From positions 1-64,000 of IMG/VR virus record IMGVR_UViG_2563367173_000002: a stretch of DNA of 64,000 nt; one strand, given 5' to 3'. The notes under the pieces are model-generated. The model was given only the letters and a program-made list of their open reading frames with translations, searched no databases and was not told the origin of the DNA. This DNA comes from a virus. Lineage: Duplodnaviria; Caudoviricetes. Each line of letters starts with the position of its first letter. Positions within the stretch are counted from its first letter, which is position 1. This document shows, piece after piece, positions 1 through 64,000 of the stretch. Both the position numbers and the translations under genes were made by a program.

Positions 1-164
1 TGCGTTCCTTTATGAGCACGGCCCAGCGCTCTGCGATTACATCGTGTTTTAAATCTGACACTAACTACACCTCACTTTCAAAACTGGTATGAGTTTTCAA
101 AGCTATGTACATGGACTGTGAAAAGTGATATAAGTTTTCACAGTTTCAATAGTAACTAATAATA

Positions 165-190
165 GCCTTGAGATAGATTATTCTCAAGGC
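165..190 (+). terminator. stem-loop, probable terminator for a + strand transcript entering from the left edge
   Basis: gccttgaga-tagattat-tctcaaggc inverted repeat; a + strand frame (..AFLYEHGPALCDYIVF*) ends at 52. Confidence 0.4.
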
Positions 191-297
191 CATTATATAC
201 AAATTTCTTCTATTATGCACGGTACGCGCTTTTTACCGTTTACTATTTGATTGTAAGATATAATTTAGTTAGTAGGTATTTTGGTGAAATAGAAAAC

Positions 298-335
298 AAT
301 ACTATTCGCAAAAGACATGTTTTACGAATAGTATT
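298..335 (-). terminator. long stem-loop closing the minus-strand operon after dut
   Basis: aatactattcg...cgaatagtatt inverted repeat about 60 bp past the dut stop. Confidence 0.55.
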
Positions 336-392
336 GATATAAATCCATAATCTTTAATAAACTATAATTTTAAAGATTACTCTTAATTATTT

Positions 393-836
393 TTATTTTA
401 TTCCAGTGCTTCCATGTCCGCCCCGATTTGCATGATTTAGCTTAGTGACTTCATAAAATTCTAATTCAGGTTGATGTTCTAAAATTCTAAATTGGCATAT
501 TCTATCATTTATGTGTATTTCTGTATCTCGCATTGCAAGTGCTGGGAAAAACCATTGATCATTGTCACCACAATAGGATTCATCAATAAGTCCCATGTGA
601 TTTGTTTGAATTATACCGAAATTTTTAAATGTAGAACTTCTTGGTATCATATGTGCTTCATATCCTTTTGGTAATTGTACAGCTATCCCAAGAGGTATTA
701 ATTTAAATTCTCCTTTTTTTAGTTTTATATTTTCTGCAGATCTCAAATCAATCCAATCTGATTTTCCGTTAACATAACATAATTTCTCAATTTTATCTGA
801 AAAATATTTAATATTTATTTTTATTTTTTCTTTCAT
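393..836 (-). CDS. dut: trimeric dUTPase
   Basis: dUTPase motifs: DWIDL, PRSS, GLIDESYCG, RICQ, C-terminal RGGHGSTG. Confidence 0.93.
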   Translation of the reverse strand: MKEKIKINIKYFSDKIEKLCYVNGKSDWIDLRSAENIKLKKGEFKLIPLGIAVQLPKGYEAHMIPRSSTFKNFGIIQTNHMGLIDESYCGDNDQWFFPALAMRDTEIHINDRICQFRILEHQPELEFYEVTKLNHANRGGHGSTGIK

Positions 837-920
837 TAATATATCCTTTCTATTATAAAAATTTTAAGATTAAATCCAGATTTTTACTTTATAAAAATTA
901 TCGTAAATTAATATTACAGT

Positions 921-1070
921 TTACGATGTAATATTTTTATTATCACAAGGAATACGCTGTCCATAAATATATTTTTTATTTTTTAATTTGCAGTATATAA
1001 TTATTTTTGCTTTATTAGTTTCATCTAAAATACTATAATTACACTTTTCACATTCGTTTGTTGTTATCAT
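921..1070 (-). CDS. small Cys-containing hypothetical protein (49 aa, not in ORF track)
   Basis: Translated by hand: MITTNECEKCNYSILDETNKAKIIIYCKLKNKKYIYGQRIPCDNKNITS*; fills the gap in the operon. Confidence 0.55.
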   Translation of the reverse strand: MITTNECEKCNYSILDETNKAKIIIYCKLKNKKYIYGQRIPCDNKNITS

Positions 1071-1078
1071 TTTTTCAC

Positions 1079-1432
1079 TCATGAATTTTTAAGCCTCATT
1101 TTCTTTATTTTACATTTTTTTAATTGTTTGTTGATATTTTTATATATCATTTTTAGTATATCATCAAAATTACCATATTCATAATTATAGAATGGAGTAT
1201 AATAATTTCCTTTTAGGTCATATACATTTAGAAAAATAGATCCGTCAGTTGTGTCGATTGTGATTTCTCCTTCTATAGAAGCAGATGAATTATATTTTAC
1301 AACAGGGAAACGCATAGAATAATATTTTCTGTCGCAATCACTTGTTATTTTATTATGACAAAATCCTAAAGCATGTAAGTTTTTATGGGAAAAGTCTTTT
1401 ATTATGTATTTATTTTTTAATATATTTTCCAA
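1079..1432 (-). CDS. hypothetical protein
   Basis: ORF in operon orientation, AAGGG upstream. Confidence 0.6.
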   Translation of the reverse strand: MENILKNKYIIKDFSHKNLHALGFCHNKITSDCDRKYYSMRFPVVKYNSSASIEGEITIDTTDGSIFLNVYDLKGNYYTPFYNYEYGNFDDILKMIYKNINKQLKKCKIKKMRLKNS

Positions 1433-1468
1433 GTAAACTACCCTTTCATAATTTTTTAGAACATGTGA

Positions 1469-1651
1469 TTAATTATTTTTATTAGAAATTTTTAATATAT
1501 CAGAAATAAATGATAGTGTGTGTAAAGGATTATTTAGAAATATTATATTTATAAGGTCTTCTGTAGAAAACTCCTTATTATCTATAATATTAGATTCATT
1601 AACTGAATTATTTTTATGATGAATATTTTTTGTCAATTTCTTTAACTCCAT
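1469..1651 (-). CDS. hypothetical protein (possibly degenerate)
   Basis: Short, very AT-rich ORF in operon orientation. Confidence 0.35.
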   Translation of the reverse strand: MELKKLTKNIHHKNNSVNESNIIDNKEFSTEDLINIIFLNNPLHTLSFISDILKISNKNN

Positions 1652-1657
1652 AAATAT

Positions 1658-2040
1658 TTAGTTTGCTACTATATGTTTGTCGTCATTTGTAATGTAGTAA
1701 TTTTGAATTATACCTTGACAAAATGGTTTGCCTTGATCTATATTAAATTCAAATTCACTATTGTTTGTAATTTTAATAATAATATGATATTCTTCTGTAG
1801 GATCTGAAGTATTTGCGTCGATAATACCAGTTATATTTACAAGATCAAAATTGGATATCGAATTAATATTTTGAGTTTGAAATTATAAAATTTTATTATC
1901 TGGAATGTTTGTACATTTAATTCCAGTTGGTATTACCATTTCTCCTTCTGAACAAAAAATTGCATCCATAGGAATAAAAAATCATACCCTGCAGATTTGC
2001 TTGTTTTACGCGTTGGAAGTTTAATATTATTGTAAATAGC
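1658..2040 (-). pseudogene. dut: second, degenerate dUTPase
   Basis: IKLPTRKTSKSAGYDF, then a frameshift in a T6 run (1976-1981) to ..VIPTGIK..; in-frame TAA at 1883-1885; then TGIIDA..FCQGII. Confidence 0.75.
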
Positions 2041-2199
2041 TTGGATGTATTCTTTTAGGGATGATGAAACTTGTTCGTATGTATAATCCGACAACATCAT
2101 TAGCCATAAATTTGTTGTTGCTTTCTTATCTTTTGGGTTAAAATTCGGAAATGCCACTTGAATTGTTGCGAGAAGTTCTTGAACTTGTTCTCTTGTCAT
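1933..2199 (-). pseudogene. chimeric ORF: G39P-like helicase loader/inhibitor N-terminus fused to the dUTPase remnant
   Basis: MTREQVQELLATIQVAFPNF..LWLMMLSDYTYEQV resembles SPP1 G39P-family N-termini; switches abruptly into dUTPase motif 1. Confidence 0.6.
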
Positions 2200-2612
2200 T
2201 CAATCATCCCTTTCGCAACCGCCTTTTCGTTTCTCAATTTATGCCAAATTGCAACACCTTTATTGTCTTTGTCTATGGTATTCTTCCATTCCTCCCAATT
2301 TTTAGGAACAAACTCCTTCCATTCGCAGTCAGAAAGAACAATGGATAATTCGTCTTTTGCCTTATCGTCAACATTTAACGGAGGTTTCCAAAGATTGATA
2401 AAGTAAATTTCATACAAATTCATGTCGGCTTCGCTCTGAAATTCCGTATATTCAATTTTCGTTACATTATGTATGTCTATTGCTCTGTGCATAGGTTTGG
2501 CGAACATATGACCTCTAAGCCTTGCTTGTAACGGTTGCTTTGTTCTTCCTAAATATGCCAAACAATTTCCATACCATATTCGGTATAAAATAAATCCTTG
2601 TGGGCTTTTCAT
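2196..2612 (-). CDS. GIY-YIG-superfamily nuclease-like protein
   Basis: ILYRI..AYLGRTKQPLQARLRGH, E-x3-I..P-x-LN pattern. Confidence 0.65.
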   Translation of the reverse strand: MKSPQGFILYRIWYGNCLAYLGRTKQPLQARLRGHMFAKPMHRAIDIHNVTKIEYTEFQSEADMNLYEIYFINLWKPPLNVDDKAKDELSIVLSDCEWKEFVPKNWEEWKNTIDKDNKGVAIWHKLRNEKAVAKGMIE

Positions 2613-2743
2613 ATCAGCTATTCCTCCATTCGCTTAAAATTTAAATTCTGATGCGCATTTATCGCATACTTTTAAATTATCTTCCTCTATATATGCGCCA
2701 CACAACTTGCAATAATGATGTTTAACTTTGTTTTCCATTTCCT

Positions 2744-3013
2744 TTAATACATTTTCAGCAGCTTCTTTTGTGAGGAAAAATTCATATCCCATTTGCCGTC
2801 AATTCTATGCGCTGCGCCATCCAATGTCTGAAATTCACAGTTTCCATTCAGCAGCGGCAGAACATCATTCTGTATATGCCATTCTTCATGCCCTCCGCTA
2901 CACGGTTCTATGTCGCAGGAATACGCTTCATGCCCTAACTTCCGAAACTCTATACAAACCCTTTGGCTTTCCTCACAGGCTACTAAAACTTTCAAAATCT
3001 CACTTCCTTTCAA
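2744..3013 (-). pseudogene. truncated DNA cytosine methyltransferase N-terminus
   Basis: KVLVACEESQRVC..GHEAYSCDI..HIQNDVL..KWDM, broken just before the expected PPC catalytic motif. Confidence 0.7.
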
Positions 3014-3044
3014 AATGGATACAAGCTTAATTCAACCGCTTCTC

Positions 3045-3432
3045 CCGCCGCGGCACAGATGCTTATAAGAAGATTTATAATCAACGCACCGCCACGGAAC
3101 GTATCAACAACCGCATCCTCAATGATTACGGACTGCACCGTATGTTCATACACACAAAGGAGCATTATTCTTTCATGACAACCATGATTGGAATCTGCAT
3201 CCATCTGGATGTCCGCTATAAACAGCAGGTGCAGACAGTGGCATAAACCAAGTTTCCTGCTTCCGGATTCTTTCAGGCCTGTTTTTCGACAGGTTTTAAA
3301 GTCATGCACATTTTTATTCTTTATGCTCTCTGGACTGCTCAAGCCCCATAATCATCCATCCCTTATCCCTCTCATTTCTGAAAATCAACCTTTTCCTGCT
3401 TATTCTCTATTGAGTTTCCGAGAGTGCTCTAT
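3045..3432 (+). mobile_element. 3' remnant of a DDE insertion sequence (transposase C-terminus plus right end)
   Basis: GC-richer patch; + frame PRGTDAYKKIYNQRTATERINNRIL..VA* (stop 3244-3246) carries the Y-x2-R-x3-E signature of IS4-like transposases. Confidence 0.7.
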
Positions 3433-3521
3433 TATTTGCGGACTTCCTTTCGAAGAAGTCCGTTGAGTGATTAACGTTACATTTAGTAGATAAGTTTTAT
3501 ATTTTTAATAATAAAAACAGT

Positions 3522-3890
3522 TTATATACAATATAAAATAATTCTATTAGATGATAATGATTCTTTTACAGAAATTACTCGTTGATTTGATGAACCACGC
3601 CAATTTAATGAAATATTTTGTTGTGATTCTAAGTATCTATCATCTATTAACACATCACATTGAGATATAATTTGTTGTCTTTTCAACCTATCTATTTCAG
3701 TTTTTTGAGTTTTAGGATAATAATGATATTTTTGTTCAAATATGTATTCCCATGTATAGCCTGTATATATCCAAATGGATTTGTATTGAGATGAAAGACG
3801 GAATTCATTGACCAAATCAAGAACGTCATCAAGATTTTCTTTTGCCAGTGGTTCCCCTCGTATGTAATCATTTATAATTACCTTCTCCAT
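3522..3890 (-). pseudogene. nrdG: 5'-truncated anaerobic RNR activase (resident nrdG remnant)
   Basis: GEPL, IWIYTGYTWE, CDVLIDD, WRGSSNQRVI present; CxxxCxxC missing. Confidence 0.75.
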
Positions 3891-5896
3891 AAAACAACTT
3901 CTCCAGCCTTTCTAGTCTCATTTAAATCAATAATCCTTTGATTAGAAGATCCTTTAAAAAGTAAATCAGTATTTCTAAGATCATTTTCAAATCTACCATC
4001 TACCAGAACATCCACTAAATTTAGTAATTTACTTGTAACAGAGTCGCCAATTAATTCTTCATATGTATGTCCTGAATATAACCAGATATTTCTATTTTCG
4101 TTTTTTAACATTTGTGCTAATTTAATAAACGCTTTTGCTTGTAAACTACATTCCCCTCCTGAAAAAGTAATATCATTACCATTTTCAAGTAATAATTTTG
4201 CCAAATTATTAACAGAACTAGGTTTTCCATTTTTTATATTGTGACTTTGTGGATTATGGCATCCATTACAATGTAAATTACATTTTGCGCAATATACTGT
4301 GTTTCTAAAACCAACGCCATCTACAATAGTGTCGTATTCAATATCCATATAATAGATAACACCAGATCCATCGCCAATAAATTTATCATTATAATTTTTA
4401 ATATCTTTGTATGAATATGTCCATGTATCATTAACGATATTTCTAACAGTTTCTCTATTTATCCCCGTTAAATCTGTAATTTCTCTATTGGTATATAAAT
4501 TACCATCTTTAAGATTCTTAACCATAATATAATCTTCTTTTTTTGTATTATCTAATATGTGTCTATTATCTATGACATCAATATTTTCAGTGATATTTTT
4601 ATAAGTCTTTTTATTTGCAATATTTGAAGAAACTCCCCTCCCAACTCCATATTTTTTATCTAATTGCCTATAAGGAATGCAATTTTGTAATGCATCCTTA
4701 TAAATATTAATAATTATTTCTTCTGTTAACAATGGTTTGGGTTGTTTTTTTTGCTTGCTACCTTCTCGTTCATACCATTTAAAGTATCCTGTATGATTTT
4801 GCCAATATCCTCTTCCACGCGAAACCATGTCGTCATGATTTTCTTGTGAATTTCCTATAATTAAATGATCTGGATTGCAACATTGCGGATTGTCACACAT
4901 ATGTCTCGTTAGTTCGTCATTATTAACTTTTAGTTCTCTTCCTAATTTTATTTCAAGAACACGTTTATGGAGTTTTATCTTTTTCTTTCCAGAGTATACA
5001 TAAACATAACCATCTGGATGTTGACTATGACTTATACAATTCCAGCATCCATTTTCGCCAACCTCAACAATAATGGGTTTTCTGTTACTTTCAATATCTT
5101 TTAAATCTCGTATATTTAATAATTTATAATGAGTGTCGTCTATAATTCCAACTTGTAAATTATCCTTTATAAATATCCCATCTATATCAGTATTATTATC
5201 TGAAAATAATCTAAAAGTTTTTTCATTAGATTGTATCAAGTTTTTATATCTCATATCATACATGTCATTATTTTTAAACAAAATATAATTGCATTCTATA
5301 TCACCAATCAAATTTCGATATAAATACCTATGTAATTTGATATTATCTTTTGATACAATAAATCCGTCTGTCTTGCTATATAACCAATGGATATGCTTTA
5401 CATAATCAACTGCGTTTAAATCAATTTTAACTAATGCTATATCAATTTGATCAGAACCTCTAACATGTAGTATGGCGTAATCATTCTCATATGAAATTTC
5501 ATTCAAATCACAACAAGTAGTTGCTAAACACTTCCCATATTTTTTCATATGTTCAGTATGTTTACTACAATAATAATGACCATCAAATATTTTAGTAGCC
5601 TTTTTACCACAATAGATACAAACATTATTTTTAGTGTTAAAATATGTTGTAGCACAAGAATTACACAACGTATGTTGTTGTTTATAATAATCACAATATT
5701 GAATTCTATGTTCCTTTTTACACATCGGACATTCTGTATTAATTTTGACATGCGATGTTGGTTTGATGTCATCCACTTTTACATGAATGACATCTCCAAA
5801 ATTACCATTGTAACCAAGTTCTTTATAGTATTTCATATTCTTGCTTCCAAGTTTTACATCAACAGAATCCGATAATATACATTTAATATTATCTAT
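3878..5896 (-). CDS. nrdG: HNH homing-endonuclease::NrdG fusion protein (probable ATA start at 5896; first ATG at 5836)
   Basis: Zn-ribbons, HNH (RHMCDNPQCCNPDHL..NHDD) and HTH repeats, then in-frame NrdG (CNLHCNGC, TFSGGE, VDVLVDGRF, FKGSSNQR). Confidence 0.85.
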   Translation of the reverse strand: MDNIKCILSDSVDVKLGSKNMKYYKELGYNGNFGDVIHVKVDDIKPTSHVKINTECPMCKKEHRIQYCDYYKQQHTLCNSCATTYFNTKNNVCIYCGKKATKIFDGHYYCSKHTEHMKKYGKCLATTCCDLNEISYENDYAILHVRGSDQIDIALVKIDLNAVDYVKHIHWLYSKTDGFIVSKDNIKLHRYLYRNLIGDIECNYILFKNNDMYDMRYKNLIQSNEKTFRLFSDNNTDIDGIFIKDNLQVGIIDDTHYKLLNIRDLKDIESNRKPIIVEVGENGCWNCISHSQHPDGYVYVYSGKKKIKLHKRVLEIKLGRELKVNNDELTRHMCDNPQCCNPDHLIIGNSQENHDDMVSRGRGYWQNHTGYFKWYEREGSKQKKQPKPLLTEEIIINIYKDALQNCIPYRQLDKKYGVGRGVSSNIANKKTYKNITENIDVIDNRHILDNTKKEDYIMVKNLKDGNLYTNREITDLTGINRETVRNIVNDTWTYSYKDIKNYNDKFIGDGSGVIYYMDIEYDTIVDGVGFRNTVYCAKCNLHCNGCHNPQSHNIKNGKPSSVNNLAKLLLENGNDITFSGGECSLQAKAFIKLAQMLKNENRNIWLYSGHTYEELIGDSVTSKLLNLVDVLVDGRFENDLRNTDLLFKGSSNQRIIDLNETRKAGEVVLWRR

Positions 5897-5913
5897 ATAT
5901 CAGTACCTCCGTT

Positions 5914-8121
5914 TCAATTGTGGCAAACTCTATCATTAAGTTCTGCTAATTTTGCATTATTCCAACTATTTATTGCTCCAACTAAATAGCCAGTAATTCT
6001 TTCAATAGTGTCTATATTTTCGCTTCCACACTCCAAACATTGCTTTAAGTCTCTTATAGCACTTTCCCAACCACAATCAAGACAGCGATTTCTCAAATGA
6101 TTAATGGAACCATATCCAATATTATTATCGCGAATAATTTTAACTACCTGCATAACTGCTTCTGGATTGTGCGTTGCATCACCATCCAATTCTACATAGA
6201 AGATATGCCCTCCGAGAGTTAATTCATGATATGGAGATTCAACTTCAGCTTTATGTTTAATCGTGCAGTGATACCACACAGGTACATGATTTGAATTTGT
6301 GTAATATTCCTTATCTGTTATATGTTCAATTATTCCAAAATCTTTCTTGTCTTTCTTAGTGAATCTTCCTGATAGTCCTTCTGCTGGTGTAGCCAACACA
6401 GAATAATTCAAATCATATTCATCAGCCCATACTCTTACTCTATCTCTAAGATGTGTAATAATTTCAATACCCAATTTCTGTGATTTTTCAGATTCTCCAT
6501 GATGTTTTCCTGTTAATGCAATTAGGCATTCAGCAAGTCCGATAAATCCTATACCTAATGTTCCTTGCTTTAAAACATCTTCAACCTTATCGTTTTTATC
6601 CAATTTATCAGAATCATTCCACAATCCTGCCATTAATAAAGGAAACTGCGATTTAAGTGCTGTCCTTTGGAAGCAATATCTGTCATACAATTGTCTTACT
6701 GCTACATCTGTGTATTTATCTAATTTTTCATAAAATTTACATATCTTCTTCTCATAATTCTCAATTTCCATGCATTCTAACGCAAGTTTAACAATATTGA
6801 TTGTCGTAAAAGATAAATTCCCTCTTCCAATAGATGATTTTTCCCCATGTCTATTTTCAAACACTCTCGTTCTGCAGCCCATTGTTGCGCATTCATATTT
6901 ATATCTTTCAGGATCCTTCTCATTCCATAGATTATTTATATTAAATGGAGTATCTAAGTTAATGAAATTTGGGAAAAATCGTCTTGCCGTTACTTTACAA
7001 GCAAGTTCCAATAAGTCATAATTCTTATCGCCTTTTTCTGCACTCAATCCTTTTTTCAGTTTCCAAATTTGAATGGGAAAAATTGGTGTTTCTCCGTTAC
7101 CCACTCCATCATATGTAGAGTTTAAAATTTCTCGAATAATACATCTTCCTTCTGCGCTCGTATCTGTACCATAATTTATTGAGCTGAATACAACCTGATT
7201 CCCACCACGGCTATGTATTGTGTTCATATTATGAATAAATGCCTCCATAGACTGATGAACTCTTGATACAGTTTTATTAATTGCTTGTTGTTTTACTCTG
7301 TCTTTACCTGTCAATGTTTTTAATGGTCTTTTTACATAATCTTCAATTTCTTCATCAAAGAGGTAAGTGTAATCAATACCAGTAAACTCAATGAGTTTCT
7401 CTACTTCTTCAATGTATGTTTTTCTTACGTATGGTGCCAAATAATAATCAAATGCTGGAATTGCTTGTCCTCCATGCATCTCATTTTGTACCGTCTCCAT
7501 GCTGATGCAACCAATAATTGAAGCTGTCTCAATTCTTTTTGCTGGTCTACTTGAACCATGTCCTGCCCTAAAACCATTATTTAAAATTCTATCAAGAGGA
7601 TGCTGTAGGCAAGTTAATGACTTGGTTGGATAATAATCTTTATCATGTATATGGATATAATTATTATCAACTGCTTCTCTTGCTTCATTACTAATTAATT
7701 CATCATCTGTATATGCTTTTGTTGTCTCACTTGCAAACTTCATCATCATGCCAGCAGGTGTTTCAGCATTCATATTTGCATTTTCTTTTGTAACATCATT
7801 AGACTCAGTATTAACTATGCTGTTAAATACTGCATATGTTTTAGATTTTCTAATTTTATTCCTTTCGTTTCTATATATAATATATTTTCTCGCCACATCT
7901 TTACGATTACTTGCCATCAGTCTTTCTTCTACCTGATCCTGAATCTCCTCAACAGTCATGCTCTTATTTAAAGCTTCTATAAAATTAGCGATATCCCTGG
8001 CTTTTTCTTTTGCATAAGCCGTTTCCTCGCCATCTACATCTATAAATGCTTTTAGAACAGCTATCTTGATTTTCTCTTTATCAAATTTAACTTTACGTCC
8101 ATCTCTTTTTTGTACTGTCAA
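5914..8121 (-). CDS. nrdD: class III (anaerobic) ribonucleotide reductase with ATP cone
   Basis: VQKRDG ATP cone, HIHD, MGCRT, ATPAEGL, C-terminal CxxC pairs and RITGYL glycyl-radical motif; start moved to the TTG after AGGAGG. Confidence 0.95.
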   Translation of the reverse strand: MTVQKRDGRKVKFDKEKIKIAVLKAFIDVDGEETAYAKEKARDIANFIEALNKSMTVEEIQDQVEERLMASNRKDVARKYIIYRNERNKIRKSKTYAVFNSIVNTESNDVTKENANMNAETPAGMMMKFASETTKAYTDDELISNEAREAVDNNYIHIHDKDYYPTKSLTCLQHPLDRILNNGFRAGHGSSRPAKRIETASIIGCISMETVQNEMHGGQAIPAFDYYLAPYVRKTYIEEVEKLIEFTGIDYTYLFDEEIEDYVKRPLKTLTGKDRVKQQAINKTVSRVHQSMEAFIHNMNTIHSRGGNQVVFSSINYGTDTSAEGRCIIREILNSTYDGVGNGETPIFPIQIWKLKKGLSAEKGDKNYDLLELACKVTARRFFPNFINLDTPFNINNLWNEKDPERYKYECATMGCRTRVFENRHGEKSSIGRGNLSFTTINIVKLALECMEIENYEKKICKFYEKLDKYTDVAVRQLYDRYCFQRTALKSQFPLLMAGLWNDSDKLDKNDKVEDVLKQGTLGIGFIGLAECLIALTGKHHGESEKSQKLGIEIITHLRDRVRVWADEYDLNYSVLATPAEGLSGRFTKKDKKDFGIIEHITDKEYYTNSNHVPVWYHCTIKHKAEVESPYHELTLGGHIFYVELDGDATHNPEAVMQVVKIIRDNNIGYGSINHLRNRCLDCGWESAIRDLKQCLECGSENIDTIERITGYLVGAINSWNNAKLAELNDRVCHN

Positions 8122-8135
8122 TAACCATTTCCTCC

Positions 8136-8240
8136 TTACATATTTAATAAAGCACATCCCAAAATAATAATTCCAATACCTACAACTGCTTTCCAATCAA
8201 AATCAAACCTAAAAAATCCATCAAATAAATCAATTTTCAT
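8136..8240 (-). CDS. 34-aa putative single-pass membrane peptide (not in ORF track)
   Basis: MKIDLFDGFFRFDFDWKAVVGIGIIILGCALLNM*; GGAAGGGG RBS; stop abuts the nrdD RBS. Confidence 0.55.
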   Translation of the reverse strand: MKIDLFDGFFRFDFDWKAVVGIGIIILGCALLNM

Positions 8241-8284
8241 ATTTATATACCCCTTCCTTCACTCGTTGAAAACAAGTATATTTA

Positions 8285-8514
8285 TTAAATCTTCATTAAT
8301 GTATATCCAAGTACTCTAAGTGCTCTTGACATACCAATACCACAATCTGTTTCGAATATTTCATATTCTAACATTTTATTTTATATTGTATGCTTGAAGT
8401 ACTTTAAATCCTATACATTGCATAATTCTCTAAAAGATGATGAATAATCATGATTTTTTAAATAAGAAATAATACATTTCAAAATATTTTTCTTGTTTGA
8501 TAATATTTTTTCAT
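8285..8514 (-). pseudogene. LexA-type DNA-binding-domain small protein, decayed
   Basis: Fragments SYLKNHDYSSSFRELCNV*DLK / STSSI / FETDCGIGMSRALRVLGY resemble the LexA winged-HTH; several frameshifts and stops. Confidence 0.5.
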
Positions 8515-8628
8515 ACTTGTAATTCTACATTAAAACATTTTGCTTTTTTGATACTTCCATTCTTGAAATCATGTAAAATTATACTTAAAGAGTAACGGAA
8601 CAACACATATCATATTATTATATATTTT

Positions 8629-9117
8629 CTATGAACAATAATAATTTTTAATGTATATAAGGGAATCGGTTAACGCTGTTGTTTTATTGGTTTCAATTCT
8701 ACTACAGGAATCTAAAATCCAAGGTTCTGTCAGATATCTATCGTCCCCATAGTCTTTATCATCTTTATATTCGTAAAATCCAATGATGGGAATATTATGG
8801 GCGTCTGCGAAAAAGACTTCGTTCAAAGTAATAACAGAATCTTTAATATGGTCCAGATTGACTAATAAAATGTCACACTTGCTAATTTTATATAATAATA
8901 AGCGTCTTATTTCTTGATCAGATCTTATAAAATTATCGTTATAATTTGAGTAATAATTGCATGGATTGATTGCTTTCATGTTATCACCAAATCTATTAAT
9001 CCATTCTTCTACTAATTTTCTCCAAGTGAATGGATAATTTGTATTTGCATTATCTATATACCATTTTTCTGCTCCAGATAAATATATATTGTATTTGCTC
9101 AAGTGTTGTCTCCTCAT
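8629..9117 (-). CDS. nucleoside 2-deoxyribosyltransferase-like protein
   Basis: IYLSG, CDILLVNL..S..T..E..A...IPIIG pattern. Confidence 0.65.
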   Translation of the reverse strand: MRRQHLSKYNIYLSGAEKWYIDNANTNYPFTWRKLVEEWINRFGDNMKAINPCNYYSNYNDNFIRSDQEIRRLLLYKISKCDILLVNLDHIKDSVITLNEVFFADAHNIPIIGFYEYKDDKDYGDDRYLTEPWILDSCSRIETNKTTALTDSLIYIKNYYCS

Positions 9118-9168
9118 AGATAAATTTAATGTGATAATATTTATTTTTAGATAAAACAGTTACTTGAT

Positions 9169-9687
9169 TCAACTTATTTTATGCAGTAAATTTTTAGCTT
9201 CAATTCTTAAATCAAGTAAATTTTTATTGTTATAAATTATGTAATCATAATTGTAATTAAATACATTTTTATCTGATATATTTGATGTGATTTGATTAAC
9301 AGAATCTCTAACAATTAAGATGGTTTTTGCCTTAAATTCCTCGACAGCTCTTGCTATTTCATATGGTTCTCTAATATGTAAAAATAGAATGATGTTTTCT
9401 TTATTTTCCAGGAATTCGCTGACTTTATTTTTCATGCTTTTAAAAGGCATGTCGCAATAATTACTACTTAAAGATTTTAAATCAGATAAAAATTTTCTGT
9501 CTTTTTCTGTTTTTTCACCATTCCAACCAATATATCTTGCAATTTCTTTGACTCTATCAATAGACGAAAAATTAACTACTGTATGAAATCTTTTCATAAT
9601 ATCATTTAATTCGTCTGATACTAATTTTACAAATGTATCCTTTCCTACACCACCTGATCCATTTATAACAAAAATTTGTTTGTTCAA
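9169..9687 (-). CDS. P-loop (d)NMP kinase-like protein
   Basis: INGSGGVGKDT Walker A; TTG start at 9687 after GGAGG. Confidence 0.7.
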   Translation of the reverse strand: MNKQIFVINGSGGVGKDTFVKLVSDELNDIMKRFHTVVNFSSIDRVKEIARYIGWNGEKTEKDRKFLSDLKSLSSNYCDMPFKSMKNKVSEFLENKENIILFLHIREPYEIARAVEEFKAKTILIVRDSVNQITSNISDKNVFNYNYDYIIYNNKNLLDLRIEAKNLLHKIS

Positions 9688-9700
9688 ATATTTTCCTCCG

Positions 9701-9805
9701 TTATTTACTATATGAAATAATCTTTTCAAAGCCATGGTGTGTTGCAAGTTCATTTTCAATTGTGGACTTCCCTGATCCGGAAGCCCCTAACAAAACAATA
9801 ATCAT
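9701..9805 (-). pseudogene. guanylate kinase N-terminal stump (34 aa)
   Basis: MIIVLLGASGSGKSTIENELATHHGFEKIISYSK*; breaks at the Gmk 'ISYTTR' motif. Confidence 0.7.
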
Positions 9806-9813
9806 ATGTGTAT

Positions 9814-10545
9814 TTATTCCTCCACTTCATCAATAAAAATCAGTTCTTGTGCATATGGCAATGTTCTCGCCCATGAGATAAAATTAGGTTTTGTATTATC
9901 ATCTTGTCCGCTCCACTCGTTCAACTTATGATGGCGTCTCTGTCCTTTACTACACATTGCAAGTAAATTTTCATATGACATAGTTACTGTTCTTGTTTGT
10001 AACCATGATTCAGGTAGCCAACGGATAAGCTCTTTCCAATAGCGAACATCTTTAGTTTCAAGATATTTTAATCTTAAAGATTCACAATATGAAATTAAGG
10101 TTTCTGTGAAATTAAAAGTATATCCTGGCAAACAAGCTATTTCTTTATTGTAATCATCAGTTTCAAAACAATCCAATGTAATAGGAGTAGTTGCCAGTTT
10201 GTGCATTGTACTTGTACTATTCGCAACTGTCCCTACCTTATATGTATCAAACTCTTTCCACCAATAAAGCGGAGCTGTAATATCTACTGATACAAATATT
10301 TGACGCATAAACTTTCTATGCTCTGATCCTGCTTTAATAAGCTGTTGTGCAAGTTTCATATCATTTTTACCAATTATATATTTTTTTTCGTAACCATTAC
10401 ATGCATATTCTGGACAATCATTACAGCGATAATTTAAAATATCACAGCCATAATAGCTGTCTGATTTATCCCAGCTGTTCATGGGATTTCGCATTCCCCT
10501 TAAAGCGTTATCAAAATTCATTACTTCTGTGTTATCAAATTTCAT
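9814..10545 (-). CDS. conserved phage protein, ThyX/Thy1-like
   Basis: HRKFMRQI, APLYWWKEFDTYKVG, STMH, LPESWLQTR; loosely ThyX-like, canonical RHR motif absent. Confidence 0.5.
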   Translation of the reverse strand: MKFDNTEVMNFDNALRGMRNPMNSWDKSDSYYGCDILNYRCNDCPEYACNGYEKKYIIGKNDMKLAQQLIKAGSEHRKFMRQIFVSVDITAPLYWWKEFDTYKVGTVANSTSTMHKLATTPITLDCFETDDYNKEIACLPGYTFNFTETLISYCESLRLKYLETKDVRYWKELIRWLPESWLQTRTVTMSYENLLAMCSKGQRRHHKLNEWSGQDDNTKPNFISWARTLPYAQELIFIDEVEE

Positions 10546-10573
10546 TTTGTATATTCCAACCTTTCAATTTATT

Positions 10574-10849
10574 TTATTTATATTTATCTTTAATCGCTGC
10601 TATCTTTTTAAATAATTCATCAACTACTTTCCGATTATTTGTATGTGGAATAACATCTACATCATTACCAAGCATTGATGTTATTCCAAGAATACTTGAT
10701 GCATCTAAAACACATCTTCCTCTAACAATGTCAATATCAAATTCTTTCGTATATGGTGTACATATTTCGCATAATTTATTTGCAAATTCTGGGGTACTTA
10801 TGTGAACTCTTTTCTTAATATCATAATCTCTTGTTAAGTTCTTGTTCAT
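10574..10849 (-). CDS. HPr-family phosphocarrier-like protein
   Basis: VLDASSILGITS matches the HPr Ser46 region; no His15 motif. Confidence 0.65.
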   Translation of the reverse strand: MNKNLTRDYDIKKRVHISTPEFANKLCEICTPYTKEFDIDIVRGRCVLDASSILGITSMLGNDVDVIPHTNNRKVVDELFKKIAAIKDKYK

Positions 10850-10961
10850 TTATAATTAAAACTCCTTTTTATTATTTTCTTGTTATTCATATTGAGGAAA
10901 ATATTTATGACTGTGTGTATGTTATAATTTTTTATATTAAATACGCCAATATTTAATATAT

Positions 10962-12977
10962 TTATGATATCAATTGAATAAAATCTTCTTCTGAAATAAT
11001 AGGTATATTTAATTGTTTTGCTTTTGCATTTTTCCCAGACGTACTTGTAATATTATTGTTTATTAGGTATGAGGTCTTTGATGATACTGACCCTGATACT
11101 TTACCACCAAACTGTTCAATAACACTTATTAGATCATTGCGATTTTTATAATGGTTGAGTGACCCTGTAATAACAAATACCATGTTTGTTAGAATTAAAT
11201 TGTTGGTTATATTATCTTGTTTTCTTATATTAGATTCTATATTAAACTCTTTTGAAAGTTCCATTATTTCGTTTTTCTTTTGAGAAATATAGTCATTTAA
11301 TGATTTACACATTATTTCTCCAAGGCCGTTCAGATCATTAGCATTAAATGTTCCATAGTTATAAAACACGTAAATGTCATCTAATAAATCTCTAATGGCA
11401 ATTTTTCTGCAAAAGGATGATATGGTTTTGCTTGCAGTTCTTCCAATCAAAGGAATACATAATCCATATATGAATCTATCCAATGTAGTATTTCTACTTT
11501 TCTCAATGCTTTCTAATAGTTTATCTACAGACTTTTTTCCAAACCCATTAATTTTGTACATTTCTTCTTTGTGTTCCGATAAATAATAAATATCTTTGAA
11601 TGAACTCAGCCACCCTAAATCAATAAACTTTTGTAGTGTTTGATCCGATAGTCCTTCTATGCCAATTGCATTTTTACTTACAAAATGTGATAACTTACCT
11701 AACAATTTTCCTTTACAGTTTGGATTTGTACAAACAAGAACATCTGTATCATTATCTTTAATAATGCTTGTATCAGAATGACAAAATGGACAAAGATTTA
11801 ATGGAGTAATTATATTACTGTTTGTAATTTCAGTATCATCTTCTTCTACAGAATCAATTTGTGGTATTACGGTATTTGCTTTATAGACATTTACTATCTG
11901 CCCTTTATGGGTTATTCCAAGTTTGTTCATAATGGAAATATTGTGTAATGAAGCTCTCTCAATTATACTACCATCTATATCTACGGGTTCGAAAACAGCA
12001 GTAGGAGTAAGAACGCCTGTTTTACCCATCGTAAATTCTACATCTAATAATTTCGTTTGATAAATATCGTCATAAAATTTATATGATAAAGAATGTTTTG
12101 GATGGTGTTCAGTTATTCCTAAAGATTTTCCATATTGAATATCATTATATGATATTACAAGACCATCAATAGGAAAGTTTTTTTTACTAGCGACTTCTTT
12201 TAATTTTTCAATGTAATATTCTAAATTTTTTGTTTTTTTAGGAATGTAAGAATATGGTACTATCTCAAAACCGAGTTCCTCTGCATCCTGAAATCCGGAA
12301 AGCATAAAATCTTTTTCTGTAGGTACTTTCCATGCAATAAATTTAATATGTCTTTTTTTAGCTATACCACTATCTAACTGTCTAACCGATCCGCTTACTA
12401 AATTTCGCGGATTAGAATATTTTTTATCTGGTGGAAGTTCTTTGTTTATTTTTTCAAAATCATCATATGTAATTATTGCTTCTCCTTCAATTTCTAGTTC
12501 TTTAGTGTAATCAATATGTAATGGTATATTTTCAAAAACTTTTGCATTATGAGTTACATCTTCACCAATCTCTCCATTACCTCTAGTTTCTGCTTTAATT
12601 AGTTCTCCGTTTTTATATGATAGTAAAATACTAAGTCCATCCATTTTACACATAAGCAAACAATCTTTATCATCAGAGAATTTTTTCAAGTCAGATAGTG
12701 ATTTTGTCTTATCTAGTGAAAGCATAAGATGACTATGTTTTACTTTTTTTAGTTCGGATTTTACTTCATATCCAACTGTATGAGTTGGTGAATTAGTCAT
12801 AATGATATTTGTTTCTTCTTCTAATCGCTTTAGTTCATCAAATAGATTATCATATTCCCAATTGGATATTTTTGATATAGAGTTATTATAATATAAATCT
12901 CTACACTGATTCAGCTGTCTAATTAATTCTTTTATCCTTTTTAATTTATCCAATAACATTCTCCTTACAATTTGCAA
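10962..12977 (-). CDS. ligA: NAD-dependent DNA ligase
   Basis: MLSLDK, KMDG, TRGNG, NPRN, DGLV, Cys4 Zn finger, HhH repeats and BRCT (FVITG..GGKVSGSVS). Confidence 0.95.
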   Translation of the reverse strand: MQIVRRMLLDKLKRIKELIRQLNQCRDLYYNNSISKISNWEYDNLFDELKRLEEETNIIMTNSPTHTVGYEVKSELKKVKHSHLMLSLDKTKSLSDLKKFSDDKDCLLMCKMDGLSILLSYKNGELIKAETRGNGEIGEDVTHNAKVFENIPLHIDYTKELEIEGEAIITYDDFEKINKELPPDKKYSNPRNLVSGSVRQLDSGIAKKRHIKFIAWKVPTEKDFMLSGFQDAEELGFEIVPYSYIPKKTKNLEYYIEKLKEVASKKNFPIDGLVISYNDIQYGKSLGITEHHPKHSLSYKFYDDIYQTKLLDVEFTMGKTGVLTPTAVFEPVDIDGSIIERASLHNISIMNKLGITHKGQIVNVYKANTVIPQIDSVEEDDTEITNSNIITPLNLCPFCHSDTSIIKDNDTDVLVCTNPNCKGKLLGKLSHFVSKNAIGIEGLSDQTLQKFIDLGWLSSFKDIYYLSEHKEEMYKINGFGKKSVDKLLESIEKSRNTTLDRFIYGLCIPLIGRTASKTISSFCRKIAIRDLLDDIYVFYNYGTFNANDLNGLGEIMCKSLNDYISQKKNEIMELSKEFNIESNIRKQDNITNNLILTNMVFVITGSLNHYKNRNDLISVIEQFGGKVSGSVSSKTSYLINNNITSTSGKNAKAKQLNIPIISEEDFIQLIS

Positions 12978-13203
12978 TATTGCTATTTTTACAATCAGAT
13001 ATAAATAAAGAAATATTTTGTATATCGTTCAAATTGAGTATTATTTTGTTACAATCGGAAATGTTAAGAGTAATTTCTTTACAATCAACAATATTTCCTG
13101 TAAATTTTTTACAATCAATGATATTAGAAGTTGTTTGTTTACATTCAACAAAATTAATAGTCTTTTTTTCTAAATTATTTAATAACATAAAATGTTCCTC
13201 CAT
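12946..13203 (-). CDS. small protein with 10-residue N-I-x-D-C-K repeats
   Basis: NFVECK/NIIDCK/NIVDCK/NISDCN/NLNDIQ/FISDCK/NIANCK. Confidence 0.55.
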   Translation of the reverse strand: MEEHFMLLNNLEKKTINFVECKQTTSNIIDCKKFTGNIVDCKEITLNISDCNKIILNLNDIQNISLFISDCKNSNIANCKENVIG

Positions 13204-13215
13204 TTAATATGAATA

Positions 13216-13779
13216 CTAATTGTTACTTAGGCAACGATAATATTCAACTGTCATCAATTCATTTCTTATAGTATCATACATTTTATGTAATTTTGGATTT
13301 ACCCATCTCATCCACTCCCTTCTGTTGTTATTTACCATCAGTATTCTTAACATTGTTGCTGATATAGGAAGATCGTCTCTATTAATAATAAGTTCTGTAG
13401 TATTTTTTAAATCTTTTTTATCAAACCAATTACTTCTGCTTTCATCATTTCCGTAGATCATTACTTCTGGATTTTTGTAAATATATCTATCAACATTATC
13501 TAATAAATATTTACCCCATTCAGGACATATATCATTTTCATTAGTCATGTCTGATAGTCCATATATCATAATATTAGGATTATCACCATACACGGTTTTA
13601 AGCATATTAGTTCTTGTATTTATATTTAATGGATTACGTTCTGTTCCGTATTCTTGTGCACTACCAATTAAGATCAGAACTCTATCACATAACATTAAAC
13701 TTGTATTTATTAGTTTTTCATGTCCTTTATGAAATGTTTGAAATCTTCCACATATCAATCCTACATCATATGGTTTCAT
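13216..13779 (-). CDS. NMN adenylyltransferase (NadM/NadR-like cytidylyltransferase family)
   Basis: GRFQTFHKGH (HxGH), IGSAQ, NP, ISAT motifs. Confidence 0.85.
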   Translation of the reverse strand: MKPYDVGLICGRFQTFHKGHEKLINTSLMLCDRVLILIGSAQEYGTERNPLNINTRTNMLKTVYGDNPNIMIYGLSDMTNENDICPEWGKYLLDNVDRYIYKNPEVMIYGNDESRSNWFDKKDLKNTTELIINRDDLPISATMLRILMVNNNRREWMRWVNPKLHKMYDTIRNELMTVEYYRCLSNN

Positions 13780-13828
13780 TTATTGTCCTTTCATATATCA
13801 AAATTCTTTGGATTTAAGAATTTACTTA

Positions 13829-14173
13829 TTATAGTTTATTATTTACAAAAAATTCTGTTGCATTTACCATTGAACCATCATTCTTCGCTTCCCATTCAAG
13901 AAGTTTTTCCTTACCAAATTTTGTCCAATGCTCTTTATTCTTAATATCAATATTACCCTTTTGTAAAGTTCCTGAATTGTCATAGAATGCAACTCCTTCG
14001 CAACAATCAGAACAACATACATGATTTTCAAAATATGAAAATTCAGGTTTAAAACAAATGCTTATTTTTTCACATTTTTCTTCTCTATATTTATTTATGA
14101 TAGCGTGCCAATAATTGTTGCCACAAGCTGTATTATCAAGCTTTCCACACTTTTCACATATAAAAGTACTCAT
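13829..14173 (-). CDS. hypothetical protein with Cys pairs
   Basis: FICEKCG..DNTAC..CSDC; AAAGGA RBS. Confidence 0.65.
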   Translation of the reverse strand: MSTFICEKCGKLDNTACGNNYWHAIINKYREEKCEKISICFKPEFSYFENHVCCSDCCEGVAFYDNSGTLQKGNIDIKNKEHWTKFGKEKLLEWEAKNDGSMVNATEFFVNNKL

Positions 14174-14195
14174 ATAATATAGTATCCTTTCTAAA

Positions 14196-14231
14196 AAAGG
14201 GTAATATTATCTTTATTTAATATTACCCTTT
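14196..14231. terminator. bidirectional intrinsic terminator-like hairpin
   Basis: aagggtaatatta-tctttatt-taatattaccctt with A/T tails. Confidence 0.6.
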
Positions 14232-14253
14232 ATTTTTGCTGAAGATATATTCT

Positions 14254-14439
14254 TTAAATGCTATTTACGATTGGTTCCGCTAATCCTATAATGATATCAT
14301 GTTTTAGTTCTTCTTCTATTATTTGTGCTAATTTATCTTCTATTTCTAATACTTTATCAATATAAATTCCTTTATCTTTTTTGTTAAATTCTATGGAAAA
14401 AGTAAGTTTTACACCTTTGATAGTTTCATCCATTATCAT
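14254..14439 (-). CDS. hypothetical protein
   Basis: AGGAG RBS, operon orientation. Confidence 0.55.
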   Translation of the reverse strand: MIMDETIKGVKLTFSIEFNKKDKGIYIDKVLEIEDKLAQIIEEELKHDIIIGLAEPIVNSI

Positions 14440-14730
14440 TATTATTTACTCCTATTTTTAAAACATTGCTTTTCCTTATAAACAATAATCTCATCATTTC
14501 TTAACAAGCTGCCAGCATAAGAATGAATATAATTCGCAGCATGACACAGTTTCTGTAATTATTTATAATTTAAATAATAATACTGACTAAAAAATAAATG
14601 AACATCATATTACATTCATAAGCAACTTTCGTCAAAACCTTAAAATTGTATTTAAGACTTTGATACTATATCATTTATAACAACAACTTTGACGATAACT
14701 TTTCTTCTAACCACTTTATTTCATGATCTG

Positions 14731-15216
14731 TTACACCATCATAAATGTATGTATCACAATCTTCATTATCTGTATCATTCCATTACCATAACATTTATTT
14801 ATCCTCCAATATATTTTTTTTAACGTTGACAGCTTTTTCATAAGCTTGATTTCATATTGCTTGATTTCCTCTGGATTATCATCTGTCATAAAATAAATCC
14901 AACCATATAAATTATTTTCTATATCTTCAACAAGTTCTTTCTCTATATTCTCTATATTCATCTCTGATAAATCATATAAGATGATTCTTTCTTTCTCCTC
15001 AATAATAAATAGCGAATAAGGGGTTATTACCAGTGAGAATTCAGTCCCTTCTTCATCAAACCAAGCAACTCCACAGCCTTTATTATGATAATCTATAAAG
15101 GCAACGAGTAAATCTAGTGGAACATCGGTCAAATAACTTGGTGTACCTTCAAATGTTCCTAGATTGAAATTACACCAGCCATGCTTAGGATTTGAAATCA
15201 TACAATTCCTCCTCAA
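14731..15216 (-). CDS. hypothetical protein (C-terminus may be frameshifted)
   Basis: GAGGAGG upstream of the ATG at MISNPK; A-run near 14815. Confidence 0.6.
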   Translation of the reverse strand: MRRNCMISNPKHGWCNFNLGTFEGTPSYLTDVPLDLLVAFIDYHNKGCGVAWFDEEGTEFSLVITPYSLFIIEEKERIILYDLSEMNIENIEKELVEDIENNLYGWIYFMTDDNPEEIKQYEIKLMKKLSTLKKIYWRINKCYGNGMIQIMKIVIHTFMMV

Positions 15217-15325
15217 AGATCTCTTTTACTTTCTGAGCAAATTCATTGCCAATATTTTCAGATACAATTCTTAGAACATCTGACAAGTCTTTGACTTGTT
15301 CCCAGTTTCCGTTTATCATTATCAT
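15185..15325 (-). CDS. 46-aa hypothetical protein (not in ORF track)
   Basis: MIMINGNWEQVKDLSDVLRIVSENIGNEFAQKVKEIFEEELYDFKS*. Confidence 0.5.
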   Translation of the reverse strand: MIMINGNWEQVKDLSDVLRIVSENIGNEFAQKVKEIFEEELYDFKS

Positions 15326-15334
15326 AAAAATTAC

Positions 15335-15815
15335 CTAACCTTGTTCGTCAAACATTTTTGCTGTATTTATAAAAATCTGCTTTAATTGGTCATCGTAACC
15401 GAATCTTCTTGCATTAGTTTCAATACTTTTTAGAAGATTACCATCATTGTGTCTAAGTGTAGCTGCTTTCCAATCACAAATCATTTCTACAATATCCACC
15501 AAATTCATATCGTTAATACCTTTTTCAAAATGTTCTGGATGGTGTCTATAGTTAGCATAATGATGTTGTAGAGCTACATTCATTTTTTTTGAGAAATTCA
15601 TTATACGTTTCGCTGCTATATGTAGATTCTGCTAACTTTGGAGTATATTCTGTGAAAATTTCTACCTCTGGTGACTCCAACTTCAATCTGTCATGTTCCA
15701 CTCCTCTTGTAATCAGTTTGTCCGAAAATGATCTGATATACTTTCTTACATTTTCAATATGCTTAATAGTTTCTACCTGACACTCAGCTATTGTTATTGT
15801 TCTATTTTCTTCCAT
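15335..15815 (-). pseudogene. DUF5662-like (HD-related) protein split by a +1 frameshift in an A8 run
   Basis: HI..V..HD..KL..E half and ALQHHY..RHHPEH..EMICDW half join if 15583-15590 is A7. Confidence 0.7.
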
Positions 15816-15854
15816 AAGTTTCTCCTTTTTTATTTTCTTAAAATGAGCGTTTCG

Positions 15855-16208
15855 TGTGGTTTCAATCGACTTTCTGATCAAGTTATAACCAGACTACTTA
15901 GAAGTCTCACGTACCCATTTACTACATTTAATTAGATACTTATAATCCTCTTTTGAACACTTCACAGGAATAATCATAGTTTTATAAAAGTATCCATAAT
16001 CTAATCCTGGCAATGACACATCGTATATATTGGTTATAAGAAAATGCCTTTTATCTGGTTGTTCGAATTCAAAATATCTTTCAAATTCTTCTAATAATTC
16101 TACTTTTTTATTCTGTGCAGTTTCGCATATAATACAAAGTAGATTACATAAATCTTTATATGTATAAAGTTGTCCAATTACTATGTTTTCTGTTTTCATA
16201 TTTTTCAA
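15855..16208 (-). mobile_element. internally deleted tnpB-like element
   Basis: ORF ends YKTMIIPVKCSKEDYKYLIKCSKW (TnpB-like N-terminus), then jumps to a short tail ending GATTGAAACC. Confidence 0.45.
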
Positions 16209-16227
16209 TCCAATGTTCTGAATTTAA

Positions 16228-16524
16228 TCATTTTTTCTCCAGAAACTTAGCTAACATTTCATCATAATAATCAATTTTTTCTTTAATATGATCTACTATC
16301 ACATCCTCAAACTGCTTCATAGCATCTTCTATTGACTTTGCAAATTCTTCATCATGTTCTACATTCAATAAGTCTGATACATAAATATAATTCTCCGAAT
16401 CTTCTTTGTCTTGAATGAATTTGAGAATTATTTCATCATCATAGAATTGAGTAAAATGCAGTTCGTAGACATCATCATTTAACAACCAGTATCTATTTTC
16501 ATATACTCTTATTTTATTGCTCAT
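16228..16524 (-). CDS. hypothetical protein
   Basis: GAGG RBS, overlaps the upstream stop. Confidence 0.65.
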   Translation of the reverse strand: MSNKIRVYENRYWLLNDDVYELHFTQFYDDEIILKFIQDKEDSENYIYVSDLLNVEHDEEFAKSIEDAMKQFEDVIVDHIKEKIDYYDEMLAKFLEKK

Positions 16525-16879
16525 GTTTTACCTCTCCTGTCCTGATTGTATATAAAATGGAACTAAGCAACATTTCAATCATATCAAAGTCTCCGCTCAA
16601 AGCACTACCTGTTGTCTTAACCTCATATTTCCAATCTGATTGATTATCTGTTGGAACTACAGGTCTATCTATATACGTAACTGTACCTTTGGGAACTGTT
16701 ATACTTCTGTATTCATCATAGCAATCTTCCTTTAAGACTTTGAGCCAATCTTGGTATCCTTTATTACAGTTACCTTGTTTTACTTTTCCTCTATATACAG
16801 TAAAATATTTTTTATTTTCATATTTGATAGGAACAAATTTGTTCACTGCTAAGAGTACGTCATCTGTTATTCTATACAA
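16514..16879 (-). CDS. hypothetical protein
   Basis: Operon orientation; true start may be further upstream near the GGAGGTGG at about 16925. Confidence 0.6.
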   Translation of the reverse strand: MYRITDDVLLAVNKFVPIKYENKKYFTVYRGKVKQGNCNKGYQDWLKVLKEDCYDEYRSITVPKGTVTYIDRPVVPTDNQSDWKYEVKTTGSALSGDFDMIEMLLSSILYTIRTGEVKHEQ

Positions 16880-16933
16880 ATCCTGATGATCTGTTTCACC
16901 AAAAGTTCTAAATTTATGACCACCTCCATTGCC

Positions 16934-17716
16934 TTATTCCATATCAATTTTTATACTATTTGAAATTGAAGGAATATAAATATCATATATGTAATATTCA
17001 TCATACTTATCATGTCCTTTTTCACAGATATATGATTTATAATACCTATGAAAAATAATTCTTGGCTCTCCACTATCTCCTATCTCATAAATATTCACAT
17101 TGTTTTCATTGTATGGAATACTTCTTATAACCACTTTTTCATTATCAATAAACGCATAGTATAGATTGTAGTTTGTTTCTATTTTTCCATGAATCCATCC
17201 TGCACCAAGATGACTTTTCCCATATATTTCTCCAGAAGTTTCACGTCCATCTCCCATTGCATGTAAATAAATTGTATTTTGTTCCTCTTGATATGCTAAT
17301 GTATTAAATATCTTATCATCCTTATTTTCATGTATCATCGAAACTTCAATCATGCAAAAAACAACAAAACATACAATAAGTACTATTGTATGTGCAATAG
17401 GTATTCCTTCTTCAAAAACTCCAAATAATAAGCCTAAAAATACCGTAAAAACAATGTATACAATTGATAAAAACATAAATATTGTATATGATCTACATTC
17501 ATCCTTAAATGAATTATCAAAAATCCAAACTCCCAAGTTTTTCTTTATTATTATCAAATAAACAAATTCAATAATGTAATCAACAAACAATAAAACCGAA
17601 AACAATCCTATTTCTTGTTTTAAATTATCAAACCAATTAAGATTGAAATGGCTTATTAAAAAACAAATAAATTCAAAAATGATTGGCATGAATATAAAAA
17701 ACATCAATCTTCCCAT
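16934..17716 (-). CDS. multi-pass membrane protein
   Basis: Four hydrophobic segments in the N-terminal half; GAGG RBS. Confidence 0.7.
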   Translation of the reverse strand: MGRLMFFIFMPIIFEFICFLISHFNLNWFDNLKQEIGLFSVLLFVDYIIEFVYLIIIKKNLGVWIFDNSFKDECRSYTIFMFLSIVYIVFTVFLGLLFGVFEEGIPIAHTIVLIVCFVVFCMIEVSMIHENKDDKIFNTLAYQEEQNTIYLHAMGDGRETSGEIYGKSHLGAGWIHGKIETNYNLYYAFIDNEKVVIRSIPYNENNVNIYEIGDSGEPRIIFHRYYKSYICEKGHDKYDEYYIYDIYIPSISNSIKIDME

Positions 17717-17790
17717 TATCTACCTCTCTTTCTTTTTTTTTGCGTTAAAACCTATCTTCTATTGGGTTTTTAAAATCCATTTACCATAAA

Positions 17791-18999
17791 TCATGCTGCT
17801 TTCACAACATTTATAATGATAGGCGTTAGATCCACCTCTATTCCATATCCTGTATAGGAATCTGGAAATACCTTTCTCATAATTTGTAAACTTCCATTGA
17901 CATCTGCGTTAATTAACATATCTTCTGCTTGGAATAATCCTCTTGTGATCCTCCGCTTTTTATTATAATTCTCTTTTGTTGGTACTTCGTCATCCAGATA
18001 ACTTGTACCAGATGTATATGCTTCATTTACTTCTACATATTTAATTCCTGCATTTTCACATTTATATTTCAGTTGTTCTAATAACATTTCATAGGGAATA
18101 AATGTGAAGTTCTGCATATTCTTTTTCCCTTGTTTCCAAGTATCATTTTTGCCCACAACAAGAGTATCTATATTGTTTTCTTTGCACCACTTCATAACAA
18201 AAGCCGATGTGTTATGCATATAATTCTTTACTCTGCAAAATCTTTTGAATGTTAAAGAATCGAGACGTTTACTCCAATTCTTCTTATTTATTTTCATCAT
18301 TTCAGATTGTAATTTTGCTCTTTGCTTATTATATTGCTGATTGATGGACTTCAAAATCTTACCATTAACAATAATTGGTCTTTTACCGATATTGTTTGAC
18401 ATTGTTATAAGATTATCAACTCCTATATCAATAGCAGCTATGTGGTTGCTCTCAGATGGTTGATCTGGAACTTCTATTTCATATACTATTTCCATAACAT
18501 AGCAAGTTCCCTTTGGAATAAATCGTACTTGTATTGGTCTACCGAAACATCTACATTTCCAATCAAAATCATTTAATAGCCTATTTCTTATGTAAATACT
18601 AGATTTTTCGTAATCATAAACAAGCTGATTGTTTGGAATCATCCACGGAAATCTACCGTCTTTAGGGAGATACTTTGGGAATTTTGGCATACCTAAATAT
18701 TTATTAGGATGCTCTTTCCAATCTTCTATTGCTCTGAAATATGATTTCCAGTTTTTATCAAGCAGTCGTAACGTACAATTAGCTGGCTGACTAAAACATA
18801 ATTTATAATTTTCATGTGTTTTAAACTCAAAATTCATTTTGTTATATGATATATATTCTCCATTTAAAATAAACTCTTGACGAATCACATAATTTGCTTC
18901 ATTATATAAATTCTTGGCGCGAAAACACATTTCATCAATTATTTTGAATTTGGGATGATCTCTTTTAATTACTTTTTGTTCTGACCTTTGTACTTTCGT
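17791..18999 (-). mobile_element. tnpB: IS200/IS605-family TnpB RNA-guided nuclease, standalone (no tnpA)
   Basis: KNLYNEANY, RuvC AIDIGVDN, VNEAYTS, INADVNG; frame is open to an ACG at 18999 after a GAGGTGG RBS. Confidence 0.9.
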
Positions 19000-19056
19000 T
19001 CTATAACCACCTCACATCCCTAATTTGTATCTAGTATTATTTCTTACATTCCTCAC

Positions 19057-19377
19057 CTACTTCGTAATTCCAATTCCATTCAGAATCACATTCGTAATAA
19101 CATCTTTAGTAAATTCCACATTTTCAGAAGTTCCACCATATCGCAACATGCCAGAAACTTTGATGATATCTTCATCTCCATCTTTTACAAGTTGTACATC
19201 CTGTGCCACACCTACTACTGTTCGTGTACCATCATCATGAATAATTTCAATTGGTATATCAGCCGCTTTTTTCACAGCTTCTTCCCAAACTTTTTTTGTA
19301 TAAATATATCCATTTTTATCTGGTTGTCTAAAATGTACTGGAATATTAAATGTCACTTTTACGTTTTCTACTCTCAT
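19057..19377 (-). CDS. hypothetical protein
   Basis: ATGA-coupled ORF with RBS. Confidence 0.65.
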   Translation of the reverse strand: MRVENVKVTFNIPVHFRQPDKNGYIYTKKVWEEAVKKAADIPIEIIHDDGTRTVVGVAQDVQLVKDGDEDIIKVSGMLRYGGTSENVEFTKDVITNVILNGIGITK

Positions 19378-19691
19378 AAACTTCTCCCTCTTGGATATAA
19401 ATTGATATTAGTTTTACTCCAATCGATCGCCTGTCCACATCTTTCACAGTAATTTGGTTTATTACCCATTCGATGACCATCAGAATATTTTGTTAAAAAT
19501 ATATATCCGCACTTACATTTATAATGTGTTTTCTCATCACAGCTGTCTTCAATTGGTTTCATCCCAACATCCATTTCCATACTTTCTATGACATCAAGTA
19601 AGGCATTATATAAATGCTCATTACAAATATTTCTACCTGCGTTACCCATAAAATTCTTTATCGTACTGATACTTCCAAGAATGTTTCTCAT
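19374..19691 (-). CDS. Zn-ribbon hypothetical protein
   Basis: YKCKCG..YCERCGQAIDW. Confidence 0.7.
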   Translation of the reverse strand: MRNILGSISTIKNFMGNAGRNICNEHLYNALLDVIESMEMDVGMKPIEDSCDEKTHYKCKCGYIFLTKYSDGHRMGNKPNYCERCGQAIDWSKTNINLYPRGRSL

Positions 19692-19693
19692 AA

Positions 19694-19960
19694 TTACGCT
19701 CCTCTATTTGAAGTCAAAATAACCTTTTCTTTATTCATTTCTACCTCAGTAACTTCTACTTTTCCTTTTCTAAAATCATCAGAGTTACATCTAGCACAAC
19801 GTTCAGCATGTAGTTTGTCTACTGCCAAAACTACAATAGCATCATCTTCACACCAATCTGCTTTTCTTGTTACTAAGAATACTTTTAATTTTTGTTTTGG
19901 CTGTATTGCTGTTAATAATTTTTCCATATCAACTTTTGTTGTTGCAGGATCACCTATCAT
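19694..19960 (-). CDS. hypothetical protein
   Basis: AAGGTG RBS, operon orientation. Confidence 0.65.
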   Translation of the reverse strand: MIGDPATTKVDMEKLLTAIQPKQKLKVFLVTRKADWCEDDAIVVLAVDKLHAERCARCNSDDFRKGKVEVTEVEMNKEKVILTSNRGA

Positions 19961-19969
19961 TTCATCACC

Positions 19970-20221
19970 TTATATATTTTGTTCAATCAATATTTGCAAT
20001 GTTTTTAATGTTTCATATGCTCTGTTTCCAATTTTTGCAATACTCTGTTCTGTTCTATTTTTGTATTTTGAATTATTTATTAAATCTTCGATTCCGTTTT
20101 CAACTAAAGAAATAATTTTTTCTTGATTTTTATATCTTGTTTCATCTATTGCAGAATCTCCATAAGGTTCACTATATCCAACAAGTAAACCTACTACTTC
20201 TAACATAGTTTCGTTTGACAT
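19970..20221 (-). CDS. hypothetical protein
   Basis: AGGAG RBS. Confidence 0.65.
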   Translation of the reverse strand: MSNETMLEVVGLLVGYSEPYGDSAIDETRYKNQEKIISLVENGIEDLINNSKYKNRTEQSIAKIGNRAYETLKTLQILIEQNI

Positions 20222-20267
20222 TCTTACATTCTCCTACTCTTGAAAGTCCTATTTCATCGGCATATTT

Positions 20268-20315
20268 AGTCTATATATAGTGGTTCGCAAAATCAAAATC
20301 CACTATATATAGACA
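20268..20315. promoter_or_regulatory. tandem NrdR-box pair
   Basis: CTATATATAG at 20271 and 20303 (32-bp offset) matching the CwAtATaTwG core. Confidence 0.6.
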
Positions 20316-20319
20316 ATTT

Positions 20320-22614
20320 TTATGCTGTTTTCTTCAAATTCTCACAAGTTTCCTTTATCAATCTCTGCATAAATGTGTTTCTTACAAAATTCGCTTTCTT
20401 TTTTACAGACTGGTTTACAGTATCTATATTCCCTAAATGAAAGCACTTCTCTTTCATCCTGGTCAGTCCCACATATATAAGATTGGAATTCAACATATAC
20501 GCATGGGACTGAGGTGTAAGCAGAATAACCACCTTTATTGAACTTCCCTGTGATTTATGGATCGTAATACAATATCCAAGACCAACCATCTGCATATCAT
20601 TTCTGTAATACTTTACCTTTACACCATCAAAATCAATGATTAGATAACTTGTAAATACGTCCTTTACAATACCCGTTTCTCCATTTGCAATAAACGTTTC
20701 TCTTAAATCCTCGTCAAACCCATATTCATCATCTACAAATAACTGTGCGTGATAGTTATTAACATTCTGTATAATCTGATCACCTTTAAAATAAACTGTA
20801 TCTCCAACTTTCATACATTCTGTGCTGCCATAATTTGGATTGGCGACCTTCTGTATTGCGTTGTTTATTACTACTGTTCCAACATCTCCCTTCTTATATG
20901 ATGTAAGCAACTGTATATCCTCAACTTTATATCCTTGTGATAGCAATTTCTTGTATAAAGCAACTGCATTTTTAACCATAATGTCACTACCAACATTAAC
21001 AAACGCATAGTCTTTATTTGTACCAAACCATGTGAATTGATTATTGATTCCTGTAAGATATTCCTTACAAAAACGGACATCCGTTGCAACTTTCATCAGT
21101 CCACCTTCCCCATAACGGAAAACTTTTGTTAATGTAACCGTTGGAATAATATTGGTCTGCATAAAATCATGAAGTAAATTTCCACATGATACCGATGGAA
21201 GCTGCGCATTATCTCCTATCAACAGTAACTTTGTTCTATCAAAATCAACAGCATCTAGCACTCTTTTTAATAAGAATATATCTGTCATAGAAAACTCATC
21301 AATAATCAAAGCATCACAATCCAATTTGTGTTTTTCATTGAAGCTCCATGTATCAGGAGGCATATATCCCAAACCTCTATGTATTGTCATGGCATGTTCT
21401 TTGGTATAATCAGATAATACCTTTGCTGCCTTTCCTGTTGGAGAAAACAACCTAAATGATTTATTGTTGTCCTTCAACATATTGATGACTGCCTGAGTAC
21501 AAAAGGATTTTCCTGTCCCTCCAGCTCCATTTAGGATGCAAACATTATATTTACAGATATTCTCTACAATTTTTACCTGCTCATCTGATAGTTCACAGCC
21601 ATTAACCGTATGGTACTTCTTATAATTAAAATCCCATCTGTTTTTTGTATTTACAAGACCACCAACTATTTTCTCTGCTATATATTTCTCTATTTCATAT
21701 GTCCTTCTGATCGAAACAACCATAGATTCCTTGTCATAATAAATGCTTTCATGCTTCATACACTCTACAAAATGATTAGAACACGCCGGAACCATCTTCA
21801 TACATTGATTCCTTAATTCATTGATTGACATTAGCGTATGTCCGTCTTCTTCATTTTTCTCCAATAGATACAACATACAGGATAAACATCTATGATTGCT
21901 TGTTTTTAATTCTGACTCAAATTCTATAATTTCTGGTCCCCCATTTTTAACACTCTCTTTTGAAACCTTTTCCAATTCCAACAAAATACTATCTGCCGTT
22001 GCAAACCCTACCCTGGCTAATCCACATAAGCATTTATACGGATCTTCTTTTAGTTTCTTCTTAATCATGGTAATTGATGAATACTTCTCGTACAGCTTTT
22101 TCAACATAGGAAGACTCAATAATCCTTGAAACTCTACTACTAATTCTGCCAAGCAGAAATTTTCAACAATCTTATCCTTGATAATATTAAACGTATATTC
22201 CTTAATTCCATGTAATTTATTCAAATCTATATCATCAAGATTATTATTCATTACACGATCAACAATATCTGGATATACCTCATATAATGTCTGCGCTTGA
22301 TTGAGTGTCAGTATTTCTTGAAGGAAAACATACATATCATCAGCAGATTGTGGCTTGTTTCTTCGGATATTGATAACTTTATATCCCCAACCATTTTTCG
22401 TTAGCTGCTCAACCGCCTTTATCTCATATTCGATTCCTTTGCCCAACTCATGTATCTCGCCAGATATTGTTGCATTCCCATACTTCGTGAGTTTAATATC
22501 TGGGTAGATATCTTTATTGACATCTACTGCATATACCCTGTAATCTTCACTTTCGTATATAGGTCTTACAATTCTACCTTTAAATAATACTTCTTTTTCA
22601 TCGTTATTTTTCAA
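20320..22614 (-). CDS. recD2: RecD2-like SF1B helicase
   Basis: GAGGTGKS, SPTGKAA, TIHR, IIDEFSM, GDNAQL, TIHKSQGS, YVGLTR. Confidence 0.92.
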   Translation of the reverse strand: MKNNDEKEVLFKGRIVRPIYESEDYRVYAVDVNKDIYPDIKLTKYGNATISGEIHELGKGIEYEIKAVEQLTKNGWGYKVINIRRNKPQSADDMYVFLQEILTLNQAQTLYEVYPDIVDRVMNNNLDDIDLNKLHGIKEYTFNIIKDKIVENFCLAELVVEFQGLLSLPMLKKLYEKYSSITMIKKKLKEDPYKCLCGLARVGFATADSILLELEKVSKESVKNGGPEIIEFESELKTSNHRCLSCMLYLLEKNEEDGHTLMSINELRNQCMKMVPACSNHFVECMKHESIYYDKESMVVSIRRTYEIEKYIAEKIVGGLVNTKNRWDFNYKKYHTVNGCELSDEQVKIVENICKYNVCILNGAGGTGKSFCTQAVINMLKDNNKSFRLFSPTGKAAKVLSDYTKEHAMTIHRGLGYMPPDTWSFNEKHKLDCDALIIDEFSMTDIFLLKRVLDAVDFDRTKLLLIGDNAQLPSVSCGNLLHDFMQTNIIPTVTLTKVFRYGEGGLMKVATDVRFCKEYLTGINNQFTWFGTNKDYAFVNVGSDIMVKNAVALYKKLLSQGYKVEDIQLLTSYKKGDVGTVVINNAIQKVANPNYGSTECMKVGDTVYFKGDQIIQNVNNYHAQLFVDDEYGFDEDLRETFIANGETGIVKDVFTSYLIIDFDGVKVKYYRNDMQMVGLGYCITIHKSQGSSIKVVILLTPQSHAYMLNSNLIYVGLTRMKEKCFHLGNIDTVNQSVKKKANFVRNTFMQRLIKETCENLKKTA

Positions 22615-22627
22615 TATGTAACCTCAC

Positions 22628-25600
22628 CTACTTAATCACTTCATAATTTGTCAGCACATCTTCTAATTCATCCGTTACAGTCCAGACTCCGTTGATAGGC
22701 TTCTTTTTAAACTCTTTATCAAATTCCTTTATCTTTAGCACTGAATATAATCCAAATGGACTTTCTTTAAATATTCTGCCCTGTTTAATCCTTGAATGTA
22801 TTTCTTCGCCAGTCCTTACTTTTCGTGCTGTAAAATATGGTTTAGTCGCATCTTTAAATGTTTTGTAGTCCACAATAATATAGTAATTGTCGCTAACTTT
22901 AGGATTTGTATATACCACCATTTCAAGATGTTCCTTTTCAAATTTGATCATCTCAATGATACCCATTTCCTTATTCTCTATATGTCCACACACTTCTTTA
23001 ACCAAACCAATATTATCAATTTCTTTAAACAAAGAATTTGTTTCCTTTCCTGAATACTTCTTTGCTATATATTCAGAAATACCCAATTCTTCCAATTTGC
23101 TCTTTTTTATCTGCTTACAAGTTGCAAATTTGTCATAAACATGTATAAACCCTAATAGATATTTATTTTTGCCAAACTCCGAGAAGAAATTCAAACCAGT
23201 AAGGATTTCTAACTGCCTAGAATTAACAGATGTATACTCTTTTATATCCTTGATAAGTTCTACAAATGAATCGTATTTATTATCTCTTAGTGCATACAGT
23301 TCTTCAGCAATAGTATCGTTACAGTATTTAATTGCTCCAATCCCTTGATAGATAGTTCCACTGTCTTTGTCATACTCATATTCTGCTTTCGATTTTCTGA
23401 ATCTTATAGGTTCTATCGTATAGCCTTTTGACAAAATATATTCTTTAATATTCAAAGACTTTTCTTTATCAGATGTATAAATATTGAGAGCAGACGTTAA
23501 AGTTTCAATTGTGTAATAATGCCTTAAATAACCACAAGCAAATCCCAAAAATGAATATGGATCAGCATGGTTTTTAGAAAATAAGTATGCTGACGCATCA
23601 ATAATTACTTGAAGAAAATTTACAATCAATTCTTCTGCTTTTTCATTCTCTACACTATACTCATCTTTCATTGTTTGTATAAAGCCTTTGATATAATGAT
23701 TATTTACAGGCTTTCCTTTATCATCAAGCATATATCCACCATCTTTAATGACTGGTATATCATTTTCTGTACCTGTTTTCTTACTAAAGTGCCTACGCAC
23801 AATATCAGCTTCGCCCATTGTAAAACCACAGAACTTATATAAAAACTCTATAATCTGTTCCTGATATACTAAATAGCCAAGTGTAGGAGCCAGGAAATCA
23901 TTCAATGCAGCATGTCCATTATCTCTATAAATTCCTTGTGATAATTCTGTTCTGTAAGAAGCTCCTGCTGGTCTGATTGCACCATTAGCCATACTCATCA
24001 AGTCTATGTATGAGAAATTTGGATTCTGTTTTTTAATATTTTCGATGGTTGACTCACTTAGAATATCTCTTAGATATGAACCAGCAAAATCTGATTCAAA
24101 CTGAAAAATCAGAGTAGTATCTTTTGCAATATCGTCCCATACATTTTTATCATTGAAATCAATATTATCTGGCGTAATAAATGGGATGCCAACAGCTTTA
24201 CATGTCTTATCTATAAGTCCTACACAATCAAGTCCAAGAATATCCAACTTCACATAATTCAAAGAATCTATCTCTTTCATATTTATCTGTGAAATCGGTT
24301 TATAATCTGAAGAGATATATAGTGTGCCAAATGCTTTATCTACCTCATGAGGTGATACGACAAGTCCGGCTGCGTGTCTACCAAGTGATGTAATAGTGCC
24401 AACAACAATATCTACATACTCAAATAATTCCTTATGCTTATTTCTAACCTTTTCGTCAACAAATTCTTTTTTATTTTCGTCTTCCTGAACAAGATTAGAT
24501 AACTCCTGGGTTTCCTGTGGTGTCATTCCTAATGCTCTTCCAACATCCTTAATCGCGCCACGCATTTTTATTGTATTAAAAGTGATAATATTGCAACAAT
24601 ACAATCCTTCTTTTTCAAATAGGTATTTTCTAACTTTCCACCTATCTTCACTGAACCAGTCTGAATCTACATCTGCAAGACTGATCCTTTCTTTGTTCAT
24701 AAAACGCTCAAAATTCAAATTGTATTTAATACTGTCAACATCCGTGATTCCAAGCAAATATGCTATTATGCTCCCAGATACCGACCCCCTTGAATATCCA
24801 TAATGTACACCTTGTTTTCTAAGCTCTCTTTTGTAGTCTTCTTCAAGCAACATAAAGTCAATAGCGTCATTATGTTTATATGTTTCTATCTCATACACAA
24901 TCTTATCTTTATATTCTTGAAAGTTTTTGTACTTATTTACCCCTCTCTCCTTAATGCCATCTAATATTTTCTGTTTGAAAACACCCATAGAATCATTGTA
25001 TAATTTTGGATATTTCTTTGAATAATCCAGACTAAATTCTTCTATGGAGTCAGCCATAACATTTGTATTTTCTATTGCTTCCAGATAAACATCTTTAGAT
25101 AATGCTCTCTGTTTTTCGTATGCCTTTACCAATTCATCATAACTTTTAAAAGTCAAATCCCAATTTGACTCATTATCAAATTTCACCTCTTTCGATTTCT
25201 GCATAATTGTTCTGCCAAGCAAATGTCTTTCATCCAAAGCATGTGTATCTGTTCCAGCAATCAAAGGTATTCCATGTTTTTTTGAAATAAAAGCAAGATA
25301 TTGGTTATACTTAATCTGCATATCATCAAAATGATGCTGAATTTCTAAATAACATCTATGCTTGTTATCAATCAGAAACTTTAAAAATTTCTCTTGTATT
25401 TCCTTCGTTCCACTGGCTAATATACCACCAATACATGCTGTGCATATAATTATGTTGTCTGATGTGGAAATTAATTCATCAAATGAAATCCTTGGATTGT
25501 AATAAAAATGACCATCTCTTACAAATGCTCTTGAAGATAATTCATTTAATTCAACCACTCCATCATAGTTTTTTGCAATTAAAACACAGTGGTAATTATC

Positions 25601-25942
25601 TCTTTTTTGAGTTTTGTTCTCTTCTATATATTTGTTGATCTCTTCCTGCGCTTCTTTTTCATCTGTACCAAGTAATGATTTACATAATTCTGTTGTATCA
25701 GGTTCAAAATATAATTGTTCTGTCACATAAAACTCTTCTGCATGAATATATTTCATGCCGCATGATTCTATTTTTGTTTTTTTATGTACCCATTCCAATA
25801 TAGAACCATGCTCTGAAAATCCCATCGCTCTCATTCCTAACGACTGCGCATAGGAAATATATTCATTGTATTTTGTAACACTATCTATATTAGTCACGCC
25901 ATTACTTAGATCACTATGCAGATGATATACTGTATAATTCAA
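22628..25942 (-). CDS. dnaE: DNA polymerase III alpha subunit
   Basis: PHP domain (HLHS, EHG, TDTH), RGSVSGS, ADVDSD, HAAG, KLDILGL, FSKNHA. Confidence 0.95.
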   Translation of the reverse strand: MNYTVYHLHSDLSNGVTNIDSVTKYNEYISYAQSLGMRAMGFSEHGSILEWVHKKTKIESCGMKYIHAEEFYVTEQLYFEPDTTELCKSLLGTDEKEAQEEINKYIEENKTQKRDNYHCVLIAKNYDGVVELNELSSRAFVRDGHFYYNPRISFDELISTSDNIIICTACIGGILASGTKEIQEKFLKFLIDNKHRCYLEIQHHFDDMQIKYNQYLAFISKKHGIPLIAGTDTHALDERHLLGRTIMQKSKEVKFDNESNWDLTFKSYDELVKAYEKQRALSKDVYLEAIENTNVMADSIEEFSLDYSKKYPKLYNDSMGVFKQKILDGIKERGVNKYKNFQEYKDKIVYEIETYKHNDAIDFMLLEEDYKRELRKQGVHYGYSRGSVSGSIIAYLLGITDVDSIKYNLNFERFMNKERISLADVDSDWFSEDRWKVRKYLFEKEGLYCCNIITFNTIKMRGAIKDVGRALGMTPQETQELSNLVQEDENKKEFVDEKVRNKHKELFEYVDIVVGTITSLGRHAAGLVVSPHEVDKAFGTLYISSDYKPISQINMKEIDSLNYVKLDILGLDCVGLIDKTCKAVGIPFITPDNIDFNDKNVWDDIAKDTTLIFQFESDFAGSYLRDILSESTIENIKKQNPNFSYIDLMSMANGAIRPAGASYRTELSQGIYRDNGHAALNDFLAPTLGYLVYQEQIIEFLYKFCGFTMGEADIVRRHFSKKTGTENDIPVIKDGGYMLDDKGKPVNNHYIKGFIQTMKDEYSVENEKAEELIVNFLQVIIDASAYLFSKNHADPYSFLGFACGYLRHYYTIETLTSALNIYTSDKEKSLNIKEYILSKGYTIEPIRFRKSKAEYEYDKDSGTIYQGIGAIKYCNDTIAEELYALRDNKYDSFVELIKDIKEYTSVNSRQLEILTGLNFFSEFGKNKYLLGFIHVYDKFATCKQIKKSKLEELGISEYIAKKYSGKETNSLFKEIDNIGLVKEVCGHIENKEMGIIEMIKFEKEHLEMVVYTNPKVSDNYYIIVDYKTFKDATKPYFTARKVRTGEEIHSRIKQGRIFKESPFGLYSVLKIKEFDKEFKKKPINGVWTVTDELEDVLTNYEVIK

Positions 25943-25956
25943 TCAACCACCACCTT

Positions 25957-27147
25957 TTACAGATTATCTAACCAAGATAAATCTTCATCTTTATCATCAT
26001 TGTTTTCAGATATACCACTACCAACACCGCTAAAAAAGTCATCTCCATTTTGCTGTGCTGCCAATGCGTCCAGATACTTTTTATATGGTTTATGTAAATT
26101 TGGAGAATATGCGCATAATGTTGAGAAATAATAGCTTTGTTTTTCAACTTGTTCTGGAGTATCAAAGAATATCATCTCGGCATTCTCTTTATCAATTAGT
26201 TTCTCAGTTTCATATTTCTCTTCTTTTTCTATAATCTCATCAATCGTATTCGTAATGTCTGTAACCCATCTATCAATAAGTTCCTGTGTTAGATCCACAT
26301 AAACAATACAATCATGAAATTTATATTTAGCCTGTACATCCTTTGGCAGACACTTTATATCATTTGTCTGTGCCAACATATCAAGATACTCTACAAGTTC
26401 ATTTTCGTATCCTAATTTCTTTAACCACATTTTTACACTTGTTTGTAGTTTGTTCCCTATTTCACATCTATCTATTTCTCTTGTAGTCCACTTACCATTT
26501 GCCTGTTCATAATCAACTTTTACATATTTTAAGAAGTCCCAACAAATCTTTATCTTTTCATATGGAACCCCCATCTGATGTAGACTGATTGCATAAACAA
26601 CCAACTGACCACATTCATTTAATGCTTTTTCTCCCTTATATATTGAAGATGTCTTCCAGTCCAAGATATTGAAACACCCATCATTATCTTTAAAGCATAC
26701 ATCTATGTATCCCTGAAATACGTTTTTACCAATCAGGACACTAATAAATCTTTCAATTTCAACTTTGTAAGGGATTGTATGGTGATTATTAAAGAAATGT
26801 TTTAGGTTCTTATAATATTTGTCAGCAATCTTCTTATTTTTTTCGCTATCGTTTCTATCAAATTTCAGTTCTGCAATACCGGCCGTCATCCACGCATCTT
26901 CAAATTCGCTATCCATATCTTCATACTTAATTTTCCCTAAGTATAGATTCTCCATAATTTCATGTGACATACCGCCTGTAACTGTGTAAATACAATCTTG
27001 TCTATCTTCATCAATACATCTAATATATTTTAAGAAATACTCATATGGGCTGTTATGATAAGAGTTAAAACGTGACCAACTCCACAGTCGATCCACTCCA
27101 TACTTTCTTTTTATTTGCTCTAATTCCTCTCCTGTTTTTCTTCCCAT
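25957..27147 (-). CDS. PD-(D/E)XK (RecB/Cas4-like) exonuclease
   Basis: WSWSR, GYID, ILDWKTS, QLVVY. Confidence 0.85.
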   Translation of the reverse strand: MGRKTGEELEQIKRKYGVDRLWSWSRFNSYHNSPYEYFLKYIRCIDEDRQDCIYTVTGGMSHEIMENLYLGKIKYEDMDSEFEDAWMTAGIAELKFDRNDSEKNKKIADKYYKNLKHFFNNHHTIPYKVEIERFISVLIGKNVFQGYIDVCFKDNDGCFNILDWKTSSIYKGEKALNECGQLVVYAISLHQMGVPYEKIKICWDFLKYVKVDYEQANGKWTTREIDRCEIGNKLQTSVKMWLKKLGYENELVEYLDMLAQTNDIKCLPKDVQAKYKFHDCIVYVDLTQELIDRWVTDITNTIDEIIEKEEKYETEKLIDKENAEMIFFDTPEQVEKQSYYFSTLCAYSPNLHKPYKKYLDALAAQQNGDDFFSGVGSGISENNDDKDEDLSWLDNL

Positions 27148-27154
27148 TCATACC

Positions 27155-28243
27155 TCACTTCTTTTTATTCAAACTTTGTAAATATTTTTTATGTTCTCCA
27201 TAGTCATAAACTGTTCTATATTGCATCATAAACTCAAATATTTTATTTAGGGAATCTGCTGGCGAATCTTTATCTCCAAGTAAATCCCATCTATCATACA
27301 AATAAGAAACTTTTCTTATTCCATAAAATTTCTCACAACAATGCCTAATGTGTTCAATATCAATATCCTTGTCTAGTGCAATAATAATCTCACAATTTAA
27401 TCCTATAAGTATTTTCACTTGTTCATCTGATATTTCATGTCCACTTAAAGCTACACCAGTTCCATCATTCAAACTATCTCTTTTTAATACCGACTTTTCA
27501 GCCTCATATACAACTATATATCCTTTACTTTGAATTATTTCTTTGTTCTCCCAAAGTCCAAATAGATTCATTTGTTTTGGATATCCAGGTGTAATAAAAT
27601 ATTTCTTAATATCAAATAATTCATAATTTTCTACAGAAGTTCTCATGTTAAATCCAAGCAGTTCACCAGTAAGCCAATACCGTAAAGGAATAATATTTCT
27701 TTTGTATCTGCAGCTGTAAGCAAGACCAAACTTTTTTACCGTCCAAGACATAATTCCTTCCCGAAAAAAATCTATATGTATATGTGGTACAAAGTCTTGT
27801 AATTCATTCTCATTTAACACATGAAAATCTAATACATTCTGTCTTTTGCGTTTTACCTTTACTTTTTTGAATATGTATAATGGATCAACTACCTCTTTTT
27901 TCTCTTCCTGCTTCTTAAAAGTAAGTGGCAATTCTAATATTTTATGTAGATATTTCACTGTATCAAAGAATGAAAATTTGCTATCACTAATTCTTTTGTT
28001 GTACTGAACTAATGTAAGTAAATCAGAATTATTATCAAATTCTTTTTCTCTGGTGTAATTCACACAACTCAAATATTTATTGTTTTTTACATTAACTGCT
28101 CCTTTGTTATCTCCATTACAATTTGAGCAGCTATAATATTCTTTAGATGGGTGGTAGACTATATGACCGCACCCAATTTCATTTAAAATAAACTCAATCT
28201 TACCATTACTGTATATCCACTCCTTTAACTCGATAACGGTCAT
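27155..28243 (-). CDS. DNA primase (Toprim)
   Basis: N-terminal CxxC, IIP, VYEAEKS, ALDKD, KDSPAD. Confidence 0.8.
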   Translation of the reverse strand: MTVIELKEWIYSNGKIEFILNEIGCGHIVYHPSKEYYSCSNCNGDNKGAVNVKNNKYLSCVNYTREKEFDNNSDLLTLVQYNKRISDSKFSFFDTVKYLHKILELPLTFKKQEEKKEVVDPLYIFKKVKVKRKRQNVLDFHVLNENELQDFVPHIHIDFFREGIMSWTVKKFGLAYSCRYKRNIIPLRYWLTGELLGFNMRTSVENYELFDIKKYFITPGYPKQMNLFGLWENKEIIQSKGYIVVYEAEKSVLKRDSLNDGTGVALSGHEISDEQVKILIGLNCEIIIALDKDIDIEHIRHCCEKFYGIRKVSYLYDRWDLLGDKDSPADSLNKIFEFMMQYRTVYDYGEHKKYLQSLNKKK

Positions 28244-28261
28244 ATATTCATAATCACCACC

Positions 28262-29797
28262 TTAAAAATCTACTGGTACATTGGTAATGCCAATTTCTTT
28301 CATAACATTTCTTGACATATCATGAAGAAACACTACTTGGTATCTATTTGCGGAACCTTCCCTGTTTTTAATAATAAATCCTATCTGATAATGATTATCT
28401 TTATCCAACTTAACAGGTATTTTGGTTTTGCCATTCTTCCCCTCAAGCCTATAAACTTTTAGTTCTCTCCGTTCTCCTGTATATTCGTCATCATACAAAT
28501 CACGGATCATGATACATGTCGATGCAGGATCAATAATATTTTTTGACATTCCTATATTGTCCTGTGTATAAAATCTTTGTTTTACACTTCCTTTCGCTAA
28601 TTGGAAAGTAATCAGAATATGTAAGTTTTTTGATTCTGGTTTTATGACATCATTTATCTCAACCATATTTTGCTGCATTTCAAGCCAAGATTTATCACTC
28701 ACATCTCCGGCATCCAACTTATAAGTATCCAGAATAAAATACTTAACACCCATACTGGAATATTTTTTGATAATTTTTATTGCATTTTTCGTCTTATACT
28801 GTGTAAATGGAATAATTGTTAAAATGTGATTCTGTGTCTGCTCTACTAACCAATCTGCTGCTTTATACAGTAAACTTTTAGTGTCCTCTTGATAATGTCC
28901 ATCTCTTACAATATGCTTTTGCAGATCTTCCTTGATAATATTATTGGCAACAAATATGAGTAATTCTCTTTGCCATTTGTCTAAATTATCCTCATTGATC
29001 ATGGCAACGACACGTTCTTTTTCTTTTATTGCTGTTGGAATTGTTGCATTTCTAGCAAATGTCGATTTACCCACATTACTAAGACCACCAACCAAAGTAA
29101 TAGAACCAAGATATTGACCACCTGTTTCTTTAGTCATCATTTCCATATTGTTATATGGAAGACCTATAGCGACTCCTTTATCCAATCTTTCAATCAAATC
29201 ATATATACCATCACAAATATCATAACTTTTAACATCACAATCCACATTTACAAAAATGTCATTGATAAACGCTTCCCACTCGTTATATATTTCTTCAGCA
29301 GTCATATCACAATATTCGCTGAGTCTATCTTTAACAGGACATCCACGTTTAGCCAATTTAATAACACTATTCCACTTTCGTAATTCCTGGATATATCCAT
29401 ATAAGTTTTCTTCTTTTACATATGTACCAGCATTTACAATGGTGTCATATCCACCATATTCTTCATATTTTGCTCTTAACTTGGAATGTTTTTCGAGATA
29501 TAAACCGACTGTAATATCATCAAGAGAACTTTTCTTTTCAAGTTTGACAATATCATTTGCAATTGTCCAATAGACTCTCCAAATATTGTTATTAAATTCC
29601 TCAAGTTCTAAGTTAGTATCATAAATAGCATCTGGAACCTTATATAGAATTGAGACTATATTTGCCTCCGCTGCTTCTTTGTATTCGTTTATTTTTTTGA
29701 TTGTATCAATCAATTCCTGTTCAAAAGCACTTAATTTCTTTCCTTTTGTGGAAGATTTTACTTTTGATATGTTTTTCACCACCTTACCACAATTCAT
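28262..29797 (-). CDS. dnaB: DnaB-like replicative helicase
   Basis: GGLSNVGKST Walker A, ILDTYK, TFQL, KNREG. Confidence 0.85.
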   Translation of the reverse strand: MNCGKVVKNISKVKSSTKGKKLSAFEQELIDTIKKINEYKEAAEANIVSILYKVPDAIYDTNLELEEFNNNIWRVYWTIANDIVKLEKKSSLDDITVGLYLEKHSKLRAKYEEYGGYDTIVNAGTYVKEENLYGYIQELRKWNSVIKLAKRGCPVKDRLSEYCDMTAEEIYNEWEAFINDIFVNVDCDVKSYDICDGIYDLIERLDKGVAIGLPYNNMEMMTKETGGQYLGSITLVGGLSNVGKSTFARNATIPTAIKEKERVVAMINEDNLDKWQRELLIFVANNIIKEDLQKHIVRDGHYQEDTKSLLYKAADWLVEQTQNHILTIIPFTQYKTKNAIKIIKKYSSMGVKYFILDTYKLDAGDVSDKSWLEMQQNMVEINDVIKPESKNLHILITFQLAKGSVKQRFYTQDNIGMSKNIIDPASTCIMIRDLYDDEYTGERRELKVYRLEGKNGKTKIPVKLDKDNHYQIGFIIKNREGSANRYQVVFLHDMSRNVMKEIGITNVPVDF

Positions 29798-30245
29798 TTA
29801 GTCTTTTATTTCTTAATTCTTCTGTCTTTTTTTGATATTCACCACCATTATGAGATAAAATATTTGTGTCTAACTTATCTATATTTTCTTCTGATTTCTT
29901 CGCTTTCTGTACTCTCAAGTAGACATCATTGATATTATTTTCTACTATTTTGCAAATATAATTAAATTTATTACTTTCAGACTCAAATACCTTATTTGAA
30001 ATAGCACTCATAATGGATGGTTTACAAATTTGGAAAGTATATAAAACAACCTCATAAGAATAATCTGCTTTATCCTCAGTGTTTCTGTTTTCCATATACT
30101 TTCCTTTTGTCAACCCTTTCAGCCTTAATACAAGACCAGAAGGAATTGACTGAGAACTGTCATACAAGAGTATTTCATTTTTCACATACTGGTATAATTT
30201 ATCCCATTGCTCTTTTTCAACACTCGTCATTTTCTTACTTCTCAA
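29784..30245 (-). CDS. conserved replication-module protein
   Basis: Between the AAA ATPase and DnaB, overlapping DnaB. Confidence 0.7.
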   Translation of the reverse strand: MRSKKMTSVEKEQWDKLYQYVKNEILLYDSSQSIPSGLVLRLKGLTKGKYMENRNTEDKADYSYEVVLYTFQICKPSIMSAISNKVFESESNKFNYICKIVENNINDVYLRVQKAKKSEENIDKLDTNILSHNGGEYQKKTEELRNKRLNELW

Positions 30246-30265
30246 TTCAATTCCTCCCTAGAACA

Positions 30266-31378
30266 TTATGAAATCAGTGCTAATACCTTATTGGCATCGT
30301 CAATATCCGTAATCAGAGTCGGATTATCATATCCAAGTTCCTTTGACTTTGCAATAATAGGCTTGATCTTATCCATATTAGACTTGTTCTCTTTGATAAA
30401 ATCAGTAATCTTTGATACCACATCTTCAAGCTTCTTTGCTTCCTTCTTGTTCTGTTCTGCCTTGGCAATCTCTTTCAACTTTTCCGCTTCTTTTGCTTCC
30501 TGTTCTGCCTTTGTTTCATCAAAAGACTTGCCAGACTTAGACTGTTCTGCTTTGATTGCATCTGTGATGGCAATAACAAAATCATCTGCTGTCATAGGGA
30601 TTTCATCAACAATATCCGCAAATCTTGAACCACTATCCAATGCCATATTGTCATCTCTGAATTTAATCTTTCTTGTCTGTTCAGAAATCTTATTTACAGT
30701 AATATCTTTCTTGGTAACAACATTCTTCTTACCAGTCTTTTCAGTAATAATTGTTCTGTCATAATAAGCAAGACCTAAAAAGTGCATCTTCTTCTTTAAC
30801 AGATTGAAATATACTTTTTCAACATCAGAAGTTAATGTCTGATATGTTGTTCCTGTTGCAATATCGGTAAGTTCTCTGTTCTTAACATGACCAATAATAA
30901 TTACAGCAACGCCAATTCTACGCATCCTTGTAATAATATCAAACATGTATTCAAAAGCCTTACCCTGCCCCTTCTGAAAACCATTCCATGCTGCATCAAT
31001 ACTATCTGCTCTCTTATCAGGATGATCGACATTCCACTTTCTAATAGCTTCTGATTCAGCCAATTTAATCCATCCATCGTATGTATCAATAACAATAGCT
31101 TTCAAATTGCTATATTCTGTAGTTTTGTTGCTCTCGATATCGTCAATAATATCTTCTACCTTATCCCAATCGTCACAATCCTCATATACAATGCCGGAAA
31201 TTGCATCTGCACCAGCTTCACCATTCATCTCCAAGAAGATATAACCATCTTCACCAGCTAATTTCTCACAAACTTCTTTAATAATAGTGGTCTTACCAAT
31301 CTTAGGTTCCCCAAGCAAACAAATATTATATGATAATGGATCAATCTTTACTTCATTCTTTTTTCCGTATTTTCCCAA
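30266..31378 (-). CDS. AAA_24 / Sak4-like ATPase
   Basis: GEPKIGKTT, IVIDT, IGH; TTG start after AAGGAG. Confidence 0.85.
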   Translation of the reverse strand: MGKYGKKNEVKIDPLSYNICLLGEPKIGKTTIIKEVCEKLAGEDGYIFLEMNGEAGADAISGIVYEDCDDWDKVEDIIDDIESNKTTEYSNLKAIVIDTYDGWIKLAESEAIRKWNVDHPDKRADSIDAAWNGFQKGQGKAFEYMFDIITRMRRIGVAVIIIGHVKNRELTDIATGTTYQTLTSDVEKVYFNLLKKKMHFLGLAYYDRTIITEKTGKKNVVTKKDITVNKISEQTRKIKFRDDNMALDSGSRFADIVDEIPMTADDFVIAITDAIKAEQSKSGKSFDETKAEQEAKEAEKLKEIAKAEQNKKEAKKLEDVVSKITDFIKENKSNMDKIKPIIAKSKELGYDNPTLITDIDDANKVLALIS

Positions 31379-31451
31379 GTTATTATTCTCCTTATATTTT
31401 GAATTTGCGAGGTTGCATCCAAGCAACCTCAATATAAATAATCTTTATATT

Positions 31452-32633
31452 TTACAGATTATCCAACCAACTACTGTCATCATTAGCAGGTACTTCTTCG
31501 TCTTCTGTATCTATTGCTTCTTCAGATGTATCTCCGCTATCGTCATTGTCACCAGTCATAAAGTCAAGAATCAGATCCTCTTCATCATACTTCTTCTCAA
31601 ACTTCTGAATAACAGGTGTCTTATTGCCGTCTTTGTCCTCAACCATCTTGATTGAAGGTTTTCTGATTACCATTCTCTTTTCTCTGCCAGAACTTACTGT
31701 ACATTTTGCCAATGCTTCTTCGAGAGTATAAACGCCGATTTCAATAAGCGTTTTGATATCATCTGGAATATCATCTTCTGTTGCAGTTACAACCGCTCCA
31801 CCTTCGATTAAATCACCCTCAAATGTAACCTCTGTTACACCCTTCTGTACCTTGAATACCTTTTCTACGACTTTCTGAGAAGTTGCAGGATCAGAAAGAT
31901 TCAACTCATATTCAAATGCCTTATCATATGGGATATTAGTTTTTACTTCCTTACCCTTATATTCCTTGACATAATCAAGTACTTTCGCATAAATTGGAAG
32001 AACACCCGTATCCTTATCTGCCTTACCTACGCTGTCTTTTGTAAGTAACATTGTTTGAGTAAATCTAGCACAATATTTACTACTATCATCGACCTTAGAG
32101 AGTACGACACTATTGATTTCTTTTTTTACCTGTGTCACATCATTGTATGTAGAGTATTTCAAATTGCCTTTGACATTTACAACCATACCTTCTTCCAAGT
32201 TGTCCTTGATATAAGCAATCATGTCATAAGGCGAAAGGAATTTCTTATAAAATACTTTTCCACCCTTATCACGTTCCAAGCCAACTGTCAGGAAGCAAAG
32301 ATCTCCAACGGATTCAAGAATGGTTTCATCAAATCTGTCATCCCAATCAATAGTAAATTTGTTGTCAAAATCATCTTTTCCATCTTCGCCTTTACCATGA
32401 ACATATACTACATTGTCTCTTTCTGCGCCATATCCACCCATCAACTCTGCATATACTGTTCCGCAAGTTTCTCCACAATATACGCCCAAATTGAGACTGT
32501 TATAAATCCAATCTGACTTCTCTGACTTCTCATCTGTCTTATAGGTATACTCATTAATCTTTGCCTCACCGATAAGCATGAATGAATTTGACCAGTTCTT
32601 CTTTTCTAACACTTTCTTTTCCTTTTTTGCCAT
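31452..32633 (-). CDS. putative single-stranded DNA-binding protein
   Basis: OB-like VVNVKGNLKYSTY, acidic tail ending SWLDNL (the same tail ends the nuclease 25957..27147); position in the module. Confidence 0.6.
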   Translation of the reverse strand: MAKKEKKVLEKKNWSNSFMLIGEAKINEYTYKTDEKSEKSDWIYNSLNLGVYCGETCGTVYAELMGGYGAERDNVVYVHGKGEDGKDDFDNKFTIDWDDRFDETILESVGDLCFLTVGLERDKGGKVFYKKFLSPYDMIAYIKDNLEEGMVVNVKGNLKYSTYNDVTQVKKEINSVVLSKVDDSSKYCARFTQTMLLTKDSVGKADKDTGVLPIYAKVLDYVKEYKGKEVKTNIPYDKAFEYELNLSDPATSQKVVEKVFKVQKGVTEVTFEGDLIEGGAVVTATEDDIPDDIKTLIEIGVYTLEEALAKCTVSSGREKRMVIRKPSIKMVEDKDGNKTPVIQKFEKKYDEEDLILDFMTGDNDDSGDTSEEAIDTEDEEVPANDDSSWLDNL

Positions 32634-32694
32634 TAAGCAGCATTCCTCCTGTAAAATAAAATTATTAAAATATTTTCAAATTATATATAACATC

Positions 32695-32892
32695 AACAGC
32701 CTTTTCAGACTGGAACATAGAGATTAAATCTATATAAAATCTATGCTAATCAGTGGTTTATGGCTAAATTTTGCGTAATTTAAGCCACGGGTATGCTGTT
32801 TACCACCCAAAAACGAATATAACTGTTCAGTTGTAATTATTGGAATTGTCTACGGATAACCGTGCGAATTGTTTACTTGTTACTGCAAGTAT
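32695..32892 (-). ncRNA. candidate structured RNA / leader upstream of the ssb-like gene
   Basis: Six to seven consecutive hairpins in a 300-bp ORF-free gap. Confidence 0.4.
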
Positions 32893-32938
32893 TTATAATT
32901 TATTATTCTCTATTTTATCAAACCACATATTGATAAAA

Positions 32939-33604
32939 TTATCTCAACTGACATTTATACGCCAATTTCTTTTCTACCCATCCATCTTTATACTTTATAT
33001 CACAGGATAAATGAAATTCATCATACTGTAGACTAGAAATCTGTGCGTCTTTTTGAATTGAATTACCAAGCATATTAGTTATTGCATGAAAACCTCCTAC
33101 TGCCAATCCATCGTATTCTACATATGCTTGTATGTAATCCTCCCAGCTATCTACAGAAACCATTCGTGATTGATGATCAAAGATTTCGCCTTCCTTTATA
33201 CTCAAATTTGTTTCTATAACCTTTGTTTCTATGTTATTTCTATCTGGATACAAGCCTCTATAGTATGGTCTGATAACCCTTAAAACTAAATCATACAACT
33301 GATTGGTACACATAAAAAATTGAAACCTTCTGCAATCTGTATCTCTTAATAATGCACCAACAATTTCTTGAATCAACCAATCTTTCATTGCTCCCCTATC
33401 AAAGAACGAATTACTTTCCAAATATATATCAACCAAATTAGGAAAATCTTTCTCTCTTTCTGCAAGTTCATACTTATATACTTCTTTATAGGGAACTCCG
33501 TATTCATCAACAGAAGAATCGGTTAAAAGTTTAAATACATTATCCCAACTATTATGTAATATTCGAGACAATTTATCTTTATCATCTTGATTAAGTTTCT
33601 CCAA
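32939..33604 (-). CDS. hypothetical protein
   Basis: GGAGGTG RBS plus TTG. Confidence 0.7.
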   Translation of the reverse strand: MEKLNQDDKDKLSRILHNSWDNVFKLLTDSSVDEYGVPYKEVYKYELAEREKDFPNLVDIYLESNSFFDRGAMKDWLIQEIVGALLRDTDCRRFQFFMCTNQLYDLVLRVIRPYYRGLYPDRNNIETKVIETNLSIKEGEIFDHQSRMVSVDSWEDYIQAYVEYDGLAVGGFHAITNMLGNSIQKDAQISSLQYDEFHLSCDIKYKDGWVEKKLAYKCQLR

Positions 33605-33620
33605 TATTTCACCTCCCTCA

Positions 33621-34391
33621 TTACAGAATCCTTATAATTTGCTCATATAAATAGCTACTTCTCTCCCAATGGAAAGTTTTGTTTTGATGAAAATGTCCAA
33701 ACATCCAATGCTTATAATCAACATTCTGCTTAATCTCTTGTAAATAATCAGTCAGTCTATGTCTCTGATATAATCCTGAGCCACCATCCATCTGTCTAAG
33801 CAATGAAGTATATGGACTATGAGTAATGATATAATCTACTTGATTATTCTGCTTTTTAAGATTAGCTAATCCCTCATTCATTTCTTCTTCATTTGGAAGT
33901 TCTCTTTCCCACCAACTTACATGATTAATTCTGTATAAAGCATATGGATTCTTGTCTAACTTTTTCTTCTTCTCTTTGAAGTCCGGATCATCAGGTTCCA
34001 AAATACCTGCAGATATATCATGGCTGCTTGCGCCTCCAAAAGCAAAGAATGACTTATCTTCTATGTCAAATATCTGTCCTCTCATTAGATGAATAACTGA
34101 TGGACGAATGAAATGCACATTTCCTCCGTGCCATTTTTCTATTGGGTAATCATCAAGTCTATCAAAATTATCATGATTGCCATCAACAAATAATGTGGTA
34201 AATGGTTTATTTTCAAGCCAATCTAACCAATACTTCTCAGTTTTATTTTCTCCGCTATAATCCCACACAAGACCAAAATCACCAAGAATAATTACCACAT
34301 CATCTTTTGTCATTTCCTTCTGCTCTGGAAAAATATCTGTTGAAAATCTTTGTGGATTTCCGTGTATATCACCTGTGATCCAAACCGCCAT
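33621..34391 (-). CDS. calcineurin-like metallophosphoesterase
   Basis: GDIHG, LGDFG, DGNHD, ITHS, FGHFH. Confidence 0.9.
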   Translation of the reverse strand: MAVWITGDIHGNPQRFSTDIFPEQKEMTKDDVVIILGDFGLVWDYSGENKTEKYWLDWLENKPFTTLFVDGNHDNFDRLDDYPIEKWHGGNVHFIRPSVIHLMRGQIFDIEDKSFFAFGGASSHDISAGILEPDDPDFKEKKKKLDKNPYALYRINHVSWWERELPNEEEMNEGLANLKKQNNQVDYIITHSPYTSLLRQMDGGSGLYQRHRLTDYLQEIKQNVDYKHWMFGHFHQNKTFHWERSSYLYEQIIRIL

Positions 34392-34393
34392 AA

Positions 34394-34516
34394 CTACCTC
34401 CTATCTGCTTTCTTTTGCTTTTTCTCTTTCTGTAACTTTGCTTCCTCAGCTAACTTATTCTCTAACTTTCTTGTGATACTTCTCATCTTGCCTACCAGCT
34501 TACATGTAATCCCCAT
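34394..34516 (-). CDS. small basic hypothetical protein
   Basis: MGITCKLVGKMRSITRKLEN.. within ORF 34394..34585. Confidence 0.45.
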   Translation of the reverse strand: MGITCKLVGKMRSITRKLENKLAEEAKLQKEKKQKKADRR

Positions 34517-35102
34517 ATGTATATTTTCTCTTTTTTCTACACTCTTTCGTGTGATAAAAAATGAATATGTAAAATAAATTGTCAATCATATTACCAAATG
34601 TGGCAACACATAACATAATCTCAAAGTTCAAATTTAAGAACATTGCTATTACTGATCCTAAAATAGTTGCAAGTGAAGAAACCGAATTATTGTTGTTATC
34701 AAAATGTTCTCTCTTTTCTTCTGAATTATATCTGATAGCACGTAATTTAACTCCACCACAGCATATATTTCTTGTTATAACAGCAAATACAATAGTATCT
34801 AATAGATAATAAGCAACGATATTTCTTGTTGTAATTGCATATATTGTTGTTAATATTCCAAACACAGTTTCTAACACGCAATATACAGGATAAAAATTAA
34901 ATAGTTTTTCTGACTTATTATTCCATATCCATCCATATACAATAATACTAATACAATTTATAATTTGATTTAGTGCAATTAATGAGTCAGAAGCCACCAT
35001 TATAACCTCTTTGTGTATATACGGATATGTTGATGAATGAAAAATAGTTGTCAAAAATGTTGCCATTAGCATTCCATCAATCGTATACTTCTTTTTATTT
35101 AT
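34500..35102 (-). CDS. membrane protein (MFS-half-like); probable ATA start
   Basis: Multiple hydrophobic helices; GGAGGAGGTGAGG precedes an in-frame ATA at 35102. Confidence 0.65.
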   Translation of the reverse strand: MNKKKYTIDGMLMATFLTTIFHSSTYPYIHKEVIMVASDSLIALNQIINCISIIVYGWIWNNKSEKLFNFYPVYCVLETVFGILTTIYAITTRNIVAYYLLDTIVFAVITRNICCGGVKLRAIRYNSEEKREHFDNNNNSVSSLATILGSVIAMFLNLNFEIMLCVATFGNMIDNLFYIFIFYHTKECRKKRKYTYGDYM

Positions 35103-35159
35103 TCAAACCTCACCTCCTCCAAGTCCACACCATGAAATAAGAATTTCAACTGCCTATCA

Positions 35160-35207
35160 CATCAGTATATAATGTTTATTGTCTTTGCATTATACAATAT
35201 GTTGTAT
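35160..35207. promoter_or_regulatory. tandem NrdR-box pair (one box degenerate)
   Basis: CAGTATATAA at 35163 and CAATATGTTG at 35195 (32-bp offset). Confidence 0.4.
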
Positions 35208-35210
35208 ATT

Positions 35211-35606
35211 TTATCTGCTTATCACAACATATATTGTCCATGTAACAAAAATCTGTGCTATGTGTATCCACTGATCCTGAATTAGGTTAATTTTCATCAA
35301 ATTTGCTTTTGCATTATCCGTAATTGTGTGTATCAGCCAATTCATTGTAAATATTACAATAAATAATAGGATATTTAGCTGCAATCCACAAACCACAGAA
35401 TAAATAATGATTGGAATATGGATCATAAAAGTCCAACTAAATGCGTGTTCCACCAACGCCATTATGTAATCATTCTTATACAACGGACTCGGAGCATTTT
35501 GTTCCCACCACTTCTTTTGTTTTGCTGATGCAAGCCAGCCTTGTAAGTAATAGTCATCTACAATGTGACAAAATAGCATACATAAAATTAGAATTGTTTC
35601 TCTCAA
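35211..35606 (-). CDS. DUF3307-like membrane protein
   Basis: HIVDDYYLQ, H..D..K, DQWIH. Confidence 0.75.
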   Translation of the reverse strand: MRETILILCMLFCHIVDDYYLQGWLASAKQKKWWEQNAPSPLYKNDYIMALVEHAFSWTFMIHIPIIIYSVVCGLQLNILLFIVIFTMNWLIHTITDNAKANLMKINLIQDQWIHIAQIFVTWTIYVVISR

Positions 35607-35658
35607 TAATATCTTCTCCTTTTTTATATTTTTGTTCTTGAAAGAACGCTTTCAAGTA

Positions 35659-36450
35659 CTATTTATCAAACCAATAAACATTAGAATTTTCTTTTTTTTC
35701 CTTATGATAGTCGCCAATCCAATGGAACTGTCCATGATCTCTACACCAATCATGACATGCTGACAAAACGTTTGAAAAATTTATCAGATTGGGATTCGAT
35801 ATCAATAACTCCAAATCCATATTTCTAATGGAATCTATTAAGTCTCTCTTGTATACTTCTTCATATGGGATTTTATCGATTATCAAAGTCAAATTATCTT
35901 TATCAAAACTTACTTCTCCGCATGCGAAATAATGCTTTTCTTCATTTACTCCGTCATGGTAACAAGAATATGTCCTATTTTTTAGTTTTTTAATTCTTCC
36001 CACACACATTTTTTCTATAAAATCTACTGCTGGATCAAAAAACTTGCTTTTATCTAATGTATATTTAACTGTATATAATCCGTCTTCTCTTATTTCAAGA
36101 TACTTTGTTCCAGAATACATTTGAATAGGTATTGGATTCTCTTTTACAAGTCCTATCTTCTTTGCATAGGATAGAAGATTTTCATCTTCATCGTGTACTC
36201 CAAATGGAATTCCACAAATAATAGAAAAGGCAGTTCTCGCATCAAGCCAATTACTTTTCATATATAAACTTCCATCTTCTCTAACTCCTACATTATCAGC
36301 TTCACCTTTCTCATAGATTTCTTTCACCTCATCAAGATTAAAATAAAAATCAGATTTACAATCATACCATCCAATTTCAATCCACTGATCTGTCCATCCA
36401 CCCATATAATCAGTCATTACATGTGTATTATCTATAAAATATTTTTTCAT
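35659..36450 (-). CDS. hypothetical protein
   Basis: AAGGAG RBS. Confidence 0.7.
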   Translation of the reverse strand: MKKYFIDNTHVMTDYMGGWTDQWIEIGWYDCKSDFYFNLDEVKEIYEKGEADNVGVREDGSLYMKSNWLDARTAFSIICGIPFGVHDEDENLLSYAKKIGLVKENPIPIQMYSGTKYLEIREDGLYTVKYTLDKSKFFDPAVDFIEKMCVGRIKKLKNRTYSCYHDGVNEEKHYFACGEVSFDKDNLTLIIDKIPYEEVYKRDLIDSIRNMDLELLISNPNLINFSNVLSACHDWCRDHGQFHWIGDYHKEKKENSNVYWFDK

Positions 36451-36489
36451 TTATCTCCTTTATGCCAAATGAAATTTCGGATTCATCGG

Positions 36490-36804
36490 TTATTCATATA
36501 TTGTGACTGTTTTTGCTACTTTTTGTCGTATCATACGACATTCAACAGTTTCAATAAAAAATGGTGCAACATCAACTTTTTCAATAATAGGAAATTCAGT
36601 CCCACGAATAGTAGCCCATCTTCCATGCCGTTCTAAATCTGATATTGTAACAATACCATGATTATCTTGAAGATATTTTAAATCACAAAGTAAATATTTC
36701 CTGTCATACGAACAATCACCACTATTTTCAAAATTCTTTAAATCCACTACTACAACTGGATAACCATTATCCTTTACTACATCACCTATTTGTGGTATAT
36801 ACAT
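36490..36804 (-). CDS. hypothetical protein
   Basis: GGGAG RBS. Confidence 0.65.
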   Translation of the reverse strand: MYIPQIGDVVKDNGYPVVVVDLKNFENSGDCSYDRKYLLCDLKYLQDNHGIVTISDLERHGRWATIRGTEFPIIEKVDVAPFFIETVECRMIRQKVAKTVTIYE

Positions 36805-36819
36805 AATATTTCTCCCTTC

Positions 36820-37299
36820 TTAATCATTGATAATCTCATAAATAATATCATCGTGATATTTTCCATATTTATCTTTAACAGCATCTCTCAGAACGTACTT
36901 AGTGCCACCAAATTTATCACAAAACTTATCGTAATGTTTTTCTATTGGATTACCACCTATCATTCGCCATTCAATTCTATGTAAGTTATACTCATAAATA
37001 AGTTTCTTCAATTCACTATATAAATCTATTCCTACAATTGGATTGCCTCTATCAAAAGAAATTAATCCAAATCTGGAAGCACAAGAATTATACCAATCAA
37101 TATGATAATCAAGATATCCAACTAATTTTTCTTCTGAATTTACAATAGCAAATTGAAATCTTCCTGTTTCGGTTTCTTCTTGAATATTTGGCAACCAATT
37201 ATTTAAACCTCCAGTTTCGTACATCATATCATCCGAATAGTAATATCTTTTAAATGCTTCTTGTATTTCATTTTTCTTTATAATTGCAGGTATTAACAA
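36820..37299 (-). CDS. GNAT-like (RimJ-type) protein
   Basis: FAIV..LVGY, LHRIEW..NP, GKYHD. Confidence 0.65.
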   Translation of the reverse strand: MLIPAIIKKNEIQEAFKRYYYSDDMMYETGGLNNWLPNIQEETETGRFQFAIVNSEEKLVGYLDYHIDWYNSCASRFGLISFDRGNPIVGIDLYSELKKLIYEYNLHRIEWRMIGGNPIEKHYDKFCDKFGGTKYVLRDAVKDKYGKYHDDIIYEIIND

Positions 37300-37337
37300 T
37301 CAAAAATCACCTCCCATCAAGTCTTGAAACCAAGATT

Positions 37338-37979
37338 CTATCCGATTATGTGTCGAAATTCTTCCATCCTTTTATCTTTAAATAAATAGTTCCCCTCAAT
37401 AATACTAATAATAGATATACATACATTGTTTTGTTCCCAACTTTTATCCCATGAAATATTATCATTAACTCTATAACTCCAATACAACGATATATTCTTT
37501 GGTAAAATTTTTTCAAAAATCATTCCATCCATATCCATATCATCTAAGAAATATTCTTTATAAGGTTTAATTTCTTTGATGAAAAAATCAAAGTACACTT
37601 CAGGCGTAATATTTTTTCCATTATATTGTTTATTAAGTTTTAATAAGAGTGATTTAATTGTTTCTAATTCCCATTTATATAATGTTTCAATTTCTTTATC
37701 ATAGACATCGGCATTTATACAAATTGGATATGATCTTAACAAAGGAAGTTTTTGTATTATTCTATTTTTTTCCAGGTTATTACTGTAAATTTTTAATAAA
37801 TGTGTAACAAAACAACTTTCTATATCTACTCCTTTTTTCTCTAATCTCTTCAGTATACTCTCCTTTGATACTATTTTGTTATTGGTCAAAAATGTCAAAC
37901 AAATATTTTCCAACCATTCAATATAACCATCTTTTTTATCTGTATCTATTTTTACATTTTTCATATTAAATTTCTCCAA
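37338..37979 (-). CDS. hypothetical protein (AT-rich)
   Basis: Single ORF between two palindrome copies. Confidence 0.6.
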   Translation of the reverse strand: MEKFNMKNVKIDTDKKDGYIEWLENICLTFLTNNKIVSKESILKRLEKKGVDIESCFVTHLLKIYSNNLEKNRIIQKLPLLRSYPICINADVYDKEIETLYKWELETIKSLLLKLNKQYNGKNITPEVYFDFFIKEIKPYKEYFLDDMDMDGMIFEKILPKNISLYWSYRVNDNISWDKSWEQNNVCISIISIIEGNYLFKDKRMEEFRHIIG

Positions 37980-38002
37980 TTGAAATTAACCTTTTCAATG
38001 GC

Positions 38003-38893
38003 TTATTCATCTTTAAATTCTGTATCCTCAGTAACCATTGCACTATCTATAATCTGAACATAAGTGTTTTCATCAGGAGTAATGACAACGGGTTCCTTAG
38101 TTAATCCCCAAAATGTAAGTTGATTTCCCTCTGCTTTTATTACACTTCCGTCCCATTCCAGTATCTTTGTACTAAGTTTTACCTTTCCAGGAAGTAACGT
38201 AACCACCTTTGCCTCTTTGTCTTTATAATCTATATCCTTAATTCTATCTTCTATTTCTGGATATATCATTTTTACTTTATCAAATATATCTGGCATATAT
38301 CGTTTTAGCTGAGAACAAAATTTAGGAATTTCTTCTCTTTGATAAGATGTAATCTCACCGCCCATCATTGCTCTTGGTCTATATTTTATAAGTTCTACAA
38401 TGAATTCTGGTGTAAAATTTTCTTTCCTGATAATATCTCCATCACCCTTAAAGAAATTTTTTTCTCTAATGGAATTTGAGTAATTGATCAAATGTGGTAA
38501 CGGAAGAAACACATAATCACCAATATAACATAAAAATTTTAAATCTCCTTTGGAATATGCAACATCTCCATACTCATCTTTTCTCTTTCGTATTAAGTCA
38601 CCACATCTTCTTGCAGCTTTTGTATATCCTTCTTCTCTTTTTATTTGTCCATAAGAACAAGAGTGAGCATATAATCCGTTTAACATTGCACACTTATTTC
38701 TTTTGCAAGCATCACAATTTTCTGAATTATTGCAAGTGTAAACCGTGACCCTCTCTCTATCTCTTCTACCAGCTTTAAATAAACTGTTTCGTGGATCATA
38801 ATATGTAAAATTTATTGGAATGTAATTACTAATATCTTTCACCTCTTCTATAATAGAATTTTGCTTAATTTTTATTTTTATATCATTGACCAA
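38003..38893 (-). CDS. hypothetical protein (start may be ATT at 38833)
   Basis: Cys-containing N-terminus; GAGGTG precedes the ATT. Confidence 0.7.
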   Translation of the reverse strand: MVNDIKIKIKQNSIIEEVKDISNYIPINFTYYDPRNSLFKAGRRDRERVTVYTCNNSENCDACKRNKCAMLNGLYAHSCSYGQIKREEGYTKAARRCGDLIRKRKDEYGDVAYSKGDLKFLCYIGDYVFLPLPHLINYSNSIREKNFFKGDGDIIRKENFTPEFIVELIKYRPRAMMGGEITSYQREEIPKFCSQLKRYMPDIFDKVKMIYPEIEDRIKDIDYKDKEAKVVTLLPGKVKLSTKILEWDGSVIKAEGNQLTFWGLTKEPVVITPDENTYVQIIDSAMVTEDTEFKDE

Positions 38894-38914
38894 TACACAT
38901 ATGCGTGCTATAAT
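38886..38914 (+). promoter_or_regulatory. sigma-A promoter
   Basis: TTGACC-17bp-TATAAT with an extended TG. Confidence 0.75.
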
Positions 38915-38950
38915 GTATAATTAATATTTCAATTCAAGGAGGTATATTGA

Positions 38951-39127
38951 ATGAAAAACGAATTAAGTTCCGTATTAAATAATGGTATCTTATCAAATCC
39001 TGGAGATGAACTCTACGCACGTATTACCCCCACTGGTCGCAAAGTAATAAAGGTTAAAAAGAATGGGAAAAAAGCTAGTGCGACACAATACAAAAGTGGG
39101 AAAACCGTATATACATTTAGTTCGTAA
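38951..39127 (+). CDS. 58-aa basic protein, moron-like (not in ORF track)
   Basis: AAGGAGG RBS; MKNELSSVLNNGILSNPGDELYARITPTGRKVIKVKKNGKKASATQYKSGKTVYTFSS*. Confidence 0.75.
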   Translation: MKNELSSVLNNGILSNPGDELYARITPTGRKVIKVKKNGKKASATQYKSGKTVYTFSS

Positions 39128-39147
39128 TTAACAGAATATCTTTATTG

Positions 39148-39182
39148 TTCCTCTAAGCAGTTACGGCTTAGAGGAATTTTTT
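39148..39182 (+). terminator. intrinsic terminator
   Basis: ttcctctaagc-agttacg-gcttagaggaa followed by a T run. Confidence 0.8.
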
Positions 39183-39210
39183 ATCCTTTGAAACTCTGGA
39201 TTTATTGTCC

Positions 39211-39690
39211 TTACATATAATCCTTGATCCTATTTTCATTTGAATCAATTAAATATAAATCTTCCAATTTACCATCTTTAGGTAGTGTCCAACTATATCT
39301 GCATGGACGCTCATCAAAAAACTTTTTGATTCTTCTAATAACAATTTCTTCCCAGTACTCATTTAAGGGTTTTACCAACTGAATTGCTAATGAATTACAC
39401 TCATCTGTCATATGATAAAATGTCATCTGTTCCCAATCATCAACATCTTGATATGTTTCCATTAAATATTCGTCTTTTAACTCATAATCATCATAGTAAT
39501 CTTTTCTTTTAGAACTGAATTCCTCTTCCCAAAACAAATCCATTTCATAATCGCCATGAAAATTACCCATTTCCATCTGGACATTATCAAGCGTTCCCAA
39601 GGCATAACTTATTAGTTCTCTTTCAAAATTTCCCGTATAACTGTTTGTCTTTATAATTAATTCATAATTCGGAATCTGTTGCACTCTCAT
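39211..39690 (-). CDS. hypothetical protein
   Basis: GGAGG RBS; TNSYTGNFERE. Confidence 0.7.
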   Translation of the reverse strand: MRVQQIPNYELIIKTNSYTGNFERELISYALGTLDNVQMEMGNFHGDYEMDLFWEEEFSSKRKDYYDDYELKDEYLMETYQDVDDWEQMTFYHMTDECNSLAIQLVKPLNEYWEEIVIRRIKKFFDERPCRYSWTLPKDGKLEDLYLIDSNENRIKDYM

Positions 39691-39711
39691 AATTTTTCCT
39701 CCAATATCTGA

Positions 39712-40950
39712 TCATTCAAAATCCATAAATTTCATATCAAAATATTTCTTTGCCAACTCAGGAATATCTTTTTCAACTTGTTTCAAATATCTCATTTCGG
39801 AACATTCTTTTTGGTGCCTTGACTGTTGATATTTAACAAATTCTTTATATGACTTCTTCTTAAATGCAGATGGTTGATTACACCATGCAGCTAGATTTAT
39901 ATATGTACCTCTATATGGAGATTCTTCATATCGGTTAAATCGCATTATATATGGCAAGCACTGATATCTCATCAACAATTCGATCCGTTTCCATAGATCC
40001 CACAAATCTTGCTTCCAAAATTCGTCATCCCATTTATCTTCTCTATCAAACCCACAAAATGTATAAAACTTTGGAATCTTATCTGTGTACTTTCTTAATA
40101 ACTGCAACTTCTTCTCTATCAGGTCATAATCTGCCACATTATCAAACGCAAATATATAATCCCCATCATACTTACTTTTAAAAAGAACCTCACATTTTTC
40201 ATCCGTAAGAAGTCTCTCATCCATGCCTTGCTTATACTGAAATGGTTTTCCAGTAGATTGTAACTCTTCAAAAATCTCTCGCCAATGTGGACTTCCTAGA
40301 ATATTATCATCCAGTAAGCATATTTTCTTTCTTGACGGATCAAGAAATTCACTTAATGGACTATGACAATCTACTTTTTTATAATTACGGTTTACACAAA
40401 ACTCACACTGTCTGAAGCAGCCTCTTGTGGTATAGCCCAAGCTATAGTCAAGATAATACTTAAAATCATTTCTCTTTTTACCACTCTCAATCTGCTCATT
40501 TACCCAATCATCATACAAATGGTAATCTGGCATATGGTGTTCTACTTCTTCAGGAAGTTTAGGAGCCTTGTCATAAAAGAATCCTGTACCTCCATATTCT
40601 ACATTAGATAGAGTCAATAGGTCTTCATCTATTGGCGTATCAGTAAACACTTTAGAAATAAAAACCTTATCAAGCTTTATATTTTCTTCTCTGAAACATG
40701 GTGACATTTTTTCACATAAAATTTTTGAATTTAATTCATCGTGCTTCTTAAACCTCTTTTCATATTCTTCAAGTGCTGATTGATAATCAATCCAAATTGA
40801 TTCATCATAATATAAATCCTTATAATCTGTTATTAGTTTTACATCATGTCCAAACTCTTTGTAATAGCCTGATAACTTCATACAAACTAAATTAGGAAAC
40901 CTATGCTTGTCTCTGCCTATCAGATCTGCATCTATAATTGCTATTTTCAA
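39712..40950 (-). CDS. radical SAM protein
   Basis: FPNL..MKLS, TRGCFRQCEFC (CxxxCxxC), LLDDN, QGMDERL. Confidence 0.85.
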   Translation of the reverse strand: MKIAIIDADLIGRDKHRFPNLVCMKLSGYYKEFGHDVKLITDYKDLYYDESIWIDYQSALEEYEKRFKKHDELNSKILCEKMSPCFREENIKLDKVFISKVFTDTPIDEDLLTLSNVEYGGTGFFYDKAPKLPEEVEHHMPDYHLYDDWVNEQIESGKKRNDFKYYLDYSLGYTTRGCFRQCEFCVNRNYKKVDCHSPLSEFLDPSRKKICLLDDNILGSPHWREIFEELQSTGKPFQYKQGMDERLLTDEKCEVLFKSKYDGDYIFAFDNVADYDLIEKKLQLLRKYTDKIPKFYTFCGFDREDKWDDEFWKQDLWDLWKRIELLMRYQCLPYIMRFNRYEESPYRGTYINLAAWCNQPSAFKKKSYKEFVKYQQSRHQKECSEMRYLKQVEKDIPELAKKYFDMKFMDFE

Positions 40951-41009
40951 TATTATTTAGGAGTAAAGTATACTTTTCTGTCATGACAAACCTCTTTACC
41001 TCCTATGTT

Positions 41010-41726
41010 TTATTTTTTTCTCCACCCTGTAGCCGCCAGTACGCTTCTATACGGTGATTTGCCAAATGTACTTCCCCATTCAGTCATATTTCCTTTAATT
41101 CCTGTATTATACGGATGAACAATCTTATAATTCAAATACGATTCTTCATCTAACATTCCAAGCATTATTAACCCTTCTCTACAGGCAAGTATATCATGCT
41201 GTCTTTTCCCAGGCTTAGAATGATATTTCTCTAATAGTCTTTTCTCATCAGACCAAACACCCAGAAGGGTATTTTTCTCACTATGACATACATTTTTACC
41301 AATTAATATTACATTCTCTATATTCTTACTTTTCAGAACTGAATCTGCTGCAACTACATCACAATTAAAATTGAATGTTCTAATTACCTGCTTATCTTTA
41401 AACTTGTCCAATGGATTTTTTACAATATTGCTACCAACAAAACCACCATTCATGACCAAACAATCTATTTTATGGTTTATCAAATATCTTGCCAACTCAG
41501 TTAATGCTCCACCTACAAATACATATTTTGCAATAGGTGGCATTTTATTAGACACTTTAATTCCCAACTTTTCAAGCTGTTCTTTTCTATTTTTTCCTTC
41601 TGAAGTCTTTGGAAGCGGATCACAAACCACCTCTTGTAAGACACCTTTATCATATAAATATTCCGCAGCAATCACATCATCAACATCTGCATCTAATTCC
41701 GCTATGTATACTACTTCTCTTACTAT
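41010..41726 (-). CDS. nucleoside hydrolase-like protein (probable ATA start)
   Basis: DADVDD lies upstream of the GTG at 41675; GGALT, MNGG, TFNFNCD, QHD. Confidence 0.65.
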   Translation of the reverse strand: MVREVVYIAELDADVDDVIAAEYLYDKGVLQEVVCDPLPKTSEGKNRKEQLEKLGIKVSNKMPPIAKYVFVGGALTELARYLINHKIDCLVMNGGFVGSNIVKNPLDKFKDKQVIRTFNFNCDVVAADSVLKSKNIENVILIGKNVCHSEKNTLLGVWSDEKRLLEKYHSKPGKRQHDILACREGLIMLGMLDEESYLNYKIVHPYNTGIKGNMTEWGSTFGKSPYRSVLAATGWRKK

Positions 41727-41745
41727 AATTAAATCACCATTCTTT

Positions 41746-42003
41746 CTATACTCTTATCACTTCTCCAGTGTCTTTGTCACAAATCATTGCATTCTCACAA
41801 ACTTCTTTCATTACAAATGGATAATTGTTCTGCTTTAATATCTCATTTGCTTCCTTAATAAATTGTCCTCTACTTAATTCTATTTCATTATGAGAATATT
41901 CATCTTCATATTCCCACGTATCAAGATACTGTATATCAAGAAAATTATGTTCTTGTAAATCACTTTTAAACCTTTCTAATTCTTCCATACAAAGTAATGT
42001 CAC
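41746..42003 (-). CDS. hypothetical protein
   Basis: AAGGAG RBS. Confidence 0.6.
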   Translation of the reverse strand: MTLLCMEELERFKSDLQEHNFLDIQYLDTWEYEDEYSHNEIELSRGQFIKEANEILKQNNYPFVMKEVCENAMICDKDTGEVIRV

Positions 42004-42055
42004 ATTTATTCTCCTTTTTCACCCGATGAAAGCAAAATTTTAAGACTAATATTTT

Positions 42056-42472
42056 CTACAAAAACATTTCTTTTCTTAATATATTCCTGAATGCTAGTGG
42101 ACTATCAATTACATGCTTTGAATATTGAAATCTCTTTAAGAAATCCATAACTTGTTGTGCATCTCCTCGATTAAGTGAAATAAACTTTACATACTCTGGA
42201 TTACCAGCAACACAAACTACCGCCCAACTATGTTCTTCTCCTCTAAAACCTACATCTACACCGACATCACAAATCTGAGTAATTAATTTTCTACATTCCT
42301 CAAGTTCCCTTTGCGAACATTCACAATTCTTTTTTGCCTCAGCAGAAAGAGAATACATTCTACCTGATATTTTAATCCAATTATCAAATTCATTATATTT
42401 TTCTTCCAAAGAAGTAATCCGATTCATTTCATCTGAAAACAGCCATTTCCTAATCTTATCTTTTAACTTCAA
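42056..42472 (-). CDS. hypothetical protein
   Basis: GAGGTG RBS. Confidence 0.65.
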   Translation of the reverse strand: MKLKDKIRKWLFSDEMNRITSLEEKYNEFDNWIKISGRMYSLSAEAKKNCECSQRELEECRKLITQICDVGVDVGFRGEEHSWAVVCVAGNPEYVKFISLNRGDAQQVMDFLKRFQYSKHVIDSPLAFRNILRKEMFL

Positions 42473-42481
42473 TGATTCACC

Positions 42482-42916
42482 TCAATTCAGCAATGCAGCA
42501 ATTTCATCTAACTCCAGCTCAGTCTTCTTTTCATCAGATAACATCTTGTCCAATTTAGCTTCTAAAGCCTTCAGCTCTGCTTCTTTCCTCTTATACTCAA
42601 AAATTTCAATTTTACATTTGATATCCGTGATCCATTCCGCAATGTTATATCCTGAAATTTCTAAACTGGTTCCTAAATCTTTAGCTGACATTAAGTACAT
42701 ATTCAGCCTAACAAGTAATAACTGCAAATCATTAGACTGAAGGACATTTAAATTGAACTTTTGTCCTTCTAAATCTAAGACACAATTTGTAAGTGGCGTA
42801 AACTTCTTTGAACCATTTAACGCTGACTTCTTCTTATCGATAACCTGTTTTAGCTGTAAAACTCTTTCATCATTCTTTGTTGCCATAATAGTTTTTCCTT
42901 CCTTTCTCATTTCCAT
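42482..42916 (-). CDS. coiled-coil hypothetical protein
   Basis: Probably starts at MATKND after GGAAGG. Confidence 0.65.
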   Translation of the reverse strand: MEMRKEGKTIMATKNDERVLQLKQVIDKKKSALNGSKKFTPLTNCVLDLEGQKFNLNVLQSNDLQLLLVRLNMYLMSAKDLGTSLEISGYNIAEWITDIKCKIEIFEYKRKEAELKALEAKLDKMLSDEKKTELELDEIAALLN

Positions 42917-44045
42917 TTTTTAAATATTCAATCTTGTAGCTTGGTTGCAATTTTTCATATAGCTGCTCTATCGTTAAAGGAATAAAATTATATTCATATT
43001 CTTGTGTTGACCAACTATATCTCTTAGGTTTTTCTATTACATTAAACTCAAACCGTTTTCTATAATCTGCTTTATTTTCACTTTCTCTCCTATTCCAGTG
43101 CCAAGAAATTTTACAACCATATAATCCATCTTTTTCTTTATATACATCATACTCAAAAGCATCATTGTTTATATTTGGATAATTATAATATTCTGTTTCG
43201 TCCTTGTTTAAGAAATCAATAAACTCATCTAATGTATATCGAATATACTTATCTTTAGATTCATCGTATGGAGAATAGTGTTCATCATGTTCTAATCTTT
43301 CAAAGAGATTTGCGTATTCAGGAGTACAGTTTTCTTCTATACACTTGATAAACTTATTACCAGATAAATTTTTATGTGCTACAAATCGCCACTCAAATTC
43401 ATTTCTATATATCTTTTCTCCACTCACATAATCATAATCGTGATATTTGTATGCAAACCAAAACATTTTACCATCTGCTATACCACCATAATCATAATGC
43501 TCAAATTTACCCATATAAATTTCTTCTTCATTACTTTTTGATAAATATGTAGCACCAACAGTTAAATTTCTTGCTTTTATACTTTCTTTGTTATGCACCA
43601 CTTTATTGTATTCTGAAATCTGTTTATAATCAGGAGACTCTACTGGCATAAAAACTAAATCTTTACCATCCCACCCATAAACAAATTCACCTTCAAGCCC
43701 TTTACCCTTGGTGGAATTTACATTTTCAAGAATGTACAACAAATTTTCAATAGTTATCTCAAATTCAAAATTACGTGGATCATATACTCTGCAATATGCT
43801 TGGCGGTGATCCCAACCTAAAGAATAATCTCCAACCTTTTTATTTAGCACAAAACCAGTTGTTGGTACATTATCAAATTCTTCATTTGGAATATCTTCAT
43901 TACGCCAACTATTCCAGGAAGTCTCTTTTCGTAGTTTGCCTTTTTCATCATAATAAATTATATAAGCTAACTTGCCTGTGTAAGTACCAGAACGATGTTG
44001 ATATCCTACATTGATTACTTTCGGGATAAATATATTACTTTTCAA
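42870..44045 (-). CDS. conserved phage hypothetical protein
   Basis: GKLAYIIYYD..SWNSWR..VYDPRNFEFEI. Confidence 0.75.
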   Translation of the reverse strand: MKSNIFIPKVINVGYQHRSGTYTGKLAYIIYYDEKGKLRKETSWNSWRNEDIPNEEFDNVPTTGFVLNKKVGDYSLGWDHRQAYCRVYDPRNFEFEITIENLLYILENVNSTKGKGLEGEFVYGWDGKDLVFMPVESPDYKQISEYNKVVHNKESIKARNLTVGATYLSKSNEEEIYMGKFEHYDYGGIADGKMFWFAYKYHDYDYVSGEKIYRNEFEWRFVAHKNLSGNKFIKCIEENCTPEYANLFERLEHDEHYSPYDESKDKYIRYTLDEFIDFLNKDETEYYNYPNINNDAFEYDVYKEKDGLYGCKISWHWNRRESENKADYRKRFEFNVIEKPKRYSWSTQEYEYNFIPLTIEQLYEKLQPSYKIEYLKNGNEKGRKNYYGNKE

Positions 44046-44379
44046 ACGATTTCTCCTCTTTTCTTTGCATATCTATATTACATATCACTTTTCCCCATTC
44101 TTCTGCTAAACTACATAATGAAGATACACTATCTGTTTTACATTTTCTCAAGCTACAAAAATTTTCTTTAATTATTGTATATAACATAACTTTTTCATAT
44201 TTTGATAATAATTTCCCATTGAAAGTTTTATTGGTTCTGTTAGCCAAAACAATATTATCTTTTCCAATATGTATAATCAAATATTTATTCCAAAAATTAA
44301 ATATACCTTCATTTTCAAAATAGAAATCTTTACTTTCTTTATTCTTTTCTAAAACATAATAATTTAAAATATTATCCAT
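44035..44379 (-). CDS. hypothetical protein
   Basis: Coupled ORF. Confidence 0.55.
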   Translation of the reverse strand: MDNILNYYVLEKNKESKDFYFENEGIFNFWNKYLIIHIGKDNIVLANRTNKTFNGKLLSKYEKVMLYTIIKENFCSLRKCKTDSVSSLCSLAEEWGKVICNIDMQRKEEKSFEK

Positions 44380-44603
44380 CTCCTGTAATATACTAACCTA
44401 CAATATTTTTGATAATCTTCCCTTGTATATTCATATTTATTTGCCATATCCATACACACTTCATTTTCCCATGGATTACAGTCCTCATCTTCTAATGCTG
44501 AAAACCAGCTTCCTATTAAAAATTCAATATCATGCAAAATTTTTTGTTCAGTCATTCTATTACCTTTGATTTTTCTCATGAAAGAGTTGTTTTCTGGCAT
44601 CAA
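44364..44603 (-). CDS. hypothetical protein
   Basis: Coupled ORF. Confidence 0.5.
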   Translation of the reverse strand: MMPENNSFMRKIKGNRMTEQKILHDIEFLIGSWFSALEDEDCNPWENEVCMDMANKYEYTREDYQKYCRLVYYRRWIIF

Positions 44604-44848
44604 TCTAATACTGGTTTACATGGATCTGACCATCTTTTATCTTTATGTTTTTCTATGAATTTTTCACACTCATCCCAATCTTTTATGTAACGAAAAAAGT
44701 ATTTTCCACAATCTTTACATTTTAATTCTATTTCTAAAAAACGGATATCATTATCGTTATATCCGTGAGTCCAATGCCAGCAAACCACCTCACTATTTTT
44801 ATGTCTGCAAAACAAATCCATAATCCTTTTAATCATTTTCTTCTCCAT
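44600..44848 (-). CDS. Zn-ribbon hypothetical protein
   Basis: FCRH..CKDCGK. Confidence 0.6.
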   Translation of the reverse strand: MEKKMIKRIMDLFCRHKNSEVVCWHWTHGYNDNDIRFLEIELKCKDCGKYFFRYIKDWDECEKFIEKHKDKRWSDPCKPVLD

Positions 44849-45210
44849 TCCTCACACTGAAATCCGTTCTGATTTAACCACTCAGCTACCAAATATCTGT
44901 GACAAAAATCTGATGGTTTCTCATAACAAATCAGCGCAATGTCTTTGCCATTTACATTCGGAACTAAATAATTTAATTCCTTAATTACAGTGGTAGCATC
45001 TAAAACATCCAGAACCTCAACTTTAAAACGCTCTATATAATAGTCATTATCATGATTCTTTTTCCATTCCATGAAGAATCCATACTTTGGAGCCAACTTT
45101 TTATACTGTAACCCCTTATACCAATCAGGTGTTTTACCACATATTGAGATTGGTATAATGTTATGCTTTTCTAATTCTTTTAGTTTTGCGAAATAACTTG
45201 TGTATATCAT
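44833..45210 (-). CDS. DUF488-family protein
   Basis: MIYTSYFA, LAP, LICYEKP..FCHR. Confidence 0.75.
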   Translation of the reverse strand: MIYTSYFAKLKELEKHNIIPISICGKTPDWYKGLQYKKLAPKYGFFMEWKKNHDNDYYIERFKVEVLDVLDATTVIKELNYLVPNVNGKDIALICYEKPSDFCHRYLVAEWLNQNGFQCEEWRRK

Positions 45211-45453
45211 TCATCTACCTCGCTCATATATTTCTCTATTTTTTCTTTACACTTTCTACAATAATGACGTTCTTTACCAAAAATTTTACTCATATTTTCA
45301 TGAACATTTTGAACCGCTGTATCAGCATATACCCGTCCATCATTAGTTGGATTTATATCGTGAGCAAAAATATTTATTGTATAAATAATAAGAAGCACCA
45401 CAAGAATTTGCTTTTTCTCCACATCTATCACAAATAACTATATTTTGAATCAT
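45207..45453 (-). pseudogene. frameshifted Zn-finger protein
   Basis: AGGAG..ATG at 45453 gives MIQNIVICDRCG..SYY; a +1 shift continues into ..HYCRKC. Confidence 0.55.
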
Positions 45454-45485
45454 ATTTTTTTACTCCTTTGAAATGAAAATTCTAT

Positions 45486-46253
45486 TTACAAAATAATGCT
45501 ATTCCATTTCTTGTTCTTTTCATATTTCCACTGAATGTTTCCTAAACTAATTCTCACTTCAATATCTTCTACATTTTTCATAGAAAGTAACCATTCACGA
45601 TACGCATTAACCTCTTCATCTGTGGCATCCTGAAACGCTTTCCAGTGATCAAGAGTTTTATCAATCTCCTCTACTGCCCATTCATAATCAGATAATGCAG
45701 CTTGTCTCCTAAATTCTGTAAGATACTCTTCTACTTCAGCTTTTGCCTCTTGATATGTAAAATAAACTTTATCTGGTCTGATACTCACATGAGTTATATG
45801 ATGTTGCCACATAGGATATTTCTTGATAATACGAAACCCTTCTTTAGTAATATCTGTTTCAATATGTCCATGAAAAATCTTATCTGATTTAACAAGCAAT
45901 CCCGCTTCATATGCTTTCTTGATCGACTCAGAATCGTCTATCTGTACACATAATTCATTAAATAATTTTTCATCTTCAGGATCGGTTCTCCATTCCAAAT
46001 CAAATAATTTTGTATTATATGTCCAGCCTTTAGGAAGTTTTCTATATTTTTGATTATCCTTAAATTCATCAATTGGAACTCCATCTATATATCTTGTTTC
46101 TTTTGGTTCCAATAAATCTATACATACAGCGTCAGAAAATTGTTCGTCTACTCTGCCATATTTCACACTATATTCATTTCCGCTTTTGTTACACCAATAA
46201 ACAATATCTCCATACTTAAATCTTTTTTCAAAACCTTTTTGAATGCTTATCAC
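45486..46253 (-). CDS. hypothetical protein
   Basis: Single ORF between two palindrome copies; the GTG lies inside the SD, so the ATT at 46244 is a likelier start. Confidence 0.7.
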   Translation of the reverse strand: MISIQKGFEKRFKYGDIVYWCNKSGNEYSVKYGRVDEQFSDAVCIDLLEPKETRYIDGVPIDEFKDNQKYRKLPKGWTYNTKLFDLEWRTDPEDEKLFNELCVQIDDSESIKKAYEAGLLVKSDKIFHGHIETDITKEGFRIIKKYPMWQHHITHVSIRPDKVYFTYQEAKAEVEEYLTEFRRQAALSDYEWAVEEIDKTLDHWKAFQDATDEEVNAYREWLLSMKNVEDIEVRISLGNIQWKYEKNKKWNSIIL

Positions 46254-46275
46254 CTCCTGCCATGAAACCGATGAT

Positions 46276-47763
46276 TCAAGTCTTATTTTTCAATCCCATT
46301 TCAAGATATAATTCATCAACCGCATTACCCTTTCGCTTTAAACAGTTATAAATCTTTTCATCAATGGTGTTTTTGCCTTGTAAAATAATATAAGTACATT
46401 TATTATCCTGACCTATTCTATGTATTCTATCTTGACTCTGGCGATATTCCTCATAACTAAAATTCAAAGAATAATAAATGTTATAGGTACAATTTACAAA
46501 TGTTAAACCTTTTCCAAGCAACTTAGGGTGTGTAAATAACAATTTAATCTCATTATTTTTAAACTGACGAATTATCGAATCTCTATCTTTCGTCTGTGAT
46601 GTAAGTGCTACACCATTATATTTCTCTGCAAGTCTATTGATTTCATGCTGAAACTGACACCATATTATTATAGGTTTATCTCCTATTTCTTCAAATGCAG
46701 CATCTAATAGTTTATCTTTATTTGTATCAAAATCTATAATAGAACCATCTTTATTGATAACAAATCCACTTACTATTTCCCTTAATTTCATCAGCTTTGC
46801 AGTAAATTCAAACTTAGACCACTCATTTATGTTGTCCTGTATATCACGAATCATATCATCATAATATTTCTTCTGTTCTTTACCTAGTTCAAATCGCTTT
46901 ACTTCAAATACTTTTGGAGGAAGGTCAACACAATCCTCTTTCTTTAAAAACACAGATTTTTCTCTAAGTCTGTTAAAATACGCTTCTTTATCTTCTTCTG
47001 TTTGATACCATCTATGTGGATTTGCCATATCTTGATGAAAATATCTTGCTTGAAAACCGTAAAAATTATTACCAAACACTTCTGGATCAACAAATTTCAT
47101 CTGTGGGAAAATTTCTGAATTATGATTGGGTGTTGGTGTGCCTGATAATGCAAACCTATGAGGAATAATATCTATCATTTGTAGTAATTCATTTGTAATT
47201 TGACTCGTCATATTCTTCATTACTTGACTTTCATCAATTATCATACAATCAAAATTCATTTTCAAAATATCATTTTTGAGAATCTTAAAACTCTCATAAT
47301 TCATAACATAAATATCAGAATTACTATTTAAAAATGTCATTCGTTCTTTCTTACTACTTCCCCAACAATTCACAATGTTTAATTTAGGGTAAAATTCATT
47401 ACAATCGTCAATCCATGCTGTTTCGATTACAGATAAAGGACACAAAATTAAAGTCTTTTCATAATGCTTTGCAAGTTCCAAACCCATAATTGTCTTTCCT
47501 GTGCCTGTATCGGCAAAAATGCCATAACAGCCTTCATTTAAAGCAATGTTTACGATTTTCTTTTGATATTCTCTAAGATGAGGAGAAAGTTCAAATTGAA
47601 CAATCTCCTTTTCTTTTACTTCAATTTCTGAATCTATAAGACCATACTCTTGTAACTTCTTAACTGCTGAGTCTGGAAATTCCCATTTACCATTTTTAAA
47701 CTTTCTTCCCTCAATGGTTCTTATGTATGGTATCTTCTCTACTGGAATCTCTAAAGACACCAT
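46276..47763 (-). CDS. SNF2-family helicase
   Basis: DTGTGKT, IIDESQ, LSGTP, GKGLT, QSQDRIHRIGQ. Confidence 0.9.
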   Translation of the reverse strand: MVSLEIPVEKIPYIRTIEGRKFKNGKWEFPDSAVKKLQEYGLIDSEIEVKEKEIVQFELSPHLREYQKKIVNIALNEGCYGIFADTGTGKTIMGLELAKHYEKTLILCPLSVIETAWIDDCNEFYPKLNIVNCWGSSKKERMTFLNSNSDIYVMNYESFKILKNDILKMNFDCMIIDESQVMKNMTSQITNELLQMIDIIPHRFALSGTPTPNHNSEIFPQMKFVDPEVFGNNFYGFQARYFHQDMANPHRWYQTEEDKEAYFNRLREKSVFLKKEDCVDLPPKVFEVKRFELGKEQKKYYDDMIRDIQDNINEWSKFEFTAKLMKLREIVSGFVINKDGSIIDFDTNKDKLLDAAFEEIGDKPIIIWCQFQHEINRLAEKYNGVALTSQTKDRDSIIRQFKNNEIKLLFTHPKLLGKGLTFVNCTYNIYYSLNFSYEEYRQSQDRIHRIGQDNKCTYIILQGKNTIDEKIYNCLKRKGNAVDELYLEMGLKNKT

Positions 47764-47766
47764 TTA

Positions 47767-48786
47767 TTATTTTTCTCCTCCTGTAGACTTTTCTTTAATT
47801 TCCTTAATTTCTTTTACTTTTAATCCCAATGCTTTAAGTTGATTTTCCAATTCTTTAATCTCGGCACGAATATCCTTTTTCTTTTGAGTCAATTCTTTCT
47901 GTTCTGCCTTTTCTGCTTTAGCATTAGCACTCTGCTCTTTACCAGCAAGCAATTCTGCTTCAAATCGTTCCTTCATTTTCTCTACAGAATCATCAGATTC
48001 AAATATGGAATTATCCCAGAGGTTAAATCTCTTTTCATTCCCTAAATCATAAAACTCTTTATTGAGTTCAATTCCTACTGCATTTCTACCACATTCAATA
48101 GCAACCTTATTAACTGTTCCTGCTCCCCCAAAAGGATCACACACTGTATCACCTGGACAAGACCATAATTTTACGCACCGTTTCACCAATTCTTCAGCAA
48201 ATGGAGTAGTATGTCCTATGCCAGAATTACTAATATTCCATACACCATCTGCCCAATCAGCCCACTCTTCTAATGTAATATCTGATGCCTTAATCAATTC
48301 ACAATTGCCAGACTTCTTATATACATACACAAATCCTACATTGGCAGCTAAAATCGTGTCTCTTGCCTTCATATTACGATAATATAAATTACCCTGCGCA
48401 AGCATGGCTCTCTGTGCTGAATACTTACGCCAAAATGCTTTTGTCCATAGTGAAAAATTGTTATCAAGGAAAATCTTGTTAATATCTCCTGTCAAACTTT
48501 CCTGTCCCATTTTGTTATCTCTACCAACAGTGTAATTGTAATCTTCAAACTGCATAACAAACTTTCCACCTGGCTTCAGAACCCGCTCACATTCTGTGAT
48601 TACAAGTCCCAACAAATAATAGTATTCTTCATAACTTTCACAGTTGGATAGATCAGACGGGTCATTGCTATAAACCCTAAGATTGTGATATGGGGGTGAG
48701 GTTATAATAAGATCAATGCTTTCAGCATCCATTTTCTTCAGTTCTTTAAGACAGTCTCCGTTAATCCATTCATTTTTTAATTTCAA
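47767..48786 (-). CDS. amino (N4C/N6A) DNA methyltransferase, beta class
   Basis: GDCL, TSPPY, H..PF, DPFGGAGT, GIELN. Confidence 0.9.
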   Translation of the reverse strand: MKLKNEWINGDCLKELKKMDAESIDLIITSPPYHNLRVYSNDPSDLSNCESYEEYYYLLGLVITECERVLKPGGKFVMQFEDYNYTVGRDNKMGQESLTGDINKIFLDNNFSLWTKAFWRKYSAQRAMLAQGNLYYRNMKARDTILAANVGFVYVYKKSGNCELIKASDITLEEWADWADGVWNISNSGIGHTTPFAEELVKRCVKLWSCPGDTVCDPFGGAGTVNKVAIECGRNAVGIELNKEFYDLGNEKRFNLWDNSIFESDDSVEKMKERFEAELLAGKEQSANAKAEKAEQKELTQKKKDIRAEIKELENQLKALGLKVKEIKEIKEKSTGGEK

Positions 48787-48810
48787 TATGTATATCTCCT
48801 TTACTTTTTA

Positions 48811-48922
48811 TTGAGATTAACTTCGACTTGTGATATAATCAGATAGTCAAAGTTAATCATTTGACAGTTTTTAATCTCATGCTACTGGTTGTCTCGCCAA
48901 AGTCAGACCAGTAGCATTTTTA
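48811..48922 (+). ncRNA. candidate antisense-oriented sRNA (promoter plus terminator, no ORF)
   Basis: TTGAGA-17-TATAAT (48811-48839); terminator atgctactggt..accagtagcat+T with CTCGCCAAAGT in the loop. Confidence 0.5.
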
Positions 48923-48962
48923 TATAATCATCTTTCGACGTTACTAACTACTATTTCTACTT

Positions 48963-50090
48963 TTAATAATCCAATGAATCGAAATTTTCATTTCCATATT
49001 TACTTACTTCTATTTTCTTTTCGTTCATCTCTTTGCAAAATTCTTTGTATTTTTTTGTATACTCATAACTATCGCCAAAGATGTTATTCACGGCTATAAA
49101 TAATTTTGGTTCATATTCCTTTGTTATTTTCAATTCATACTCAAAATCTCTCCCATATGGGCAACAACAGCATCCAGTACGTTTTAATCCATATTCCGTG
49201 TAACATAAACTATGTGTAATCTCATAATGTTTATCATATTCTTCTTTATCAGAATTCTTATACCAGAATAAAGGTCTGTAATTGTCATAAGTATTCTTCT
49301 TGCTTTTACCATTTTCATCAAAGCAACTTTTATACGCCGAAGATCTGGCACCACCTTCTGATTTTCTAATCCCAACTATATTTAAATCATATTCAAAATC
49401 AGATAATAATTTATGGGCTACATCCTTTTTAGCATACTTACAACATGTATTAGAAATTTTAAATTCTGGAGGATTTTCTATAATAAATTCTTTCAACCAC
49501 TTATTATATGAAATGTTAAATTTACTACCTTTCTTATACTTATTGCACCACCACAATAAAGCTGAAACACATCCTCTGTAATATTTCCCTTTATATTCCT
49601 TTACACCGTTCTTAAATTTCCCATTCTTAAAAGCATTCTCATTTGATATTTCAATACAGTACTTTTTAATTAATAAGTCAAAATCTTCACTTTCCCATTT
49701 GAAATTATATTTTTGGAGTCTTTGCATGAATTCACTGACTTGTTTTGAAAGAAATGGTTGTCCATATTGTTTACATGTTAATGGAATAGATTTTATAGCT
49801 TTGTATGGCATAATATTAATACCATATTTTTCTTCTAAATATTTCAAATGATTTTTTGTTGCTTGATATTCTAAACCAGTATCAAACCACACATATTCAA
49901 TTTTATTATCTTTATCACATTTCGTACAAATATCTAACATCACATCACTATCAGATCCTCCAGATATTGAACATACTATTTTTTCATATTTACTATTATT
50001 AATCCTTGACCATGCTCTTATTAAGTTGTCTCCAATAGTTTGATTTTGAGGACAGTTCTCTAACAGTCCTGTTAAAGTTTTTTCACCCAA
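48963..50090 (-). CDS. PAPS-reductase-family protein
   Basis: SISGGSDS PP-loop, DTGLEY, CCKYAKK, GIRKSE, RTGCCCCP. Confidence 0.85.
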   Translation of the reverse strand: MGEKTLTGLLENCPQNQTIGDNLIRAWSRINNSKYEKIVCSISGGSDSDVMLDICTKCDKDNKIEYVWFDTGLEYQATKNHLKYLEEKYGINIMPYKAIKSIPLTCKQYGQPFLSKQVSEFMQRLQKYNFKWESEDFDLLIKKYCIEISNENAFKNGKFKNGVKEYKGKYYRGCVSALLWWCNKYKKGSKFNISYNKWLKEFIIENPPEFKISNTCCKYAKKDVAHKLLSDFEYDLNIVGIRKSEGGARSSAYKSCFDENGKSKKNTYDNYRPLFWYKNSDKEEYDKHYEITHSLCYTEYGLKRTGCCCCPYGRDFEYELKITKEYEPKLFIAVNNIFGDSYEYTKKYKEFCKEMNEKKIEVSKYGNENFDSLDY

Positions 50091-50292
50091 TATGTATCTT
50101 TCCTCACGTAATTTAATCTACGTTTACGTGAGGTAAAGCCATACTTTATTCACGAATTATATTCGTATTCGTGGGTGTCTTTTTACATCACTACCACATA
50201 ACTTTTTCGATTATTTATTATCAACGTGCCACAATAAATAATCTTGTGACAACCTTTATCATCTAAAGGTTATAAATACTTTGGGTGATGGT

Positions 50293-50649
50293 TTAACCAA
50301 TCTGTAGTACAGCATCTCCTACAAATTCTACATTAAGAACTTTTATATTTTGGATAGATTCTTCGTATTCTGATTCATAATCCCTGGCAAACATATCTGC
50401 CCACATATCATCATATTCTTGTTCACTAACATTGTTTAGGACCATGTATTTTTCAGATTCTTTGTAATTTCCATTTTTCGTCTCATATCCTACAAAAACT
50501 TTATAAACTGGCAATTCCAATTTTGATTTGATAAAGTTCCTTGGATGAATATTCATCAACTTTTTCTTTAAACTATCATCAAAAATCTCAAACACATCAA
50601 TTCCTGTCCTTATTACACACCATTCAAAAAATTTACTTGGATGTAGCAC
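50293..50649 (-). CDS. hypothetical protein
   Basis: GGGGAGG RBS. Confidence 0.65.
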   Translation of the reverse strand: MLHPSKFFEWCVIRTGIDVFEIFDDSLKKKLMNIHPRNFIKSKLELPVYKVFVGYETKNGNYKESEKYMVLNNVSEQEYDDMWADMFARDYESEYEESIQNIKVLNVEFVGDAVLQIG

Positions 50650-50676
50650 TACTTTTCACCTCCCCCTCTTCATATT

Positions 50677-51591
50677 TCATTTTGAAATTGGCTTTTCCTT
50701 CTTAAATACTATTTCTTTTACACATTCCATGATTCTATTCTTGCCTATATTAAAAATCTCTTCATTATTCTCAATACAGATACATTTCCTACCTGTATTA
50801 ATAACAGCTACTCCAGTTGTCATACTGCCAGCAGTTGAATCAAGCACAGTATCACTCTCATTAGTATAAGTTTTAATAATTTCTTCTACTAACGCTACTG
50901 GCTTTTGAGTTGGAGTTAATGCACACTTTTGGGTATCCTTGGCGAATAGCCAAACTGATTTAGGAAATCTCTCTGTACTGTCATATGTATGATTTTTGAT
51001 TTCGTTGTAATTTGTTGACTGTTTACTATTTCTCTTATGTGATGCTGTACTAACTTTTCTGATATGCCCACTTGTCTTCTGCGGATTATATGTTGGCTGC
51101 TTCTTATAAAAAACGCACATATCCTCATGATTTCTCATTGGCATCCGATTAGCATTTTGAAATCCTGTAGGCTGAGTCTTCTCCCAAACGAGATTATACT
51201 TCCACATTTCTCGGTTACTTTCCATAAGATCAGCAGTAAACATACCGTTTGCAAATAAAATTATCGCTCCATTATCTTTGATAATTCTTTTATACTGAGT
51301 CCATAACCCTGTAGATTTATTTTCTTCAAAGTATATAAGTGCGCCGTTATAATCTGCTTCTCCTTGTTGATAACACCACAGAAGAAAATCATCTCTATAA
51401 AATATTCTTGGTTTTTTTCTAACTTCTATAGTTATGTAGTCATTAAATGGAATTACTATATCCCAAGAATTCCTGGCGGTCTGCCCGAAAGGGAGATCCG
51501 TAATAATTGCATCTATGGATTTATCAGGAATATTATTCATCAATTCCAGACAATCACCTTGCCATAATTCATAATTACTATTTTCAAATAT
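50677..51591 (-). CDS. N6/N4 DNA methyltransferase (DLPF variant); probable ATA start
   Basis: LWQGDCLELM upstream of the TTG at 51543; ITDLPFG, PTQKP, VLDSTAGS. Confidence 0.85.
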   Translation of the reverse strand: MFENSNYELWQGDCLELMNNIPDKSIDAIITDLPFGQTARNSWDIVIPFNDYITIEVRKKPRIFYRDDFLLWCYQQGEADYNGALIYFEENKSTGLWTQYKRIIKDNGAIILFANGMFTADLMESNREMWKYNLVWEKTQPTGFQNANRMPMRNHEDMCVFYKKQPTYNPQKTSGHIRKVSTASHKRNSKQSTNYNEIKNHTYDSTERFPKSVWLFAKDTQKCALTPTQKPVALVEEIIKTYTNESDTVLDSTAGSMTTGVAVINTGRKCICIENNEEIFNIGKNRIMECVKEIVFKKEKPISK

Positions 51592-51658
51592 TTTTCTTTT
51601 CCCAGAAAGGCATGAACATCTTACGGCTGCAGCACCTTTGTCCTTTCTGTATTATTTT

Positions 51659-51829
51659 TTATTCAATTTGATATTTGAAAGATAATGGACATCCACTATC
51701 TATATCTCCACCAAGGCACTCACCTTCACATAAACCACATTCATACTCTGGATACCCAGTGTCATGTTCATAGTAACTCTGTTCACAATATTCGCATTCT
51801 TCCCAATTCTGCTCATAAATATCTTCCAT
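51659..51829 (-). CDS. 56-aa acidic Cys-rich protein (not in ORF track)
   Basis: MEDIYEQNWEECEYCEQSYYEHDTGYPEYECGLCEGECLGGDIDSGCPLSFKYQIE*. Confidence 0.6.
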   Translation of the reverse strand: MEDIYEQNWEECEYCEQSYYEHDTGYPEYECGLCEGECLGGDIDSGCPLSFKYQIE

Positions 51830-51832
51830 AAG

Positions 51833-52423
51833 CTACGCCCTTTTATCTGCAATACATTTAATCTGATTCTCAATCTGTCGATACGTATCATTTGCAGTTA
51901 AAATACTTAATACAGCACTGGAAAGCATATTCTTTGTTGAAGAATCAAAGGTGTCCTTCATAGTTTTATTAATATCTTTCCTAATACCATCCATAAATTT
52001 GTCCAAATCAGCTTTAATCAAATCATCTACATTAAATGATCTATTAATATATTCTTCAAAAGATACTTGCTCAAAATCATCAGAATATGAAGAAGTTCTG
52101 CCTTTTTTCTTTGCTTTCAAAGTTTTAGACTCCAGACGATCTTTTAATTCCTTTTTAATATACTGCTCTACTGTATATTCTTTTTGCTCCTCATCATCCC
52201 AATAGCTATTACCACCAACCTTGATTACAGTATTTTTAATATACTCATCTACAAATTTCTGAAAGTTTGATGATACTGCATTATTTATTTCTTTCTTTGC
52301 CAACTCTTCAATTGTCTTATTTACGCTCTTTTTTACTTGCTCTTTAATAATTGTTTCAATATTATTTTCTGTAGTCTCTTTTACCAAAGATTCTAAATTT
52401 TCTAAATCAATTGTTACTTTCAA
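51833..52423 (-). CDS. hypothetical protein
   Basis: AAGGAGG RBS. Confidence 0.7.
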   Translation of the reverse strand: MKVTIDLENLESLVKETTENNIETIIKEQVKKSVNKTIEELAKKEINNAVSSNFQKFVDEYIKNTVIKVGGNSYWDDEEQKEYTVEQYIKKELKDRLESKTLKAKKKGRTSSYSDDFEQVSFEEYINRSFNVDDLIKADLDKFMDGIRKDINKTMKDTFDSSTKNMLSSAVLSILTANDTYRQIENQIKCIADKRA

Positions 52424-52456
52424 AATATTCCTCCTTAAATTTTGCTTTGAAACAGA

Positions 52457-53179
52457 TTATTTATTGTCTAGCCAATCTTTATATTGTCGAATAAGTTCTG
52501 TATACAATTCTTCGTCATTCATGTTCTCCATATCTTTAACTGAAATGAATCCAGTATTATCACACTTTCTACCTGGCATGTTATCTAAAGAACGTAGATA
52601 AGTAAATGATTCATTTCCAATTCCAACAAATTGAACAAACATATTATATTCAGATAATTCTCTTATAATTTTATCTGTTTCACTCTGATCTGAATTCGCT
52701 CCATCTGTAATAAAAATTATAAATGCAGGTATATCATTTAAACTAGTTTTGTTATAATATTTGACTATATCTCTCAATACTGGCGCATATTCTGTTCCTC
52801 CCATACACATGCCAGATTTGACCATAATATTTTTAACATAATCTTCATAATTATTAGTAGTTACTGATTTTAGTTTCTTTTTTTCGTTAGAAAACAACCA
52901 TGATTCTAATTCACCATTATCATCAAACCGTAAAGCAATTGGAAGCAGTCTTGTAATAGTTCTTTGTATAGCCCCACTACAAAATAGTTTATCCATACTT
53001 CCAGAATAATCCATAGCAAGTGCTACTTTCGCGATATGCTTGGATAAATTTACTTTACCTTCTTTTGATAAATTCACCAAAACCTTATCTAAATTATCTT
53101 TTGATTTTGACAAATTGATTATTACACTCTTTTGAGCATTGTCAACTTCCTTGTTGAAAAACTTTCCTAATAATCCCAT
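52457..53179 (-). CDS. vWA-domain protein (TerF-vWA-like)
   Basis: MIDAS DYSGSM, FDDNG, GGT.YAP, FITDG, QFVGIG. Confidence 0.85.
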   Translation of the reverse strand: MGLLGKFFNKEVDNAQKSVIINLSKSKDNLDKVLVNLSKEGKVNLSKHIAKVALAMDYSGSMDKLFCSGAIQRTITRLLPIALRFDDNGELESWLFSNEKKKLKSVTTNNYEDYVKNIMVKSGMCMGGTEYAPVLRDIVKYYNKTSLNDIPAFIIFITDGANSDQSETDKIIRELSEYNMFVQFVGIGNESFTYLRSLDNMPGRKCDNTGFISVKDMENMNDEELYTELIRQYKDWLDNK

Positions 53180-53297
53180 AATAAGAATCCTTTCTGATGT
53201 ATTTATTTTATAATATCTATAATAATAAAGTGCCAAATTTAATAAGGTCTGACACAATGACCTCTAAAAATAGCTTTAAAATCTCGATTTCATGTCT

Positions 53298-53345
53298 ATA
53301 CCATATATAGCAATCGCTTGTATAGTCAAGCACCATATATGGTAT
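53298..53345. promoter_or_regulatory. tandem NrdR-box pair
   Basis: CCATATATAG at 53301 and CCATATATGG at 53333 (32-bp offset). Confidence 0.55.
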
Positions 53346-53349
53346 ATTT

Positions 53350-54252
53350 TTATTGTTCAGACACTATCTTTTTGAACATTTCATCTACAGAATCCAATAA
53401 ATCATATCTCCTATTAAAATCAGCAGTAGAACTTCTTGCAAATTTCTGTTCAACCATATCAATGTAATAAGTCATTGAACCGTCATCCCCCATATAGAAT
53501 TCATCCCACTCTTCCTGACTCATTAATCGCTGAACTTCAAGCTGTTCAATAGCAAGATTATCAAAACTCACTACTTTGAAACGCTCAATGATTCCACCAA
53601 GATTTTCTTTCAGCCACATTTGCTTAATAATGATATTTTCGTGATCCTCACTATACCATTCACCACCACGCCTTAACTGCTTATATCCAAGGATAAGCAT
53701 CTTCAAATTCTTATCAGATAACATTTCTACGTCTGAAGGCTTGAGAATACCGTTAATCACATGTATAACTGCATTTGGATATTGCTGAATTAGTGATATA
53801 AATTCATCTGTTGGATTTACAAGTGACACACCAAGACCATATATCAATTTTTCATCAACCAACTTCTTAATCAATTCCTGTTTCTGCTCAAAGTGTTGCT
53901 GGTTTACGGTCATATTCACAATGACTTTTCTATCCTTTAGCTTATGTAAAAACGGAATCAAATCTGGATGACTTGTTGCATCACCACCACCAAGCGCAAC
54001 CTCCTGATATGGATGCAAAGTCTCGATAAACTTTTGATTCAGAATATCACCATGCTTACCATTTTTTGTGCTACCTTCATGGCAGAATTTGCAGCCCATA
54101 TCACAATAATTACTTATCTTGATATCCATATTCTCTGCAAACTCAGGAATAAATTCATCATCTTCTGTCTCTCTTATTTTGGTTCCGTCTGAAAATATGC
54201 GTGTACGCATATTCCCATTCTTATAAATTCCCAACAGATTCATTTTTATCAT
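53350..54252 (-). CDS. radical SAM protein
   Basis: CDMGCKFCHE, ALGGG, NMTVN, SFDNLA. Confidence 0.9.
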   Translation of the reverse strand: MIKMNLLGIYKNGNMRTRIFSDGTKIRETEDDEFIPEFAENMDIKISNYCDMGCKFCHEGSTKNGKHGDILNQKFIETLHPYQEVALGGGDATSHPDLIPFLHKLKDRKVIVNMTVNQQHFEQKQELIKKLVDEKLIYGLGVSLVNPTDEFISLIQQYPNAVIHVINGILKPSDVEMLSDKNLKMLILGYKQLRRGGEWYSEDHENIIIKQMWLKENLGGIIERFKVVSFDNLAIEQLEVQRLMSQEEWDEFYMGDDGSMTYYIDMVEQKFARSSTADFNRRYDLLDSVDEMFKKIVSEQ

Positions 54253-54262
54253 CCTTTCTTAA

Positions 54263-54676
54263 TTAGCAATAACCATATTCACCAAATGCAACAATTTTAT
54301 CACCATTTTTGGAAGTGTATCTCTGTACAAATGTTTCTAAATCGCCATCATGCATATATTGGTCATACGTCTTTGCGTCTTCATCAATAATGTCATTCTC
54401 TTTTGCATATTTAGTATAATATTTCTGTTTTGTATCCTCAGACAAATCATTCCAATCTTTCTGAAAATCGTCTTTATTTTCTTCATAATCTTCTTGTGCC
54501 ATTTTTTTATCATGTTCACTTAATTTTGTTGCAGATATAAAATTTTCTTCTCCATATTCATGAAATAATACTTCTCCTCTTTTCCAAGCCTCAAATTCCT
54601 CTTCACTGCACATAGTAAGTGAATGTGTGCTGCTACTATTTGTTTCAAATACTCCACGCCTTATTTGTCTCTTCAT
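54263..54676 (-). CDS. TNSSS-motif protein 1
   Basis: MKRQIRRGVFETNSSSTHSL; GGAGG RBS. Confidence 0.8.
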   Translation of the reverse strand: MKRQIRRGVFETNSSSTHSLTMCSEEEFEAWKRGEVLFHEYGEENFISATKLSEHDKKMAQEDYEENKDDFQKDWNDLSEDTKQKYYTKYAKENDIIDEDAKTYDQYMHDGDLETFVQRYTSKNGDKIVAFGEYGYC

Positions 54677-54692
54677 AAAATAAATTTCCTCC

Positions 54693-55139
54693 TTAATCAC
54701 AATCTGTTTTTAATGACACATACTTATTGAATACAAAATTGATAACCGCATCCTCATCATAAACATTGACAATTTCAATATTGCCACAGGGCCGCGACTG
54801 ATGATCAATCTCTGGTTCCTGTTCTCCTAAAATCTTAATTCCTGTCGCACCTGTATATTTACAAATAGCATCCTGAATTTCTCTAAATTCCCACTTGTCA
54901 TAAATATCAGATATATCATATCCTGACAGATAATATAAACAAGTAATCAGATAGGAAAGTTTGTCATATTGTGATGTATAAATACGTTTGTCTTTTCCAA
55001 ACTGTCCAAAATCAATTTCTATTTCTCCATCCTTATTCAGTTTGAATTCACTCGGTTCCTTGCCCTCATTAGAAATAACCAAACTGTGAACCGAAGACGA
55101 ATTTGTTTCAAATACACCTTTTCTAATCTTCCTTTTCAT
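54693..55139 (-). CDS. TNSSS-motif protein 2
   Basis: MKRKIRKGVFETNSSSVHSL; GGAGG RBS. Confidence 0.8.
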   Translation of the reverse strand: MKRKIRKGVFETNSSSVHSLVISNEGKEPSEFKLNKDGEIEIDFGQFGKDKRIYTSQYDKLSYLITCLYYLSGYDISDIYDKWEFREIQDAICKYTGATGIKILGEQEPEIDHQSRPCGNIEIVNVYDEDAVINFVFNKYVSLKTDCD

Positions 55140-55149
55140 TGATCCTCCC

Positions 55150-55863
55150 TTAATCCTCTCTTGGATATTCATGAACAATCATATCCATATTTACTAGCCC
55201 TGTTTGCTTCATATTGTCCCAATAGCAATATTCATCACCGTCTTGAATGACGACATATTTCTTATTTATAAGATATTCTTCAAGAGAAATACCTTCATGC
55301 TCTAAAAATCCACTTAGAATATCTTCATCAACATATCCTGTGCATGGTATGTCATAATGCCACCAGCCATTTGAAGATTTCCAATACTCAATTTCAAAAC
55401 CCCAATCCTTTTCTTTCTGTGATAAATATTCTTTTAGTTCATCTTCTGTCTTACCATACTTCTGATAATAGTCATCGTTTTTATGTTCTTCATCATTTTT
55501 ATCTACAATACTATCACTGTCCATTGGCAGTTTGATCTTTTTAAGACCTGGTATATATTTCAATGCAAGTGCAACGAGTTCTTTATAAACATCATCATTA
55601 TAGTCATGAACCAACGAAGCACACGCATACAACCATTTATCTGTAAATGTTCCCAAAGCCCTAAATGGACTCCTACCAAATTCCAAATCGTGATCCCAAG
55701 GCTCCCAAACACAAGATTCCTCGCCTGTATCTTCATCTTTACATAAATATATTCCGTCTAAAATTTCTTCTGGAGTATATTTATCATCTCTCTTCATAAC
55801 TGTTAAACTATGCATAGAACTCGAATTTGTTTCAAAAACATTTCTTCTAATCTGTCTCTTCAT
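55150..55863 (-). CDS. TNSSS-motif protein 3
   Basis: MKRQIRRNVFETNSSSMHSL; AAGGAG RBS. Confidence 0.8.
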   Translation of the reverse strand: MKRQIRRNVFETNSSSMHSLTVMKRDDKYTPEEILDGIYLCKDEDTGEESCVWEPWDHDLEFGRSPFRALGTFTDKWLYACASLVHDYNDDVYKELVALALKYIPGLKKIKLPMDSDSIVDKNDEEHKNDDYYQKYGKTEDELKEYLSQKEKDWGFEIEYWKSSNGWWHYDIPCTGYVDEDILSGFLEHEGISLEEYLINKKYVVIQDGDEYCYWDNMKQTGLVNMDMIVHEYPRED

Positions 55864-56752
55864 ACTTCTCCTTTTTCTCAAAAATCAGCTTATCCATATT
55901 AAATCCAGCAGCTCCCTTATGACCTCCACCACCATATTTCTTTGCAATGTTAGAAACATCCACAGTTTTTGAATACATACTATATGTCCATGTACCATTC
56001 CTTCCATTGAATGAAAATGGCATTAAAATATCATATGAATTGTCATCCACAGATTTAAACCAATCACTACCAGCAAGTCCAACATTCATTGCATACACTT
56101 TATATCCCTCAAATTCTGTTTCAAAACCTTTGGACTCGCAGTATTCTTTTGCAAAACTATCACGATACTTGATGATTACTTTTCTTTCTTCAATATATTT
56201 ATTCTCTGCATCATCATCTAAAAGGTTATACCAAATCTCGTTATCTGGGCTTTTATCGTATGCATCAAATCCCATATGAAAATATCTTGTATCATCACCA
56301 TATTCAAAAGCCCATACATCATAATCAGCGATATATTTTGTAAACATAGGTGCATCTTTTGTCATAGAAATATTAAATTTTTTCGGATTGCCACCTCCTC
56401 TTTCAGTCATATGATGTAACCAACAATATGTAAGCATACAACCGGCTATCCCGTCATATCTAATTCCACGAATAGGAATTTCAAAATCCGTATATCTTTC
56501 TATTGCTGATTTATGATGATCAATCCAGGTTACATCTTTTGTTATTTCTAACAGTTTTCTCATTTCGTCTGGCATAATTGAATAGTCAACAATATATACC
56601 TGCTCATTAGGATTTATCTTGTCAAAAGAAAATTCCATTCCATAATTGATAGGAATAAATTCTGACTCATATCCATCATATACTCCTGCACTTAAATACA
56701 CCCAAGATGCAGCACATTTCCCATCATCATCTACATGATAAAAACATTTCAA
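55847..56752 (-). CDS. DHH/DHHA1 phosphoesterase
   Basis: YHVDDDG, IVDYS, WIDHH, GGGGHKGAAGF. Confidence 0.9.
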   Translation of the reverse strand: MKCFYHVDDDGKCAASWVYLSAGVYDGYESEFIPINYGMEFSFDKINPNEQVYIVDYSIMPDEMRKLLEITKDVTWIDHHKSAIERYTDFEIPIRGIRYDGIAGCMLTYCWLHHMTERGGGNPKKFNISMTKDAPMFTKYIADYDVWAFEYGDDTRYFHMGFDAYDKSPDNEIWYNLLDDDAENKYIEERKVIIKYRDSFAKEYCESKGFETEFEGYKVYAMNVGLAGSDWFKSVDDNSYDILMPFSFNGRNGTWTYSMYSKTVDVSNIAKKYGGGGHKGAAGFNMDKLIFEKKEKYEETD

Positions 56753-56767
56753 ATTATCAAACCCTCC

Positions 56768-58135
56768 TTAAAATTTTATCCAACCATCTCTAACACCTGT
56801 CATCCAATAAACCAAATCATCTTTATTATTTTCTAATTCTCCATCTATAACACGTTTCAGTATCTCATTTAACCAATACCCAATATCTTTACCTTCTTTG
56901 AGTTTCATCACCTCTTTTACATCGTTACCATTAACCGCTAAATCCTTTAATGAGAAACAAGATTTCTCAGATAATATTTCTTCAAGAATATTTTCTATAT
57001 TATTTATTTTCTCTATCCGAGATTCTTCATAATCCGGTTTTTGTCCTTTAATATCCGCTTTCCTGACTTCTAACAACCACCTAAACTGCTTTTCACCGAT
57101 TTTATTAAGCCATCTCTTAACGTACTTATTTCCTACCTCAAAAGTCGCATCATGATAATAAACAAGTTCTACTACATTATTTCTCGTTTCATTATCAAAC
57201 CTAAGACGTTTCATAATAGAGTCTGTAATTTCAGCACTTACCTTTCCGTGACCTTTAAAATGTCTAATACCATCTTCTCCATCTTGGTAGGAATATGGTT
57301 TGCCGAAATCATGAAAGAAAACAGCAAGTCTAACCACTAAATCATCAGACTCACATTTCTCTATTGCATGGACTGTATGATCAAATACATCATATGCATG
57401 ATATGGATTATTTTGTTGGAAACCTATCAAGTCTTTTAATTCTGGGATAAATAAGGAAAATACGTTTGGATATAAAACTAATTCAACACAGAATTGTTCA
57501 GAAGCAACTATTTTACAAAATTCACTATTAATTCTCTCAATTGAGATGTTCTTTAGTCTGTCATATTGTCGTTCTATTTCAAACATTGTTTCTGGGAGTC
57601 CTGCAAAACCTAGTTGTGCTTCAAATCTTATTGCTCTCAATATCCTCAAAGCGTCTTCGTTGAACCTGTCTTCTGCGGAGCCAACGCATCGAATCTTTTT
57701 ATATTTGATATCCTCCATGCCATTAAACGGATCAATTAAACCAGTTTTAGGATTGTATGCCATAGCATTAATCGTAAAATCTCTTCTCCGTAAATCTTCA
57801 ACCAGATTCTTTGTAAATGTTACATTGTCAGGTCTACGATTATCAGAATAATCTCCATCAATCCGATAAGTTGTAACTTCAAATGGTTCTTTATTTATCA
57901 GAATCGTTACTGTACCGTGTTGCAAACCAGTAGGAATAATTTCTTCATCAGGAAACGCTTTTAATATCTCATCTGGTGTGGCAGATGTGCAAATATCATA
58001 GTCGTGAGGTTTTCTTCCCAATACGCTATCTCTTACACATCCACCCACCATATATACTTCATGTCCGCATTTCTCTAATTCCTGTATGATGTAATTTACT
58101 GGTGCCGGAACTTCTACATTAATTCTTTTCATCAA
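56768..58135 (-). CDS. CCA-adding/poly(A) polymerase-family nucleotidyltransferase with HD domain
   Basis: VGGCVRD, DYDI, DLRRRDFTINAMA, EDALRILRAIRF, HD(FGK). Confidence 0.9.
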   Translation of the reverse strand: MMKRINVEVPAPVNYIIQELEKCGHEVYMVGGCVRDSVLGRKPHDYDICTSATPDEILKAFPDEEIIPTGLQHGTVTILINKEPFEVTTYRIDGDYSDNRRPDNVTFTKNLVEDLRRRDFTINAMAYNPKTGLIDPFNGMEDIKYKKIRCVGSAEDRFNEDALRILRAIRFEAQLGFAGLPETMFEIERQYDRLKNISIERINSEFCKIVASEQFCVELVLYPNVFSLFIPELKDLIGFQQNNPYHAYDVFDHTVHAIEKCESDDLVVRLAVFFHDFGKPYSYQDGEDGIRHFKGHGKVSAEITDSIMKRLRFDNETRNNVVELVYYHDATFEVGNKYVKRWLNKIGEKQFRWLLEVRKADIKGQKPDYEESRIEKINNIENILEEILSEKSCFSLKDLAVNGNDVKEVMKLKEGKDIGYWLNEILKRVIDGELENNKDDLVYWMTGVRDGWIKF

Positions 58136-59075
58136 TATTTACCTCAATTTGTGGAGTTTCAATAAACTTAGCCAATAATCCTTCGTGGTAAAAAATTTTG
58201 TCATTTTCAGTAACATCTTCTCCAAGAAACTTTCTTAAAACAAATGGTAACGCATAATTATCTAAACATTTAAACTCTATCTCTGTATTATCATTCTCAT
58301 CAATAATTTCTTTATAATATCCATCTGTCTTAACAATTTTATGAAGTATAAACAATTCTGTTTTTAACGGAACAGGCATATCTTTCATACCATTGCGAAT
58401 TGCAAACACGATTCTTTCTTGCTTATTTTTGTCCATATCAGACACATCAACCACAATTTCATCATTGGAAAAGAATACAACACGATCCATTGAAATAAAC
58501 ACTTCTGTTAAATATGTCAATGCACCATCCATAAGGTATTTTTCGTATGTGATATGTCTCTTAGGATTACAATTACCCAAAATAACCTGACGAATATATT
58601 TACTATTGATTATGTGCTGATTACCTGTATATCTCCCAATAAACTCTTCCCAAGATTCTGCTCCACCAAAAATATCTGAATTGTAATGATGTAAAGAAGA
58701 AAAATTAGCTTTTCTCATATCAATGCTGATAAAACATTTACCATCATTTGAAGACTTAAATATATCTTTATTTGGAAGATTTTTATGTGTAACAGCATAC
58801 TTGTTCATATCCTCTTCATTAAACTTATGATATGCTTCTGTATTTTTAATATCCAAAATAGCAGCATCTTTTACACGATTATATTCTTCAAAATAATCCT
58901 GTTCACAATTATATTTGGATAGTTCGCTTAAAAAGATATCCCACTTTTCAAGTGTCCCATAAAACTTATCATATAGTGCCAATATATCAGTAAAATATGG
59001 TTCCTGGAATATCCTGATTGGAATATTACAATCTTTACAGAACCTCTCTTTTGCTCTTGTAGATACTTCCATCAT
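58119..59075 (-). CDS. hypothetical protein with polymerase-palm-like motifs
   Basis: FISIDMRKANF and VFFSNDEIVV resemble polymerase motifs A and C. Confidence 0.65.
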   Translation of the reverse strand: MMEVSTRAKERFCKDCNIPIRIFQEPYFTDILALYDKFYGTLEKWDIFLSELSKYNCEQDYFEEYNRVKDAAILDIKNTEAYHKFNEEDMNKYAVTHKNLPNKDIFKSSNDGKCFISIDMRKANFSSLHHYNSDIFGGAESWEEFIGRYTGNQHIINSKYIRQVILGNCNPKRHITYEKYLMDGALTYLTEVFISMDRVVFFSNDEIVVDVSDMDKNKQERIVFAIRNGMKDMPVPLKTELFILHKIVKTDGYYKEIIDENDNTEIEFKCLDNYALPFVLRKFLGEDVTENDKIFYHEGLLAKFIETPQIEVNIDEKN

Positions 59076-60100
59076 ACCTCTCCCTTCACAATTCTCTCAT
59101 TCACATACATCTTAAATTCATTAATTCTTTTATGATCTGGCACATTAGGAAGAGATGTATTGTTTTTAGCATAATCAAATCTCTTCTCATATTCATTCAA
59201 CAAATCATAAAATTCAGTAATCGGTTGTTTATTTTCATCTAAAAACTCACCGTTGCGAATACTCATAAGTAAGTCATGTTCATCCGTCCTATATGTGATG
59301 ATTTCTTCTTTTTCAAGAATATCAATACACATCATATAAAGACGAATCAAGTGAGCCATATGCTTCCCCAACTTGTCATGACTGATCGCTTTCTCGTTTC
59401 GTTTGTCAATTTTGTTATAACTGCTTACAATCGCCTTCATTTCATTCCACATACCAGTCCAATCTCTCAAAGGATAATGTTTCAAACATACGTCCATAAA
59501 AATCTCGCTATCATATCCTTCTTGGACTGCTGTATCAATATATAACTTTACATCACTCTCATCATGTGGATAATATCTGTTTTTGAAATCATATTTTGCG
59601 TTATTGATACTTTTTAAAATATACGCTTCGTTCTGTGCCTGACCAACTAATCTTGCGGCTTTATTTTCCATCCTACGGAGTTGGCTACCGGCATATCCAC
59701 CAAATGTATGAATACAGATTTTAGATAGAAACATTTTTCTATTTTCCAAAAGTTCTCTTCCAACACTTGATAAATGTAGATAATGTTCTGGCTTGCAGCC
59801 CAAAATTTCCACTGTGTTAGGATTGTTGGATGTAAGTAATTGAATCATTTTATTAAATGAATATATCGTAGTGTCAGTATCTGCATTCACGACCTGCTCA
59901 AAATCTGTTCCTAACAGAATGTCTTTCTTAGAATTTAAGGCGATACCTCGCACATCTAAGTCAGATCCTTCTTTATCCATTCCATAAGCGTGACTTCCTC
60001 CAAGAGTTAAGAGAATGATGTTATCACCTAAATTCTTATCTTTTCTCAGGAAGTCATATTCACTTGTTTTCAATTTCTCTTTAATCTGTTCAATATTCAT
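59072..60100 (-). CDS. Pol-beta-superfamily nucleotidyltransferase (YcgL/RlaP-like)
   Basis: GGSHAYG..SDLDVRG, NPNTVE, KHMAHLIRL. Confidence 0.85.
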   Translation of the reverse strand: MNIEQIKEKLKTSEYDFLRKDKNLGDNIILLTLGGSHAYGMDKEGSDLDVRGIALNSKKDILLGTDFEQVVNADTDTTIYSFNKMIQLLTSNNPNTVEILGCKPEHYLHLSSVGRELLENRKMFLSKICIHTFGGYAGSQLRRMENKAARLVGQAQNEAYILKSINNAKYDFKNRYYPHDESDVKLYIDTAVQEGYDSEIFMDVCLKHYPLRDWTGMWNEMKAIVSSYNKIDKRNEKAISHDKLGKHMAHLIRLYMMCIDILEKEEIITYRTDEHDLLMSIRNGEFLDENKQPITEFYDLLNEYEKRFDYAKNNTSLPNVPDHKRINEFKMYVNERIVKGEV

Positions 60101-60117
60101 TCTCTCAATCCTCTCTT

Positions 60118-60477
60118 CTATCTACATTCTTCAAATACAATAATCTTAAACACAGGTTTAAAATGTGGATTTTTTGTAATCACTCCCAGTTCTTGAAGTT
60201 TTACCAATTCTGCTTTCACCTTACCAAAACATTTTTCAATATCAGACACATCAAACATTTCTGTATCAAAACTATACTCATTACCAGAAGCCAAAACATA
60301 TCCAAAATATAAATGTGAACCACTCATCTGATCATCGAAAAATTGAATCTCGCCTTTGCACTGGTTGCAAATATAATCTTCTCCTTCATCTGACCACTTC
60401 CAATCTTTAAATTTATCTGTTTCGTTGCCAGTCAAATCATAACCAGCTATTACATAATAATTACTTTCCATGCTCAT
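60118..60477 (-). CDS. hypothetical protein
   Basis: AGGAGG upstream of MSMES. Confidence 0.65.
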   Translation of the reverse strand: MSMESNYYVIAGYDLTGNETDKFKDWKWSDEGEDYICNQCKGEIQFFDDQMSGSHLYFGYVLASGNEYSFDTEMFDVSDIEKCFGKVKAELVKLQELGVITKNPHFKPVFKIIVFEECR

Positions 60478-60517
60478 AACTTCTTTTTCTCCTCCTATGA
60501 AATGCAAGTTTTAAGAC

Positions 60518-60856
60518 TCAATATGCTCTATCATCAATAGATTCTATAGATTTAATTTCATCAAGTATAGAACTTCCTATAATGTATAGTTTTTTAGAAA
60601 CTATCTTGCTAATTCTACTTATAAAATCCTCCCAACGCTCATACTTTTCTAACCATACTGTCATACTTACATTTCCATTTATATGTTGACATGCATATGT
60701 TCCTTTTGTATATTCTTCTCCATAATAGTAGAAATATAGTTCATATTTATGTAAATGCTTACTAATAAACCAAGGAACAAGCGAAGCGATTGTCACATAT
60801 TTATTCCCAATTTTAATTTGGAAATCAGTGTTACTTCCATTTTTTACAGTTTTCAA
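60518..60856 (-). CDS. hypothetical protein
   Basis: GAGGA RBS. Confidence 0.6.
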   Translation of the reverse strand: MKTVKNGSNTDFQIKIGNKYVTIASLVPWFISKHLHKYELYFYYYGEEYTKGTYACQHINGNVSMTVWLEKYERWEDFISRISKIVSKKLYIIGSSILDEIKSIESIDDRAY

Positions 60857-60876
60857 TCGTCTATATCCTCTACAAT

Positions 60877-61362
60877 TTATGGCACAATCCTAATAATCTC
60901 TTTTCCACATTTCCCAGCATATCTTACACAATTACCAGTACCACCCTTAGAACCGTCCCACACAGCAATCACTTTATCAGCCAAATCAACCATATATTCA
61001 TTTCTCTTTTGCATCAGCCAGGGTTTATATTCTTCATCTGACACAAGTTTTACTGTGTCTGCTTTTGATAAAATATCATTATATAAATCAACACTTTCCT
61101 TAATCCATTTACATGAATGATTTTTACATGGGATTGCACAGTGAAGTTTTATATCATACCACTCTTCTTTTAATTCCAGAACTGCCAACGCAAATACTGT
61201 ATCCACTCCTAATGCCATACCTGTAATTGCTTCATCACAGATATTTTCTACAAGTAATTCTTTGAATTTATTTTTTAATTCCGACCATTGCCTATTATAA
61301 ATATCATAACCATACATTTTATTTGGTCTATGACCAGTAACACATATTTTCATAGATCGCAC
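60877..61362 (-). CDS. YspA/DUF1273 SLOG-family protein
   Basis: VTGHRP, TGMALGVD, QKRNEYMVD, VWDG.KGGT. Confidence 0.85.
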   Translation of the reverse strand: MRSMKICVTGHRPNKMYGYDIYNRQWSELKNKFKELLVENICDEAITGMALGVDTVFALAVLELKEEWYDIKLHCAIPCKNHSCKWIKESVDLYNDILSKADTVKLVSDEEYKPWLMQKRNEYMVDLADKVIAVWDGSKGGTGNCVRYAGKCGKEIIRIVP

Positions 61363-61384
61363 CCCCTTTCTTGAAACGTGGGTT

Positions 61385-63184
61385 TTAAGACTTTTTCACT
61401 ACAACCAACGAATCCTTCTGAACTGTTGTAATTGCATTTGATAATTCATCATTTCTTACTTCTATCTGTTGCTCGGTTTTACCCTCTGAATTATATCTAC
61501 CACGCATAGCAGCACCAACAGCATATAAATAACTAAAACCACCTGCATTACCTACTGGCTGTGACAACAGAGCCATTGCAATCGCATCTGCATCATACAC
61601 CCTATTTCCTTGTCTAAATTGCTTACCAAAATTTATTTCTCCAATCCCACCAACTAATATCGGTTTATGATTACCACAAACAGAATCTAGTCCGCTTGTG
61701 GGATTGATAAAATTTATCATTTTCTCATCTATGCAAATATATGTATCATCATACTGAGCCTTATACAAATGCTCAATTAATAGTGAAATTGCTGTTGTTA
61801 CAATTGAATTTCCTGATTGTTTATACCCTTGGGTATCAGACATTCCAACTGCTTTACATCTCTCAAAATCTTCATCATCAAATCCCATAAGTCTATGAGC
61901 TTCTTTAGGTGTAAGCTTTCTTACAATTCTAAGATTATCTCTTTCAACTTTTGGCTCAGTATTACCACCACCACAAGTATGCATCGCAGGAGCAATACCA
62001 TCTTCACTATATATTCCCCGTGACTGTTCATGCATCCTTTGGAATTTCTCACTGCACAAATCAGCAATATGTATCGGCTCATTTGTTGTGTCCAATATCT
62101 GTTTAGGTTGCTTATAATCAGTAGCAAGTAATGCGTCCATAATTGAATCTTTTTGATATACTAAATCTCTTTGCCCGATAGTCCTAAATTCTGGTTTTGT
62201 TGTATCAACAATATTTTTTTCAAATTTCGGATCGGTAATTTGTAGTCTTCTTTGCACTTCATCCGACAAAAAATATTTATCTAAAACTTCGTCATCCGTT
62301 TCTAATAAATCTTTTAATCGAATTCCATTATCAAATGGTTGAGGGAATTTAAACTGTTCTGTATCAATTTCTTTAAGAATGGAAACGCAGAAAATTCTAT
62401 TTCGGTTCTGTGGTATGCCTGTGTTTTTTGCATTGATTGTTTGAAAATATGAGTTATATCCCAAGTTGTCCAATCTATCAATCCAATCATTAAAACTATC
62501 AATATATTTTTTAGACACAAGAGCATCTACATTTTCCATAAGTAAATATTTTGGCAAATTATTGTTTTCATTTGCCTTTACAAGCAGTCTTTCTACTTCA
62601 TACAACAACCCTGAACGAGTTGACTTAATATTATTACTTCCGCAACAAGGACATTTATATCTTGTATCAACATTTAATTTTGATGGGTCATATTCCATAC
62701 CACAATCTTGACAAGTCCACTTTAACCCTTCCTGTTTTCCTGCAATCGATAAATCAGTACACGGCGTTGAATATGTAAGCATATCACAATCCGACAGTTC
62801 TTTAATCTGCATTATATCTCCCAAATTATGTGAAATATGATCAGCCAACCAGTATTTTTCTATGCCTTTCGTTTTGTCTTTCTTTTTTGATAACTTTTCC
62901 CAATCATATGGTTCATCTTTTTTAAAATCAAATCCTAATCTTTTCTTAGATAACTCATTCACCATTTCATCCTTGGAAGGATAATTACCATATTCATTAA
63001 TCATTTCATTAGTTAATCCACAATGAATAGCAGCATAACTAACAATAACCTCTTTATCTAAATCTGCTGTTGCGACAACCTCTGCGTCAAACAGATTTGT
63101 ATTATTAATTCCTTTTATCTGTGCACCAATTCCACTACACAACTCAATAACTTTTAAACTAAATCTTTTATTATTACTTTCCAA
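61385..63184 (-). CDS. dcm: C5 DNA cytosine methyltransferase
   Basis: ELCSGIG, STPCTDLS, MENV, PQNRNR, RLMGF, KQSGNS; Zn-ribbon insert CQDC..CPCC. Confidence 0.92.
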   Translation of the reverse strand: MESNNKRFSLKVIELCSGIGAQIKGINNTNLFDAEVVATADLDKEVIVSYAAIHCGLTNEMINEYGNYPSKDEMVNELSKKRLGFDFKKDEPYDWEKLSKKKDKTKGIEKYWLADHISHNLGDIMQIKELSDCDMLTYSTPCTDLSIAGKQEGLKWTCQDCGMEYDPSKLNVDTRYKCPCCGSNNIKSTRSGLLYEVERLLVKANENNNLPKYLLMENVDALVSKKYIDSFNDWIDRLDNLGYNSYFQTINAKNTGIPQNRNRIFCVSILKEIDTEQFKFPQPFDNGIRLKDLLETDDEVLDKYFLSDEVQRRLQITDPKFEKNIVDTTKPEFRTIGQRDLVYQKDSIMDALLATDYKQPKQILDTTNEPIHIADLCSEKFQRMHEQSRGIYSEDGIAPAMHTCGGGNTEPKVERDNLRIVRKLTPKEAHRLMGFDDEDFERCKAVGMSDTQGYKQSGNSIVTTAISLLIEHLYKAQYDDTYICIDEKMINFINPTSGLDSVCGNHKPILVGGIGEINFGKQFRQGNRVYDADAIAMALLSQPVGNAGGFSYLYAVGAAMRGRYNSEGKTEQQIEVRNDELSNAITTVQKDSLVVVKKS

Positions 63185-63340
63185 ATGCCTTATCTACAAG
63201 GCGTTGCAACGCTAATTTATCCGGAATTACTTGTTATATCCTTTCTCTAATTTGTTATTTGTGAATCTTTCGTGGGTTCATGACTCCCTATGAAAGATTT
63301 AATTCATCGGATAAAATATCCGTTTATATATCAAAAATTC

Positions 63341-63528
63341 TGATATAATGGCTGAAAACCACAATCACTATCCTATTGTTCTACACTTTAGGAATACTTT
63401 TCTTGGAATTACCGACTTGATTAAGTCATTAAGAATTGATATACTTAGATTTGTCAAGACGGTTATCCGTTTTGTGTTGGATAAGAACTCTGCTCACTCG
63501 CCAAAGTTACCAGAGTTCTTATTTTATT
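63341..63528 (+). ncRNA. candidate antisense-oriented sRNA
   Basis: TGaTATAAT extended -10 at 63341; hairpin aagaactctg..cagagttctt with CTCGCCAAAGT in the loop. Confidence 0.4.
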
Positions 63529-63886
63529 CTTCTACATAATCAAAATCATGTCCATATAAAATATTCTGAATCGCATTTTTATCACGTTCCATAATTGCAC
63601 AACAAACATTTTTTCTGATTGCATCATCCTTTGAATTTGGTAAATTATCATATTCAGAATCAATTTTCTTTTCAAGAAATTCGACAAATTCTTTTAGTCT
63701 AGCAGTCATATCTTTATTAGATGACTTATTGTACTCTTTCTGACCATGTTCAAATGTCCTAAGTTCATCTTTTCCTATCCACTTCACCTAGGCTCCGCAA
63801 TCGTCACAATACAGACCCGTATTATTGCCTTTTATCTCTGTATGTAATGATATACTTCCACATTTTTTACAACAATTTTGATACAC
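63524..63886 (-). pseudogene. Zn-ribbon protein interrupted by an in-frame TAG
   Basis: AAGGAG..GTG at 63886: CKKCG..YCDDCGA*VKW; TAG at 63788-63790 where Trp (TGG) is expected. Confidence 0.6.
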
Positions 63887-64000
63887 AAATTCACACTCCT
63901 TCCAATTACAATGTTTTATTCATTGGCTAAATATTGTCTTTAATATACTTCACAATATCATCAATGATTTCTTCATCAAATTCTTCAAAATCATCAAGAG

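Follow-up and report, generated by a model that had tools for sequence, protein, structure and literature searches.

Promoter-early stem-loops (PeSLs) of T4-type phages, in which a sigma-70-like early promoter is joined to a terminator stem-loop, are short conserved intergenic motifs with many copies across the variable regions of large phage genomes. They sit at the boundaries of insertions, deletions and replacements, act as exchange points between otherwise unrelated sequences, and mini-circles have been shown for them (PMC2839356, PMC4122927). The stoperators of Cluster A mycobacteriophages are asymmetric 13-16-bp sites bound by a monomeric repressor; a temperate phage genome has more than 20 of them, most lying in short gaps between genes, with an orientation tied to the direction of transcription and a sequence that varies between related clades. 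The portion of the source available to us makes no mention of stoperators as recombination linkers (PMC9283540). As for the Bacillus prophage SPbeta, the phage master repressor MrpR, a protein with a tyrosine-recombinase fold, binds the 15-bp element SPBRE in promoter regions at approximately 10 intergenic sites to keep lysogeny (PMC10516654).

The element described here is a palindrome, TGAAA-N6-TTTCA, found in a 110.6-kb phage record (G000), the first 64,000 nucleotides of which form the stretch hereafter called the window. Ranked by over-representation, it comes first among the gapped 5-mer palindromes of this record and of three relatives, with 8 copies observed versus 1.03 expected in G000, 19 versus 1.37 in G001, 7 versus 1.23 in G002 and 8 versus 1.60 in G003. 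When mismatches are scored over the 10 arm positions, the window holds 4 exact copies (0.51 expected) and 28 copies with at most one mismatch (12.7 expected), and neither count was reached in any of 100 shuffles. The motif is real. At up to two mismatches, the 127 copies match the expectation of 126.8, so sequence by itself does not set the weaker copies, those with two or three mismatches, above chance. Of the eight weak copies, five (15839, 17746, 37981, 39189 and 63907) have independent support: each is an exact point at which homology with relatives or with metagenome contigs is interrupted. An earlier note on this DNA had proposed a genuine motif with about 18 copies between 15839 and 63922. 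All 18 sites hold the described sequence (3 exact, 7 with one mismatch, 6 with two and 2 with three), and its claim stands for the exact and one-mismatch copies, which far exceed chance, but not by sequence for the weaker ones. Its range was too narrow: a fourth exact copy lies at 9713, and a scoring matrix trained on 14 copies of the window finds at least 10 further gene-strand copies out of sample (score ≥12) at 64-106 kb of the record. The copies in the window and the features associated with them are the following.

9713..9728, minus strand: exact palindrome, outside the range of the earlier note; matrix score 13.0
15839..15854, minus strand: weak copy, 2 mismatches; G010 homology stops past its right arm
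17746..17761, minus strand: weak copy, 3 mismatches; G006 and G007 homology stops at 17745
20241..20256, minus strand: exact copy, downstream limit of the replication module; 8 relatives match up to the right arm, followed by at least 5 unrelated continuations
20269..20314, minus strand: hairpin with a 15-bp stem formed by two CTATATATAG boxes, 12 nt upstream (gene strand) of the 20241 copy; compensatory stem changes in L007 and L009
25957..27147, minus strand: PD-(D/E)XK exonuclease gene, partner of the annealing protein; phrog_1218
30266..31432, minus strand: Sak4-like single-strand annealing protein gene; AAA_24, phrog_124, E 1.9e-24
35133..35148, minus strand: exact copy; contig X12 has a loose end at 35130
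35639..35654, minus strand: exact copy bounding the 263-aa ORF cassette on its downstream side; joint 35171->35639 in X12 and X13
35641..36486, minus strand: 846-bp cassette (263-aa ORF) between two motif copies; 99.8% identity to G006, neighbouring segments 91-94%
36470..36485, minus strand: copy, 1 mismatch; one spacer common to three different contexts (G000, G006, G009)
37325..37340, minus strand: copy, 2 mismatches; matrix score 18.9, the upstream stop codon being its first gene-strand triplet
37981..37997, minus strand: copy with a 7-nt spacer (2 mismatches when read as N6); joint and loose end at 37995 in X13 and X12
39189..39204, minus strand: copy, 2 mismatches; matrix score 17.2, G008 homology begins at 39185; in X13 the adjoining 37996-39187 is exchanged for 1799 other letters
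42027..42042, minus strand: copy, 1 mismatch; matrix score 16.8
44579..44594, minus strand: additional copy absent from the earlier note, 2 mismatches; matrix score 15.7, directly past a TGA stop
45469..45484, minus strand: copy, 2 mismatches; matrix score 14.5
46263..46278, minus strand: copy, 1 mismatch, overlapping the upstream stop codon; matrix score 20.3, with 493 extra letters at 46254-46265 in X13
48975..48990, minus strand: additional copy absent from the earlier note, 1 mismatch; matrix score 11.5, G008 homology begins at 48974
52448..52463, minus strand: copy, 2 mismatches; matrix score 14.1
53277..53292, minus strand: copy, 1 mismatch, closing the 60.5-53.3 kb operon on its downstream side; two CYATATATGG boxes precede it
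60498..60513, minus strand: copy, 1 mismatch; matrix score 17.9, followed after 20 nt by the gene that opens the 60.5-53.3 kb operon
61372..61387, minus strand: copy, 1 mismatch, overlapping the stop codon of a methyltransferase gene; matrix score 20.4
63291..63306, minus strand: copy, 1 mismatch; matrix score 15.8
63907..63922, minus strand: weak copy, 3 mismatches; G008 homology stops at 63924

The motif is intergenic and, in G000, directional. Over the whole genome, 7 of 8 exact copies lie in non-coding DNA, where copies with at most one mismatch reach 1.42/kb against 0.21/kb in coding DNA; this 6.7-fold difference bears out the intergenic placement described in the earlier note. The 16.9 kb of non-coding DNA hold 21 copies, compared with 2.95 +/- 1.65 in 200 composition-matched simulations (maximum 8). 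Asymmetric copies follow gene direction in 11 cases versus 2 in G000; for G002 and G003 the gene maps were too rough to confirm this bias. Most copies lie between a stop codon and the next RBS, as had been claimed: the upstream stop forms the first three motif bases in 7 of them, and in many the RBS begins 1-4 nt past the motif. Eight copies are found 29-217 nt past the stop. The spacers are indeed all different (25 of 25 in the genome) and the arms are kept. The replication core and the 53.3-60.5 kb operon are free of copies, as reported, with low-scoring in-gene matches or none in the matrix scan, and no copy directly precedes the start of the replication operon. The arrays are collinear, and 1-6 genes, rather than the 1-2 gene units first described, separate consecutive copies. 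Half-site centres are 11 bp apart (5-6-5 layout) and 5-6 bp are conserved per arm; the G000 matrix shows a more conserved right arm and a degenerate left arm. Records of the G001 group have near-perfect palindromes (12-16 exact copies per record versus 0 in the control). A check of the flanks found no conservation at -35 or anywhere beyond the 16-18 nt of the motif.

Like PeSLs, the motif recurs between the genes of variable regions and marks exchange points, but it is a bare 16-18-nt palindrome with a weak hairpin only, and no promoter consensus was found at it. It shares with stoperators its size, copy number, intergenic position and orientation bias, as well as a change of motif in a related phage (G004, below); unlike them it is palindromic, and our search produced no repressor candidate. 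SPBRE resembles it as a repeated intergenic element of a large temperate Firmicutes phage, and the fold of MrpR echoes the recombinase-like site geometry pointed out in the earlier note. However, the present motif lies between stop codon and RBS rather than in promoter regions, and in at least 30 copies rather than approximately 10. Both SPbeta and the present phage encode a DnaE-type polymerase.

Motif edges are often the exact gene-swap points between related phages, and flanking genes re-assort around single motif copies. The gain, loss and replacement breaks that the earlier note had envisaged do coincide with the motif, often to the base: against relatives, breaks occur at the edges of the copies at 15839, 17746, 35639, 36470, 39189, 48975 and 63907, and independent metagenome contigs break at 35130, 35639, 37995, 39188 and 46265. 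Breaks in the G001 group fall at either edge, at no single fixed position. Around one 17-nt copy, upstream and downstream alleles re-assort in the combinations A-X, A-Y, C-Y and C-Z; arm variants move with the outer flanks and the spacer stays, with no case of a gene flank adjoining a copy that has another spacer.

Of the 67 breakpoint clusters of this genome, 7 lie at motif edges and 60 (~90%) elsewhere. In the G001 sister group, motif zones contain 21 of 101 clusters, versus 1.22 expected, and 80 (~80%) lie elsewhere. Motif junctions, 19 of the 147 in that group, take 19 of 65 junction-zone breakpoints, a 2.3-fold excess over other gene junctions that may partly reflect motif-bearing junctions sitting in variable regions. 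As the genome is compact, the motif nearly fills the gap from stop to RBS, and breaks between genes would hit its edges even if it had no role.

The related phages of an entire clade share the motif, which is kept across groups with DnaE only 75-83% identical and with unrelated flanking genes. Among 41 related records, the 20 that encode a sigma-like/DUF262 protein have 6-19 exact palindromes each and the 21 without it have 0-3, a perfect co-occurrence with the motif (20/20 versus 0/21). In G000 this protein is encoded outside the window (record positions 75813-77990), with no matrix match (score ≥8) in or just upstream of its gene. It comprises Sigma70_r2 and GmrSD_N domains, the Sigma70_r2 match being above the Pfam cut-off in the G001 homologue. 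In a fold search, sigma factors were the top 48 among the matches listed, followed by a PDE6C chain at rank 49, all with weak E-values. Of the gene sets that a five-genome proteome comparison found in G000-G003 but not in G004, the sigma-like protein pair is the only non-metabolic one. Some homologues are labelled Lachnospiraceae by their source, and the hosts are Firmicutes-type gut bacteria. By DnaE identity (≥74%), the records with the motif make up a single clade. Any clade-specific gene would therefore give this pattern, and the co-occurrence is confounded by phylogeny. G004, the one relative lacking both motif and sigma-like protein that was examined for a replacement, has another motif, ATG[AT]TTTAATCA, in 22 copies versus 0.5 expected. 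These are intergenic, often directly before an RBS (RBS-like sequence ≤30 nt downstream in 12 of 22, 0-3 nt in 7), in several cases upstream of ordinary TTGACA...TATAGT-type promoters, and unable to form a hairpin stem.

Our tentative reading, to which we give a probability of about 0.4, is that the motif is a clade-specific protein-binding punctuation site and a short-homology recombination linker. The palindrome would be bound by a clade-specific dimeric phage protein and, much as an operator or stoperator does, would punctuate transcription as well as gene units along the non-structural arm; the genome-wide repressor-type site that the earlier note offered as its alternative fits better than its integron-like system. 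The sigma-like/DUF262 protein is a candidate binder. A sigma factor is not expected to select a palindrome.

It is doubtful, if conceivable, that each copy instead works as a promoter or start-site element, at which host RNA polymerase with the phage sigma-like protein would start a short-leader transcript for the next 1-6 genes, the linker role being secondary, as for the PeSL promoters of T4-type phages. The co-occurrence with that protein and its sigma-factor domain and fold matches would suit such an element, but the analogous motif of G004 lies, in several cases, upstream of ordinary promoters. The bias in orientation and the better conserved right arm also agree with it; the near-perfect palindromes of the G001 group and the unconserved flanks do not. 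One copy stands just ahead of the 60.5-53.3 kb operon, with none inside, whereas the replication operon starts without one. The lack of a match at the sigma-like gene is as in a regulatory cascade, yet with the RBS so close to many copies transcription would have to start inside the right arm.

A core-type site for a site-specific recombinase is improbable. Its arms would be bound by the enzyme and its 6-bp spacer would have to match that of the partner, so that approximately 30 differing spacers would let two co-resident phages exchange DNA only at matching positions. This would be recombinase-mediated cassette exchange in a natural form, and it sharpens the idea of the earlier note. Inverted arms around distinct spacers, flanks re-assorting solely around same-spacer copies and arm variants accompanying the outer flanks are all in line with it, but homologous exchange over an identity of 17-25 nt would also produce these patterns. 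That length is short for homologous exchange. Known core sites have arms of 9-13 bp, well above those found here, and the left arm is degenerate and the copies directional in G000. A tyrosine recombinase gene, which the earlier note had suggested looking for, does exist elsewhere in the phage (record positions 87221-88261); judged by eye against the family signature, this enzyme, the only one in the record, appears to keep the usual catalytic residues, a difference from MrpR. Phage_integrase genes occur in 40 of the 41 related records; the one exception is among the 21 motif-less ones. The differently built, stemless motif of G004 in the same places and the off-motif position of most breakpoints also count against this possibility. 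Circle-type joints were not seen among metagenome contigs, where rare forms would not show.

Integron-like shuffling was rejected. Integron attC is an inverted-repeat site of 57-141 bp that follows a gene. The present site is also an inverted repeat past a gene, with many breaks at its 3' edge, and the gene-swap part of the original proposal holds. However, the site is 16 bp long, breaks occur at both edges and mostly off the motif, 1-6 genes fill each interval of the collinear arrays, no cassette was found at a second position or beside another site, and no recombinase is specific to the motif-bearing clade.

We regard as very improbable a small hairpin between stop and RBS that is cut or bound, processing or stabilising the polycistronic transcript or coupling translation. 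The position, the palindromy and a perfect 5-bp stem in many G001-group copies recall such an element, but the mean folding energy is only -1.34 kcal/mol and the second arm pair is Watson-Crick in only 11 of 25 copies. This RNA-processing alternative of the earlier note is weak, since the arms show no compensating changes and no structure is predicted for 9 of 25 copies; nor can the G004 motif form a hairpin. An operator for a host regulator, which would tie the accessory genes of the phage to host physiology, is just as improbable: the 5-6-5 geometry resembles operators of the CRP/FNR or a similar dimeric family, but the presence of the motif follows the phage clade and tracks a phage gene, and G004 uses another motif. 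That the motif is a functionless frozen remnant, broken merely because it lies at gene boundaries, is highly implausible: the chance-level weak copies and the many breakpoints elsewhere agree with it, but the abundance of strong copies in non-coding DNA, the arms kept around differing spacers and the conservation across divergent groups do not.

As for the recombination side of the favoured reading, a punctuation site that is also a linker, the 16-18-nt site is the sole sequence common to unrelated alternative genes at a position, and recombination between related phages would therefore resolve within it or at its edges, which would make it look like a cassette boundary. Exchange would be homologous rather than site-specific, with the phage's own Sak4-like annealing protein and exonuclease as likely catalysts. 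By analogy, the motif may be likened to a PeSL or a stoperator. For this clade of phages, it would behave as a regulatory site that serves as a recombination linker as well, and not as an integron.

The palindrome TGAAA-N6-TTTCA stands out from the background of this phage genome. We scanned the whole record to which the window belongs (G000) and three motif-bearing relatives (G001 to G003) for every 5-mer palindrome whose spacer measures 3-9 nt, without preference for any sequence, and TGAAA-N6-TTTCA ranked first in each of the four genomes.

Exact copies of TGAAA-N6-TTTCA in four phage genomes
G000: 8 observed, 1.03 expected
G001: 19 observed, 1.37 expected
G002: 7 observed, 1.23 expected
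G003: 8 observed, 1.60 expected

The window holds 4 exact copies against 0.51 expected and 28 copies with at most one mismatch against 12.7 expected, numbers that no shuffled sequence attained. With up to two mismatches, 127 copies were observed and 126.8 expected, so that the two- and three-mismatch copies of the earlier note are indistinguishable from chance by sequence alone, although the sequence it described is present at every coordinate it listed. The enrichment that it proposed to look for between genes is clear. In the whole G000 record, seven of the eight exact copies are non-coding, copies with at most one mismatch are 6.7 times denser in non-coding than in coding DNA, and 21 such copies fall in non-coding DNA, where composition-matched simulations gave 2.95 +/- 1.65. 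As for the range of 15.8-63.9 kb to which the motif had been assigned, copies do occur there, but they are not restricted to it: another lies at 9713, and a matrix trained on 14 window copies identified ten further gene-strand copies scoring at least 12 at 64-106 kb, all just 5' of a ribosome-binding site (RBS). Copies are thus spread genome-wide on this arm, about 30 of them on the gene strand in 110.6 kb, and are concentrated in non-coding DNA.

The G000 record, of which the window is the first 64 kb, comprises 110,561 bp with 31% GC, is 63% complete according to CheckV and carries nearly all its genes on the minus strand. They include a DnaE-type polymerase, RecD2-like and DnaB-like helicases, NrdD and an NAD ligase, and no virion genes were found among the large ORFs scanned in the 46 kb beyond the window. 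Relatives reach 150-165 kb, some of them flagged as proviruses; a megablast search of the phage collection with a 20-kb part of the window yielded no match. Next to NrdD, a 652-aa radical-SAM activase (3878-5836) has a His-Me finger homing-endonuclease match in mid-protein, which suggests an inserted endonuclease or an intein-like element. Beyond the window, the arm is rich in other mobile elements, with a reverse transcriptase (phrog_1423), a LAGLIDADG/HNH homing endonuclease, two transposases and a tyrosine recombinase at 66126-67163, 72216-73292 and 87221-94662.

On the gene strand, the consensus reads W-T-R-A-A-W, six free bases and TTTCA-W. The conserved element spans 16-18 nt, outside which none of three phage groups shows conservation, and only 5-6 bp per arm bear information. 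The right arm is nearly invariant in G000, and the left one varies (TGAAA, TGAAT, TAGAA, TAAAT, TAAAA). In this genome, 11 asymmetric copies are oriented with the genes and 2 against them; the counts for G002 and G003, whose gene maps are rough, were left out. All 25 spacers examined are distinct, as the earlier note had claimed. The upstream stop codon coincides with the first triplet of the motif in 7 copies, precedes it by 1-13 nt in many others and by 29-217 nt in 8, and the RBS often starts 1-4 nt past the motif. The ORF that terminates in the copy at 46263 (46276-47763) has its matches among DNA helicase families of phages (phrog_62, E 2.7e-110), and the von Willebrand-type gene of the earlier note is therefore probably a neighbouring ORF.

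We then collected relatives by their DnaE sequences and counted exact copies, with reversed patterns as controls (0-1 copies). Every record of the 98%, 83% and about 75% DnaE-identity groups has 6-19 exact copies, and in the 83% group, to which G001 belongs, most are perfect palindromes abutting AAGGAG. The 21 more distant records are at background, with 0-3 exact copies in 19 of them, and two motif-less relatives, G004 and G005, remain at control level with a looser pattern. G004 has a motif of its own, ATG[AT]TTTAATCA, which occurs 22 times where 0.5 would be expected, and 0-1 times in G000 to G003. It is intergenic (e.g. at 102307, 106625, 108741 and 133074), is followed within 30 nt by an RBS-like sequence in 12 of the 22 copies, at 0-3 nt in 7, and in several cases by a promoter of the TTGACA-N17-TATAGT type. 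Punctuation by short, clade-specific motifs may thus be a wider feature of this phage group. The group formed by G001 to G004 is extremely mosaic: of the 217 predicted proteins of G001, 9 have BLASTP matches in all of G000, G002, G003 and G004, and 25 match G004 only. Different subgroups seem to carry different virion modules.

The earlier note had asked whether breakpoints between relatives fall at the motif. As the DNA of G001 and G002 is too diverged from that of G000 for breakpoint mapping, closer relatives were substituted. Over the whole record, G000 and five close relatives differ by 67 distinct breakpoint clusters, of which 7 are no more than 6 nt from a motif copy, where uniform placement would give 0.3-0.5, and 60 lie elsewhere. 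In the 83% group (six genome arms), 21 of the 101 clusters fall in motif zones, against 1.22 expected, and 80 elsewhere; restricting the count to gene-junction zones leaves 65 clusters, 19 of them at junctions with a motif, and such junctions represent 19 of the 147, a 2.3-fold excess. Two other reference arms of that group gave similar figures. There is therefore an excess at the motif, but most breakpoints are found elsewhere. Signed distances in the 83% group cluster at both outer edges of the motif and hardly ever in the spacer.

Individual loci illustrate these edges. At 20241, downstream of a helicase gene, eight close relatives share a hairpin and the copy up to its right arm, past which they diverge into at least five unrelated continuations. 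Breaks occur directly 3' of TTTCA(W) at 15839, 17746, 35639, 36470 (in the close relative G009), 39189 and 48975, and at the left arm at 36486 (in G006, another one) and 63924. An 846-bp segment with the 263-aa ORF, running from copy to copy, shares 99.8% identity with G006, compared with 91-94% for its neighbours. In independent metagenome contigs, 37996-39187 is replaced, 493 letters are inserted at 46254-46265, the sequence skips from 35171 to 35639, and loose ends occur at 35130 and 37995, all at motif edges; other joints are away from the motif (40672/40856, 50052/50718 and 50879/51511). No back-joints of the circle type are listed in these contigs, in which rare forms are dropped. The cassette replaced in one metagenome contig has a 290-nt gap with two elements on the plus strand, opposite to the gene strand: a sigma-70-type promoter (38886-38914; 11/12, with a TG extension) and a terminator-like hairpin (39147-39177) with a 12-bp stem and a T run.

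The spacers behave as position tags whose order is kept across genomes, and copies with the same spacer can therefore be compared for their flanks.

Flanks of same-spacer copy pairs in the 83% group
Both flanks conserved: 169 pairs
Upstream flank only: 38 pairs
Downstream flank only: 39 pairs
Neither flank: 39 pairs

The same comparison in the G000 group, with two mismatches allowed, is noisy, and its 25 'neither' pairs include chance matches. For five tags that we inspected, two or three unrelated upstream sequences occur in mixed combinations with two or three unrelated downstream sequences (A-X, A-Y, C-Y and C-Z for one tag), and all that re-assorted copies have in common is the motif of 17-25 nt, sometimes with the RBS. 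Such re-assortment is direct evidence for past exchange inside the motif or at its edges.

What the motif does can be approached from its form. Its half-sites are one helical turn apart, and it is strongly palindromic in one subgroup and directional in G000. Together with the lack of hairpin covariation, the clade specificity and the separate motif of G004, these features argue for a protein-binding site at unit boundaries. We tentatively propose, with a probability of roughly 0.4 and from sequence data, that the motif would be an operator-like protein-binding site that doubles as a recombination linker. An exact palindrome of G001 (55611) was considered as a lysogeny-switch operator and rejected, since it sits inside a 630-aa ORF.

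A comparison of five proteomes for genes present in G000 to G003 and absent from G004 left only NrdD with its activase and a sigma-like protein with a DUF262 partner; three further proteins, common to G001 to G003 and absent from G004, gave no match to a DNA-binding family. The sigma-like and DUF262 parts are split in G001 (213 aa and 498 aa; 87199-89343) and fused in G000 (725 aa; record positions 75813-77990, minus strand). The architecture, a sigma-like domain fused to DUF262/GmrSD_N and a helical C-terminal domain, is also found in another record, G025, and the genes are adjacent in G001 to G003. Sigma70_r2 scores above the Pfam cut-off in the G001 protein, GmrSD_N is below it in both G000 and G001, and weak sequence matches in the PDB are to sigma F, FliA and SigA. 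The predicted model (mean pLDDT 65.8, below 50 for the DUF262 part) matches sigma factors over about 240 columns among the best 48 fold matches listed, weakly (best E 0.016). More than 670 relatives of the fused form exist, without functional annotation; the source label of a few of them is Lachnospiraceae. Among 41 records, the 20 with at least six exact palindromes all encode the sigma-like protein and the other 21 all lack it, a striking co-occurrence, but one confounded by phylogeny, as a single DnaE clade comprises all 20.

That the motif might be a promoter element for this sigma-like protein is doubtful, though worth keeping in view given their shared distribution. No -35/-10 conservation surrounds the motif, and a consensus scan of 33-53 kb found 106 promoter-like sites against 119 in shuffled sequence, and 3 terminator-like sites against 4.6. 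The k-mers enriched 5' of start codons are chiefly RBS words, TTTCAAG (G000) and ATGAAA (G001) being low in the lists. Contigs of a metatranscriptome (X8) span many motif copies, and they carry no starts, ends or strand.

A dedicated site-specific exchange site is improbable. The earlier note had proposed integron-like cassette shuffling, which the data contradict. An integron attC site measures about 57-141 bp and contains inner as well as outer paired repeats, whereas the element here has 16-18 bp. Integrons have one site per cassette, in contrast with the 1-6 genes between successive copies here, and their cassettes vary in order and position, whereas these arrays are collinear in five genomes (one of six arms lacks the starting tag). 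In no case was a flank found beside a copy with a different spacer, upstream or downstream, both edges of the motif break, and gene gain or loss also occurs at motif-less junctions. Finally, integrons have a dedicated integrase, whereas Phage_integrase occurs in 40 of the 41 related records irrespective of the motif, as 20 of the 21 motif-less ones have it.

The motif does share the geometry of lox, FRT or dif core sites, inverted arms around a spacer of 6-8 bp, in its 5-6-5 form. However, the enzyme-binding arms of such tyrosine-recombinase sites are about 9-13 bp long, and those of the motif are informative over 5-6 bp, the left one being degenerate in G000. The tyrosine recombinase that the earlier note suggested looking for elsewhere in the phage does exist, 23 kb past the window (87221-88261 in G000); it has no PDB sequence match. 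Its strings GRRISD, HSMRRG and NHSS...NKY, compared by eye with the usual catalytic signature, look like those of a catalytically intact enzyme, which neither supports nor excludes a role at the motif. Exchange confined to equal spacers, which the re-assortment pattern fits, would suit a recombinase that matches spacers, and it is expected just as much from homologous exchange over 17-25 nt of identity. The phage encodes an exonuclease and a Sak4-like annealing protein; according to the excerpts consulted, proteins of the latter class promote the annealing of single strands and have been associated with mosaicism in phages (PMC5928155, PMC5499656). It is tempting, if improbable, to speculate that the approximately 30 palindromes are heterospecific recombination targets, with a phage enzyme reading the arms and the spacers confining exchange to equal positions. 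This enzyme could be a tyrosine recombinase, or else the sigma-like/DUF262 protein might bind DNA and nick it site-specifically. If so, the clade would run a natural form of recombinase-mediated cassette exchange between co-resident relatives, swapping accessory genes without the phage ever deleting its own genome.

An RNA element is unlikely. The motif hairpin has a mean MFE of -1.34 kcal/mol. Of 25 copies, 9 do not fold and just 11 show Watson-Crick pairing at the second arm pair (2-15), without compensating changes, and no T run follows the motif at the window copies listed in the earlier note. We accordingly rejected an intrinsic terminator or a structured RNA. Distinct structures adjoin some copies. 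Two CTATATATAG-like boxes, about 22 nt apart, precede the motif both at 20241 (boxes at 20269-20314), where the replication module ends, and at 53277 (boxes at 53290-53345), where the 60.5-53.3 kb operon does. Those at 20269-20314 pair as a 15-bp stem, for which relatives show compensating changes. In G001, box pairs at 86640, 112608/112641 and 128701 lie beside motif copies, and an 85-nt repeat with two boxes follows two different copies, one upstream of the sigma-like gene. A site for a host regulator would also fit the 5-6-5 geometry and is likewise unlikely for a motif that follows the DnaE groups of the phages, and a functionless remnant is very improbable for one so concentrated between genes.

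Short conserved 'linkers' at module boundaries have long been proposed as a route to phage mosaicism, and to our knowledge clear cases of linker-driven mosaicism are few. Within the excerpts available, the closest evolutionary precedent of the motif is, by analogy, the PeSL of T4-type phages, which is likewise conserved, repeated between genes and found at the boundaries of indels and replacements in variable regions; however, PeSLs combine a sigma-70-like early promoter with a terminator stem-loop, whereas the motif has neither and its hairpin is weak, and PeSLs form mini-circles by exchange between nearby copies (PMC2839356, PMC4122927). From similarly partial sources, the closest functional precedents, again by analogy, are the stoperators of Cluster A mycobacteriophages and SPBRE with its binder MrpR in SPbeta. 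Stoperators are short and intergenic, with more than 20 copies as compared with about 30 here, and the phage's immunity repressor binds them and blocks elongation; they are asymmetric and oriented with transcription (PMC9283540). Of the asymmetric copies of the motif in G000, 11 point with the genes and 2 against them, and in the G001 group the copies are palindromes. MrpR has a tyrosine-recombinase fold without the catalytic residues, whereas the corresponding strings of the G000 recombinase are, by eye, seemingly kept (PMC10516654).

A conserved intergenic site at mosaic boundaries is thus a phenomenon already known in kind. New are the site itself, whose string we did not find in the literature searched, its phage clade, its tie to the sigma-like/DUF262 protein and the replacement motif in a motif-less relative. 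One site of 16-18 nt, with about 30 copies per genome, is common to a large clade of gut phages; at many positions it is the only sequence that alternative genes share, and re-assortment is visible on both sides. Its distribution also gives a handle on the uncharacterised sigma-like/DUF262 family, fused or paired. If a binder is confirmed, the motif would be a counterpart, in phages of Firmicutes, of stoperators or PeSLs, and it would serve as a marker for cassette boundaries and for immunity or regulatory groups in metagenomic phage genomes.

Follow-up and report, generated by a model that had tools for sequence, protein, structure and literature searches.

Why does a phage encode three adjacent proteins with the same N-terminal start, directly ahead of a gene for a radical-SAM (rSAM) enzyme? 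The window, i.e. the whole 64,000-nucleotide stretch of viral DNA analysed here, carries this arrangement on the minus strand, with the following features:

55150..55863, minus strand: m3, long-type tail protein of 237 aa (ORF, ATG before the conserved MKRxIR)
54693..55139, minus strand: m2, long-type tail protein of 148 aa (ORF, ATG before the conserved MKRxIR)
54263..54676, minus strand: m1, short-type tail protein of 137 aa (ORF, ATG before the conserved MKRxIR)
53350..54252, minus strand: rSAM enzyme of 300 aa (ORF, matches to PF04055 and phrog_16999)
55804..55863, minus strand: codons 1-20 of m3, the invariant N-terminal tail
55080..55139, minus strand: codons 1-20 of m2, the invariant N-terminal tail
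54617..54676, minus strand: codons 1-20 of m1, the invariant N-terminal tail

According to the translations of the window ORFs, m1, m2 and m3 all begin with M-K-R-x-I-R-x-x-V-F-E-T-N-S-S-S-x-H-S-L, that is, a basic tip (M-K-R-x-I-R) followed by V-F-E and then by T-N-S-S-S-x-H-S. The rSAM gene lies downstream of the three tandem motif genes, with 10 nt between the m1 stop and its own ATG, so that the gene order described in the initial annotation is borne out by the ORFs and motif scans. Each of the three motif genes is preceded by a Shine-Dalgarno-like AGGAG/GGAGG 4-10 nt 5' of the ATG. When all six frames of the 64-kb window were scanned for the pattern, the motif turned up in m1, m2 and m3 only, and a profile search of the full 110,561-base record returned the same three copies. 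The Ser codons of the motif read AGT AGC AGC, TCG TCT TCG and TCG AGT TCT in the three copies, thus switching between both Ser codon families, which indicates that the motif is conserved at the protein level, as had been proposed from its synonymous codon differences. A promoter and terminator scan gave counts not above those of shuffles and is uninformative on operon structure.

The association of such proteins with the enzyme was examined across genomes. The module, defined as an N-terminal R-x-x-h-[FW]-x-T-x-S-S tail within ~20 residues of Met1 together with a phrog_16999-clade rSAM encoded by the same genome, is present in the window and its relatives. Among viral loci anchored on the motif, an rSAM of this clade (39-94% identity) was found within 6 kb in 69 of 80. 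Five of the 11 loci without a nearby rSAM were tested on the whole record: four carry the rSAM elsewhere, and the remaining record is a fragment with an estimated completeness of 22%. Conversely, one to three motif genes were present at 79 of the 80 loci anchored on the rSAM, the exception being a 1.9-kb fragment. Motif genes also accompany the rSAM at 140 of the 141 loci where it is full-length. Occurrence also matched in Clostridia: 2 of 399 genomes contain the rSAM and 2 of 400 the motif, both searches hit the same two genomes, and the genes are adjacent there. It matched in a phage collection too, where all 15 records matched by m2 fall within the 32 matched by the rSAM. The link of the tail proteins, of which a genome encodes one to six, to the rSAM clade is therefore very strong in both directions. 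The initial annotation had proposed testing this co-occurrence, and motif proteins lacking the rSAM, which it had named as an argument against its proposal, were not found in any record complete enough to judge.

The explanation that we place first, though only tentatively and with less than even confidence, is that the rSAM, having bound the tail, modifies the Ser-rich stretch in it. The module would then be a phage-specific two-component system pairing one conserved single-cluster rSAM with small acidic proteins that vary from genome to genome. The enzyme would act directly on the tail proteins by recognising their free N-terminal tail, and a 5'-deoxyadenosyl radical would most likely lead to modification of the Ser-rich segment, in which S14/S15 are the deeply invariant positions. 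The modified tail could provide otherwise unrelated partner domains with a shared chemical handle or protein-derived cofactor. The near-universal pairing, including the matching occurrence in Clostridia and in the phage collection, argues for this reading. A close rival, which we regard as possible but on balance doubtful, is that the small proteins are exchangeable partner subunits: the tail would dock each of them onto the rSAM, possibly completing a composite active site, the bodies would select or hold targets (host defence proteins, tRNAs or other RNA, DNA, nucleotides), and the rSAM chemistry would fall on a third party rather than on the tail.

Both readings draw on a protein of Salmonella phage Arash, gp146c (476 aa), in which the tail, a long-type body and the rSAM are combined in one chain, residues 1-462 aligning to the separate gp130 and gp128 of phage Ma-LMM01. 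No relatives of the Arash fusion were found in IMG/VR. The fusion further supports the co-occurrence and is consistent with modification of the tail, but fusions join subunits or pathway partners more often than an enzyme and its substrate, and a body-enzyme fusion is the classic signature of the subunits of one complex. A second fusion is hinted at by a weak structural match (E 0.24, prob 0.47) between the m2 body and a 461-aa 'Radical_SAM domain containing protein' of an uncultured phage. Searching for longer fused forms starting from m1 yielded read-through joins of two tail proteins, as well as one protein (P0272) combining an m3-type N-terminal part with the C-terminal half of the rSAM but lacking the cluster motif, which was judged a deletion or assembly artefact rather than a genuine fusion.

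The tail itself is positioned with little variation. In 166 of 185 distinct tail proteins its Glu occupies residue 10-11, placing the tail at the extreme N-terminus, and an Arg occurs five residues ahead of the Glu in 176 of 176. This terminal location, common to two families with unrelated bodies, favours a tail that is acted upon by the rSAM. Deep conservation is limited to T-x-S-S, S14 and S15 being the deeply invariant positions, whereas E11, N13, S16 and H18 are each substituted in some homologues, which weighs against the modification reading. That is, homologues with F-E-T-A-S-S-A-x-H exist, and the tails of Arash (F-A-T-N-S-S-S-S-H), phage RM378 (L-S-T-N-S-S-S-S-H) and phage phiYS40 (M-T-N-S-S-S-A-S-M) all have the Glu replaced. 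The site that had been suggested, NSSS, can thus be narrowed to S14/S15: its N13 and S16 are replaceable, and its two central serines stand as the putative site. The replacement of Asn by Ala also led us to drop a bacterial N-glycosylation sequon (E-x-N-x-S), and a self-cleaving pyruvoyl or Ntn precursor was discarded too, since nothing supported it and it leaves the rSAM unexplained. Tails moreover evolve in concert within a genome. Short-type and long-type tails are more identical at the same locus (0.727, n=69) than at different loci (0.650, n=4681), and F-to-W changes are common to the paralogues of one locus, as expected if all the tails of a genome fit one partner. Concerted evolution speaks for tail modification and for exchangeable subunits alike. 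It counts against exchangeable subunits that the stretch of small polar residues (T-N-S-S-S) is unlike the typical hydrophobic motifs used in docking.

The bodies that follow the tail belong to two families otherwise unrelated to each other. BLAST with motif-stripped, core-only sequences linked m2 and m3 into one family via intermediates, so that the faint similarity noticed earlier between these two beyond the motif is real. m1 represents a separate short family, homologous to the others over residues 1-41 only (hhalign probability 99%) and ending in a family hairpin (...G-D-x-I-V-A-F-G-x-Y-G). A profile of the m2 family matched at least 2639 clusters (50% identity, E<=1e-3), and none of 422 m2 relatives is named. 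No Pfam family, Gly_radical included, was matched by m1, m2 or m3, no NCBIfam family by the partner family, and no PHROG family by m3. AlphaFold2 models of m1 and m2 indicate that the bodies are folded domains, which span 80-270 aa, the short-family body being a domain of ~75 aa. Fold comparisons returned little: for m2, a chance-level match of the sequence profile to the PDB (E 0.64), no Foldseek match in the PDB at E<=0.001, a VIA-wide best Z of 2.7 and, in BFVD, two uncharacterised 182-aa viral proteins only; for m1, a VIA-wide best Z of 4.7 and no BFVD match at E<=0.001. The ESM Atlas contained nothing beyond unnamed viral clusters or generic Radical_SAM clusters. In both families AlphaFold2 was confident on the bodies and not on the tail, which it left unpacked on either body (residues 1-20 at pLDDT 44-69 against 80-98 for the remainder; m2 overall 89.2 with its tail at 44-61, m1 overall 85.7 with its tail at 51-69), although such low values do not establish that the tail is free, since AlphaFold2 gets no covariation signal from invariant columns. 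The models agree with a tail available for modification, and the motif is not modelled as a buried strand, the structural role that had been named as a counter-argument.

Polar residues are also conserved within the long-type body. In m2 the conserved positions are Q57, K60, I111-D112-H113-Q114-S115, N138-K139, T145 and D148, of which Q57, K60, D112, N138 and T145 are invariant in the family and H113/Q114/S115 nearly so; in m3 the xDHQS motif of the family has degenerated to VDEDI. Such residues count against the modification reading, as the body could be an enzyme or a binding domain, and, taken together with the fusion, they make the role of partner subunit fit as well as that of substrate. 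A further explanation that draws on them is that the two components share a pathway without direct contact. The tail proteins would be small enzymes of new fold acting before or after the rSAM, the N-terminal E/T-x-S-S-x-x-H loop would be their own catalytic or metal/phosphate-binding site, and the product would be a modified nucleotide, nucleic acid or metabolite. The motif does look like a strand-then-polar-loop active-site element, to which the long family adds xDHQS and C-terminal DxD-like motifs. But the tail is kept in 59 of 112 long-type proteins without xDHQ, and in the unrelated short family, suggesting that its function is independent of the rest of the putative site. In addition, the tail is packed onto neither body in the models, one protein (P0152) has the body without the tail, an internal catalytic loop would not normally keep a constant distance from Met1, and pathway enzymes would not normally come as one to six fast-diverging paralogues per genome. 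We therefore consider a contact-free pathway quite improbable. A Toprim-like site made of the Glu and the DxD was also entertained and dropped, no fold match supporting it.

The bodies turn over far faster than the rSAM. Among loci whose rSAMs share 90-99.5% identity, the bodies reach a best identity of 30% in the median, and for 37% of them there is no homologue. In m1, homology to the close relative L001 breaks at about 54633, a mosaic breakpoint just past the tail codons. Bodies replaced so fast beside a constant enzyme, with a breakpoint at that place, are in line with exchangeable subunits, although the short family, hardly more than a tail and a ~75-aa domain, fits them less well. Such hypervariability of the partner bodies suggests that the module takes part in phage-host conflict, and it suits the 'variable effectors' of the initial annotation. 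A more specific proposal, which we think unlikely, is a programmable radical enzyme, in which the conserved rSAM of large phages would be aimed at different host macromolecules by rapidly shuffled adaptors plugged in through their tails. Its targets might, with equally little likelihood, be for example defence proteins or damaged or targeted tRNAs, in an F-box-like logic put to use in the phage-host arms race.

The gene neighbourhood bears on several of these alternatives. After the rSAM, the commonest neighbour family is a class-V aminotransferase (cysteine-desulfurase-like), which fits a supply of Fe-S clusters and is present at only 16 of 80 loci. The lack of a conserved neighbour apart from the rSAM counts for modification of the tail and against exchangeable subunits. 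In the window the neighbours include an RlaP NTase, a CCA-adding enzyme and a DHH phosphoesterase. RlaP recurs at 11 of 80 loci and in one of them (L018) separates the motif gene from the rSAM. An RNA ligase is encoded nearby in both RM378 and Arash, joined in RM378 by a poly(A)-polymerase-like gene. Such surroundings, rich in RNA-repair and nucleic-acid genes, are compatible with exchangeable subunits and, as a context of nucleic-acid metabolism, with the shared pathway. They also bear on a virion-targeting explanation, according to which the shared N-terminus would be a capsid-targeting sequence with a prohead-protease site after V-F-E, the variable bodies would be injected effectors and the rSAM would be incidental. 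Tandem hypervariable proteins with a conserved N-terminus do resemble the internal-protein loci of phage T4, and V-F-E is of the hydrophobic-x-Glu type, like the L/I-x-E sites of the T4 internal proteins. But the rSAM link is near-universal in very divergent phages and extends to a fusion, Arash, RM378 and phiYS40 have another residue in place of the Glu, and the module genes have replication and RNA-repair genes as neighbours rather than head genes. Gp146 is, furthermore, unlisted in the portion of the Arash virion proteome table that covers its neighbours Gp143 and Gp149 (PMC10585845). Virion targeting is thus very improbable.

What the rSAM could do to a tail was considered from its sequence. 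Its CxxxCxxC motif (C50/C54/C57) comprises the only three Cys of the window protein; these are invariant in 36 of 36 aligned rSAM sequences, and no further Cys is. The protein matches PF04055 with 32.4 bits (gathering score 29.5) and phrog_16999 with an E of 2.4e-48, and has an N-terminal extension of ~40 aa with a conserved Y-x-N-G-N ... D-G-T-K-I-R-E-T-x-D-D-E-F. Residues 86-91 read A-L-G-G-G-D, where other members have G-G-G-N and some N-G-N-D or N-L-N, a region that may correspond to the Gly-rich SAM-binding ('GGE'-type) motif. The best PDB profile match has an E of 0.015, indicating the absence of a close solved relative. SPASM/twitch models matched the N-terminal core only, far below cut-off, a C-terminal Cys-rich domain being absent, and the anSME family of NCBIfam was not matched. 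NrdG2 scored 23.9 bits (cut-off 131.15) and NrdG 13.5 bits (cut-off 126.1). Similarly, no PqqD-like RiPP-recognition domain was matched in hmmscan, and the ~40-aa extension is too short for an RRE. PADLOC returned no defence-system family, with the sole exception of a weak pVip core match (21.1 bits, residues 45-131); the NCBIfam viperin score was 17.3 bits (cut-off 180), and a full-length pVip match was absent.

A size of ~300 aa with three cluster Cys only is in favour of tail modification, as it resembles protein-activating rSAMs such as PFL-AE; likewise, one enzyme with many partners mirrors RiPP maturase/precursor and activase/glycyl-radical-enzyme sets. To our knowledge, rSAMs acting on peptides need auxiliary clusters when they oxidise or cross-link Ser or further residues (anSME, SPASM/twitch maturases), and rSAM epimerases need an extra Cys. 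The clade has neither the auxiliary-cluster Cys nor the extra Cys of the epimerases, which, with the undetected PqqD-like domain, argues against the modification reading. The parallel that the initial annotation had drawn with anSMEs and RiPP maturases is weakened by the same three-Cys composition.

Comparison with known systems gives a similarly mixed picture. As with anSME/AtsB and the Ser- or Cys-type sulfatases, the rSAM adjoins the genes of the proteins that it would mature, and there the protein-derived cofactor arises from a Ser that lies in a short, conserved motif near the N-terminus. Anaerobic maturases of this kind have two auxiliary clusters in a SPASM domain, whereas the phage rSAM has three cluster Cys only, and its partners are not sulfatases, lack C/S-x-P-x-R, match no known fold, and share F-E-T-N-S-S-S-x-H-S instead. 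The PflA/NrdG activases are also small single-cluster rSAMs that act on folded proteins, including 'spare part' proteins such as GrcA, and one activase may have several paralogous substrates with a short peptide in common; their motif, though, is a C-terminal R-V-x-G loop, while that of the phage proteins is an N-terminal tail without an invariant Gly. RiPP rSAM maturases likewise have several co-located substrates per enzyme, with a conserved N-terminal segment and a variable downstream part. They differ in that no RRE/PqqD-like or SPASM/twitch domain was found for the phage rSAM, and in that the phage 'cores' are folded domains, the conserved segment itself being the likely site of action. 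Finally, T4-type internal proteins are tandem hypervariable phage proteins with a short conserved N-terminus too, but they have no enzyme partner, whereas the phage tail proteins have an obligatory rSAM, fused to them once.

Literature searches on the motif with radical SAM and on phage radical SAM retrieved no matching paper. A term search of the main text of a comparative paper on jumbo phages did not find 'radical' (PMC7824862), and gp128 and gp130 are unnamed in the main text of the Ma-LMM01 transcriptome paper (PMC5780444). The widespread two-part module is thus undescribed in the searched literature, and neither half has a described function. New biology would be involved either way: a new radical protein modification serving many unrelated domains if the tail is modified, or an rSAM enzyme with exchangeable targeting subunits if it is a docking element.

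The module is present in cultured phages of Microcystis, Rhodothermus and Thermus, where Ma-LMM01, RM378 and phiYS40 provide cultured phage-host pairs, and in Lak megaphages. Arash has it as one fused gene, and its host is a laboratory Salmonella. Hosts named in the large-phage records are Prevotella, Rhodothermus, Microcystis, Thermus and Salmonella, in addition to which the module was found in Bacillota genome records. A near-identical copy of the window occurs in a genome record titled Eubacterium plexicaudatum ASF492.

The radical-SAM gene and the three tandem genes m1, m2 and m3, whose products share an N-terminal tail with the motif F-E-T-N-S-S-S-x-H-S, lie in a region in which the ORF listing places every gene on the minus strand and closely packed:

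55847-56752, minus strand: DHH phosphoesterase (phrog_4771, E 2.4e-47)
55150-55863, minus strand: m3, 237 aa
54693-55139, minus strand: m2, 148 aa
54263-54676, minus strand: m1, 137 aa
53350-54252, minus strand: radical-SAM protein (rSAM), 300 aa
52457-53257, minus strand: vWA-TerF-like protein, beyond a 92-nt gap after the rSAM gene

The three N-termini read MKRQIRRNVFETNSSSMHSL, MKRKIRKGVFETNSSSVHSL and MKRQIRRGVFETNSSSTHSL, and direct reading of the DNA revealed a Shine-Dalgarno-like sequence upstream of each ATG. The initial annotation's observation of three tandem motif genes next to an rSAM gene was borne out in every detail, and so was its claim of selection at the protein level. That is, the serine codons of the tail differ between the three copies, with switches between the AGY and TCN families, indicating that the tail is conserved by selection on the protein and not through recent DNA copying. 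A six-frame scan of the 64-kb window and a profile search of the whole 110,561-base virus record found the same three motif copies only.

The partner proteins matched no Pfam or NCBIfam family, and no solved relative was found; m1 and m2 matched one unnamed PHROG, via their N-termini only, and m3 matched none. None of the 422 relatives of m2 in a large protein collection carries a name, and a profile built from 44 m2 relatives matched 2639 clusters at 50% identity with E<=1e-3. Among 185 distinct tail-bearing proteins from 80 viral loci and the window, the motif Glu is residue 10 or 11 in 166, the other 19 possibly reflecting start-codon choice, and an Arg lies five residues N-terminal of the Glu in 176 of 176. 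Together they give the consensus M-K-[RK]-Q-I-R-x-[GN]-V-F-E-T-N-S-S-S-x-H-S-L, of which only the flanking positions are unbiased, since these proteins were selected by their E/T/N/S/H pattern. Matches not selected in this way reveal the actual variation: the strict motif occurs in 118 of the 120 listed m2 relatives, the other two differing only by Ala at the third Ser, and in 130 of 147 new representatives from the profile search. The 17 without it comprise four in which Ala replaces the third Ser, seven altered in other ways (e.g. F-E-T-A-S-S-A-x-H), five N-terminally truncated fragments, and P0152, a protein in which the body is present twice and the tail is absent.

When the tails were stripped, BLAST separated the bodies into two main families: a long one (112 sequences, 141-286 aa), which includes m2 and m3 and keeps an xDHQ motif in 53 members, and a short one (52 sequences, 92-147 aa), which includes m1. 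Profile-profile comparison confined the homology between the two to residues 1-41 (probability 99%), so that the tail is a module common to otherwise unrelated bodies. The proteins are acidic (median pI ~4.5-4.65) with a basic tail tip. In three database proteins (P0124, P0268 and P0272), two tail proteins are joined, or an m3-type N-terminal part is joined to the C-terminal half of an rSAM; these joins, on short contigs, are probably artefacts of read-through, frameshift or assembly.

The co-occurrence of motif and rSAM, for which the initial annotation had proposed a check, proved to be very regular. An rSAM gene was found within 6 kb of the tail gene in 69 of 80 motif-anchored viral loci. 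For five of the 11 exceptions the whole record was searched, and four have an rSAM elsewhere while the fifth is a fragment estimated to be 22% complete; the other six were judged at the locus only, four of them being cut by a contig end (L004, L042, L053 and L058), with L075 and L005, the latter on a 10,289-bp contig, making up the rest. Conversely, one to three same-strand tail genes were present in 79 of 80 rSAM-anchored loci, a sample of close relatives only (74-94% identity), the exception being a 1.9-kb fragment. Pooled, tail genes occur in 140 of 141 loci with a full-length rSAM, contigs common to both sets being counted twice. Furthermore, all 15 m2-matching records in a collection of 50,697 phage records are among the 32 that match the rSAM. 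In an even sample of Clostridia, two of the 399 genomes scored for the rSAM and two of the 400 scored for the tail profile were positive; they are the same two genomes, and the genes are adjacent. We conclude firmly that the rSAM and the tail proteins form a functional unit, and it is likely that the tail makes direct contact with the enzyme.

The window rSAM exceeds the Pfam Radical_SAM threshold (32.4 vs 29.5 bits) and has exactly three cysteines, all in the CxxxCxxC motif. These cluster cysteines are the only invariant ones in an alignment of 36 members (37-94% identity), meaning that SPASM and twitch cysteines are absent. The family further shares an acidic N-terminal extension (Y-x-N-G-N ... 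D-G-T-K-I-R-E-T-x-D-D-E-F) and the C-terminal blocks S-F-D-N-L-A-x-E-Q-L and W-x-x-F-Y-M-G-D-D-G. It scores far under every cut-off of the NCBIfam rSAM equivalogs, and a profile search retrieved no solved rSAM close in sequence (best E 0.015). We tentatively favour the reading, to which we give rather less than an even chance, that the tail is the substrate and that the enzyme would modify it by radical chemistry at S14/S15, because the tail is a polar, Ser-rich, terminal and probably flexible segment, because one enzyme pairs with many such partners, and because the enzyme is small and single-cluster. The nearest known maturase-substrate pairs are anSME with sulfatase, the activase with its glycyl-radical enzyme, and the RiPP maturase with its precursors; the defining features of these kinds that we looked for were not found in the module, and there is a real chance that it is something more unusual. 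No paper on the module was found in the openly accessible main texts searched, and the word 'radical' is absent from the main text of a comparative genomics paper on jumbo phages (PMC7824862).

In a 553,716-bp Lak-like viral contig (L051:1931-4431) the rSAM gene is broken off immediately ahead of the third CxxxCxxC cysteine. Past this point the upstream piece reads C-L-V-P-N-T-K..., and the downstream piece, which begins in another frame, closes with ...N-I-L-V-H-N and then C-Y-E-G-C. The arrangement resembles an intein and may be a split one that encloses a further gene (a 'fractured gene'); translating TAG as Q failed to restore one continuous frame.

The module is widespread. It is carried by Prevotella Lak megaphages (Lak-B3 has the rSAM and four tail genes), Microcystis phage Ma-LMM01 (gp130 and gp128), Rhodothermus phage RM378 (p106 and p108), Thermus phage phiYS40, where gp162 overlaps gp161 and the tail is more degenerate, and contigs of many Bacillota genome bins; among distant members only T-x-S-S is constant. 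A near-identical copy of the window phage is present in a record titled Eubacterium plexicaudatum ASF492, the genome of a named isolate of the Lachnospiraceae; its contig AQFT02000004.1 matches window 46499-63141 at 99.95% identity over 16.6 kb. In Salmonella phage Arash, gp146c (476 aa, annotated 'methyltransferase') consists of tail, long-type body and rSAM in one chain, and its residues 1-462 align in two pieces with the separate Ma-LMM01 genes. This natural fusion argues against the tail as substrate and for the possible, somewhat less probable alternative that the tail serves for docking, with the bodies acting as interchangeable partner or targeting subunits, as do the body's own conserved polar residues and the lack of the auxiliary clusters used by known Ser-oxidising or cross-linking rSAMs. 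Gp146 is missing from the consulted part of the virion proteome table of Arash (PMC10585845), which does list neighbours such as Gp143 and Gp149; a role of the tail as a signal for capsid targeting and for a protease seems to us very improbable.

The initial annotation had also considered that the motif might be a buried strand of one shared fold. The AlphaFold2 models of two independent families did not place it so: in m2 (44 sequences, mean pLDDT 89.2) the mean is 44 over residues 1-10 and 61 over residues 11-20, the remainder lying at 89-98, and in m1 (35 sequences, mean pLDDT 85.7) the tail averages 51 and 69 against 80-96, values that are no proof of a free tail, since invariant columns lack a covariation signal. 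We regard it as unlikely that these are separate enzymes of one pathway in which the motif is each protein's own active-site loop, and leave the remaining probability to mechanisms we have not thought of. Against solved structures, m2 gave nothing at E<=0.001 with Foldseek (best Z 2.7 in a VIA-wide comparison) and m1 no match (best Z 4.7). Among predicted viral structures, m2 matched two uncharacterised 182-aa proteins, and its third-best, weak match (BFVD, E 0.24, prob 0.47), to the body, was A0A6J5LQS4, a 461-aa uncultured-phage protein named 'Radical_SAM domain containing protein', which may be a second natural fusion resembling Arash gp146c.

Turnover is far higher in the bodies than in the enzyme. 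Where two loci have rSAMs 90-99.5% identical, the closest match of a body among those of the other locus has a median identity of 30%, and in 37% of cases no homologue exists at 60% coverage. Between the window and its close relative L001, DNA homology covers m3, m2 and the first ~43 nt of m1, breaks at window ~54633, right after the m1 tail codons, and resumes at the rSAM; in another relative, L082, the m3 slot is occupied by a different tail protein of the 160-aa class. The bodies thus have the look of cassettes swapped at the tail-coding sequence, which may serve as the recombination joint. Moreover, tails on bodies of different families resemble one another more when they come from one genome (identity 0.727, n=69) than when they come from two (0.650, n=4681), and the change of F to W before the Glu tends to be common to all paralogues of one locus. 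Such concerted tails would be expected if every tail in a genome fits a single shared partner, gene conversion being the other explanation.

The window region 45486-63184 also holds many nucleic-acid modification and RNA-repair genes, among them three DNA methyltransferases:

61385-63184: C5 DNA methylase
60877-61362: YpsA/SLOG protein
59072-60100: RlaP NTase
56768-58135: CCA-adding enzyme
50677-51543: N6/N4 DNA methylase-like gene (assigned from its D-L-P-F-G motif only)
48963-50090: PAPS-reductase-like protein
47767-48786: N6/N4 DNA methylase-like gene (Pfam)
46276-47763: SNF2 helicase

Together with the DHH phosphoesterase, and with RNA ligases near the module in RM378 and Arash, this enrichment gives a hint of nucleic-acid or anti-defence biology. 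Across the 80 motif-anchored loci these neighbours are all too poorly conserved to belong to the module, and the rSAM is the only conserved neighbour family; after it in frequency come a class-V aminotransferase (cysteine-desulfurase-like; 16 loci), isochorismatase (12), Band_7 (12) and RlaP (11). An RlaP-family RNA-repair nucleotidyltransferase gene (6493-7527) separates the L018 tail gene (6001-6489) from the rSAM gene (from 7527), and the relatives L017 and L020-L023 show the same ~1-kb spacing. At a distance of a few kb from the module, 9 of the 80 loci (e.g. L048:9755-10393) encode another radical-SAM-like protein, smaller (~213 aa) and with a CxxxCxxC of its own, that scores 25.2 bits for PF04055, under the 29.5 cut-off. 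Phage adenylosuccinate-synthetase homologues (PurZ) make 2-aminoadenine DNA, and a homologue of the synthetase (PF00709, E 5.7e-35; e.g. L045:4855-5955) lies near the module in 10 of the 80 loci, including L043-L045.
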